From the NCBI GenBank assembly GCA_029762535.1, contig JARVGK010000029.1:1-37560 (forward strand): a stretch of 37,560 nt of DNA, read 5' to 3'. A model generated the notes under the pieces. The model was not told the DNA's origin. It ran no database searches and saw nothing but the letters and a program-made list of their open reading frames with translations. The DNA comes from Thermoplasmatota archaeon (GTDB lineage: Archaea; Thermoplasmatota; Penumbrarchaeia; Penumbrarchaeales; Penumbrarchaeaceae). Of the stretch, positions 1-37,560 are shown piece after piece. The translations under genes were made by a program, and so were the position numbers. The stretch's first letter is position 1; every line of letters begins with the position of its first letter.

Positions 1-283
1 GAAGCAGATCTCGAACACGTCTTAAGCTTCGATGAGAATTCTCTTTCTTTAGCTCAATGATCTTGTTCGCAACTTCATCTGGAACAGGAAGGGAATTCCC
101 GCGAGGTTTGTTCAGCAATCCTTTAATCCCTTCTTTATCAAATCTGGTTATCCAGCTCTTCATGGTCTTCCAATCGACCTGGGCATCCCTTGCTGCTTGT
201 GATATGGATTTGTCCCCGTGTTTCACTTCGAGAACGTTTTTCAAACGATACTGGACGGTCTTATTGTCGTAGATACTCTGCAT
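1..283 (-). CDS. Transposase N-terminus with HTH (IS481/IS630-like), truncated by window edge
   Basis: Hand translation from ATG 283: MQSIYDNKTVQYRLKNVLEVKHGDKSISQAARDAQVDWKTMKSWITRFDKEGIKGLLNKPRGNSLPVPDEVANKIIELKKEN..., open to position 1. It shows the typical 'SISQAAR...T..SW..RF..EG..GL..KPR' HTH pattern. Not in the supplied ORF track. Confidence 0.8.
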   Translation of the reverse strand, partial: MQSIYDNKTVQYRLKNVLEVKHGDKSISQAARDAQVDWKTMKSWITRFDKEGIKGLLNKPRGNSLPVPDEVANKIIELKKENSHRSLRRVRDLL

Positions 284-377
284 GGGTTACCCACCTTGAA
301 GATTGGATGGGTAATCCTGGCTCCAACTATGGAGTTTTAGAGTTACAAAACTAGGGAGTTTTGGCTGTTACATGACA
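1..377 (-). mobile_element. Left end of an IS481-family-like insertion sequence (continues beyond window start)
   Basis: Minus-strand end reads TGTCATGTAACAGCCAAAACTCCCTAGTTTTGTAACTCTAAAACTCCATAGTT: terminal TGT plus two imperfect ~23-bp direct repeats (325-347, 349-372). Contains an HTH transposase ORF and is lower in GC than the flank. Exact end could be 372 or 377. Confidence 0.7.
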
Positions 378-378
378 G

Positions 379-483
379 ATCATGGAGGAGGATGAGGATG
401 AAGAAATGAGTGAAGAAGCGGATCCATTCTCCGAGGAGGGATCCTTCGGTATCGATGAAATAATCAATGAAGAAAAGAGCTAA
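379..483 (+). pseudogene. Orphan acidic C-terminal tail of a plus-strand gene interrupted by the IS
   Basis: Frame reads IMEEDEDEEMSEEADPFSEEGSFGIDEIINEEKS* (TAA 481-483). It starts right at the IS end and converges on the mvhA stop at 489. Confidence 0.55.
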
Positions 484-488
484 CAACA

Positions 489-1949
489 TCAGTCCCGTCG
501 GATCGACCGGATCAACCTCTCGTTCTTATCATATATGTTGGCGATAAGGGGCATGGATCCTGGCATGGAGTGGGTGGCACAGCCGAAGCAGGGATCATAG
601 GCGCGGAAGGCCATCTCGACCATGTTGAGGAGGCCGTCGTTGACCTCACCCTTCTTGATCAGGCCTTTGGCGGCGTCCCTCACGGACATGGTTATGGCTC
701 CTGCGTTGTTCGTTGTTGCGACGATCAGGTTCGCGGTCTTTATCAGGCCCTGCTCGTCCACGTCGTAGTGGTGGATCAGGGTTCCCCTGGCCGCCTCGAT
801 CACGCCGAAACCTTCTCCCGGCTCTCCCACGGGGTTCTTGATATGCGTCGATGTGATCTCCTCGTCCGTAGCGAGTTCCAGGGCCCTCTCCGCTGCGTAA
901 AGGAGCTCTATCAGTCTAGCCCAGTGGAAGGCAAGCGTCGAATGTACGGGCCTTCCGCCCAGGGTCGAGTAGAACCTCTCGAACTCCTTCTGGGCAAGGG
1001 GGGTGGCCATTCCTTCGGCGGCGTTCAGTCTGCCGAGAGGTCCCACCCGGTAGAATCCCGATCCTGCTCCGTCCGTGAAACCGCTATATCCCACCCTCTT
1101 GAGGTAGGGGAATTTCATGTAGCTCCATTTCTCCACCCTTTCGGCGATCTCCTTCTGATAATCTTCGACCGGGAACTTGATGAGTTCCCCCCCGGAGGGA
1201 TCCGTGACCCGGATAAGACCGTCGTAGAAGTTCAGCTTATCATTTTCATCCACAAGTCCCATGTTGTATGTCTTGAGCTGATACGGTCCCTTGGTGATCA
1301 GTTCGACATAATCCTTGTTCTTCAGGACGATGTCCTCGAAGAGCTGGAGGGAGAATTTGGCGAACTCCCGGGAGGATCCCGCCATCATCTCGATCTCTTT
1401 TCTCTCATCCTCGTTCAGTCCTTTGGAGACGCCTCCGGGCAGCCCGTTGACGGGATGTGTCGCTTTTCCCCCGAGGATCGCCGTGATCCTCTGTCCGTAA
1501 GCGCGGTGCTTGATCACTTCCTTTCCGATCTCCAGCCCCGCCTTCTCGATCACTCCCAGTATGTTCCTCTTTCCCGGGGGAGCATCCGGGCCCACGACGA
1601 AGTCAGGCCCTCCCAAAAAATAAAAATGGAGTATGTGGTCGTATATGATGTAGCCGCAGTACATCAGTTCCCTCAGCTTCTTCGCGGCGGAGGGGGGATC
1701 CACCTTGAAGGCCGAGTCGAGCGCCTTCGCCGCGGCAAAATGGTGCGCAACGGGGCACACACCACAGATCCGGGATGTGATCTGGGGCATATCTTCCGCT
1801 CTGCGCCCCTGGGCGAACTTCTCGAACCCTCTCAGCTCGGGGATCTGAAGATATGCGTTATCGACATCCCCCGCATCGTCGAGGAATATGTTGATCTTGC
1901 CGTGGCCTTCAAGCCTTGTTATGGGATCGATCACTATTGATGTAGTCAT
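489..1949 (-). CDS. mvhA: [NiFe]-hydrogenase group 3c large subunit (Hdr-linked, F420-non-reducing)
   Basis: True start MTTSIVIDPITRLEGHG at 1949 (ATGA overlap with mvhG stop). L1 motif RICGVCPVAH, L2 motif DPCFGCATH, plus a cleavable C-terminal extension. Confidence 0.95.
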   Translation of the reverse strand: MTTSIVIDPITRLEGHGKINIFLDDAGDVDNAYLQIPELRGFEKFAQGRRAEDMPQITSRICGVCPVAHHFAAAKALDSAFKVDPPSAAKKLRELMYCGYIIYDHILHFYFLGGPDFVVGPDAPPGKRNILGVIEKAGLEIGKEVIKHRAYGQRITAILGGKATHPVNGLPGGVSKGLNEDERKEIEMMAGSSREFAKFSLQLFEDIVLKNKDYVELITKGPYQLKTYNMGLVDENDKLNFYDGLIRVTDPSGGELIKFPVEDYQKEIAERVEKWSYMKFPYLKRVGYSGFTDGAGSGFYRVGPLGRLNAAEGMATPLAQKEFERFYSTLGGRPVHSTLAFHWARLIELLYAAERALELATDEEITSTHIKNPVGEPGEGFGVIEAARGTLIHHYDVDEQGLIKTANLIVATTNNAGAITMSVRDAAKGLIKKGEVNDGLLNMVEMAFRAYDPCFGCATHSMPGSMPLIANIYDKNERLIRSIRRD

Positions 1950-2926
1950 GGGATGACCCTCCTTTTGATAAGAGCAGAGGGAAGACCGTACTTGTAGAAT
2001 GTCCCTACAGGGTCCACCACCCCGTCGAGGAGCTTCTCCAGATCCTCGTCGGTCAGCGTTTCCTCGTCCTCGATCCCCAGGATCGAAGCGAGAGCCGAGA
2101 TCATCTTGCCTCCCTGATCGAGGGAGTTGGGCGTAGGCCCCCCGCAACCGGTGCAGGGCATGTAAGCATCCATGCACGGACCTCCGCACCCTCCGCGGGT
2201 GGCGGGCCCCATGCAGAGGATCCCCTGCTCGAGAAGACATTTGTCATCGACCTTCTCCACTTCGTAGATCCTCCTGACCTTTGCGATCCTCTTCTCGGAG
2301 CGCTCGAACCTGCACTCGTCGCATACGGATTTGGCCGGAGCTATCACCGACCCTTTAGGAGGGAGATCCCCTTTGATGATGGCACCGACAGCTTGCAGGA
2401 TCAATTTCGTAGGGGGTGGACATCCGGGTAGATAATAATCGACATCAACTGTCTGGTCCAGGGTCTTCACCGTGTCGAAGAACACCGGGATGGTCAATTC
2501 ACCCTCTTTCACCTCGCTTGAGGGCTCGGGTTCGACCCCCTCGGGGTTCTCAATGGAGGCGTTCTCGTGATAGACGGTCTCGAACACGCCTTTCTTATTG
2601 GACAGGTTCGCAAGCCCGGGGATCCCGCCGGTGGCCGCGCAGGATCCGAAGGCCACCAGCACCTTGGACTTCTTCCTCAACAGGTGCGCCAGATGCTCCT
2701 GCTCGGAATTTCTTATCGCGCCGTTGAAGAAGCAGACGTCGATATGGCCGTCCGGCATCTCCTCGACGTCCTTGTACTTGGTATCGATGGCCACAGGCCA
2801 GAACAATATGTCCGCCGCCCCCGCGACGGTCAGGATCGCCTCATCTATGTCAAGGACCGCGATCTCGCATCCGCCGCAGCTTGCCGCCCAGTAGAAGGCG
2901 AACTTCAATTTCTCGGTCACTGGCAT
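1946..2926 (-). CDS. mvhG: [NiFe]-hydrogenase group 3c small subunit
   Basis: YWAASCGGCE, FGSCAATGGIPGL, LPGCPP, CDEC, CLLEQGILCMGPATRGGC...PCTGCGGP. Confidence 0.95.
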   Translation of the reverse strand: MPVTEKLKFAFYWAASCGGCEIAVLDIDEAILTVAGAADILFWPVAIDTKYKDVEEMPDGHIDVCFFNGAIRNSEQEHLAHLLRKKSKVLVAFGSCAATGGIPGLANLSNKKGVFETVYHENASIENPEGVEPEPSSEVKEGELTIPVFFDTVKTLDQTVDVDYYLPGCPPPTKLILQAVGAIIKGDLPPKGSVIAPAKSVCDECRFERSEKRIAKVRRIYEVEKVDDKCLLEQGILCMGPATRGGCGGPCMDAYMPCTGCGGPTPNSLDQGGKMISALASILGIEDEETLTDEDLEKLLDGVVDPVGTFYKYGLPSALIKRRVIP

Positions 2927-3336
2927 TCCCCCTTGAGAGGATTGGGACCCAGTTCCTTGAGGGTCTGTACGAACTCGGTCACCACATCAGCGAACTTCTG
3001 TCCCTCGGAAGCGGATATGTAATCGAAGCGGACCCTGCGGGGATCCATGTTGAGGTCCTTCAAGAGCCTCTGGATCAATTTCATCTTTCGGTTTGTCTTG
3101 TAATTGCCCGACTGGTAGTGGCAGTCACCGGGATGGCACCCGGCCACGAGCACTCCGTCTATGCCCTCCTTGAGCGCATCCAGGACGAAGACTGGATCCA
3201 CCCTTCCGGAGCACATCACCCTGATCGATCTCACGTTGGGAGGATACTTCAAACGACTCGTCCCGGCGAGGTCCGCTCCGGCATATGAGCACCAGTTGCA
3301 CAGGAACGCTACCACAACGGGTTCAAAATCCGACAT
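2917..3336 (-). CDS. mvhD: MvhD/FlpD [2Fe-2S] adaptor subunit (copy next to hydrogenase)
   Basis: FLCNWCSYAGADLAG, RVMCSGRVDP, GCHPGDCHY, ISASEG. Start at 3336 (TGATG overlap with hdrA stop). Confidence 0.95.
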   Translation of the reverse strand: MSDFEPVVVAFLCNWCSYAGADLAGTSRLKYPPNVRSIRVMCSGRVDPVFVLDALKEGIDGVLVAGCHPGDCHYQSGNYKTNRKMKLIQRLLKDLNMDPRRVRFDYISASEGQKFADVVTEFVQTLKELGPNPLKGECQ

Positions 3337-6300
3337 CACTCCCCACCCCCCGGAGAGCAAGTGCTGAGGGCCTTGATCATGGCCAGGATCTGATCGTCCT
3401 TGAAGCCTCTTTGGCTTATTGCACCCGAGGGACATGCCGCCACGCATGTTCCGCACCCCTGGCAAAGGCCCTCGTTGACCCTGGCGTGCACGACCTCAAA
3501 GCCGTCCTTGACCTCGATTACCGAATCTATGGCTGTGTAGGGGCAAAGAGAGATGCAGGTCTTGCATCCGGAACAGAGGTCCTCATCGACGACGGCGATG
3601 TTGGGCTCCGCCTCCAGGGTGGAGTTCGCAAGGATCGTCGCCGCCCTCGCGGCCGCCGCCTGGGCCTGGTATATGGCCTCTCCCAAAAACTTCGGAAGGT
3701 GGCAGCTACCCGCAAGGAATACCCCTCTCGTGGAGAAGTCCACAGGACGCAGTTTCACGTGCGCCTCCAAAAAGAATCCGTCCTGGTTCAGCGGTACCTT
3801 GAGCATCTTCGCCAGATGGTCGTTCCCGGGATCGGGGACCATGCCCGATGATAATACGAGGTGGTCCGCCTGGATGGGGATATCCTCCCCCATGAGGGGG
3901 TCGTTCACTTTTACGAGGATGCGATCCCCCAACTTGACGCTGGGCATCCTCTCGGGAACATACTGGAGGAATACCACACCCTGCTCCCGCGCCTTCTTGT
4001 AAAATCTTTCCCAGAAACCGTATGTCATCAGGTCGCGGTAGAGTATGTATACCTCAGCGTGGGGGTTGATATCCTTGATCCTGATGGCGTTCTTCAAGGC
4101 CCCCATGCAGCAGGTCCTGGAGCAGTATTCCCTCCCCTCCTGCCTGGACTCGACGCACTGCAGGAATACGAACGTCTCCCCGTCGGAGATCCCTCCGGGG
4201 GGCGTCTTTGACAAATCTTCCTCCATCCGGGACTGGGTGACGATCCGGGGGTCCGATCCGTACCCGAATGTCGTGGGAACGTGCTCGTCCGCGCCGACAG
4301 TGATGATGATGGCCCCAACCTTCTCTTTCACGGGTCCATCGGGGGTCTCGATGGTGGCCTCGTAATTGCCGACATATCCGGACAGGTCCATGAGCGTGGA
4401 CCCGGTCATGACCTTCAGGTTGGGATTCATTTCGATCCTTCCGATCAGGTCCTTGAGCATATCTGCGGGTTCGATCCCCTCGACCGTGAATCGCAGGTCG
4501 TTTAGCCTTCCGCCGAGGCGGTCCTTCTTCTCAACAAGTAGCGTTTCGTAACCCTGGTCAGACAGGGACAGGGCGGCGACCATACCTGCGGCCCCGCCTC
4601 CTATCACGAGCGCTTTCTGGGTGACATCGACCTTCAATACCGGGATCGACTCGAGCATACGGGATTTCGCCACTGTCATGGAAATGAGGTCCCTCGCCTT
4701 ATCCGTGGCGAGACCCTTGTCCGAATGGACCCAGGAACAGTGCTCCCTGATATTGGTCATCTCAAGGAGATGGGGGTTCAATCCCGCCTCAGAGAGGCTC
4801 TTCTTGAACAGAGGTTCATGTGTTCTGGGAGTGCACGCGGCGACTATTACGCGGTTGAGCCTGTTCTCCTTAATGACGGAGGCGATCTTCTTCTGTGTGT
4901 CCTCGGAGCAGGTATACATGTTCTCGTCGGCATAGACGACGTTCTTTAGCCCACGGGCGTACTCCACGACCGAGGGGACGTCCACCTGATTGCCTATATT
5001 GATCCCGCAGTGGCAGACGAAGATCCCGATCCTCGGGTCCTCAGTGCTTACATCTCTCTCCGGGTACTCCTTCCTTGGGGTCGCAAGCGTCCCCCTTGCC
5101 TCCCTCAGGAGCGCTGCTGCGGAGGCGGCCGCGGCAGAGGCCTGCATGACCGCCTCCGGGATCGCCTGGGGCTCCATGAAGCTCCCGGCCATGAATATGC
5201 CTGGTCTCACCAGGGCGACAGGGTCCTTCTGATGGGACAAAGCGAAGCCGTACTCGTTGACATCCAGGCCCAGGTCCCTGAGGGCCTTCGTTCGGCCCTC
5301 GTTCATGCACAATCCGATGGAGAGTACGACCATGTCGTACGTCTCCTCGTGCAGGTCGCCGTTCTCGTCCTCGTATCTTATCAGAAGGTCGCCGTTCTCT
5401 TTCAACTCGTCGATCTCGGAGATCCTCGAGCGGACGTAACGGATCCCGTGTTCTACCTTCGCCCTCTCTATGTAGCGGTCGAAGTCCTTTCCGTAGGAGC
5501 GCACATCGATGTAGAATATGGTCGGTTCTATGGTCTTCTCGTGCTCCTTGGCTATGACCGCCTCCTTGGCGGTGTACATGCAGCACATGGCGGAGCAGTA
5601 CTCGTGGTCCACGGTCCGGTCCCTGGACCCGACGCACTGGACCCATGCTATCCTCTTCGGGCCTGCACCGTCCCCCGGCCTCTTGATATGCCCCTGGTAG
5701 GGTCCCGAGGCCGAGAGTATCCTCTCGAACTCGAGGCTGGTGACGACGTTTCGGTATCTCCCGTAGCCGAATTCCCTCTTCACCGAAGGGTCGAAAGGCT
5801 GGGCCCCCATGGCGAGAATGACCGCCCCGACATCGAGCTCGATATCCTCGTGTTTCTGGTCATGGTTAACGGCCCCGGGCTTGCAGGCTTTGACGCAGGC
5901 CATGCAGTTTATGCATCCCTTGTATCCCGGAGAGCCCTCCTTGTCGATCACGAAGGCGTTGGGGATCGCCTGGGGATACGCCTTGTAGGCGGCCTTCCTC
6001 ATGGAGAGCCCCCCCTCGAACTCGTTGGGGAGCTTTATGGGGCAGACCCTCTCGCACTCCCCGCAGGAGGTGCATTTCTCGATGTCCACGTATCTGGCCT
6101 TTTTATGAACGGATACCTTGAAATTGCCGGGTTCCCCACTCACCCCCGTCACCTCGGATAGGGACATGATCTCGATGTTGGGGTGCCTCGAGGCATCGAC
6201 CAGTTTCGGGGAGAGTATGCACATGGAGCAGTCATTGGTGGGGAAGGTCTTGTCAAGCTGGGCCATGATCCCGCCTATGGACGGGCCTTTCTCTATGAGG

Positions 6301-6401
6301 TACACCTTGAATCCCATGTCCGCAAGGTCCAGGGAGGACTGCACTCCCGCAATGCCCCCTCCGACGACAGCTACTGCACCTATGATCCCTTTATCGGACA
6401 T
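3336..6401 (-). CDS. hdrA: Double-module heterodisulfide reductase subunit A-like flavoprotein (1021 aa)
   Basis: Two FAD Rossmann motifs (VVGGGIAG; VIGGGAAG), LDKTFPTNDC, two CVxSR...YCSxxCCM..K motifs, an internal CHCG domain, and inserted and C-terminal 2x[4Fe-4S] ferredoxin motifs. Confidence 0.92.
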   Translation of the reverse strand: MSDKGIIGAVAVVGGGIAGVQSSLDLADMGFKVYLIEKGPSIGGIMAQLDKTFPTNDCSMCILSPKLVDASRHPNIEIMSLSEVTGVSGEPGNFKVSVHKKARYVDIEKCTSCGECERVCPIKLPNEFEGGLSMRKAAYKAYPQAIPNAFVIDKEGSPGYKGCINCMACVKACKPGAVNHDQKHEDIELDVGAVILAMGAQPFDPSVKREFGYGRYRNVVTSLEFERILSASGPYQGHIKRPGDGAGPKRIAWVQCVGSRDRTVDHEYCSAMCCMYTAKEAVIAKEHEKTIEPTIFYIDVRSYGKDFDRYIERAKVEHGIRYVRSRISEIDELKENGDLLIRYEDENGDLHEETYDMVVLSIGLCMNEGRTKALRDLGLDVNEYGFALSHQKDPVALVRPGIFMAGSFMEPQAIPEAVMQASAAAASAAALLREARGTLATPRKEYPERDVSTEDPRIGIFVCHCGINIGNQVDVPSVVEYARGLKNVVYADENMYTCSEDTQKKIASVIKENRLNRVIVAACTPRTHEPLFKKSLSEAGLNPHLLEMTNIREHCSWVHSDKGLATDKARDLISMTVAKSRMLESIPVLKVDVTQKALVIGGGAAGMVAALSLSDQGYETLLVEKKDRLGGRLNDLRFTVEGIEPADMLKDLIGRIEMNPNLKVMTGSTLMDLSGYVGNYEATIETPDGPVKEKVGAIIITVGADEHVPTTFGYGSDPRIVTQSRMEEDLSKTPPGGISDGETFVFLQCVESRQEGREYCSRTCCMGALKNAIRIKDINPHAEVYILYRDLMTYGFWERFYKKAREQGVVFLQYVPERMPSVKLGDRILVKVNDPLMGEDIPIQADHLVLSSGMVPDPGNDHLAKMLKVPLNQDGFFLEAHVKLRPVDFSTRGVFLAGSCHLPKFLGEAIYQAQAAAARAATILANSTLEAEPNIAVVDEDLCSGCKTCISLCPYTAIDSVIEVKDGFEVVHARVNEGLCQGCGTCVAACPSGAISQRGFKDDQILAMIKALSTCSPGGGE

Positions 6402-6405
6402 CTTT

Positions 6406-7092
6406 TCACTTCCTCGTGTATCCTTCCTTTATGGCGAGCTCGCGGATGGCGTACATCAACTGCGGTATCTTTACCCCTTGAGGGCACTCGTCGAGACATC
6501 TGAAATGGGTGGAGCAGATCTCCACGAACCTGTTGTCGAACACCCTGTCCTTCATGCCGAGAAGGGTCCCCCTTATGACCTTCCTGGGGGAATAGAGTGG
6601 GTCCAGGTCCCTCTCCGGGCAGCCAGCGGTGCAGGTCCCGCAGGCAAAGCAGCTGTATATGTCACGCCCGGCATCGGTCTCGGCGAGCCTGTACTTGAGA
6701 GAGGGGTCCATGCCCGATGCCCTCTTCGTGCCGGTCAGGTCCTCCTCTAGCTCCTCCTTGAGCCTCTCCTCCCGTATCTGGTTCATCAAGCCCTTGACGT
6801 TGACCTTCTGGGGGCATTTCTCGAGGCATGTGTAATGCGAGGAGCATATCCATACGAACTCAGATGAGAGGACCTCCTCCCTCAGACCAAGTAAGGCCTT
6901 GCGGATAATGGTGCGGGGGTTCCACTCCTCATGGACCTCCTGCTCCGGACATCTAGCCGTGCAGGAACCGCAGGCGAAGCATTTCAAAATGCCCTCCCCT
7001 CCCTCGATCCCGGCTATCTCGAACTTTAATTGTGGGTCAAGATCCCTGGAATCGATGCCGTTCATCTGAGGGTCCCCCTCGTCTCCGTTCAC
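6406..7092 (-). CDS. Tandem-duplicated HdrC-like Fe-S protein (start may be 7065)
   Basis: Two repeats, each with CFACGxCTAxCP and a second motif CSSHYTCLEKCP / CSTHFRCLDECP. Confidence 0.85.
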   Translation of the reverse strand: MNGDEGDPQMNGIDSRDLDPQLKFEIAGIEGGEGILKCFACGSCTARCPEQEVHEEWNPRTIIRKALLGLREEVLSSEFVWICSSHYTCLEKCPQKVNVKGLMNQIREERLKEELEEDLTGTKRASGMDPSLKYRLAETDAGRDIYSCFACGTCTAGCPERDLDPLYSPRKVIRGTLLGMKDRVFDNRFVEICSTHFRCLDECPQGVKIPQLMYAIRELAIKEGYTRK

Positions 7093-8199
7093 CTAATGGT
7101 CCCCCACGCTCTCGAATTCCTCTTCCTTGTAGAATATCATGGGCAGCTGGTCTTCGAGATCCCTTCCCGGGATGTACTCGAACTCCTTCTGGGCGTTCTG
7201 TGCGATGGGTATGATGATGTCCATCAACGGGATGTTCGCGGGGCAGGCCTGCTCGCACAATCCGCACTGGACGCATGACAGTATCATGTGGTTGAACCTG
7301 GTGATGTGGAACAACAGCGTGTCCGTAGGGGTCTTGAAGGACCCCTTGGACCCCGCCTTGGAGACGTACTTGTGCGCCTCCATGTTGAAGACCGCCGAAT
7401 CGAACAGGCACTCCTTGCAGTAGCAGATCGGGCATGCTTTCATGCAGTTATGGCAGTTTATGCAGGATTCGAAGAAGTCCGCGATCTTACCCGAGCCCTT
7501 GATATCGGAATGTTCCGCTATATGCTTCTCCCGGCTCCTGTCGGCGGCCTCCCTTACCTCAGAGACCGCCTTCTCCCTGGACCCATCGTCCTTGAAGGCA
7601 TCAAGCCCCATGCCCTCGAGAAGGGCCTGCCCGGCCTCGGTCTTCCCAGAGACCAGGATCCCTTTTTCCAGGTCCATGCCGAACGTCCCGATGACGATAT
7701 CCGCCCTGCCGGGAATGGGGTCAGCGCACGACCTGCAGGCGCTCCTTAGGAATTTCTCCCTCTCCTTGGGATCGAGTACCGCCGATGAGATGTCCTTATC
7801 CCCGGGGAAGTTCGAATACGTGTTCAGGTCGAAGGTCCCGGGGCAGTCCACCCCGATAAGTACCAGGTTCGCCGGGTCCGCCTGCTTGAGCTTGAATAGC
7901 TCGGTCAGCGCCCTCAGCTCACAGTTCCTCATGATGGCCGCGATGGGATCGTCGGAGCCTCGGGTCTTGGTGATCCTGGATAGGATCGTCGCCGTTGATA
8001 CAGGCATGAGAGGTGTGAATACATCCGAGCGCATCTTATCCGGATCGGAGACCAGCACCGGAAAGGCGGATCTCCCGTTGGGGGTGGTCTGAAGGGCCAG
8101 CACCGCTTTGACCTTGCCCGATGAGAGCAGTCCCTTCAGGAAGTCGTTCACGGCGCCGGAGGCGCCTCCTTTTCCAACAGGCAGTATGTGTTCGGTCAT
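7093..8199 (-). CDS. FdhB/FrhB-family (F420-dehydrogenase beta-like) flavo-Fe-S subunit
   Basis: Start at 8199 after GGAGGTGAGG. Motifs MRNCELRALTEL, IGVDCPGT, RSACRSC...ADIVIG, CINCHNCMKACPICYCKEC, CVQCGLCEQACP match the FdhB layout. Confidence 0.85.
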   Translation of the reverse strand: MTEHILPVGKGGASGAVNDFLKGLLSSGKVKAVLALQTTPNGRSAFPVLVSDPDKMRSDVFTPLMPVSTATILSRITKTRGSDDPIAAIMRNCELRALTELFKLKQADPANLVLIGVDCPGTFDLNTYSNFPGDKDISSAVLDPKEREKFLRSACRSCADPIPGRADIVIGTFGMDLEKGILVSGKTEAGQALLEGMGLDAFKDDGSREKAVSEVREAADRSREKHIAEHSDIKGSGKIADFFESCINCHNCMKACPICYCKECLFDSAVFNMEAHKYVSKAGSKGSFKTPTDTLLFHITRFNHMILSCVQCGLCEQACPANIPLMDIIIPIAQNAQKEFEYIPGRDLEDQLPMIFYKEEEFESVGDH

Positions 8200-8210
8200 T
8201 TCCTCACCTC

Positions 8211-8636
8211 CTACACGTCCCACCTCGCCCTCATGGGGTTGGGTCCAAGCTTCTTCGTCTCATCCACTATCTCCTTCACTGTATCGGCGAACCTCTGCCC
8301 CTCGGAGGCGGAGATCCATCTGACCCAGATCCTCTCCGGCTCCATGCCTAAGGTGGTGAGTATGTTCTTCAAAAGGACCATTCGCCTCCTGGCCTTGTAA
8401 TTGCCGTTGAGATAATGGCAGTCCCCCAGATGGCAGCCGCCGATCAGAACAGCGTCGGCCCCTTCGAGTATCGCCCTGTTCACATACATCGAATCGACCG
8501 AACCGGAGCACATTACCCTTATGACCCTGATGTTGGGGGGATATTGTATCCTTGATGTCCCTGCAAGGTCAGCTCCGGCATACGAACACCAGTTGCACAG
8601 GAACCCGACCACCCTTGGCTCGAAATCTTCCGTCAT
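8211..8636 (-). CDS. mvhD: MvhD/FlpD [2Fe-2S] adaptor subunit (copy next to FdhB-like gene)
   Basis: FLCNWCSYAGADLAG, RVMCSG, GCHLGDCHY, WISASEG. Confidence 0.95.
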   Translation of the reverse strand: MTEDFEPRVVGFLCNWCSYAGADLAGTSRIQYPPNIRVIRVMCSGSVDSMYVNRAILEGADAVLIGGCHLGDCHYLNGNYKARRRMVLLKNILTTLGMEPERIWVRWISASEGQRFADTVKEIVDETKKLGPNPMRARWDV

Positions 8637-8647
8637 TTGATATCACC

Positions 8648-11600
8648 TCAGTCCAGACATGCGTCTATCATCGAAATTATCTGTTTTTTAGTGAACGAGC
8701 TCTGCTGGGATGTGCCGCTCGGGCATATCGCGGCGCAGGCGCCGCACCCCTGGCAGAGTATCTCGTTGACGATGACGACCTTTTTATCCTCATCGAAGTC
8801 TATCGCGTCGTATGGACAGATCTGAAGGCATAGCTGGCATCCGGCGCAGCTTCTTGATATCACCTTGGCCACATTTCCTTTCGTCTCCAGATATTCCCTT
8901 GAAATTATGGTGGAGGCCCTCGATGCGCTCGCCTTCCCCTGGAGGACCGCCTCCTCTATGAAACGGGGCGAATGCGCGGTCCCGGCGAGGAAGATCCCAT
9001 CGCCGGAGAAGTCCACGGGACGAAGCTTCATATGGGCCTCCGAGAAGAACCCGTCGGCGTTGAGGGGCACCTTCAGCTTCTGTGCCAGCGTCGAATTCTC
9101 TTTGGGAACGATCCCTGTCGACAGGACCAGCCTGTCAGGGTGAAGGGTCATATCCCGGAGAAGGACATGGTCACGGGTCTGGACATTGAGGCTCCCATCC
9201 TCCAGGGACACGTTGGGTTCCCGTCCCTCCTCGAAATGAAGGAACAGCACCCCCAAAGCCCTTGCCCGGGCATAGAGGGAGTCCTCCCTGAAGCCGTATG
9301 TCCTTATGTCTCTGTAGAGAACGTACACGTTCACTGCGGGGTTGAGCTCCTTGAGATGGATCGCGTTCTTGAGGGCGTTCGAGCAGCATATCCTCGAGCA
9401 GTAGGGATGCTCATCGTTCCTTGAACCTACGCACTGTATCATCACGACCTCTTTGAGGTCTTCAAGGTAGGGGGCGCCCTTGTGGATGTCGCGCTCCAGG
9501 TCCCTCTGCCTCATTATCCTCTCATCGCTGCCGTACAGGTATTCCTTGGGCTCATAGGGATTGGCCCCGGTCGCCACCACGACGACGCCGTGCTGGACAA
9601 CGTCCACCGCATCGCCCTTTCTGATCCTCGAGGTAAAGTTCCCGACATATCCGGAGATGTCCTCGAGTTCGGATCCGAGCCTCAGGTCTATGTTCGGATG
9701 GTCCCGGACCGCCTCTTCGGTATCCCGAAGATAGAGCTGCGGATCCTCATCTGATGCCCCCAGGAAGATCTCCTTCATATGTCCTCCTAGCTCCATCTCC
9801 CTCTCCAGAAGATGTACCTTGAAGCCCTGGTCCGCAATGGAGAGGGCCGCGTTCATACCCGCGATCCCACCTCCTATGACCAGGGCCTCGTTGATGACGG
9901 GGATCCTGTGATGGGAGACCGATCGAAGTTCGTTGACCTTGGCGACGCCCATATTCACCGACTCGATGGCCTTACTCGTCGCCATCTCGGGATAGTTCCG
10001 GTGCACCCATGAGTTCTGGTCCCTGAGGTTGACCATCTCGAACAGGTGTGGGTTCAATCCCGCCTCCCTCAGCGTGTCCTGGAAGAGCGGCTCGTGTGTC
10101 CTTGGCGTGCACGATGCAACCACGATCCTGTTCAGGCCAAGCTCGATGATCCTCTCCTTCATCCTCTCGAGGGAATCAGCAGAACAGGTGAACGTCTCGT
10201 CGTCGGCGTATGCTACGAAGGGCAGACCTCTTGCGTGATCGACGACCTTTCGAACATCTATGACCCCGCTGATGTTGATCCCACAGTGGCAGATGAACAC
10301 CCCGGTCCTGGGGAACTCGTTGCCGACATCCCTCTCCCTGGGATACTCCTTCTCGGTCACCTGGGTGTTCCTGGCTCCGAAAATGTCCCCGGCCACCGCG
10401 GCGGCGGCCGCCGACGCCTGGGTGACGCTCTCGGGGATGTCCTTGGGCTCCGAGGCAGATCCGGAGGCGTATATCCCCGGGCGTCCGGTCTCAACGGGTA
10501 CGAAGGGATCCGTCTCCATGAAGCCGTATTCGTTTAGGTTGATCTCGAACGCCTTGGCGAGGTCCTCCATGGTGCTGCAGGGCTGGAGCCCGATGGAGAG
10601 GACGATCATATCATATTCATCGGTTCGGACATTCCCGTCCTCGTCTATGTACCGCACCTTCAGGTTCTTGGTCGCGCGGTCCTGTTCTATACGGGGGATC
10701 CGACTCCTCCTGAAGACCACTCCGTACTCGCTCTGGGCCCTCTCGTAGTATCTGTCGAAATCCTTGCCGAAGGACCTCATGTCCATGAAGTACACGTGCG
10801 TCTCGAGGCCGGGCACGTGCTCCTTGGCTATGACGGCCTCCTTGATAGCGTACATGCAGCATACTGAGGAGCAGTACTTGTGGTCGCAGCTCTCGTCCCT
10901 GGACCCGACGCACTGTAGCCATGCGATCCTCTTTGGCTCCTCGCCGTCCGAAAGCCTCTTGACATGGCCCTTGTACGGGCCCGAGGCCGAAAGCATCCTC
11001 TCGAACTCTATGGACGTAAGCACATTTGGGTACAACCCGTAGCCGAGGCTGCCTCCCTTCCGGGGCCTGTAATTGTCGAATCCAGGGGAGAGTATCACCG
11101 CTCCTACGTTGAGGGTCTGTTCCACCTCTTCCATCTCATGGTCCACCGCCCCCCTCTGGCAGTGCTCGACGCACTGCATGCAGTCGCAGCATCCGCTGCA
11201 ATTCAGGCAGCGCTTCGCCTCCTCCACGGCCTCCATGAGGGTGTATGTGGACTCGATCTCGGAGAAGGTGGAGGTCCTCTTCTCCATATCGATGGCCTGA
11301 GGGATCCTCCTCGGGGTCCTGGCCCGCATGGTGCTGTCGGGGATGGGAGCGCCCTTCTCCTCGGCCTTCTCCCGCCCCTCAATCAGGTCCTCTCCGTTGA
11401 GGAACCTATCGACGGAGATGGCAGCCTCGTGGCCAGCCCCGATGGCCTCGACCGCCGATGCTGGTCCGGTGACGGCATCCCCTGCCGAGAACACTTTCTC
11501 GAGCGATGTCCGAAGAGTTACGGGATCGCAATCGATCGCACCCTTGGAGAACTTCAATCCGCTCTTCTCCAGGCCGGCGGGGTCGATCTCCTGCCCGGTG

Positions 11601-13165
11601 GCGAATATGATGATGTCGCACGGGATGTCAAAAGCGGAACCCTCGATGGGGATGGGCTTCTTCCTCCCGCTCGGGTCCGGCTCGCCCAATTCCATCCTCT
11701 CACAGGTGAGGCATGTCTGGCATGCGTTCTCCACTACCTCGAGGGGCGAGGTGAGTATCTCTATGCCTATGCCCTCCTCTCTGGCCTGCTGCACCTCCTC
11801 GAGATGGGCGGGCATCTCCTCCTCGGTCCTGCGGTAGATGACCGAGACATCGGCGCCGAGCCTCTTCGCGGACCTTGCGCAGTCCATAGCGACGTTGCCG
11901 CCGCCGACCACGAGTACCCTCTTCGAGGCCAGTTCGTTCTCCTTGGCGAGGTCCGAATTCACCTTTTTCAGGAACTCTATGCCCTGCATGACGCAGTCCG
12001 GGCTGCAGCTGTTCACGGGTATGTCCTTGGCCTTCCATGAGCCGATGGCCGCGACGAAGGCCTCGAAGCCCTCGGAGGTGAGTCCTTCGAAGGTGACCTC
12101 CTTTCCGAGCCTTTTACCATACCTTATCTCGATATCGTTCTCCTTCAAAAGGAGGTCTATCTCCTTCTGCAGGTGATCGTTGGGGAGCCTGTAGCCGGGC
12201 ACCCCGAATCTCATCATTCCTCCCGCCTTATCCTGGGCTTCGAATATGGTGACGGAATAGCCCATTCTCGAGAGGTCGCTGGCAGCGGTCAATCCGGCGG
12301 GGCCTGAACCGATAACGGCCACCTTCCTTTTGCCCCCTCTCTCCTTCGGCTCCTGCCGGCCTTCCACCTTTGACAGGTTCTCGAGGCGATCCAGGGTGGC
12401 TTTTTCGACCTCATCCCAATGATCATATGCCCAATCCGCTATGAATCGCCTTATCCTGCATATCGATATGGGCTCCTCGATATCCTTCCTGTTACACTCG
12501 GTCTCGCAGGGATGATAGCATATCCTCCCCATTGAACCGGGAAGTGGAACGCTCTCTTTGATGAGCAGGTAGGCCTCGGCGAACCTCTCCTGGGAAGCCA
12601 GGGCCACGAAGGCATGGGCGTTGAGCCCCGCCGGGCAGGCGATCCTGCACGGCGATCTCTCCCCATCCTTGTCTATGGCGAAGATGTTCGGGATCGCCTG
12701 CGGGAAGGGCTGGAATATCGCATGCCTCTGGCCAAGCCCTTCGTCGAACTCGGAGGGCATCAGGACGGGGCAGTGCTCCACGCAGTCGCCGCAGCCGTTG
12801 CATTTCTCCATGTCCACGTATCTCGGGCGCCTCTTTATGGTCACCTGGAAGTTCCCCACATCTCCTTTTACCGAGCCGATGTCCGCGTTGGTGATGATCT
12901 CGATGTTGCGGTGCCTGCCGGTATAGACGAGCTTGGGGGCGAGAATGCACATGGAGCAGTCGTTCGTCGGGAACGTCTTGTCGAGCTTGGTCATGGTCCC
13001 GCCTATCGAGAGCCCGCTGTCCAAGAGATAGACCTTGAACCCGGCATCTGCCAGGTCCAGTGAGGACTGTATGCCCGATATGCCCCCTCCGACGACGAGG
13101 ACCGATCCCTGGACATCGCCGGAGGCGGTCGGAGCAGATGCGTCGATCCCTTTTTCCGACATCAT
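8648..13165 (-). CDS. hdrA: HdrL-type giant HdrA (~1505 aa): two HdrA modules with an inserted GltD/NfnL-like NAD(P)H oxidoreductase domain
   Basis: Start MMSEKG at 13165 (ATGA overlap). VVGGGISG, LDKTFPTNDC. Insert has PCRIACP...GRICYHPCETECNR, IGSGPAG, GGGNVAMD, YRR, EAKRCLNC. Then YCSSVCCMYAIK, CHCG, VIGGGIAG, YCSRICCSNALK and a C-terminal ferredoxin. Confidence 0.92.
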   Translation of the reverse strand: MMSEKGIDASAPTASGDVQGSVLVVGGGISGIQSSLDLADAGFKVYLLDSGLSIGGTMTKLDKTFPTNDCSMCILAPKLVYTGRHRNIEIITNADIGSVKGDVGNFQVTIKRRPRYVDMEKCNGCGDCVEHCPVLMPSEFDEGLGQRHAIFQPFPQAIPNIFAIDKDGERSPCRIACPAGLNAHAFVALASQERFAEAYLLIKESVPLPGSMGRICYHPCETECNRKDIEEPISICRIRRFIADWAYDHWDEVEKATLDRLENLSKVEGRQEPKERGGKRKVAVIGSGPAGLTAASDLSRMGYSVTIFEAQDKAGGMMRFGVPGYRLPNDHLQKEIDLLLKENDIEIRYGKRLGKEVTFEGLTSEGFEAFVAAIGSWKAKDIPVNSCSPDCVMQGIEFLKKVNSDLAKENELASKRVLVVGGGNVAMDCARSAKRLGADVSVIYRRTEEEMPAHLEEVQQAREEGIGIEILTSPLEVVENACQTCLTCERMELGEPDPSGRKKPIPIEGSAFDIPCDIIIFATGQEIDPAGLEKSGLKFSKGAIDCDPVTLRTSLEKVFSAGDAVTGPASAVEAIGAGHEAAISVDRFLNGEDLIEGREKAEEKGAPIPDSTMRARTPRRIPQAIDMEKRTSTFSEIESTYTLMEAVEEAKRCLNCSGCCDCMQCVEHCQRGAVDHEMEEVEQTLNVGAVILSPGFDNYRPRKGGSLGYGLYPNVLTSIEFERMLSASGPYKGHVKRLSDGEEPKRIAWLQCVGSRDESCDHKYCSSVCCMYAIKEAVIAKEHVPGLETHVYFMDMRSFGKDFDRYYERAQSEYGVVFRRSRIPRIEQDRATKNLKVRYIDEDGNVRTDEYDMIVLSIGLQPCSTMEDLAKAFEINLNEYGFMETDPFVPVETGRPGIYASGSASEPKDIPESVTQASAAAAAVAGDIFGARNTQVTEKEYPRERDVGNEFPRTGVFICHCGINISGVIDVRKVVDHARGLPFVAYADDETFTCSADSLERMKERIIELGLNRIVVASCTPRTHEPLFQDTLREAGLNPHLFEMVNLRDQNSWVHRNYPEMATSKAIESVNMGVAKVNELRSVSHHRIPVINEALVIGGGIAGMNAALSIADQGFKVHLLEREMELGGHMKEIFLGASDEDPQLYLRDTEEAVRDHPNIDLRLGSELEDISGYVGNFTSRIRKGDAVDVVQHGVVVVATGANPYEPKEYLYGSDERIMRQRDLERDIHKGAPYLEDLKEVVMIQCVGSRNDEHPYCSRICCSNALKNAIHLKELNPAVNVYVLYRDIRTYGFREDSLYARARALGVLFLHFEEGREPNVSLEDGSLNVQTRDHVLLRDMTLHPDRLVLSTGIVPKENSTLAQKLKVPLNADGFFSEAHMKLRPVDFSGDGIFLAGTAHSPRFIEEAVLQGKASASRASTIISREYLETKGNVAKVISRSCAGCQLCLQICPYDAIDFDEDKKVVIVNEILCQGCGACAAICPSGTSQQSSFTKKQIISMIDACLD

Positions 13166-15120
13166 ACCACCTCGTCTATCATCCTTACAAGCTGCCGTTT
13201 GGTGTAGTTCTTGTGCGTGCATGCGTTCGAGGGGCAAGAGGATACGCATGCGCCGCAGCCGGCGCATAGGGCCTCGTCAACCTCCGCGATCCCTGTTACA
13301 TCGTTGATGTTCCTGGCGGAGTAGGCGCAGACCTCGACGCATACGCCGCAGCCCACGCATACCTCGGGATCCACCCATGCGATCAGCGGCTCGTTCTCAA
13401 GCTCCTCCTTGGACAATATCCCGACGGCCCTGGAGGCCGCGCCGCAGGCCTGCGATACGGTATCGGATATGTCCTTCGGGCCCTGGGCGCAGCCGGCTAT
13501 GAACGTGCCGTTGACGAAGGTGTCCATGGGGCGCAGCTTGGGATGTGCCTCGAGTAGGAAACCGTCGGAGCTCCTCGAGAGCTTGAAGGTCCTGGCGAGT
13601 TCCTGGGAGTCGGAGCGGGGGACCAGTGCCGGGACGAGCACGACCATGTCAGACCTTATCTCGAAGAGCTTGTCGGTGGTGGTGTCGAATATGTCGATGA
13701 GGAACCCCTCCTTCTTGACCCTGACCTCCGACGGGCGTCCCCTGAAGAAGTTCGTGTTCTTCGACCTTATGTTGCGGTAGAACTCCTCGTAGCCCTTGCC
13801 GAAGGACCTGATGTCGGTGTAGCAGATGTTGATCTCAACTTCCTCACCGAGCTTCTCCCTGAGAAGGTAGACGTGTTTGAGGGCGGACATGCATCCTATC
13901 CTGCAGCACCAGGAGCATTGGGTCTCGTCCCGGGACCCGACGCAGAGTATGAAGGTGACGGAGGTCGGATGCTTCCCTGACGACGGAAGGACGACCTCGC
14001 CGTGGGTCGGGCCGGAGGAGCTTATCAACCTCTCCAACTGCATTGTCGTGATGACGTCGGGGGACCTTCCGTAACCGTATTCGAACATTCTATTGGCCTC
14101 AAGGAGATCGTATCCGGTGGCGATGACCACCGCCCCCACGTTGAGTTCCAATGTCTCGTCCTTCTGGGAGAAGTCGATGGCGCCCGGCTCGCACGCCTTG
14201 ACGCACAGGGGGCCGTCCCCGCACCTGCCGAAACGGAGCATGAGGCAGCTGTTCGGGTCTATGGTGCTTTTGAGGGGGACGGCCTGGGGGAACGGGATGT
14301 AGCAGGCGGAGCGCTTGCCCATTCCCATGTTGAACTCGTCAACGACCCTTCCGGCGAGCCTGCATGCGCTGGCGCATTCGTTGCAGCCGGTGCACTTGTC
14401 GATATCGACGTATCTGGCCTTCTTCCTCACCTTCACCTTGTAGTTGCCGATGGAACCCTCTATCGATTCGACCTCCGCATAGGTGAGGAGGTCCACGTTG
14501 GGGTGGTGATAGACCTCCATCATCTTGGGGGTGAGTATGCAGGAGGAGCAGTCAAGTGTGGGGAATGTCTTGTCCAGCTGGGCCATCCTTCCGCCGACGG
14601 TCGGCTCCTTCTCGACGAGATGGACCTTGAACCCCGAATCGGCGATGTTGAGGGCTGCCTGGATCCCAGCGATGCCTCCGCCGACAACGAGCGCTTCCGG
14701 CGTGACGGGCGTTCTGGAGGCCTCCAGCGGCTCGAGGAGAGCCGCCTTGGACACCGCCGAGCGGACCAACGCCTTGGCCTTCTGCGTGGCCTCTGCGGGG
14801 TCCTCGTGGGCCCAGGAGCACTGCTCCCTTATATTGGTTATCTCCACGGTGAAGGGGTTGAGGCCTCCGTCCTTCGCCACCCCGCGGAAGGTGTGCTCGT
14901 GCATCCTGGGTGAACACGAGGCTATGACGATCCCGTCCAGATCGAACTCCTTTATGGAGTCCTTGATGAGGTTCGCGCCCGGGTCCGAGCACATGTACTT
15001 GTAGTCCTTGGAAATTACGACCCCTGGCAGCTTCGAGGCGTATTCGGCGACCTCCACGACGTCCACCTTCGATGCTATGTTCAAACCGCAGTGGCAGACG
15101 AAGACGCCAATTTTGTTCAT
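13162..15120 (-). CDS. hdrA: Heterodisulfide reductase subunit A, canonical size (652 aa)
   Basis: Start MNKIGVFVCHCG at 15120 (TGATG overlap with hdrB). YMCS, SCSPRMHE, REQCSW, VVGGGIAG, LDKTFPTLDC, HPKLRP, GCAQGPKDI, two ferredoxin domains. Confidence 0.95.
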   Translation of the reverse strand: MNKIGVFVCHCGLNIASKVDVVEVAEYASKLPGVVISKDYKYMCSDPGANLIKDSIKEFDLDGIVIASCSPRMHEHTFRGVAKDGGLNPFTVEITNIREQCSWAHEDPAEATQKAKALVRSAVSKAALLEPLEASRTPVTPEALVVGGGIAGIQAALNIADSGFKVHLVEKEPTVGGRMAQLDKTFPTLDCSSCILTPKMMEVYHHPNVDLLTYAEVESIEGSIGNYKVKVRKKARYVDIDKCTGCNECASACRLAGRVVDEFNMGMGKRSACYIPFPQAVPLKSTIDPNSCLMLRFGRCGDGPLCVKACEPGAIDFSQKDETLELNVGAVVIATGYDLLEANRMFEYGYGRSPDVITTMQLERLISSSGPTHGEVVLPSSGKHPTSVTFILCVGSRDETQCSWCCRIGCMSALKHVYLLREKLGEEVEINICYTDIRSFGKGYEEFYRNIRSKNTNFFRGRPSEVRVKKEGFLIDIFDTTTDKLFEIRSDMVVLVPALVPRSDSQELARTFKLSRSSDGFLLEAHPKLRPMDTFVNGTFIAGCAQGPKDISDTVSQACGAASRAVGILSKEELENEPLIAWVDPEVCVGCGVCVEVCAYSARNINDVTGIAEVDEALCAGCGACVSSCPSNACTHKNYTKRQLVRMIDEVV

Positions 15121-15998
15121 CAGGCCCCCTCCTTGTCCTTTTGAAGGAGGCGCTCCACCGGGCTCTGGTTGAGATCGAGCCCCAGCTCCCCGGGGGGGAT
15201 CCCGAATGCGAGCCCCATCAGCTGGGTGAGATATACGACGGGCACCTCGAGCTTGGCGCCGACCGTCTCCCCCGCCTTCTTCTGTTTGGAGTCGTACATC
15301 TTGTGGCACCAGGGGCATGCAAGGACCATACCGTCGAACCCCTGCTCCTGCACGGCCTGCAGTTTCTGCCCGGTCTTTGTCACTGCCGTATCAGGATGGA
15401 CCGGCAGTACGGGTCCTCCGCAGCAGTCAAGCTTCTCGGCGTAATCGTTGGAACGGGCCCCGATCGCCTCGAGTATCCTCTCCATCTTCTGCGGGTTCTC
15501 GGCATCGACCGGGCGCCCGAGTTCCGTCGGGCGAATGATATGGCACCCGTAATGGGTGGCCATGTCCGGGGATCCAAGATCGACCTTTACCATATCTTTC
15601 ACCTTTTCCAGCCCTATGTGGTCGTGAACGAGATCGATCGTATGGTACAGAGCCACGCTCCCGTCGTAATCGAGCCCCTCGGCCGACAGCTTCTCATTGA
15701 GCCTGCGGGCCATATCCTCCTCCTCTTTGACGATCCTGTTCGCCTCGCTCAAGGCGAGGTGGCACATGGGGCAGGGGACCAGCGCGTCCAGCCCCTCCTT
15801 CTTAAAGACCGCTAGGGATCTTGTGGAGAGGGTGAGGGTAAGCATCTGGTTGATGCTCTTCAGGGGCTCGCCGCAGCATGAGAGGTCCATGACATCGACG
15901 ATCTCCACACCGAGCATTGGCAGGACCTTCCTCAAGGAGATCTCGTATCCGTACTGCTCGGTGGGCATCAGGCATCCGGGAAAAAGTCCAAGCCTCAT
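15120..15998 (-). CDS. hdrB: Heterodisulfide reductase subunit B (two CCG domains)
   Basis: Start MRLGLFPGC at 15998 after GGAGGGGTGA. SCCG...CPMC and HYGCH...CCGG...CPWC non-cubane cluster motifs. Confidence 0.93.
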   Translation of the reverse strand: MRLGLFPGCLMPTEQYGYEISLRKVLPMLGVEIVDVMDLSCCGEPLKSINQMLTLTLSTRSLAVFKKEGLDALVPCPMCHLALSEANRIVKEEEDMARRLNEKLSAEGLDYDGSVALYHTIDLVHDHIGLEKVKDMVKVDLGSPDMATHYGCHIIRPTELGRPVDAENPQKMERILEAIGARSNDYAEKLDCCGGPVLPVHPDTAVTKTGQKLQAVQEQGFDGMVLACPWCHKMYDSKQKKAGETVGAKLEVPVVYLTQLMGLAFGIPPGELGLDLNQSPVERLLQKDKEGA

Positions 15999-16009
15999 CT
16001 CACCCCTCC

Positions 16010-16537
16010 TCAGACCTTCTCCATGGCCACGGTCATCACGGTCATCTGGAACTTCGCCGGGTCCGTCGGGACGGATATCGGGGGGAGGCACAATCCCTCC
16101 CTCGTCCTGGTCTCCCCGCCCCTTGTGGTGACCGTCTGGACGTCCTGGATCAGGCCCATTCCCATGGCCGAGGTCAGCATCGCCGTGTAGTCTCCCGGGA
16201 CCTCCTTGCCGGAGGCGACTGCAAGGTTCTTCAGCGCGAAGAGTATGTTCACAGGGGCCACTTTCTGAGGGCATCGCTCCTTGCACTTAAAGCAGCTGAG
16301 GCAGGTCCATATTATATCCGAATTGACCATCTCCTGGACGAGCCCTCTCTTCAAGAGGGCAACGATCCGGTGCGGCTCGAGCTCTAGGAGCTTGTGTGCC
16401 TCGCATCCCGCGGTGCATTTCGCGCATTGGTAGCAGTAGTAAGAGGCCTCTTCCCTCAGGCGCAGCAGACGCTCGTTGAGTTCCCTTCTCGCCTCTGTCT
16501 CCACCTCCGCCATGGAGGTCAAATCGGTGATGCCCAT
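16010..16537 (-). CDS. hdrC: Heterodisulfide reductase subunit C
   Basis: CYQCAKCTAGC and IWTCLSCFKCKERCP, directly upstream of hdrB. Confidence 0.92.
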   Translation of the reverse strand: MGITDLTSMAEVETEARRELNERLLRLREEASYYCYQCAKCTAGCEAHKLLELEPHRIVALLKRGLVQEMVNSDIIWTCLSCFKCKERCPQKVAPVNILFALKNLAVASGKEVPGDYTAMLTSAMGMGLIQDVQTVTTRGGETRTREGLCLPPISVPTDPAKFQMTVMTVAMEKV

Positions 16538-16582
16538 TCGGATCGCTCCAGGATGTTGCTGTGACGGTTAAAGCGGTTGTGG

Positions 16583-17536
16583 TCATGCCTTTTCGTTAAT
16601 GGCCTGGACCAGCTTCGGTATTACGGTGTACAGGTCCCCCACTATTCCGTAGTCGACCACCTTGAAGATGGGGGCGTTCTCGTCCTTGTTTATGGCGACT
16701 ATGATCCCGGAGTCCCTCATTCCGGCCACGTGCTGGATCTGACCGGATATGCCACATGCGACATAGAGCTTCGGCTTCACCTTGTGACCGGATAATCCGA
16801 TCCAATGGTCCTCGGAAAGCCATTTCAGGTCGGCCGCGATCGGCCTAGAGCACCCCAGGGTGTAACCTTTCAAGGATTTGGCCAGGTCCTCGATGAGCTT
16901 GAGGTCCTGGCTGCTCTTGAAGCCCCTGCCGCACGAGACGATTATCTGCGCGTCCTCGACGTTCGCGCCCTCTGAGACCATGCTCTCGACCTTGAGGATC
17001 TTCGATCCGTACTCTCTGGGGGCTATGTCCTTCGTGACGATCTCTCCTCCCCTCGAGTCGTCCGGTGGAAGGGGATCGTAGGTCTTTGCCTGCACGGTGA
17101 CGATCGCGGGTTTGGACGCGAACCTCTCCGTTGCGACGCCGTTCCCGGAATAGACGATCCTCTCGGTGACGATCGAGCCGTCCCTGACGTAGAGCTTCCT
17201 CGAATCAGTGGATAGGCCTGCGTCAAGAAGGGATGCGAGCCTGGGAGCGATCTCCTTTCCCGTCTTGGTCGAACCGATCATGATGAGCGGGGGATCCACC
17301 TCTTTGCATATGGAGTGGAGTATCTCGGATCCCTCCTCGGCCTTGATCTCGTCCATGTCCTGTCCCGCCAGATACACCACCGAGGCCCCGGCGGCCACAA
17401 GCTTCCTGGCCTTTTCCTGGCCGTCCCGGCCGAGGACCACCGCCGATGGCTTGGAACCCAGTTCCCTGGATATCTCAACCGCTTTAGCAAGCATCTCTAT
17501 TGCTATCTTTTCGTTATCGGAGAATACAAAAACCAT
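16583..17536 (-). CDS. etfA: Electron transfer flavoprotein alpha subunit
   Basis: IIVSCGRG, GCSRP, IGLSGHKVKPKLYVACGISGQIQHVAGM, AINKDENAPIF. Confidence 0.96.
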   Translation of the reverse strand: MVFVFSDNEKIAIEMLAKAVEISRELGSKPSAVVLGRDGQEKARKLVAAGASVVYLAGQDMDEIKAEEGSEILHSICKEVDPPLIMIGSTKTGKEIAPRLASLLDAGLSTDSRKLYVRDGSIVTERIVYSGNGVATERFASKPAIVTVQAKTYDPLPPDDSRGGEIVTKDIAPREYGSKILKVESMVSEGANVEDAQIIVSCGRGFKSSQDLKLIEDLAKSLKGYTLGCSRPIAADLKWLSEDHWIGLSGHKVKPKLYVACGISGQIQHVAGMRDSGIIVAINKDENAPIFKVVDYGIVGDLYTVIPKLVQAINEKA

Positions 17537-17540
17537 CTTA

Positions 17541-18305
17541 TCACCCCAGCGCTCCGTCCTTCGATAGGTTCTCGGCCAGGTCCTTCACTGCCTGGTCCAG
17601 GTCGTCCTTGAATATCAAGTTCTTCCTGTTCATCGCAAGGCCCTTGACGTCCTCCAGAACGACCTTGGGGGCCAGGTCAGGAACGTTCATGTCCGGGGCC
17701 TTGAGGACCTTGATGGGCTTGGCCGCGGACCCGAGTATCTGCATTAGGCTGGGCAGCCTCGGGACGTTGATCTCCTTGGTCACTGTGAGGAGGACGGGGT
17801 ATGTGGATTCGGACACCACCCTCTTATCGCCCATGTTCCTCTCCGCCGTTATCTTTTCGGCTTCGGCATCTATCTTGAAGGCGTAGCTAAGCTGGGGTAT
17901 GTCCATCGCCCCGGCGATCCTGGGCCCCATCTGGCCCGAGAACATGTCTATGGACGCCTCGCCGCAGAGCACGAGGTCCACCTGACCCATGTCCTTTATC
18001 GCCTTCGCGATCAGATTGGAGATGACGTGATAGTCGGCACCTTCCGGTGGAACGATCAGCACAGCGTCGTCGGCGCCCATGGCGAGGATCTCCTTGATCC
18101 TCTCACGTGCGTCCTCGGACCCGACGGTTATCACCGTCACCTTTCCCTTGAGCTTCTCCTTGATCCTTATGGCCTCCTCGGCCGCGTTCTTGTCTATGTC
18201 GCTGATCTTCTTGGGGATCCCCTCAAGGACCGGCTTCCCGGTGGAAGGGTTCACCTTGATCTCGCCCACATCGACGACCTGTTTCGCACAAACCACTATG
18301 TTCAA
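17541..18305 (-). CDS. etfB: Electron transfer flavoprotein beta subunit (TTG start)
   Basis: NIVVCAKQV, AAEEAIRIKE, LAMGADDA, DLVLCGEASID..SGQMGP, NVPRLPSL. Confidence 0.95.
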   Translation of the reverse strand: MNIVVCAKQVVDVGEIKVNPSTGKPVLEGIPKKISDIDKNAAEEAIRIKEKLKGKVTVITVGSEDARERIKEILAMGADDAVLIVPPEGADYHVISNLIAKAIKDMGQVDLVLCGEASIDMFSGQMGPRIAGAMDIPQLSYAFKIDAEAEKITAERNMGDKRVVSESTYPVLLTVTKEINVPRLPSLMQILGSAAKPIKVLKAPDMNVPDLAPKVVLEDVKGLAMNRKNLIFKDDLDQAVKDLAENLSKDGALG

Positions 18306-18321
18306 TCCATCAACTCCCTTT

Positions 18322-19461
18322 TCATCTCAGCAGGCTGCCCGAGATCACCATCTTCATGACCTCCGACGTGCCTTCGTAAATGCCCGTGATCCTGGCGTCG
18401 CGGTAAAGCCTCTCGACCGGGTACTCCCTCGTGTATCCGTACCCTCCGAATATCTGTATCGCCTTGTCCGTGGCGTCCACCGCCGTTTGTGCCGAGTAGA
18501 GCTTGGCCATCGCGGCCTCCTTGGAGAACCTCTTCCCCTGGTCCTTCATGTAGGCGGCGTTCATGACAAGGAAGCGCGCGGCCTCTATTCTGGTCGCCAT
18601 ATCAGCGATCATCCACTGTATCGCCTGGAAGCTCGATATCGGCTTTCCGAACTGATGCCTCTGCTTGGAATAGGCTACCGATTCCTCCAGGGCGGCCTGG
18701 GCAATGCCGACGGCCTGGGCGGCGATCCCGATCCTGCCCCCGTCCAGGGTGGACAGGGCGATCTTGAAGCCCTCCCCCTCCTTCCCCAGGAGGTTCTCCT
18801 TGGGGACCTCCATGTCCTCGAATATTAGCTCGGAGGTCATGGACGCGTTGATGCCTATCTTCTCGAATATGGAGCCGACCTTGTATCCCTTGAAATCGCT
18901 CTCTATGATGAAGGCGCTTATGCCTTTGGGGCCCTTTTCCCTGTCCGTGACGGCGAAAGCGATTATTATCCCCGCCTTCGGACCGCTCGTTATGAAAGTC
19001 TTTGTCCCGTTGAGGATGTAATGATCGCCCTTGAGCTCAGCCGTTGATTTCATGGCACCAAGGTCCGAACCCGCGTCAGGCTCGGTCCCGCCGAAAGCGC
19101 CTATCTTCTCGCCCCTGGCGAGGATCGGCAGGTATTTCGCCTTCTGCTCCTCGGTTCCGTATTGGATGATGGGCCAGGCGGTCAGGGAGTTGTGTACTGA
19201 TGTGACGACTCCGGTGGATGCGCATGCCCTGGAGATCTCCTCGATTATAGTGGCATACGTCACATGGTCAAGTCCCGGTCCCCCGTATTCCGCGGGTATG
19301 ATGGCGCCGAGGATCCCGAGCTCGGCCATCTTCTTCAATATCTCGTGGGGGTACTCCTCCTTTCGGTCCCTCTCGGCGGCACCGGGGGCGATCTCGCGTG
19401 CGGCGAACTCGCGGACCATGTTCCTGATCATGACCTGCTGTTCATTGAGCTCCAGAATCAT
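18322..19461 (-). CDS. Short/branched-chain acyl-CoA dehydrogenase, first gene of the Hdr operon
   Basis: Start MILELNEQQ at 19461. FGGTEPDAGSD, NGTKTFIT, LDGGRIGIAAQ, FGGYGY, IYEGTSE with catalytic Glu. Confidence 0.93.
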   Translation of the reverse strand: MILELNEQQVMIRNMVREFAAREIAPGAAERDRKEEYPHEILKKMAELGILGAIIPAEYGGPGLDHVTYATIIEEISRACASTGVVTSVHNSLTAWPIIQYGTEEQKAKYLPILARGEKIGAFGGTEPDAGSDLGAMKSTAELKGDHYILNGTKTFITSGPKAGIIIAFAVTDREKGPKGISAFIIESDFKGYKVGSIFEKIGINASMTSELIFEDMEVPKENLLGKEGEGFKIALSTLDGGRIGIAAQAVGIAQAALEESVAYSKQRHQFGKPISSFQAIQWMIADMATRIEAARFLVMNAAYMKDQGKRFSKEAAMAKLYSAQTAVDATDKAIQIFGGYGYTREYPVERLYRDARITGIYEGTSEVMKMVISGSLLR

Positions 19462-19484
19462 GGTCCGGGCCAAAGGGGTTACGA

Positions 19485-19500
19485 AAAATAAACCTTTCCG
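19485..19500 (-). promoter_or_regulatory. Archaeal BRE + TATA box for the ACAD-ETF-Hdr-Mvh operon (probably leaderless)
   Basis: Minus strand CGGAAAGG-TTTATTTT ending ~24 nt before the ATG at 19461, with no RBS upstream. Confidence 0.6.
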
Positions 19501-19714
19501 TGGGTCGTCTTTTAAAAATCGCGACATTGATGGAACGATGTTAATATGGGCTTTTATTTCGGTAACATTTCCCGACACAGGACGGTCGCGCTTATTATCC
19601 GGCCTATGTCATGGCCATGGGTCGTAAACGTTATAAACAACGTCCCCGCATAAAGATGATGCATATGGATGTCGAGGGGCCATGGTCCATCCTCGATCCA
19701 CAGGAGCTGTTCAT

Positions 19715-20713
19715 ATGAAGAAAATAGCTATTATAGCCATAGTCATCGGCGGCCTGGTACTTGCAGGAGGAGGATTCCTCCTAGGAGCGAACAGGGGTTC
19801 CATAAGTATATTCGACCCCTCCGGGAGCGGAAAGGACAGCATCGAATGCCCCGAGTGGGAGATCGGCATGTTCTGGACGTTCACGTATCAGACCCCGGCC
19901 ATTCAGCCTACGACGGCAAAAATGGTGGTCGCCACCAAGAACTCCACCCAGTACCAGCTGGGGATGGACAGTCGACTGGATGCCCAGAGGCATGCCGTGC
20001 TCAACTACAACCCATTCATTGGCCGGATAACGGTCGATAATCTGGCCGTATCCGAGAAGGGCGTCATGCAGAACTTCTTCTCCTTCCCTCTTCAGAGGGG
20101 GAAGACCTGGACCTTCTCCTTCTTCGACAGGGAGCAGTGGGATGCTAAAGTGGTCTCGATAGTCGATAACCCTCTCTCGGAGGGAGATCACGTGCTGGTG
20201 AACATCGAGGCCTCGAGCGGGACGGGGGATTCCCTGACATATAACTACGACTCCTCCGTGGGATGGTATAGGTCCCTCACATTAAAGGACAGCGCGGGTA
20301 ACGTGGAGATAAGTATGGCCTTGGTCGAAGGCGGGAGCGGATACAAGGGCGATCTCCACTACGTCAGGGGGAGGGACCTCTTCAAGAAGGACTACACGTC
20401 CTCCACCGGATCGCCCACGATAGATTTCTACGATTCGTTCATCGATCGGGGCCATCCCACATGGGGTCCCTTCGACAGGCTCATCTACTTCTACGAGGTC
20501 CAGACCGGGTCCCAGAGCAACGGCCTGCTGACGATAAGGGACCATTCGACGACAACGGTCCTGAGGAAGGTATATGATCCAGGCATCAGCGAGAGCAGCC
20601 TCGGGTCCATGCGCAGCTCCGGAGGCGAGGTCGGAATAACGGTCGCCCTTCAGGGTAGCTGCGGGCTCAAGCTCATGGTAGCCGGGGGTATAGAGTACAC
20701 CTGGAGGATATGA
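19715..20713 (+). CDS. Secreted or N-terminally anchored hypothetical protein
   Basis: Start MKKIAIIAIVIGGLVLAGGGFLLG after AGGAG. Beta-rich body with a 'CPEWEIG' start motif. No family recognised. Confidence 0.8.
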   Translation: MKKIAIIAIVIGGLVLAGGGFLLGANRGSISIFDPSGSGKDSIECPEWEIGMFWTFTYQTPAIQPTTAKMVVATKNSTQYQLGMDSRLDAQRHAVLNYNPFIGRITVDNLAVSEKGVMQNFFSFPLQRGKTWTFSFFDREQWDAKVVSIVDNPLSEGDHVLVNIEASSGTGDSLTYNYDSSVGWYRSLTLKDSAGNVEISMALVEGGSGYKGDLHYVRGRDLFKKDYTSSTGSPTIDFYDSFIDRGHPTWGPFDRLIYFYEVQTGSQSNGLLTIRDHSTTTVLRKVYDPGISESSLGSMRSSGGEVGITVALQGSCGLKLMVAGGIEYTWRI

Positions 20714-20741
20714 AGGGGCGATGTTCCCATACTTCCCGGAA

Positions 20742-20756
20742 GAAAGGATTATTAAA
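20742..20756 (+). promoter_or_regulatory. BRE + TATA box for the cobO-mutase operon
   Basis: GAAAGGA-TTATTAAA ending ~27 nt before the ATG at 20783. Confidence 0.55.
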
Positions 20757-20782
20757 GGCGACCCGATTAACGAGGGCTTGTC

Positions 20783-21307
20783 ATGTCTTTCGAAAAGGGA
20801 TACGTTCAGCTCTACACCGGCAACGGAAAGGGCAAGACCACCGCAGCTGTGGGGTTGGGTGTAAGGGCCTCGGGGGCGGGGCTGAAGGTCGCGATGATCC
20901 AGTTCATGAAGGGAAGGCGCTACAGCGAGATCGATGCGATAGAGAGATTGAGGGGTTTCGAGGTGTTCCAGCACGGCAGGGACGAGTTCGTGAACAAAGG
21001 GGATCCCGAGAGGATCGACATCGATCTGGCCAGGGGCGGGATGGAACGCGCCCGGGAGGCGATCGGGAGCGGCGAGTACGACCTCGTCATTCTGGACGAG
21101 ATAAACGTCGCCATCGATTTCGGGCTCGTCGATCTCGATGATGTGTTGAGGATGCTCGATTCGAGGCCCGCCCATGTCGAGATCGTCCTCACTGGCAGGT
21201 ATGCCCCGAAAGAGCTCATGGAAATGGCCGACCTGGTCACCGAGATGCGGGAGATCAGGCATTTCTACAACAGCGGCGTTGAGGCGAGGAAGGGAATCGA
21301 ATATTGA
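20783..21307 (+). CDS. cobO: ATP:cob(I)alamin adenosyltransferase, CobA/CobO/BtuR type
   Basis: YTGNGKGKTTAA, IQFMKG, LVILDE, LTGR, ADLVTEM, RKGIEY. Confidence 0.95.
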   Translation: MSFEKGYVQLYTGNGKGKTTAAVGLGVRASGAGLKVAMIQFMKGRRYSEIDAIERLRGFEVFQHGRDEFVNKGDPERIDIDLARGGMERAREAIGSGEYDLVILDEINVAIDFGLVDLDDVLRMLDSRPAHVEIVLTGRYAPKELMEMADLVTEMREIRHFYNSGVEARKGIEY

Positions 21308-21322
21308 TCCACAGGTGTTCCA

Positions 21323-22999
<1,677 letters not shown>

Positions 23000-23009
23000 G
23001 GTGATGCCA

Positions 23010-23405
23010 ATGGAGAGGAAGATAAGGGTGCTCGTAGCGAAACCGGGGCTTGACGGACACGATCGGGGCGCGAAGGTGGTCGCCAGGGCGCTGAGGGACT
23101 CGGGTATGGAGGTCATCTATACCGGGCTGCATCAGACCGCGGAGATGATAGTGAACAGCGCGTTACAGGAGGACGTGGACGTCGTGGGGCTGTCCTTGCT
23201 CTCCGGGGCCCACATGACGCTCTTCAGGGACGTGACGGACCTCTTGAAGGAGAAAGGGATGGATGATGTGTTGGTCGTGGGAGGGGGGATAATCCCCGAA
23301 GAGGATGTGACCCCCCTGAAAGAGGCGGGGATCAGGGGCGTTTTCGGTCCGGGCACGCCGCTCGAGGACATCATTGAGTTCATAAAGGGGAACGTGAAGG
23401 GATGA
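23010..23405 (+). CDS. Acyl-CoA mutase small (cobalamin-binding) subunit
   Basis: [10 protein letters not shown] (DxHxxG), SLLSGAH, VGGGIIP, FGPGT. Start 23010 chosen for its spacing from GAGGTG; 23001 or 23004 also possible. Confidence 0.93.
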
Positions 23406-24343
23406 AGGACCTGGCCGAGAGGGCCGTCAATGGTGACGACAGGGCCGTTGCGCGGTTGATCACGCATGCCGAGAACTGCCATCCGGACCTGTACGAAGCG
23501 ATGAGGATCATCCATCGGCACGGCGGAAGAGCCCAGGTCATAGGGATCACCGGGGTGATGGGTGCCGGAAAGTCGACATTGATAGCGGAGATCGCCCTGG
23601 AGTATAGAAAGAGGGGAAAGACCGTCGGGATAATCGCCATAGATCCGACCTCTCCATTTACAGGGGGGGCCCTCTTAGGGGATCGGATCCGGATGTCGAG
23701 ATTGACCATGGACCCGGGCATATTCATACGCAGCATGGGGACAAGGGGAATGCTCGGAGGATTGACGGGGGCGGTCTATGACGTCATGGAGATCATGGAC
23801 GCCTCGGGGAAGGACGTCATCATCGTCGAGACCGTGGGCGTTGGACAGGCCGAGGTGGACATCATCAAGATAGCCGATACGACCCTTGTCGTACTCGTTC
23901 CGGGGTTGGGGGATTCCATCCAGACGATAAAGGCGGGGCTCATGGAGATCGCCGACATATTCGTGGTCAACAAAGCTGATGTCCCTGGGATCGAGCGGAC
24001 CATGGCCGAGATCGAGTCCATGATAGATCTGGGGCACAGGCCGGGAGTGAGGAAGACCCCGGTCCTGGCCACCGCCGCGAAAGAGTGCAAGGGCATAACG
24101 GAGCTCGTCGATGCCATCGAAGAGCATCGTGAGTTCATCGTAGGGTCCGGATCCCTCCCCGATCGGAGAAGGAAGAGATACGAGGCGGAGCTGGTTGAGA
24201 TCATCAGGAAGAGGCTGATGACGATGATCTTCGACGAGAAGGTCTTCCGGGAGAAGGTGGAGAGCCTGATAGGCAGGATAGAGGGCAAGGAGACGGATCC
24301 CTACTCCGCGGCAGAAGAGATCCTGGACGGATTGCTGAAATGA
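23402..24343 (+). CDS. meaB: MeaB/ArgK GTPase metallochaperone of B12 mutases
   Basis: [54 protein letters not shown]. Confidence 0.95.
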
Positions 24344-24349
24344 TGTCCG

Positions 24350-27300
24350 TCACTCCTCCCACTCTTTCATCTCGGATCTCCTTCTGAAGATCATGTAAAC
24401 GGCGATCAGTGCGATGACGGCAAGCAAGATCAGGATGGATGAGATTATGATGGCTATGGGCAAATCCTTTTCCGGTCCATCCGGGGACCTGATCCCGTCC
24501 TTTACAGGTTCCATTATGATATTGACGATCTGTTCGGTCCCGTTAACGAATATCTCTCCAGTCCCTTTGGGTTCGAAGCCTTCGGCCCAGACGGTATAGG
24601 AATACACCCCTGGCTCAAGGTCTGTTATGGAGTAACTACCATCAGATCCGCTCATCGCCAAGGTCAAGTTGTCGACGTCCCGGATCCTGGCTCCGCCTAT
24701 GGGCCTGCCCTCGGGATCGGTCACTTTCCCTTCGATCGATCCTAAAACGATCGGAGGTTCAGGGGCACGATCCAAAGTGATGTTATTGTAAAGGACGATC
24801 CCTGCCAGGATCGTCACCTGGACCTCCATGGAGATGTATCCTTCGGCGGTAGCGTTCAAAGTAAAAGCTCCCTGAGGGACCGCATCGAACCTGTAGGTCC
24901 CGTCCTCTCCGGTACGGATCGAAATTCCCAATGGCCAGAGAGAGACATCCGCTCCGACTATCGGATCCCCCTCCTCGTTTAATATAGATCCCCTCAGGAT
25001 CCCGGTGGTGACGACGGGAGGGATCGGGTCGAGGGCGATATCTATCGATCTGGATCCAATTGGGATGAATATTTCGATGGTCCGGTTGAAATAACCCTCC
25101 TTGAACCCGTTCAGGACATAGTTACCTTCCGGGATCCCTTCCAACTGGAAGCAACCGGATGTGTTGGTCCATGCAAGAACCGGAGAGATCGATCCGGGCA
25201 TGGATGGGGACAATGTGATCTCAACTCCTTCAAGAGGTTCTCTCGTGATGTTGTCGGTCACGTTTCCGTTCAAACGATACTGAACGGGAACAGGGATCGG
25301 GTCCATCCGGACTGTGATGTTGCGTTGGATCCCTTCGGGAAGGTCCATGTCCAGGGTCTCGTTGAAGTAGCCCGTTCCGTTGAGATGAATCCTGTATGGA
25401 CCAGCAACGAGCGAAGGGAAGGATGCATGACCCGAAGGATCTGTCCTGCCCAGGAGATGGATCTCGATCCCGTCGGTCCTGGTCAGTGTGACATTGCATC
25501 CTTCGATCGGATCGTTCGTTGAGTTATCCAGGCTCAGGAGATTTATCGTTGATCGCGGCCTTTCCAGGATATCCAAAGTGATCGTCGCTTTGTTGTTATC
25601 CTCGAACAATTCGGAGACAAGACCGCCGGGATCCGCTTCCACCGTCAAGGTATAACTCCCGACAAACCCGGTCGTATTTAGCTGGAAGGAGGCCGATGTC
25701 GTCGATCCCGACCGGATCGACGAAACATCGACCGATCCGAGGATCCCCTTTCCTTCCAGGGAGAATTCCAATCCGAAAAGACCTGTCATGATCGAACCTC
25801 CGTTGATCAATTCCAGGTGAATATCGATCGTCTCATTGGTCAGGATCGGACCAGGGTCCGATATGTCCAGGGTGATGTCCGGAGCTCTAAGGATCTCCAC
25901 CAGGACGACATCGTTCGGATTCATGGTCAATGTCAGTGTCAGGGGCAGGGAGACGGATCCCCGGACCAGCTCCCGGACGCCGTTCGTGGTCTTGATGATC
26001 GAGACATTGCCGGGGCCGAGATCGTACGCTTCCAGGTCCAGGTCGAAGGTCACAGGGTCGTCGATCCAGTTCACGAGGACATGACCTATAGCGCCCTCCT
26101 GAGACCTCCAGGCGCTGTTGAGGACCGCCGATTCGTTGAAAGGGTTGCCGAAAGCCCCAATGCTTCCAAAATACCATTGGACCTGCTTCCTTGGGACGTT
26201 AAGGAGAGGGGGTTTCAGCATCCTTCCCTGAACCACATAGTCGTTTCCATAGGTCGCTGCGGCCTTTGAGGTCCGATCGTAAAGCTGCAATAGTCCAGGC
26301 CAGATATCGGATTGTTTCGCACCGCCTCCGGACATGATCTCTCCCTGGACCAGGGATCGGGCCAGTCCCCTCTCGATCTGTTCGTTGAGGACCTCGGGAT
26401 AGCTCTTACCAAGGTAGAGTGGCTCCCCGAAGGAGGTGATGTATTCGTGATATACATACCCGAAGGCCGGGACGAACTGCGCCCTATCGCCATAGATTTG
26501 CTTTGTCCATGGATAGAGCATGTATTCCTCGGCATTGTCCCGGGAGACGTAGGTGTCCATGTACGGCAGGTAGAACTCGCAAGGCTCCTCGACGCTGACG
26601 ACGAGGTCCGGGTTCAGTGCCCTGCCAAGGTTCCTGCACTCCTGAAGGATCGATCCCAGGGCGATGCTCATATCCCTGGAATACCCCACGGGATGGCCGT
26701 GGGATGCGTTGTAGCAGGGATAGTTCGTCCCGATGGGGAACTCGTCGATCTGGACCACATCGACCCCCAGCCTGATGCATTCGAGGAAGTTCTGGACCAC
26801 GAGATCGTGCCAGAACTGGGTGTGAGGGCACATCCTGGCGCATTGCCAGTCTATGGTGGCGTAGTTCTCATCGATGAGGACCGATCCGTCCTCCTTCAGG
26901 GCCGCCCAGGGTTTGCCTGTTGAATTGAAATAGGACCAGTTGGAGTAGCCGATGTCTCCCCGGGTGATCCTCCATACGGTCCCTGACATGTAGACGAACC
27001 CATGGTCCCCTGTCGAGTCCAGGTCGTCCATCGCGGATATGAACTCCTCCTCCCCCTCCGCGGGTGGGAAGAAGTTGGGGCCGACCCAACCGCCCTCCTT
27101 CTCCCAGGTGAAGATAAGAGCCGTGGTGTTCAGGTCCGTCAGGTCGGACATCTCCTGGGTCATGTTGACGATGGCAGGGAGCGTGTTGTGTATGATCCCC
27201 CTATCCCTGTTCGCGGCGCTGAGTACGGAGGTGTTCAGCCACCATTCCGGGGTATCCTTATCGATCCCAACCTTGCCCCCGGAGACGAACGGAGTGGTCA

Positions 27301-28231
27301 TCGCCCATTCGGAGTAGATGTCCGCCGCATCGTACCAGTCCCCGTGGAAGGTGCCGAGCAGGGCATCGTATGTCATCTCCAGTCCGTTCCCCGGGTATTC
27401 CGGAGGGAATAACTGGAAGTAGGAGGAGAGCCGCCTCTGGGAATCCCAGTCGAGGGAGACCATGTTCAGTTTCTTCGGATATCCTTGTGTATCCTGTGTG
27501 GCCATATACAGTCCTGCCTCATCGGGATCGTAATGGCACATGAACTGCATGGAAACCCCTGCTGGATACATATCCGAGAGATAGAGGGAATCGATATCCA
27601 GAAGCGGGTCCTGAAGGACCAATCCGTCCCCGGTGGGGTAGAAGATAAAGTCATCATCCTGTTCCGGACCTATGGGCCCCATCCCCCAGACGAGCGGGAA
27701 GAAGGCGTACTTGATGACCATCTCCGATCCGCATTCGATATCGAGCCTCATCCTGAACAGGGAGGATCCCTCATCGATCCGGACGTGGATCGAAGTGTTG
27801 AGGTCGAATCCCTTGACCATGGAGTGGTTGATGTACAGATCCCCTCCGGAGGATGAGGTGGTATATTTGTATGATACGGAGGCGGCATCCCACTGGAGGG
27901 CGGCATCGGTGCCCGTCCCCGGATCGTAGAAGAGGGCGTATACTATCGGGGGCACCTCCTTGTCCGGGCGTAGATCGATCCCCGTGGCCTTGTCTATCAA
28001 ACGGTCCAGACCGCCTTTGGTGCCCTTGCTGAAGGATAGCTCGACCAGATCGTTCCCGATACGTACCTCCTGGGCGTCCTCGTCGACGTAGCATGTGTCC
28101 GAGCGGCAGTTTTGTATGAGAATGGGTCCAGATCGAGTGGTCAAACCGGTGATAGCCGATCGTCCAATAATGGATGATAGGATCAGTATCATTGTCGCAA
28201 GAGCATAAATGGAGACTAACCTGTGACGCAT
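24350..28231 (-). CDS. Large cell-surface protein: signal peptide, DUF6259-like glycoside-hydrolase-type domain, CARDB-like domain, ~4 carboxypeptidase-regulatory-like repeats, C-terminal TM anchor
   Basis: SMQF..Y, GDWYDAADIY.EW, MCP.T.FW, GVDVVQIDEF...CY...HGHP; ADPGGLVSELFEDNN; repeated 'G.VTD..G.PI.GA...T...G.Y'; IAIIISSILILLAVIALIAVYMIF-RRR. Confidence 0.8.
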   Translation of the reverse strand: MRHRLVSIYALATMILILSSIIGRSAITGLTTRSGPILIQNCRSDTCYVDEDAQEVRIGNDLVELSFSKGTKGGLDRLIDKATGIDLRPDKEVPPIVYALFYDPGTGTDAALQWDAASVSYKYTTSSSGGDLYINHSMVKGFDLNTSIHVRIDEGSSLFRMRLDIECGSEMVIKYAFFPLVWGMGPIGPEQDDDFIFYPTGDGLVLQDPLLDIDSLYLSDMYPAGVSMQFMCHYDPDEAGLYMATQDTQGYPKKLNMVSLDWDSQRRLSSYFQLFPPEYPGNGLEMTYDALLGTFHGDWYDAADIYSEWAMTTPFVSGGKVGIDKDTPEWWLNTSVLSAANRDRGIIHNTLPAIVNMTQEMSDLTDLNTTALIFTWEKEGGWVGPNFFPPAEGEEEFISAMDDLDSTGDHGFVYMSGTVWRITRGDIGYSNWSYFNSTGKPWAALKEDGSVLIDENYATIDWQCARMCPHTQFWHDLVVQNFLECIRLGVDVVQIDEFPIGTNYPCYNASHGHPVGYSRDMSIALGSILQECRNLGRALNPDLVVSVEEPCEFYLPYMDTYVSRDNAEEYMLYPWTKQIYGDRAQFVPAFGYVYHEYITSFGEPLYLGKSYPEVLNEQIERGLARSLVQGEIMSGGGAKQSDIWPGLLQLYDRTSKAAATYGNDYVVQGRMLKPPLLNVPRKQVQWYFGSIGAFGNPFNESAVLNSAWRSQEGAIGHVLVNWIDDPVTFDLDLEAYDLGPGNVSIIKTTNGVRELVRGSVSLPLTLTLTMNPNDVVLVEILRAPDITLDISDPGPILTNETIDIHLELINGGSIMTGLFGLEFSLEGKGILGSVDVSSIRSGSTTSASFQLNTTGFVGSYTLTVEADPGGLVSELFEDNNKATITLDILERPRSTINLLSLDNSTNDPIEGCNVTLTRTDGIEIHLLGRTDPSGHASFPSLVAGPYRIHLNGTGYFNETLDMDLPEGIQRNITVRMDPIPVPVQYRLNGNVTDNITREPLEGVEITLSPSMPGSISPVLAWTNTSGCFQLEGIPEGNYVLNGFKEGYFNRTIEIFIPIGSRSIDIALDPIPPVVTTGILRGSILNEEGDPIVGADVSLWPLGISIRTGEDGTYRFDAVPQGAFTLNATAEGYISMEVQVTILAGIVLYNNITLDRAPEPPIVLGSIEGKVTDPEGRPIGGARIRDVDNLTLAMSGSDGSYSITDLEPGVYSYTVWAEGFEPKGTGEIFVNGTEQIVNIIMEPVKDGIRSPDGPEKDLPIAIIISSILILLAVIALIAVYMIFRRRSEMKEWEE

Positions 28232-28293
28232 GATGATCTCCCCGTTCCCTTAATCCTGATGCGGGAAATTAAATGGACCATCTTTTGATAAGG

Positions 28294-28313
28294 TATAAAT
28301 AATAAACCTTTTC
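28294..28313 (-). promoter_or_regulatory. BRE + TATA box upstream of the surface protein gene
   Basis: Minus strand GAAAAGG-TTTATTATTTATA, the same GAAAGGTTTAT core as at 19490-19498. Confidence 0.55.
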
Positions 28314-28443
28314 AATATCGAAAGATTCGAACCTCTCATCGACTGAGAGCAAACGGTTCTATGGATGGATAATTATCCGCCCTATTATCGAGCCAATGAT
28401 CGATGCTCCCCTTGTCGACCCGGTTGAGGACCATCGATCTGTG

Positions 28444-28668
28444 TCAGCATGTCGAATGAACGATCGCATGGTTCGGGCATGCGTTGACGCATGCGCAGCA
28501 TGATATGCACATCTCGATGTCCACGCAGTCCGCCTTTCCCTCGTCCAGGATCAGGATCCTCATGGGGCATGCCTGGACGCATTCGCCGGATCCCGTGCAT
28601 CTGTCAAGATCCACGGTCCAGGTGATGTCCGGATCCAGTCCGTTCGATGTATAGCTTCTCGTCGTCAT
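28444..28668 (-). CDS. 2x[4Fe-4S]-type ferredoxin
   Basis: CTGSGECVQACP (Ser at the second Cys position) and CISCCACVNACP, 18 nt downstream of an ACAD gene. Confidence 0.88.
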   Translation of the reverse strand: MTTRSYTSNGLDPDITWTVDLDRCTGSGECVQACPMRILILDEGKADCVDIEMCISCCACVNACPNHAIVHSTC

Positions 28669-28686
28669 GTAATATGCCTCCGGATA

Positions 28687-29826
28687 TCATCTCAGGAGCG
28701 AACTAGAGATCACGAGTTTCTGCACCTCGGAGGTTCCCTCGTAGATCTCCGTGATCTTGGCGTCGCGGTATATCCTCTCGATGGCGTGGTCCTTCATGTA
28801 GCCGTAGCCCCCGTGGATCTGAAGCGAACTGTTGGCGCACCATACTGCGGTCTCGCTAGATAGGAGCTTTGCCATGGCCGCGTCCTTGCCGAAGCGTCCC
28901 CCCTTGTCCTTGAGGTATGCCGCTTTGTAGGTCAAGAGCCTCGAGGCCTCGATTCTGGTCGCCATCTCGGCGATCTGCCACTGTATCGCCTGGAGGCTCG
29001 CGATGGGCGCCCCGAACTGCACCCTGGTCTTCGAATATTTCACCGCCTCGTCAAGAGCCGCCTGGGCGATCCCCACGGCCTGGGCCGCGATCCCGACCCT
29101 GCCCCCGTCGATGGCGGCAAGCGCCATCTTGAAGCCGTCTCCCATCTTTCCAAGGACGTTCTCCTTCGGGACCTCCATGTCCGTGAAGATCAGCTCGGAA
29201 GTGTGGGAGCCGTGTATCCCCATCTTCTCGAGGAGATCCCCCACCTTGAAGCCCTTGAAGCTCTTCTCAACGATGAAGGCCGTGATCCCCCTGGCCCCGG
29301 CCCCCGGATCGGTCTTTGCGAAAACGATGATGGTCCCGGCAACGGGACCCCCGGTTATGAAGGTCTTGGTACCGTTGATAACGTAATGGTCCCCTTCCAG
29401 GACCGCGGTGGAGCTCATCGATCCGAGGTCCGATCCCGCCTCGGGCTCGGTCCCCGCGAAGCCGCCGTAAACCTCGCCCCGCGCAAGGGGCGGGACGTAT
29501 CTCGAGATCTGCTCCGGGGTGCCGTAATTCATTATCATCAGCGGGGCGAAGGAGTTATGCACCGTTAACAGCGCTCCGGTAGCGGCGCATCTCCTTGAGA
29601 TCTCCTCCACGATGATGGCGTAGGCCATGGAATCCAATCCCGCCCCGCCGTTCTCCTTCGGGACCATGATCCCCATGTATCCCAGGGCCGCAAGCTTCTC
29701 CATGTTGGCCTTGGGATATTCTCCGCTCCGGTCTATCTCGGCCGCGTGCGGGGCGATCTCCTTATCCGCGAATTCGGATACCGCTGTCCTGACGGCGCTG
29801 TGGCCTTCGTCCATTTCGAGCTTCAT
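28687..29826 (-). CDS. Short/branched-chain acyl-CoA dehydrogenase (paralog of 18322-19461)
   Basis: FAGTEPEAGSD, NGTKTFIT, IDGGRVGIAAQ, HGGYGY, IYEGTSE. Confidence 0.94.
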   Translation of the reverse strand: MKLEMDEGHSAVRTAVSEFADKEIAPHAAEIDRSGEYPKANMEKLAALGYMGIMVPKENGGAGLDSMAYAIIVEEISRRCAATGALLTVHNSFAPLMIMNYGTPEQISRYVPPLARGEVYGGFAGTEPEAGSDLGSMSSTAVLEGDHYVINGTKTFITGGPVAGTIIVFAKTDPGAGARGITAFIVEKSFKGFKVGDLLEKMGIHGSHTSELIFTDMEVPKENVLGKMGDGFKMALAAIDGGRVGIAAQAVGIAQAALDEAVKYSKTRVQFGAPIASLQAIQWQIAEMATRIEASRLLTYKAAYLKDKGGRFGKDAAMAKLLSSETAVWCANSSLQIHGGYGYMKDHAIERIYRDAKITEIYEGTSEVQKLVISSSLLR

Positions 29827-29986
29827 GAGAGGTGCAACCCTGAGCTTTCATTTATCTTTTACGTGAAGTTGAGAGGTGAATACTGTACAAATAGTTATAT
29901 CGAAGCGCCTCTTTTCGGAGGAAAGGACGCCCCATAAGTGAGATGTCGGGCGTTACAACGAATTACATGCAGGGCCGGGTGAAGTC

Positions 29987-31633
29987 ATGGTCGGGCTTGA
30001 GGACGAGATGAGAGAGATGCTGTTGAACGGGATCAGGGAATACGCCGCGAGGAACTTCCCTGTCGAATACCTCCTTAAGATGGACAGGGAGGGCGAGCTT
30101 CCCAAGGAGAAGATCAAGGAGATGTACGACCCTACCAAGTTAGGGATCCACCTGCTCCTCGTACCGCAGGAGTTCGGGGGATTCGGCGCCGGCAACTACG
30201 ACATGTACAAGGTATGCGAGACGCTCGCGGGGATCGATCTCGGATTGGCCACGTCCGTATTCTCGACGTTCTTGGGCCTCGATCCCATAAGGGTCGGAGG
30301 CACCCCCGAGCAGCGGAGCAAATGGTTCGGCAGGGTCGCGGCCGAGGGCCTCCTCTGCGCCTACGGTGCCACGGAGGCGGAAGCCGGAAGCGATCTGGGA
30401 TCCCTCAAGACCATCGCCGTGCCCGTGATAGAGGATGGCAAGACGGTGGGCTACAGGATATCGGGGAACAAGCAGTGGATCTCCAACGCGGGCATGGCGG
30501 ACCTCTACCTCATCCTGGCCAGGGACACCAAGGCGGTAGGATGGTTCATTGTCGAGAGAGGGGCCGAGGGCATGGAGTTCAACAACCCCGAGGACAAGCA
30601 CGGGATCAGGCTCGCCAACACCGTCGCCTTCTCGATGGATAACGTTTACGTCCCCCTCGAGAACCTCGTGGGCATGGAGGAGGGCCAGGGCCTCACACAG
30701 GCCCAGGCGGTCTTCGCGAACACCCGGTTGATGGTGGCTGCGTTCGGCCTGGGGTGCGGATGGGAGGCCCTGGGAAGGGCCATATCATATTCGCAGGGCA
30801 GGATCCAGGCCGGAGGGCCGCTATCCGAGAAGCAGGGATACATGCACAAGCTGATAGTCCCCCATGCCGTAAAACTGGAGGCGGCCAGGGCATACATAGA
30901 GGAGGTCGCATTCCGCCTCGACAAGGGCGGGGAGGCGGACCTCTCGACCGAAGGGGCCATAGCCAAGCTCAGCGCCTCGGAGTCGGGTAACGCGGCGGCG
31001 GAAGCCTCGATCCAGGCCATGGGCGGTTACGGCTACGTCCGCGAGATGGTTGTCGAGAAGGTCAAGAGGGACGTCCGAATAACGATGATATACGAGGGGA
31101 CCTCAGAGATCCTCGAGATGACCATCGCCAGGAACAGATGGCAGGAGCATCTCAAGAGCAGGTCCCAGTTCTACAACGCCATGGCCGCGGATATGGAAGC
31201 TCTCCATGCGAAGGATCCGCGCGTTGGCGCGGACGTCTGCGCTCTGGGACTGAGGGCTCTGAACGCGGTCTTCGAGCACTGCAGGGTCCAGAAGCTTACA
31301 AGGAACCAGCACGTCCTGATGCGCCTGGGAGAACTATCCTGCCTTGGCGAGACATCCGCCGCCTTCTGCCGCGCGGCAGCCTCGGAGAACTATTCCAGGG
31401 CCATCAGGTTCGACAGGCACTCCTGGCAGTCAATGTCGAGGCTGCATTCGAGGAACTCTGCCCAGGCGATCGCCGAGAAGGGTATCGAGATGATAATCGG
31501 TTACGGCAGCGCCTCGGCATCCGCACTTTCATCCGAGATGAACCTGGCGAAGATATTGGATGCGGGATCGGGCACGATGGACGATATGGATATCGCCAGC
31601 GAAGCCTTGAAGAAGGCCTTCAAGAAGACCTGA
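29987..31633 (+). CDS. Acyl-CoA dehydrogenase with C-terminal extension (548 aa)
   Basis: YGATEAEAGSD, GNKQWISN, MGGYGY, IYEGTSE, plus ~150 aa helical tail. Confidence 0.9.
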   Translation: MVGLEDEMREMLLNGIREYAARNFPVEYLLKMDREGELPKEKIKEMYDPTKLGIHLLLVPQEFGGFGAGNYDMYKVCETLAGIDLGLATSVFSTFLGLDPIRVGGTPEQRSKWFGRVAAEGLLCAYGATEAEAGSDLGSLKTIAVPVIEDGKTVGYRISGNKQWISNAGMADLYLILARDTKAVGWFIVERGAEGMEFNNPEDKHGIRLANTVAFSMDNVYVPLENLVGMEEGQGLTQAQAVFANTRLMVAAFGLGCGWEALGRAISYSQGRIQAGGPLSEKQGYMHKLIVPHAVKLEAARAYIEEVAFRLDKGGEADLSTEGAIAKLSASESGNAAAEASIQAMGGYGYVREMVVEKVKRDVRITMIYEGTSEILEMTIARNRWQEHLKSRSQFYNAMAADMEALHAKDPRVGADVCALGLRALNAVFEHCRVQKLTRNQHVLMRLGELSCLGETSAAFCRAAASENYSRAIRFDRHSWQSMSRLHSRNSAQAIAEKGIEMIIGYGSASASALSSEMNLAKILDAGSGTMDDMDIASEALKKAFKKT

Positions 31634-31951
31634 TCATCGATACCTGGTGTATCTGTCCAGCAGCCGGCAGAGCCTGTCGGAGGTATCGCTGGATATTGCA
31701 TCCTTCTCTTTGTTCTCGATTATATAGTCCTTGGCGTCCTGTATGGACATCTTGGAGGATTTTGCGATGAGTGAGGCCTTGAAGGAACCCAGGAGATTGT
31801 CCTCGATGTCGGAGCGGGAGAGGATCTCGTTGAGATCGTACTTGAAATATTCGAACTTACCAAGGTTGAGCATGGGTCGGCGGTCCCTCTCTCCGGGGTT
31901 AATCTTCTTCTTGTTGAACCGGTTTGGGCCCTTTCCGCCGAATCTTGCCAT
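31634..31951 (-). CDS. Small basic hypothetical protein
   Basis: Start MARFGGKGPNRFNKKK at 31951 after GAGGT. Host-like codon use, and its stop abuts the ACAD stop. Confidence 0.7.
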   Translation of the reverse strand: MARFGGKGPNRFNKKKINPGERDRRPMLNLGKFEYFKYDLNEILSRSDIEDNLLGSFKASLIAKSSKMSIQDAKDYIIENKEKDAISSDTSDRLCRLLDRYTRYR

Positions 31952-32076
31952 GTTGTTTACCTCGGGCGTTCCTATCATCCTCTCCCTTAAATAATTATTG
32001 TAGCATGGCTGGTCGCTCGTATCTGCTTCATTTCCCCGTAAGATCATGATGGGAATTCGGCCTTTTCCGCCGTATC

Positions 32077-33429
32077 CTACGGCAGATCCCTCTCCAATTC
32101 CGTTATGGAACGCTCAAGTATGTTCAACATGAGATCGATCTCGTCCTCCGTTATGATGTACGGCGGGGCTAGCATTATGTGGTCCCCGCCGTCGACGATG
32201 GACGACACCCTTCCCGGATAGACGTAGAGACCGTTCCTGAGGCAAATCCTCTGAAGTCTGGATCCCAGTCCCAGTTCCTCCGGGAACGGTTTCTTGCCCC
32301 TTCGATCCTTCACGAACTCGATCCCTGCCAGAAGGCCCACGCACCTGACGTCCCCGACGATCTTGTGCGATCTCAGCTCCTTGAGCCCCTTCAACAGGTA
32401 TTCGCCAAGACGGGCGACCCTCTCAACAAGACGATCCTCCTCGATTATCTTGAGGACCTCCAATCCCACCGCGGCAGAGAGGGGGTTGCCACCGAAGGTA
32501 TGCCCGTGAATGAACGAATGCGTGGGAGATGCCGAGATCACGTCGTATATACTCTCATCGATGATGAGAGCGCCAAGGGGCGAATATCCGCTGGAGATCC
32601 CTTTGGACAGGGCCATCATGTCCGGGAACACCTCGTAATGCTCCATGGCGAAGAACTTACCCGTCCTGCCGAACCCCGTCATGACCTCGTCCGCAATGAA
32701 GAGTATGTCGTACTTGTGGCAGATCCTCTGAATTATTCGATAATAGCCCTTGGGCGGTGCTACGGCCGGGGCCGAAGCTCCTATTATCGGTTCGGCTATG
32801 AAGGCGGAGATGTTCTCGGGATCCTCCGCGACGATGGCGCGCTCCAGGTCGTGGGCGCATTCGAACTCGCACCTTTTCGGGGTCTTCTGGAAGGGGCATC
32901 GCCAGCAGTATGGGGTCGTGATCCTCGGATACGGGGTGAGATATGGAAGGTAGAGCTTTCTTCTGGGATAATGCCCCGTCATGGAGAGCGCGCCGATGGT
33001 AGCGCCGTGGTAGGAGGTGGTCCTCGATATAATCTTGAATTTCTGGGGATTCCCGTTCTCTATGTGATACTGCCGGGCGAGCTTGAGCGAGGCCTCGACC
33101 GCCTCGCTCCCGCCGGAGGCGAAATAGACGCGGTTCAATCTCCTGGGGGTGATCTTCGCCAGCTCGTGGGATAATCGAAGTATCGGCTCGTTGGTGAAGG
33201 TCGAAAGATGCGTGAAGGCGACCTTCTTGGCCTGATCGTTCAGCGCCTTGATCACCCTCTCGTTGTTGTGGCCGAGGCATACGACCGCAGCCCCGGCCGC
33301 GCCGTCGATGATCCTGTTGCCGTTGCTGTCGTAGAGGTATATGCCCTCCGCCCTGTCGATGAGGGTGTACTTCTTCGACAGGTTCCGGTAGAAGATATGG
33401 CCCTGCGGGACCCCGTTTATGCTATCCAT
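32077..33429 (-). CDS. Class III PLP-dependent aminotransferase (GabT/BioA-like)
   Basis: SGGSEAVE, SYHGAT, AEPIIG, ADEVMTGFGRTG, LSKG (PLP lysine), HGHTFGGNP. Confidence 0.93.
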   Translation of the reverse strand: MDSINGVPQGHIFYRNLSKKYTLIDRAEGIYLYDSNGNRIIDGAAGAAVVCLGHNNERVIKALNDQAKKVAFTHLSTFTNEPILRLSHELAKITPRRLNRVYFASGGSEAVEASLKLARQYHIENGNPQKFKIISRTTSYHGATIGALSMTGHYPRRKLYLPYLTPYPRITTPYCWRCPFQKTPKRCEFECAHDLERAIVAEDPENISAFIAEPIIGASAPAVAPPKGYYRIIQRICHKYDILFIADEVMTGFGRTGKFFAMEHYEVFPDMMALSKGISSGYSPLGALIIDESIYDVISASPTHSFIHGHTFGGNPLSAAVGLEVLKIIEEDRLVERVARLGEYLLKGLKELRSHKIVGDVRCVGLLAGIEFVKDRRGKKPFPEELGLGSRLQRICLRNGLYVYPGRVSSIVDGGDHIMLAPPYIITEDEIDLMLNILERSITELERDLP

Positions 33430-33754
33430 TCATAAGACCTCTCTTTGGCGGGGTATAGACGTTCAACGTAACGGCGTCCGAACCACTCCTGTTCGTAGCG
33501 CTGTGGTGGGCCCCTCCAGGTATATGGACCAGGTCGCCGGACCCGAACGTGGAGGTAGAACCTCCGATAGTGAACTTCAGCTCCCCCTCGATGCCGATCG
33601 TGAGCTGCTCCTCGGTATGGGAATGGTCCTCGAAAACGGATCCTGGAGCGTAGCGGTAACGTATGACCTGCAGGGATCCAGCCGTGAAAACGCGCCTGAA
33701 TACCCCCGGTCTGGTCTCGATCTCCTTGATATTTTCCCATCGGATCGGATCCAT
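33422..33754 (-). CDS. Cupin domain protein
   Basis: HSHTEEQ...IEGEL and GDLVHIPGGAHHS. Probable start MDPIRW at 33754; overlaps the aminotransferase start. Confidence 0.85.
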   Translation of the reverse strand: MDPIRWENIKEIETRPGVFRRVFTAGSLQVIRYRYAPGSVFEDHSHTEEQLTIGIEGELKFTIGGSTSTFGSGDLVHIPGGAHHSATNRSGSDAVTLNVYTPPKRGLMNG

Positions 33755-33897
33755 GAATAACACCGCGAAGCGTCTTTTCGGGGTATCGGCCTCTTCATAG
33801 ATAAATGTCCGGGAATACGGGATCGTCGGGATCGAGGGGGATTTTTCAGCGGTCAACGTTATTAATCGGAAGGATATGATATGGTAAGGGTGAGACA

Positions 33898-35052
33898 ATG
33901 GACCTGGATCCGTCGGCCGAGGAGATCGCTTTCAGGGAGCATGTGGGAAGGACGATAAAAGAGAGGATCGCCCCGAGATACCCCGAATGGAGGGATAACA
34001 ACACCACCCCGAGGGAGATGTTCGAGATCTTCGGGGAGGAGGGGTTGCTGGGATTCAGCGAGGCCGACGGGTCCTTCCGCCACACGCCCTGGCTCCAAAA
34101 TATTCACCTCTACAGGGAGCTCGCGGCATATTCCGGAGGTTTGGCGATAGCGACCTTCGTCCAGGGCAATCTGGGGAACGAGGCGTTCTACCTGTTCGGG
34201 ACGGATGAGCAGAAGAGGGAATACCTCTCCCCCGGGATCCGGGGTAGAAGGCTGTTCGCGTTCGCGAACACCGAGCCCTACGCCGGGTCCGACGCATCGA
34301 TGATAAAGGCCCAGGCCGTCGATATGGGCGATCATTATCTCGTGAACGGGAGCAAGGCGTACATAACGAACGCGGACTTCGCGGATGACATCATATTCAC
34401 GGCGGTGACGGATCCCAAGGCCGAGAGGCCGCACAAGGGGATCTCGATGTTCATCGTGCCCGGGGATTCTGTAGGATTGACGAGGACGAGGATGAAGAAG
34501 TACGGATGGAAAGAGTCGCATCTATGTACTTTACAGTTCGACGATGTCAAAGTGCCAAAGGAGAACGTCCTGGGAAAGCTCGGCAGGGGCTTCTACCAGA
34601 CGATGGAGCTGTTCAACAACGGGAGGATAGGGGTGGCATCCCTCGGCTTCGGGGCCGCCCTCGGGGCTTACAAGCATGTATACAAGCATGCAGTGAAGAG
34701 AAAGGCCTTCGGGATGACCCTGATCGAACACGAGTCCAAGAGGAACGAGTTCGCCGACAACATCGCCCGCCTTCAAGCGGGGTGGCTTATGATACAGAAG
34801 GCCGCCTTCGAGGCGGATCGGGGCAGGGACTTCAAGCAATACGCCTCGCTTGCGAAGCTCTTCAACACGGAGGAGGGCATGAGGATCTCGTTGTGGGCGG
34901 TGATAACGATGGGGGCAAGAGGGGTAATAATGCCCAACCCGATCTCGGACTATCCGCATGACTCGCTGGTCTCCCTCATCGGAGAGGGAGCCCCCGAGGT
35001 CCAGAAGAAGGTCATAGCCGGACACCTGGACGATCTATTGGATGCCCTGTGA
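33898..35052 (+). CDS. Divergent acyl-CoA dehydrogenase
   Basis: FANTEPYAGSD, NGSKAYITN, FNNGRIGVA, IGEGAPE. Preceded by TTATTAAT at 33859 and a GGTGA RBS. Confidence 0.9.
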   Translation: MDLDPSAEEIAFREHVGRTIKERIAPRYPEWRDNNTTPREMFEIFGEEGLLGFSEADGSFRHTPWLQNIHLYRELAAYSGGLAIATFVQGNLGNEAFYLFGTDEQKREYLSPGIRGRRLFAFANTEPYAGSDASMIKAQAVDMGDHYLVNGSKAYITNADFADDIIFTAVTDPKAERPHKGISMFIVPGDSVGLTRTRMKKYGWKESHLCTLQFDDVKVPKENVLGKLGRGFYQTMELFNNGRIGVASLGFGAALGAYKHVYKHAVKRKAFGMTLIEHESKRNEFADNIARLQAGWLMIQKAAFEADRGRDFKQYASLAKLFNTEEGMRISLWAVITMGARGVIMPNPISDYPHDSLVSLIGEGAPEVQKKVIAGHLDDLLDAL

Positions 35053-35131
35053 GGGTTGGGAATTCTCTGAACTCTTCTCCCTTCCCGGCGGATCGCTCCA
35101 GGAACCTACTGTTTTTCGAGAAAGGTCCCCT

Positions 35132-35407
35132 CTACCACCCGTCCCCGTCCGAATCGGGATCGATCATGTTCTCTCTGTCATCGTTCTCATCCAGACCCTG
35201 GCCGTCATTCGTCTCGTTCCAACCTATCTCGTCCCCATCATCGATCCCGTCATTGTCGGAATCGCGATCCCGGACATTGTACACGAGGTCCGTTCCCAAT
35301 TCTTCAAGTTCCCTGCCGGTATGATCCCCGTCCGAGTTCTCGTTCCAGCGGATCTCCAAACCGTCGAGGATCCGATTCAAATAGGATGAAATATGATTAT
35401 TATTCAT
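35132..35407 (-). pseudogene. Relic of an acidic Ca-binding repeat (DSDxDG) surface protein
   Basis: RILDGLEIRWNENSDGD...DRDSDNDGIDDGDEIGWN...DPDSDGDGW* stops mid-repeat, has no signal peptide, and has host-like GC fused to an AT-rich 5' end. Confidence 0.6.
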
Positions 35408-35409
35408 TA

Positions 35410-35940
35410 TTATGGTGTTAACAATATTTGTTTGTAATTAATATGTATTTCTTGGTATCCATTTACTAAATCCGAATCGAAATCAATTTGTATTCCAGCA
35501 CCTCTTATGAGTTTGTATTGATAAATCCATGATATATTGATTTTCCCAGTGCATGGAATATAATTACACATGATTGATGTTATATTATCATTTGTATCTA
35601 TAAGAGATAAGTTTGTTAATGGTTCACTCTCAGATATCCTATTTGATACGAATGTGAAATTTTCATTGCCATCAATATATAGCACTTTTCCATATTTGGT
35701 ATCTATCAATGAAATATTATTATTTCCTTTCATATTATAATCATCTATCGTATCCCATTCTTCCGGATATGGGAGAAAAAGAGTGAAATAATCAATGTTT
35801 ATGAGATCCAATCTAACATAATACAATGAGAGATATCCATCTAAATCATCTAAATTCGTAGTTTGTTCATGGTTTTTTATAGATATACAACCTGAGAATA
35901 AGGATATTATAATCAATAATGATAAGATTCTTATTTGCAT
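35410..35940 (-). CDS. AT-rich putative lipoprotein
   Basis: MQIRILSLLIIISLFSG-C lipobox-like signal, 3 nt downstream of the preceding gene. Confidence 0.75.
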   Translation of the reverse strand: MQIRILSLLIIISLFSGCISIKNHEQTTNLDDLDGYLSLYYVRLDLINIDYFTLFLPYPEEWDTIDDYNMKGNNNISLIDTKYGKVLYIDGNENFTFVSNRISESEPLTNLSLIDTNDNITSIMCNYIPCTGKINISWIYQYKLIRGAGIQIDFDSDLVNGYQEIHINYKQILLTP

Positions 35941-35943
35941 TAA

Positions 35944-37560
35944 TTATTCCTCCTCAATTTTATATGTTTCGATAAAATAGCTGTTTTTCCTCCAAAAGTT
36001 CAAATTGTTGCCATATCCTTCATTTTTCATTTCTATCCATAATTCTGGTCGATAGTTCCAATATTTACTTTCTGAACCTTTACCTTGTTTTGCCCATGAA
36101 GAATTATTAGGATCCTCATACATCACATCATCGGGCCAGCAACTATGGAGAAAAGAATATTGATTCATTGATTTGGAATGATATTCTTCATTTAGAATCC
36201 CTAATAGGTTATGACCTAATTCATGCATAATAATATGACACCAATCTTCTGTGGTTTCTAAATATCTTCGTGCAATATAAAAACAACTTGATAAATGATA
36301 TGTGTCGGATGGAGTCCAATAAATTTTACCACTTCCTGTCCAACCATCAATTTCTCCAATATTGACAATACTTGGTAATATATCCATAATAATTAAATAA
36401 CGAAAAATACTTCTTCTTAAGTAATTAAATCCATTATTGCCCTCATAATTTTTATCTTTATCTCCACGCAATCCTTTGCTAAGATATAAATTGTCTATAT
36501 AATTATCACCAAAAACTTCAAGATAAAAATAATCACCAATATCACCTCCTTCTCCTAATGCACCATCATCAATATGTAATGATATATAAACATCATATCT
36601 ACATGCTGCAAAAAATGCTATAGCAAGATTATCTTTTACGTTATTAGGTAAAGAAAAAGATATTTTCACTCCTATTTTTATCGGACTATAAAAAATGTCA
36701 TATTCATTAATGGTTTCCCTAAACCAATCAACTTCAACAAAAATATCTGCCCTATCTGGCTGAGCACCCCATATGCTCATCTTATGAACCGTATAATATG
36801 TTAATCTACCATTTCCCATATCGTATACTTTTTCTTCTATATTGAAAGGCAAGTAATATTCATATATATCTTTAATTCCATCGTTATCACCGTCTCTATC
36901 ATTACCCGGATCATTTTCATCGCAGGGATCGAATCCATATCTCATTTCCCAACCATCTCCTAGCATGTCTCCGTCCGAATCCCACTCATTTGGGTTTAAA
37001 ATTCCATATTGATATTTCTTTCCATAAGGATCCCAAAAATGATTATTGGTGTCTGACCAGAAAATCTCTGAAATTGATGTCATCCCATCATGATCATAAT
37101 CTGAATAATAATCAAGTTCTTCATTACCTCCATGATAAGGTGCGATCTCAAATTGAACACCTCCAACATTGTCTAATGACCTTTTATCCTTATTATAACC
37201 AGTAACATATCCGATACCATCTCGGACGATACCATCATCAAAATTATAATGATTTACGGGATTACCTTTATATGTTTCTTTGATTACAGAATAATTATTA
37301 TCATTTGATTGGTATACAAACGATCCTTCTACAAGATTATACCAAGAACTTAAATAATCATAGTCATAATAATCACTTTTTATCTTATCCATGTCCTCCC
37401 ATACAGCCCACATGCCAGTAATCACATCATAAAAGACTTCCAACGTGTATGTGTCGCATGGACTTATATCTATCATATCATGGCTTTTTAGATAATCGTA
37501 ATCATACATTCTTACAGTAAAAAGCATCTGATAATGATTTCGGGGTAAATCTTGGACAAC
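35944..37560 (-). CDS. C-terminal part of a large extracellular protein with DxDxDG repeats and a HExxH zinc-metalloprotease-like domain (5' end outside window)
   Basis: Frame is open from 37560 (VVQDLPRNHYQM...). DYDHDG, DSDGDMLGDGWE, DGDNDGIKD repeats, DIFVEVDW, MHELGHNLLG...DVMY. Confidence 0.8.
   Translation of the reverse strand, partial: VVQDLPRNHYQMLFTVRMYDYDYLKSHDMIDISPCDTYTLEVFYDVITGMWAVWEDMDKIKSDYYDYDYLSSWYNLVEGSFVYQSNDNNYSVIKETYKGNPVNHYNFDDGIVRDGIGYVTGYNKDKRSLDNVGGVQFEIAPYHGGNEELDYYSDYDHDGMTSISEIFWSDTNNHFWDPYGKKYQYGILNPNEWDSDGDMLGDGWEMRYGFDPCDENDPGNDRDGDNDGIKDIYEYYLPFNIEEKVYDMGNGRLTYYTVHKMSIWGAQPDRADIFVEVDWFRETINEYDIFYSPIKIGVKISFSLPNNVKDNLAIAFFAACRYDVYISLHIDDGALGEGGDIGDYFYLEVFGDNYIDNLYLSKGLRGDKDKNYEGNNGFNYLRRSIFRYLIIMDILPSIVNIGEIDGWTGSGKIYWTPSDTYHLSSCFYIARRYLETTEDWCHIIMHELGHNLLGILNEEYHSKSMNQYSFLHSCWPDDVMYEDPNNSSWAKQGKGSESKYWNYRPELWIEMKNEGYGNNLNFWRKNSYFIETYKIEEE

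Follow-up and report, generated by a model that had tools for sequence, protein, structure and literature searches.

An uncultured, non-methanogenic sediment archaeon, represented by a 93.4% complete Thermoplasmatota MAG, encodes its only ETF, its only heterodisulfide reductase and a soluble hydrogenase in one conserved operon, which suggests a membrane-free link joining acyl-CoA chemistry, ferredoxin and hydrogen. By analogy with related systems, we see about an even chance that the ETF serves a canonical Mvh-Hdr bifurcase as its high-potential partner, docked on HdrB.

Organization of the operon

The operon occupies positions 489-19461 of the window (the whole stretch of 37,560 nt that was analysed), with all genes on the minus strand. 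Pfam and NCBIfam assigned its 14 co-oriented genes to the families named in the initial annotation, in the order ACAD, EtfB, EtfA, HdrC, HdrB, HdrA, HdrL-type fusion, MvhD, FrhB-like, tandem HdrC, HdrA-HdrA fusion, MvhD, MvhG and MvhA. The tight spacing it described was borne out: intergenic distances range from -10 to +16 nt, with the sole exception of 45 nt between etfA and hdrC. Start and stop codons of neighbouring genes overlap, most of the genes are preceded by a strong Shine–Dalgarno-like GGAGG or GGTGA, and base composition is even over the region. The BRE/TATA-like element noted ahead of the ACAD gene, GAAAGGTTTATTTTT (19480-19505, minus strand), lies about 27 nt upstream of the ATG and, judged by the archaeal consensus, is a candidate promoter of the operon. 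Just beyond the mvhA stop codon the sequence is T-rich, and runs of at least five T are absent from every intergenic gap. The etfA-hdrC spacer (16538-16582), where a separate promoter or terminator would argue against a joint operon, contains neither a T-run nor a TATA-like box; it carries a GGAG 9 nt ahead of the hdrC ATG. A hydrophobicity scan (KD19) found no transmembrane-like segment in any of the 14 proteins, the maxima of 1.6-1.8 being Rossmann strands, and the view that the operon encodes no transmembrane subunit can thus be maintained.

The first gene encodes a short-chain-type, Bcd/AcrC-like acyl-CoA dehydrogenase of 379 aa (18322-19461; Pfam Acyl-CoA_dh_N/M/1), whose top NCBIfam model is the acryloyl-CoA reductase AcrC with 515 bits, under the 640-bit cut-off. 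EtfB (254 aa, 17541-18305; Pfam ETF, 2.7e-35) and EtfA (317 aa, 16583-17536; Pfam ETF and ETF_alpha) follow, with CarD 6FAH_B and 5OL2_B as top PDB matches of the former and CarE 6FAH_A and 4KPU_A of the latter. Next come HdrC (175 aa, 16010-16537), with two [4Fe-4S] motifs (Pfam Fer4_8/Fer4_17; NCBIfam TIGR03290 CoB_CoM_SS_C, 2e-19), HdrB (292 aa, 15120-15998; Pfam CCG twice; 5ODC_B, 5e-56) and a canonical full-length HdrA (652 aa, 13162-15120) that matches 8RVU_a over residues 3-649 (1.2e-214) and the NCBIfam HdrA2/HdrA models. The operon ends with a copy of MvhD (139 aa, 2917-3336; Pfam FlpD, 8e-57; NCBIfam VhuD), the [NiFe]-hydrogenase small subunit MvhG (326 aa, 1946-2926; Pfam Oxidored_q6; NCBIfam VhuG, 2.5e-61) and the group-3c-type large subunit MvhA (486 aa, 489-1949; Pfam NiFeSe_Hases; NCBIfam VhuA, 1.8e-124). 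All six subunit types are shared with MvhAGD-HdrABC of hydrogenotrophic methanogens (H2:CoB-CoM heterodisulfide, ferredoxin reductase; 5ODC, 8RVU): the HdrA alignment spans the whole length (717 bits), that of HdrB includes all 10 cluster cysteines, MvhD, MvhG and MvhA fit the Vhu/Mvh models, and the order hdrCBA...mvhDGA is retained. However, acd-etfBA is joined upstream, the host lacks mcrA and ComA, and between hdrA and mvhD there is a cassette for two proteins with several HdrA modules, another MvhD, an FrhB-like protein and a tandem HdrC.

In this cassette, hdrL-mvhD-frhB'-hdrCC-hdrAA, the HdrL-type fusion (1505 aa, 8648-13165; Pfam Fer4_20, Pyr_redox_2 and FAD_oxidored) has an HdrA module without N-terminal domain in front of a complete second one. 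The first module carries an NfnB/GltD-like NAD(P)H-FAD insert at about residues 168-666, and segments of the protein match HdrA, NfnB (5JCA_L, 4YLF_B) and GltD in the PDB. The other members are the first MvhD (141 aa, 8211-8636; Pfam FlpD, 1e-52), a distant FrhB/FdhB-like iron-sulfur flavoprotein (368 aa, 7093-8199; a weak Pfam FrhB_FdhB_C match, 1.7e-8, and a Fer4 dicluster), a tandem HdrC-HdrC protein without an HdrB partner of its own (228 aa, 6406-7092; TIGR03290 in two stretches, 6e-38; Pfam Fer4_17/Fer4_8 twice) and an HdrA-HdrA fusion (1021 aa, 3336-6401; Pfam; 5ODC_A in three stretches, 1.3e-219), whose first module again lacks the N-terminal domain, residues 12-364 corresponding to HdrA 148-495.

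Conservation of the linkage and fate of the ETF electrons

Loci of species-representative genomes were counted as linked when hdrC followed etfA on the same strand within at most 4 kb. The acd-etfBA-hdrCBA linkage was found at 20 of 62 assessable related loci. Six further loci have hdr/mvh genes in other orientations within ~10 kb of etf, and in 42 of the 62 the same ETF family stands without adjacent hdr genes. In the ETF tree the operon ETF belongs to a clade of 17 (support 99%), all 15 assessable members of which are linked, and three other MAGs have the full gene order on one contig each, with proteins that are 59-89% identical in amino-acid sequence. The linkage, proposed initially from this single locus, is therefore conserved, and it takes several forms: a minimal acd-etfBA-hdrCBA-mvhDGA (L009, L013), acd-etfBA-thiolase-hbd-crotonase-hdrCBA-mvhD (L058, L066) and etfBA-DUF6125-AbfD-like-hdrCBA-mvhDGA (L047). 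Some linked relatives have a non-coding etfA-hdrC spacer of 490-730 nt, which could hold a second promoter.

Genome-wide searches of the host found a single ETF pair, that of the operon, and five ACADs, the operon copy and four others. No second ETF, no ETF-QO or FixC-type domain (Fer4_ETF_QO) and no second CCG, HdrD or EMO-like protein was detected in the 93.4% complete genome, nor any HdrA, HdrC or MvhD outside the operon. The operon HdrB is likewise the sole CCG protein in 10 of the 12 linked relatives, or in 11 of 13 linked genomes when the host is counted, and ETF-QO occurs in none of the 12. A rival membrane acceptor for the ETF electrons, which had been considered at the outset, was thus not encountered. 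Since the host also possesses an Mbh/Mrp-type enzyme and two group-3b-like hydrogenases, ferredoxin and NAD(P)H have alternative routes to H2; ETF electrons have none. The searches for mcrA and ComA in the host genome were negative, and the classical heterodisulfide is therefore unavailable. F420H2, one of the donors first envisaged, is unlikely because the F420 synthesis genes CofH and CofE were not found in this genome. The outcome of the spacer, linkage and acceptor analyses supports the notion that the ETF and the enoyl-CoA couple may feed or drain the Hdr/Mvh machinery.

ETF as putative high-potential arm of the Mvh-Hdr core

We propose a soluble bifurcating or confurcating system with a canonical MvhAGD-HdrABC at its centre, in which CoM-S-S-CoB would be replaced by ETF and, through it, by the acyl-CoA/enoyl-CoA couple of the operon ACAD and the four other ACADs. 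Through EtfB, the ETF would dock on HdrB, and single electrons would pass between it and the two non-cubane clusters, which HdrC would connect to the bifurcating FAD in HdrA. This flavin would in turn communicate with H2 through MvhAGD and with ferredoxin through the ferredoxin domains of HdrA. The system would be reversible, running forward as 2 H2 + enoyl-CoA + Fd(ox) → acyl-CoA + Fd(red) and, at low H2, backward as acyl-CoA + Fd(red) → enoyl-CoA + 2 H2. We infer contact, electron path, direction and stoichiometry; a precedent for the docking is EMO/EtfD (HdrF3), which in syntrophs, sulfate reducers and mycobacteria acts as a membrane ETF:(methyl)menaquinone oxidoreductase. There too an HdrC-like dicluster and an HdrB-like double-CCG (NCB) are encoded beside etfBA and ACAD genes; ETF docking and electron passage to the non-cubane clusters are known features of these enzymes. 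EtfD is homologous to HdrBC (PMC13083937), and in the cryo-EM structure of EMO:ETF, EtfB binds the HdrB/HdrC-like cytoplasmic part with FAD 12-13 Å from the non-cubane clusters (bioRxiv 10.64898/2026.08.18.745454). Moreover, MetFV-HdrABC-MvhD, as described in PMC9012536, shows an Hdr core working with an acceptor other than a disulfide. In contrast to EMO/EtfD, HdrC and HdrB of the operon are separate and soluble, without haem b or transmembrane domain, and the partner further along is HdrA with the hydrogenase instead of quinone. HdrB also keeps its catalytic bridging cysteines: all 10 cluster cysteines are retained in the 5ODC_B and clade alignments. The replacements by His, Gly or Thr that distinguish EMO/EtfD domains devoted to electron transfer alone do not occur. 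Because this set is complete, a disulfide is a possible substrate, and HdrB might act on a real one. Compared with the class II benzoyl-CoA reductase Bam(BC)2DEFGHI of Geobacter metallireducens, the operon has a hydrogenase instead of a tungsten BamB-like subunit or NuoEFG-like module.

In non-methanogens, disulfide reduction is what is usually assumed for MvhADG-HdrABC, and the operon might simply combine such an enzyme, reducing some disulfide, with an autonomous Bcd/EtfAB-type ACAD-EtfBA, the two being co-located only through shared Fd/NAD(P)H/H2 balancing of the same fermentation. We regard this as possible though rather unlikely. The ACAD-EtfBA would then be NADH-dependent and perhaps ferredoxin-reducing, or else would resemble the Clostridium propionicum enzyme, a non-bifurcating NADH:enoyl-CoA reductase. 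Such self-sufficiency is conceivable since the ACAD is Bcd/AcrC-like and the ETF lies nearer to the bifurcating Bcd/Car/Lct-Etf components, scoring higher against characterised bifurcating structures than against human/Paracoccus ETF (EtfB, 127 versus 86 bits; EtfA, 188 versus 142 bits). As in Bcd-EtfAB, CarCDE and Ldh-EtfAB of Firmicutes, the ACAD gene directly precedes etfB-etfA, and in relatives thl-hbd-crt are embedded as in clostridial bcs operons. The intact HdrB cysteines and the majority of ETF loci without neighbouring hdr point the same way, and for Clostridium a Bcd-EtfAB cluster is described that adjoins a hydrogenase, direct contact between the two not being claimed (bioRxiv 10.1101/2024.08.04.606487). 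On the other hand, where bifurcating ETFs carry DGDTAQVGP for b-FAD recognition (PMC9232219), the operon ETF reads DMFSGQMGP, with 4/9 identity and without the second Asp, and IDMFSGQ(M/V)GP is invariant across the EtfB clade. EtfA has ERIVYSGN in place of the TRPAFGGN of aligned bifurcating structures and lacks an N-terminal ferredoxin domain. Given the altered motif, the ETF may be without an NADH/bifurcation site of its own and depend on an external partner. Unlike the Firmicutes operons, this one runs on into hdrCBA-mvh, and no candidate disulfide system was found among the genes sought, mcrA and ComA. The repeated, independent re-linking of hdrCBA-mvh to crotonyl-CoA genes also goes beyond what loose co-regulation predicts. 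Adjacency by chance or assembly is very improbable: MAG contigs can be chimeric, but the same order appears in independent assemblies from different studies, which effectively refutes an artefact, while the overlapping codons, Shine–Dalgarno-like sites and uniform composition speak for a genuine operon. A total of 26/62 loci with hdr/mvh within ~10 kb of etf also far exceeds an expectation of ~1-2%, a rough, uncomputed value for a genome of 2-3 Mb with a few hdr loci.

The ETF might alternatively belong to the same pathway without a stable supercomplex, as a freely diffusing shuttle that meets both the ACADs and the face of HdrBC transiently. The cassette would then be a separate NAD(P)H-linked bifurcating enzyme that has the ferredoxin pool, and perhaps also the hydrogenase, in common with the core without touching the ETF. 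We judge this improbable in its own right; it would refine rather than oppose a docked ETF and, like it, is read from sequence. In its favour, non-bifurcating ETF-partner complexes are transient and a ternary EMO:ETF:ACAD complex was not seen (bioRxiv 10.64898/2026.08.18.745454), and the single ETF must serve all five ACADs.

The accessory cassette

The cassette bears on the same question. It is present in L007 and missing from the sister genome L009, and must therefore be accessory, outside the fixed core; in the L091-L093 lineage it is split into three ORFs. Of the initial proposal, the ETF/enoyl-CoA arm is thus supported by the conserved linkage and the lack of another acceptor, but a fixed hub of all 14 genes is not. 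Fused HdrA-HdrA and HdrA-NfnB proteins are also known in ANME-1 and bacteria without ETF (PMC9012536; PMC2702500), again in keeping with a separate enzyme. The cassette is, however, always inserted between hdrA and mvhD, which suggests sharing of MvhAG. In the model of a docked ETF, it would most plausibly provide an NAD(P)H port, via the NfnB/GltD-like insert, onto the same hydrogenase/ferredoxin node. In having an NfnB/GltD-like NAD(P)H module within the ferredoxin insert of HdrA, the cassette resembles Desulfobacterium autotrophicum HdrL, the ANME-1 HdrA-NfnB/HdrA-HdrA proteins and Moorella MetFV-HdrABC-MvhD. Tandem HdrA modules, one without N-terminal domain, an mvhD after each and an FdhB/FrhB-like gene nearby are further shared features. 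In contrast to these systems, the cassette lies inside an ETF/ACAD/Mvh operon, in an archaeon that is neither methanotrophic nor sulfate-reducing. The order of modules differs too: the one without N-terminal domain leads here, while the published description of the ANME fusions places that domain on the leading module.

Operon layout and the Mvh-Hdr core

The 14 minus-strand ORFs at 489-19461 fall, by Pfam and NCBIfam, into exactly the families listed in the initial annotation. The window is the full 37.6-kb contig C24 of a 2.96 Mb MAG (102 contigs, 93.4% complete, 1.1% contaminated) whose nearest EtfA relatives belong without exception to Thermoplasmatota MAGs of sediment and comparable settings (SG8-52-3, SM1-50, ex4484_6 and others). 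After start-codon choice, adjacent operon genes either share 1-10 nt or have 0-16 nt between them, the sole larger gap being the 45-nt spacer between etfA and hdrC, where a GGAG is found 9 nt ahead of the hdrC ATG. Promoter and terminator signals were judged by direct inspection of spacers and T-runs, bacterial consensus sequences not being applicable to archaea. Neither a T-run nor a TATA-like box is present in the 45-nt spacer, while a candidate BRE/TATA-like element lies upstream of the ACAD gene and a T-rich stretch 3′ of mvhA. None of the 14 operon proteins has a transmembrane-type hydrophobic segment, and the haem-b membrane domain of the ETF oxidases EMO and EtfD thus has no counterpart among them.

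The core of the operon is closely similar to the MvhADG-HdrABC complex of methanogens. HdrA (652 aa) aligns over residues 3-649 with 8RVU_a and 5ODC_A (E about 1e-214, 717 bits) and is full-length, its N-terminal, thioredoxin-reductase-like FAD, inserted ferredoxin and C-terminal ferredoxin domains all being present. HdrB matches 5ODC_B (5e-56) with the full set of ten cysteines that ligate its two non-cubane clusters aligned, and these are invariant or nearly so across 13 clade members. MvhD, MvhG and MvhA are encoded alongside (Pfam FlpD, Oxidored_q6 and NiFeSe_Hases); their top NCBIfam models are VhuD, VhuG and VhuA, with scores under the equivalog cut-offs, and MvhA is of group 3c. What differs is the host: a search of the 93.4%-complete genome found no MCR_alpha and no ComA, which argues against CoM-S-S-CoB as the substrate.

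The operon also resembles EMO and EtfD in placing an HdrC-like plus double-CCG module beside etfBA, hdrC and hdrB beginning here 45 nt past etfA. However, its HdrB has neither the His at the CoM site nor the Cys to Gly/Thr exchange at the distal cluster and retains the methanogen-type cysteine pattern. One departure was seen in a relative with thiolase, 3-hydroxyacyl-CoA dehydrogenase and crotonase genes between etfA and hdrC (L058:12519-13394), the sole one in the clade alignment in which the last Cys of the second CCG motif is replaced by Gly (CPWGQ vs CPWCH). In Syntrophus EMO a Gly also replaces a bridging cysteine, but at another, C81-equivalent site. Such a substitution hints that some ETF-linked HdrB proteins may be drifting toward a pure electron-transfer role.

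ETF type and electron partners in the genome

The operon ACAD is a Bcd/AcrC-like acyl-CoA dehydrogenase. For both ETF subunits the top scores come from bifurcating ETFs (CarDE, C. difficile Etf, LctBC and that of A. fermentans), those with human or Paracoccus ETF being lower: EtfB reaches 127, 123, 117 and 106 bits with bifurcating 6FAH, 5OL2, 7QH2 and 4KPU versus 86 bits with 1EFV, and EtfA 188-159 bits with bifurcating structures versus 142 bits with non-bifurcating ones. This overall similarity to group 2 (Bcd/Car/Ldh-EtfAB) does not extend to the b-FAD motif. Bifurcating ETFs recognize b-FAD through DGDTAQVGP, mutation of which abolishes b-FAD binding and confurcation (PMC9232219). The aligned EtfB stretch reads DMFSGQMGP, with 4 of 9 positions identical and the second Asp replaced by Phe, so that the bifurcating motif is lacking; this reading is invariant within the ETF clade. 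The EtfA segment aligned to TRPAFGGN is ERIVYSGN. Judged from these alignments the operon ETF appears to descend from a group-2-like lineage, yet it does not carry the motif of that group. In 6 of the 12 hdr-linked genomes (G003, G004, G005, G012, G013 and G014) a further EtfA, about 396-447 aa long, is encoded outside the operon; its length is like that of EtfA proteins with an N-terminal ferredoxin domain (CarE, LctC), and it outscores the operon EtfA on the ETF_alpha model.

The window genome itself encodes one ETF pair and one CCG protein (HdrB/HdrD/EMO type), the operon HdrB, according to a genome-wide search. A membrane ETF acceptor elsewhere, which the initial annotation named as something that could account for the ETF electrons, did not turn up: CCG and Fer4_ETF_QO searches of the genome returned no further CCG protein and no ETF-QO, while the same Fer4_ETF_QO search was positive in Thermotoga and Sulfolobus controls. 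Every HdrA, HdrC, MvhD and FrhB-like gene of the genome sits in the operon. Ferredoxin and NAD(P)H, on the other hand, have recognizable routes to H2, since the genome also encodes three other [NiFe] hydrogenases (C29:13337-17313, C102:12635-16661 and C29:25915-33475), of which two are NAD(P)-linked and group-3b-like (sulfhydrogenase-type) and one is an Mbh/Mrp-type membrane enzyme. This brings the [NiFe] hydrogenases to four in a 3-Mb genome. As far as can be read from the gene content, the ETF electrons have no recognizable partner besides the Hdr proteins encoded next door.

Four of the five ACADs of the genome are found on C24, where an acyl-CoA mutase/MeaB set and a class-III aminotransferase are also encoded. 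Apart from the operon ACAD, this island (20783-24343 and 28687-35052) comprises the mutase large subunit, the B12-binding subunit, MeaB, the aminotransferase and three more ACADs, one of them 63% identical to the operon ACAD and another, of 548 aa, with a C-terminal extension; a single ETF serves the whole island. It is broken up by a minus-strand gene (24350-28231) for a 1293-aa protein with DUF6259, CARDB, SpaA-like and CarboxypepD_reg repeats that is probably located at the cell surface. Contig C21 carries a thl-hbd-crt cluster, and a DUF6125 gene is paired with an AbfD-like one on contig C4 (C4:31673-33657).

Linkage among relatives and a possible ETF-Hdr route

The 14 operon proteins were mapped onto 80 loci retrieved by EtfA, using contigs from one genome per species. 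The initial annotation had proposed a search for acd-etfBA beside hdr and mvh genes in other genomes, and the linkage is indeed conserved: hdrC follows within 4 kb past etfA on the same strand in 20 of the 62 loci that have enough downstream sequence. In six further loci (L027, L031, L057, L036, L075 and L078) hdr/mvh genes are no more than about 10 kb away and are oriented divergently or convergently. In the EtfBA tree (quick IQ-TREE run with SH-aLRT support, midpoint-rooted for display only) the window ETF falls within a 99%-supported group of 17, 15 of which are hdr-linked and two too short to judge; over the whole tree the linked state requires at least 4-5 changes. The complete order from etfB to mvhA occurs on single contigs of three other MAGs (59-89% identity), where the HdrL region is present as three ORFs. 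Two loci, L009 and L013, have acd-etfBA-hdrCBA-mvhDGA without the HdrL cassette (hdrL, mvhD, frhB-like, hdrCC and hdrA-hdrA, inserted between hdrA and mvhD); in L007, the sister of L009, it is present. Enzymes of acyl-CoA metabolism may also come in between, as in L058 and L066 (acd-etfBA-thiolase-3-hydroxyacyl-CoA dehydrogenase-crotonase-hdrCBA-mvhD) and in L047 (acd-ligase-etfBA-DUF6125-AbfD-like-hdrCBA-mvhDGA). Relatives without linkage show acd-acyl-CoA ligase-etfBA-DUF6125-AbfD-like instead (L015, L017, L021, L023 and L052), the last gene being HpaB/AbfD-like, of the 4-hydroxybutyryl-CoA dehydratase family. Five genomes of unlinked relatives hold 2-20 CCG proteins each, and none of them is a case of ETF without an HdrB/HdrD-type protein, a finding that would have spoken for a self-sufficient ETF. 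In 10 of the 12 linked genomes no CCG protein besides the operon HdrB is encoded, and no ETF-QO was found in any of the 12.

In four relatives etfA and hdrC are separated by 490-730 nt without a convincing ORF (L003:10952-11438, L010:4089-4812, L013:10955-11547 and L093:1935-2421), compared with 45 nt in the window; such a spacer might accommodate an internal promoter or encode a regulatory RNA. A 4452 bp contig binned as a Fibrobacterota bacterium (L053, JAUXBV010000376.1) carries Thermoplasmatota-type etfB-etfA-hdrC with 53-65% identity and is probably a mis-binned archaeal contig.

By sequence, the conserved core consists of acd-etfBA and a canonical Mvh-Hdr complex in hosts predicted to be unable to make the classical heterodisulfide. 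In the cryo-EM structure of EMO:ETF an HdrB/HdrC-like module is a physiological docking site of ETF, which makes contact through EtfB and positions its FAD 12-13 Å from the non-cubane clusters (bioRxiv 10.64898/2026.08.18.745454). EtfD shares this construction (PMC13083937), and MetFV-HdrABC-MvhD is an example of an Hdr core working with a couple other than a disulfide (PMC9012536). The simplest mechanism fitting the conserved core and these precedents would join three branches at the HdrA flavin: a high-potential branch made up of ETF and the ACADs, a mid-potential branch from H2 via MvhAGD and a low-potential branch to ferredoxin. We give this ETF-linked explanation an even chance of being correct and go no further because the HdrB cysteine pattern is catalytic rather than EMO-like, because the ETF and the ACAD overall resemble self-sufficient Bcd/Etf systems, and because most relatives lack the etf-hdr adjacency while some linked ones have a long non-coding etfA-hdrC spacer. 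With this cysteine pattern, HdrB may instead act on some disulfide substrate. A complex prediction for EtfA, EtfB and HdrB, with a 13-row alignment for each, returned no answer (score 0.00), which speaks neither for nor against binding.

Hdr/Mvh genes are common across non-methanogenic archaea (Thermoplasmatota, Asgard, Bathyarchaeia and others), and metabolic reconstructions usually assign them an 'unknown heterodisulfide'. It is conceivable, at somewhat less than an even chance, that the long-sought high-potential partner of Mvh-Hdr in the non-methanogenic archaea with this operon is ETF with the acyl-CoA/enoyl-CoA couple and no disulfide at all, the operon encoding a membrane-free H2:enoyl-CoA plus ferredoxin bifurcase with an NAD(P)H bifurcation module feeding the same node. 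Run in reverse, this system would let beta-oxidation and the oxidation of amino-acid-derived acyl-CoA give off H2 while reduced ferredoxin is consumed, and it would need no quinone, cytochrome or proton-motive force. The crotonyl-CoA/butyryl-CoA couple lies at about -10 mV, ferredoxin at about -450 to -500 mV and H+/H2 at -414 mV at 1 atm. Averaging the outer couples gives about -240 mV, the potential that the H2 couple has at roughly 0.1-1 Pa H2. Such H2 pressures fall within the range of anoxic sediments, and the reaction could therefore proceed in either direction. A set of several ACADs feeding one ETF would favour the oxidative, H2-forming direction; the clostridial-type thl-hbd-crt and AbfD contexts fit crotonyl-CoA reduction just as well.

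The question touched here is how strict anaerobes without quinones shed the high-potential electrons from acyl-CoA dehydrogenation. We found no description of an acd-etfBA-hdrCBA-mvhDGA operon in the literature searched; a study on Thermoplasmatota merely speculates on a role of Hdr for beta-oxidation electrons (PMC12220078). The component parts are all known; their combination and the implied substrate are not known to have been characterised. The operon provides a defined, testable gene set, with a minimal form of nine genes (acd-etfBA-hdrCBA-mvhDGA). If the ETF-linked explanation were true, it would add a new class of acceptor/donor to flavin-based electron bifurcation, explain the energetics of fatty-acid and amino-acid fermentation in abundant sediment archaea, and tie the evolution of heterodisulfide reductases to that of the ETF oxidases EMO and EtfD.

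The HdrL cassette

HdrL (1505 aa) consists of two HdrA modules. The first is without the N-terminal domain and has its inserted ferredoxin domain split by an NfnB/GltD-like FAD/NAD(P)H module, residues about 168-666 matching NfnB, GltD and DPD subunits and the flanks matching HdrA 136-291 and 285-510; the second is a complete HdrA. The mvhD gene begins 11 nt 3′ of hdrL. A 1021-aa protein is a double HdrA, its first module likewise without the N-terminal domain, and the operon also holds a tandem HdrC and a distant FrhB/FdhB-like protein. The HdrL architecture is already known from Desulfobacterium autotrophicum (PMC2702500), and HdrA-NfnB and fused HdrA-HdrA proteins from ANME-1 and Moorella (PMC9012536); the likeness resides in an NfnB/GltD-like module inside an HdrA module followed by mvhD, as in the window. 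The HdrL cassette behaves as an accessory module that most plausibly adds NAD(P)H.

F420H2, also listed as a donor in the initial annotation, is unlikely to enter through the FrhB-like subunit because the enzymes of F420 synthesis CofH (none above the cut-off) and CofE (none) were absent in a search of the whole genome. The FrhB-like protein (7093-8199) has only a weak partial FrhB_FdhB_C match, and its gene sits in the operon despite CofH and CofE not being found. The HdrL region is one ORF of 1503-1505 aa in the window (8648-13165) and in L001 and L007, whereas in the L003/L004/L014 lineage (L091, L092 and L093) it is divided into three ORFs of about 310, 615 and 1080-1100 aa, totalling roughly 500 aa more than the single-ORF form.

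Follow-up and report, generated by a model that had tools for sequence, protein, structure and literature searches.

A tandem HdrC-type protein carrying His for Cys in one cluster motif per repeat belongs to a conserved eight-gene Hdr block of Thermoplasmatota

Introduction

Flavin-based electron bifurcation of the HdrA type is understood mainly through HdrBC and the heterodisulfide substrate, and the disposal of the high-potential electron in non-methanogens without CoM-S-S-CoB is a long-standing question. A first answer came from class II benzoyl-CoA reductase (BCRII). In a cryo-EM preprint on this enzyme BamE, a fused HdrA dimer, bifurcates at TrxR1 only, and the high-potential electron leaves through its E4 cluster for BamD. 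BamD is a fusion of HdrC and HdrB type that lacks a disulfide site and whose distal cluster is a modified [3Fe-4S]; it in turn reduces ETF (bioRxiv 10.64898/2026.04.10.717634). Mycobacterial EtfD, another module of HdrBC type, also cooperates with ETF, and its CCG clusters are altered (PMC13083937). ANME genomes, too, encode fused HdrAs (PMC9012536), and in the Fdh-Hdr and Elp-Hdr complexes FdhB/ElpB, together with MvhD/ElpC, passes electrons from F420H2 to HdrA (PMC12350162).

The motif CXXHXXC(X)nCP, in which His replaces the second Cys, has been described in P450-linked ferredoxins. All ferredoxins of this type examined hold a [3Fe-4S] cluster, anaerobic purification included; their potentials are raised (-31 mV for M. 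tuberculosis Fdx and +230 mV for M. marinum Fdx5), and in the crystal structures the His points away from the cluster and is not bonded to it (PMC6237146; bioRxiv 10.1101/2022.11.02.514812).

The window analysed here, the whole stretch of 37,560 nucleotides from a Thermoplasmatota archaeon, contains a gene, hdrC'C', whose product has two HdrC-type domains with such a His motif in each. We describe the protein, its conservation and its surroundings, and weigh what its clusters and its docking partner may be.

Results

The minus-strand open reading frame at 6406-7092 was confirmed in the window sequence. Homologues of HdrC'C' are 217-225 aa long and cover 96% of this long frame, and a Shine-Dalgarno-like run, GAGGGGGA, lies 5' of the ATG at 7065. 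Because of the homologue lengths and this run, the ATG at 7065 was taken as the most likely start, and the GTG at 7092, upstream of it, is probably not the true one (Table 1). The two repeats of the protein, each of about 105 aa, are identical at 45 of 96 residues (47%). Each contains one CxxCxxCxxxCP and one CxxHxxCxxxCP motif, with the His occupying the second ligand position of the second motif in both repeats. The ordinary HdrC of the same operon has CLSCFKCKERCP at the corresponding motif.

Table 1. Coordinates of hdrC'C', its cluster motifs and the neighbouring genes in the window
Feature	Position	Strand	Remarks
Second mvhD, mvhG, mvhA ([NiFe] hydrogenase)	489..3336	minus	downstream module, in some lineages only
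HdrA'A', fused double HdrA (1021 aa)	3336..6401	minus	always the next gene downstream of hdrC'C'
HdrC'C' coding sequence	6406..7065	minus	219 aa plus stop
Repeat 2, motif 2, CSTHFRCLDECP	6481..6516	minus	His187 codon CAT at 6505-6507
Repeat 2, motif 1, CFACGTCTAGCP	6616..6651	minus	all-Cys
Repeat 1, motif 2, CSSHYTCLEKCP	6811..6846	minus	His77 codon CAT at 6835-6837
Repeat 1, motif 1, CFACGSCTARCP	6946..6981	minus	all-Cys; aligned to HdrC
FrhB', FdhB/ElpB-like flavo-FeS subunit (376 aa)	7093..8223	minus	always the next gene upstream of hdrC'C'
MvhD adaptor, first copy	8211..8636	minus	
HdrL-type double HdrA with inserted NfnB/GltD-like module (~1505 aa)	8648..13165	minus	
Canonical hdrA	13162-15120	minus	
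Canonical hdrB	~15120-15998	minus	sole CCG-domain gene in the genome
Canonical hdrC	16010-16537	minus	
etfA, etfB, acyl-CoA dehydrogenase	16583..19578	minus	the genome's only ETF; linkage to the block confined to the window's family

In a sequence search against solved structures, each repeat matched residues ~14-108 of HdrC chains 183-185 aa in length (8rvv_C, 8rvu_c, 5odc_C, 9sfi_E and 7bkb_C), with phmmer E values of 1e-17 against 8rvv_C and 2e-15 against 5odc_C. The motifs aligned without gaps, and each His falls on the second Cys, a ligand, of CTTCYSCQERCP in solved HdrC. The reading frame, the motifs and this alignment confirm what had been proposed from the letters of the window alone, namely two HdrC-like repeats with Cys changed to His in the same motif of both. 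No match in HdrC'C' was found to the C-terminal extension of HdrC (residues ~110-184), which wraps HdrB, and all alignments end at residues 106-108. Each repeat is the N-terminal ferredoxin-like domain of HdrC only, without the HdrB-clamping tail.

The AF2 model of HdrC'C', built with 48 homologues, had a pLDDT of 86.6 and a pTM of 0.81, and superposed on 5odc_C with a Z of 12.6 and an rmsd of 1.9 A over 100 residues, all inside residues 1-110 of that chain (VIA-align). Foldseek found no precedent for a tandem HdrC in the PDB; only single-domain HdrC chains were matched, at E ~3e-3. The protein scored 130 bits against TIGR03290 (HdrC), summed over two stretches and below the 160-bit cut-off, and its scores against the SdhB/FrdB families (42 bits, cut-off 228; 39.7 bits, cut-off 88) were both under threshold. 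Its Pfam domains are of Fer4 type only, with no Fer2 and no CCG domain. Compared with HdrC (PDB 5ODC chain C, 8RVU chain c and 7BKB chain C; TIGR03290), HdrC'C' has the common fold and motif spacing at 33-50% identity and is likewise encoded beside an HdrA. Unlike HdrC, it has two domains per chain, no HdrB-clamping extension, His for one Cys ligand per repeat and no HdrB partner of its own.

The genes around hdrC'C' keep the order HdrC-HdrB-HdrA (652 aa)-HdrL (~1505 aa)-MvhD-FrhB' (~370 aa)-HdrC'C'-HdrA'A' (~1015 aa) wherever a locus extends far enough for the order to be seen, among 24 genome loci and additional metagenome contigs. The segment MvhD-FrhB'-HdrC'C'-HdrA'A' is present in all sufficiently long loci, including distant ones at 46-63% identity. 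The label 'orphan' in the earlier note is therefore misleading, since hdrC'C' has a constant place in a conserved block of eight genes. The adjacency to a two-module HdrA that the same note had drawn attention to proved constant, with hdrC'C' always directly upstream of hdrA'A'. As to the expected co-occurrence with a double hdrA and with etf, the former was seen in all sufficiently long loci, but etf adjoins the block only in the window's family. A second hdrB or other CCG gene was not found in the whole 93%-complete genome, whose sole CCG gene, the operon hdrB, adjoins the canonical hdrC; the earlier statement that there is no second hdrB thus holds genome-wide.

The gap between hdrC'C' and hdrA'A' is 4 nt and that between frhB' and hdrC'C' is 27 nt. 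In HdrA'A', module 1 has an inserted ferredoxin and module 2 has N-terminal and C-terminal domains. Both modules contain an HA4-type four-Cys motif (C256/C269/C273/C274 and C749/C760/C764/C765), invariant among 50 sequences, and each motif is followed by a Lys: K279 in every sequence, and K770 in at least 90% of them. FrhB' is nearest to FdhB/ElpB of the solved Fdh-Hdr and Elp-Hdr complexes.

Both His residues were present in all 121 close homologues (61-92% identity); two of these fail the motif pattern because they miss another Cys, and both keep the His. In a 48-sequence alignment the two His columns and all 14 Cys were invariant. Among about 45 nucleotide loci, CAT and CAC were both used at both His sites (62 CAT, 34 CAC), switching between close relatives. 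A change from Cys to His takes two base changes. The synonymous turnover, together with this two-base distance, therefore shows that the His is held by selection, and in about 140 of 150 related HdrC-like representatives, some up to 55% identical, the position is Cys. These sequence comparisons indicate that both His are under purifying selection in a clade-specific manner, in agreement with the suggestion that the His had been kept by selection.

In an exhaustive search of 1.84 billion representatives, the His type was confined to the tandem cluster with its fragments, apart from two divergent entries. In a maximum-likelihood tree of 84 domains, all 20 His-type domains lay on one side of one branch (support 91/90; 93% of bootstrap trees), and repeat 1 and repeat 2 domains were each monophyletic. 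The tree supports, as the simplest history, a single Cys-to-His change followed by internal duplication, with the His retained in both copies. All-Cys tandem HdrC-like proteins of ~300 aa (e.g. P0177, P0188 and P0201) likewise have two HdrC-type dicluster domains per chain, but form a separate clade (100/98) with four all-Cys motifs and a longer linker.

Both divergent His-type entries are tandems. P0151 ends at its contig end. P0158 was considered as a single-domain His form and rejected: it corresponds to repeat 2, and on two independent contigs (L004 and L005) the whole tandem is encoded, repeat 1 being broken by a 1-nt frameshift within the His motif. No genuine single-domain His-type HdrC was found among the exhaustive representatives. 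No fused His-type tandem was found among the exhaustive 50%-identity representatives either, where the four proteins at E<=1e-30 were all stand-alone or fragments. An apparent fusion, P0125 (454 aa), encoded on a 2.3-kb contig, was rejected: its similarity to the tandem stops suddenly within repeat 2, where unrelated sequence takes over, and it is therefore probably chimeric. Fusion partners of the closest Cys-type HdrC domains are response regulators, kinases, GCV_H, DUF3786, MvhD or CCG domains; taken as a clue to a partner, these fusions are uninformative for the His clade.

It might be argued that HdrC'C' is a decaying duplicate of hdrC without a function of its own, given that one Cys per repeat and the HdrB-binding tail are gone and that interrupted copies occur (the frameshift in L004/L005, and in-frame stops in G190). 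The conservation data effectively refute this: more than 100 clusters at 61-92% identity retain the 14 remaining Cys and both His, codon turnover at the His sites is synonymous, the synteny is fixed and the predicted fold is confident. Judged by these sequence data, the chance that the gene is merely decaying appears close to nil.

In a 401-genome sample of the phylum, the full tandem was found in 16 of the 23 genomes of the window's family and in about 15 of the 53 genomes of a second Thermoplasmatota family; elsewhere in the sample only single-domain Cys-type relatives turned up. The source names of homologues point to Thermoplasmatota, and divergent copies occur on bacterial metagenome-assembled contigs labelled WOR-3 and Sumerlaeota. 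In the window's family the block is flanked by ACAD-EtfBA upstream and by MvhD-MvhG(-MvhA) downstream, and the second family mostly has neither flank. In another lineage (loci L029 and L030), the genes directly after HdrA'A' encode, in place of these flanks, an SdhB-like protein with Fer2+Fer4 and a flavoprotein resembling TfrA. An etf adjacent to the block was absent from second-family and Sumerlaeota-type loci; four of five second-family genomes have an unlinked ETF, and in one that is 91% complete no ETF was found. These variable flanks (hydrogenase, ETF/ACAD and fumarate-reductase-like) are in keeping with a core to which various partners can be attached.

Discussion

HdrC'C' is very probably a functional FeS wire of this Hdr block. 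Its overall role may be read as that of an HdrB-free 2x([4Fe-4S]+[3Fe-4S]) wire that lies on the high-potential branch of HdrA'A' and holds the gene position of BamD, a reading to which we assign a probability of roughly 0.5. The parts of this reading differ in strength and are discussed below.

Each chain would hold four clusters, two of them all-Cys [4Fe-4S] clusters and two at the CxxHxxCxxxCP sites. The latter are, on the analogy with the P450 ferredoxins, slightly better explained as [3Fe-4S] clusters than otherwise; they would be cuboidal and of raised potential, with the His tuning and not ligating them. [3Fe-4S] is favoured over His ligation because the CXXHXXC(X)nCP precedents are [3Fe-4S] proteins in which the His is no ligand. 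The shifted potential proposed in the earlier note thus stands as a reasonable inference from these precedents, and of its two cluster types the [3Fe-4S] form is preferred and the His-ligated one is not. The His-for-second-Cys motif is common to HdrC'C', M. tuberculosis Fdx (Rv0763c) and FdxE (Rv1786), M. marinum Fdx1/5/8/10 and R. palustris HaPuxC (PDB 4ID8). Those ferredoxins are 60-70 aa long, carry a single cluster and serve P450s in aerobic bacteria, whereas HdrC'C' has the motif twice, in a dicluster HdrC fold of 219 aa and in an anaerobic Hdr operon; the small size, aerobic hosts and other fold context of the precedents count against the analogy.

With [3Fe-4S] clusters at these sites, each repeat would resemble the C-terminal domain of SdhB. 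SdhB pairs one [4Fe-4S] cluster with one [3Fe-4S] cluster, the latter lying at motif 2, where the same Cys is missing, and distal to the flavoprotein. This SdhB/FrdB domain (e.g. 1KF6 chain B) is a homologous helical dicluster domain with weak matches to HdrC'C'. Unlike HdrC'C', SdhB has a hydrophobic residue at the His site and an N-terminal [2Fe-2S] domain, is not a tandem and sends electrons to a quinone site.

The strict invariance of the His could instead mean that it ligates the cluster. In that case each His would coordinate a [4Fe-4S] cluster together with three Cys, and the potential of these clusters would be moderately raised and pH-dependent, with possible proton coupling. The His stands exactly at the ligand position and is invariant in both repeats over deep divergence, in contrast to [3Fe-4S] ferredoxin paralogues, where the variable residue drifts between His, Asn, Tyr and Ser, and His-ligated [4Fe-4S] clusters exist in hydrogenases (PMC6237146). 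The hosts, moreover, are strict anaerobes, for which oxygen-driven loss of the fourth iron is no issue. Nevertheless, every characterised CXXHXXC(X)nCP protein has been isolated with [3Fe-4S], anaerobically too, and its His is unbonded in the crystal, so that ligation by His is a less likely alternative, although one to be taken seriously.

As for the partner, HdrC'C' cannot act as an ordinary HdrC, because the HdrB clamp is lost and the genome has no spare HdrB, and it probably carries electrons without the usual disulfide-reducing partner. In the proposed mechanism, HdrC'C' would conduct electrons within an uncharacterised complex for flavin-based bifurcation of the HdrA type. The protein may have arisen from an HdrC that lost its HdrB-clamping tail, changed the second Cys of its second cluster motif to His and then duplicated its ferredoxin-like domain. 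It would take the high-potential electron from an HA4-type cluster of HdrA'A' and pass it on, without disulfide chemistry, to an acceptor module that depends on the lineage. Docking on HdrA'A' is plausible because the two are always adjacent and HdrA'A' keeps two four-Cys HA4-type motifs; by analogy with known Hdr complexes we consider it rather likely. A complex prediction with two fragments of HdrA'A' (residues 5-438 and 594-930) and HdrC'C' gave a score of 0.28 (mark 0.32), which speaks neither for nor against this docking.

The reading of HdrC'C' as an HdrB-free exit of HdrA'A' was drawn from its fixed place before a fused HdrA, like that of bamD before bamE. The bam cluster has the gene order bamD-bamE-bamF, which is paralleled by HdrC'C'-HdrA'A'-MvhD2, and by gene position HdrC'C' would stand in for BamD or HdrBC beside the fused HdrA dimer. 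BamD, too, lies directly before a fused HdrA dimer of ~1020 aa and starts with an HdrC-like dicluster domain, and HdrC'C' may be likened to it as a non-disulfide, high-potential exit with its distal cluster altered to the [3Fe-4S] type. The second half differs, consisting of HdrB-like CCG domains with non-cubane clusters in BamD and of another HdrC-type domain in HdrC'C', and HdrC'C', unlike BamD, has lost its Cys in cubane motifs. In module 2, HdrA'A' keeps a Lys (K770) where BamE has Gln768.

Other docking sites and acceptors have to be weighed against docking on HdrA'A'. HdrC'C' might bind FrhB' in the place of FdhA or of a truncated ElpA and serve as a side wire of the donor arm, not as the high-potential exit of HdrA'A'. 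Consistent with this, hdrC'C' closely follows frhB' in every locus, FrhB' resembles FdhB/ElpB more than other solved subunits and has a C-terminal dicluster domain, which in FdhB/ElpB faces FdhA/ElpA, and no FdhA/ElpA-like gene is present, while ElpB has a cluster facing ElpA (PMC12350162). The packing against hdrA'A' is, however, equally tight, and no FrhB'-HdrC' fusion occurs among the exhaustive representatives. To our knowledge, moreover, every solved Hdr complex has its HdrC domain in contact with HdrA, and a site on FrhB' is considered unlikely.

The earlier note suggested ETF, as an example of a non-disulfide acceptor, for the electrons that the tandem would conduct out of the double HdrA; bifurcation would then be coupled to acyl-CoA/enoyl-CoA chemistry. 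In the window's family ACAD-EtfBA lies in the same operon and supplies the only ETF of the genome, ETF is the high-potential acceptor of the fused-HdrA system BCRII (bioRxiv 10.64898/2026.04.10.717634), and in another lineage a fumarate-reductase-like pair, also a C=C reductase, directly follows HdrA'A'. Against it, the link is lineage-specific, the second-family block having no adjacent etf and one genome no detected ETF at all. In both solved precedents (BamD and EtfD), furthermore, ETF docks on CCG-type modules, and in the window it is the CCG protein HdrB, with canonical HdrC, that adjoins etfA and provides the precedent-backed ETF site. ETF as the acceptor is thereby weakened to a quite improbable reading.

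A further, improbable reading is that each repeat docks on an HA4-type cluster of its own, so that the four-cluster chain makes a direct FeS bridge from one HdrA-type flavin to another and connects two sites of bifurcation. Such a bridge could span the two TrxR modules of HdrA'A', or one HdrA'A' module and one HdrL module, with the high-potential [3Fe-4S] clusters as way-stations; in contrast to BamE, HdrA'A' has retained the four-Cys motif together with the Lys on the flavin side in each of its modules. From the compact AF2 model it is not apparent how the repeats would reach two HA4 sites that lie far apart, a point that weighs against the main reading as well, and we know of no inter-flavin HdrC bridge that has been described.

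The HdrC fold and the His motif are each known, and the combination of a tandem without tails, a 7Fe-type motif per repeat and a fixed partnership with a fused HdrA is undescribed; a literature search found no description of a tandem HdrC or of His in HdrC. If the reading of HdrC'C' as an HdrB-free exit of HdrA'A' is true, the protein would be a second solution to the disposal of the high-potential electron, different from that of BCRII in being an exit module without any CCG domains, and in its distal-type clusters there is a substitution that is known from other proteins to raise the potential by hundreds of millivolts. HdrC'C' is a small, soluble protein, abundant in metagenomes of Thermoplasmatota that are widespread in sediments, and its function would help to assign a role to a conserved eight-gene, five-flavin Hdr block.

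Variation in the tandem hdrC'C' gene

In many genomes of the second Thermoplasmatota family (e.g. L024-L028 and L038-L046), the motif of repeat 2 of HdrC'C', the double HdrC with His in its second motif, reads CS(S/M)HHRC. An extra His thus directly follows the conserved one, at a site occupied by Phe in the window and by Tyr in others.

Interrupted copies of the tandem gene were seen in two settings. In two independent metagenome contigs, one extra nucleotide in a C-run (AACCCGC) within the His motif of repeat 1 breaks the gene, and gene callers therefore give repeat 2 alone (P0158). The extra base could stem from a sequencing artefact, or else the gene could be a pseudogene or contain a recoding site. 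The tandem gene of G190, a genome of the window's own family, contains in-frame TGA and TAG stops and may be a pseudogene or reflect an assembly error.

The ~300-aa proteins P0177, P0188, P0201 and P0226 form a family of their own: these HdrC-like tandems are all-Cys, contain two dicluster domains and score as QmoC/HdrC-like.

Locations of features in the window and in related loci
Feature	Location	Length	Description
HdrA'A' (fused double HdrA)	window 3336-6401 (-)		K279, K770
HdrB and ETF genes	window 15120-18305		neighbours
Gene pair directly after HdrA'A'	L030:10146-12647; L029:4675-7238		divergent lineage
 One gene of the pair		237 aa	SdhB-like, Fer2 + all-Cys dicluster
 Other gene of the pair		559 aa	TfrA/fumarate-reductase-like flavoprotein, ~95-aa N-terminal extension
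hdrC'C'-hdrA'A' spacer	L030:6313-7000	~690 bp	several similar repeat units
Broken tandem gene	L004:1-700; L005:400-1150		1-nt insertion
Tandem gene with stops	G190:C15:61015-61654		TGA, TAG
Adenylosuccinate synthetase gene	L002:14198-16675		contains an intein, LAGLIDADG endonuclease domain

Gene content of a divergent lineage

In the divergent lineage represented by L029 and L030, one contig of which is labelled Sumerlaeota, the SdhB-like and TfrA-like proteins encoded after HdrA'A' may together constitute a C=C reductase linked to Hdr. The intergenic spacer of L030 is unusual, as the rest of the operon is tightly packed.

Fused HdrA, HdrB and ETF

Both modules of HdrA'A' keep the flavin-side Lys and the four-Cys HA4-type motif, whereas the second, non-bifurcating module of BamE, the fused HdrA dimer of class II benzoyl-CoA reductase, has Gln in place of the module 2 Lys. 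Because of this difference, module 2 of HdrA'A' may hold a redox-active flavin.

HdrB is the sole CCG-domain protein of the genome, and its neighbour is the sole ETF. By comparison with the BamD-ETF pair of benzoyl-CoA reductase and the mycobacterial EtfD-ETF pair, HdrCB may serve as the docking module for ETF.
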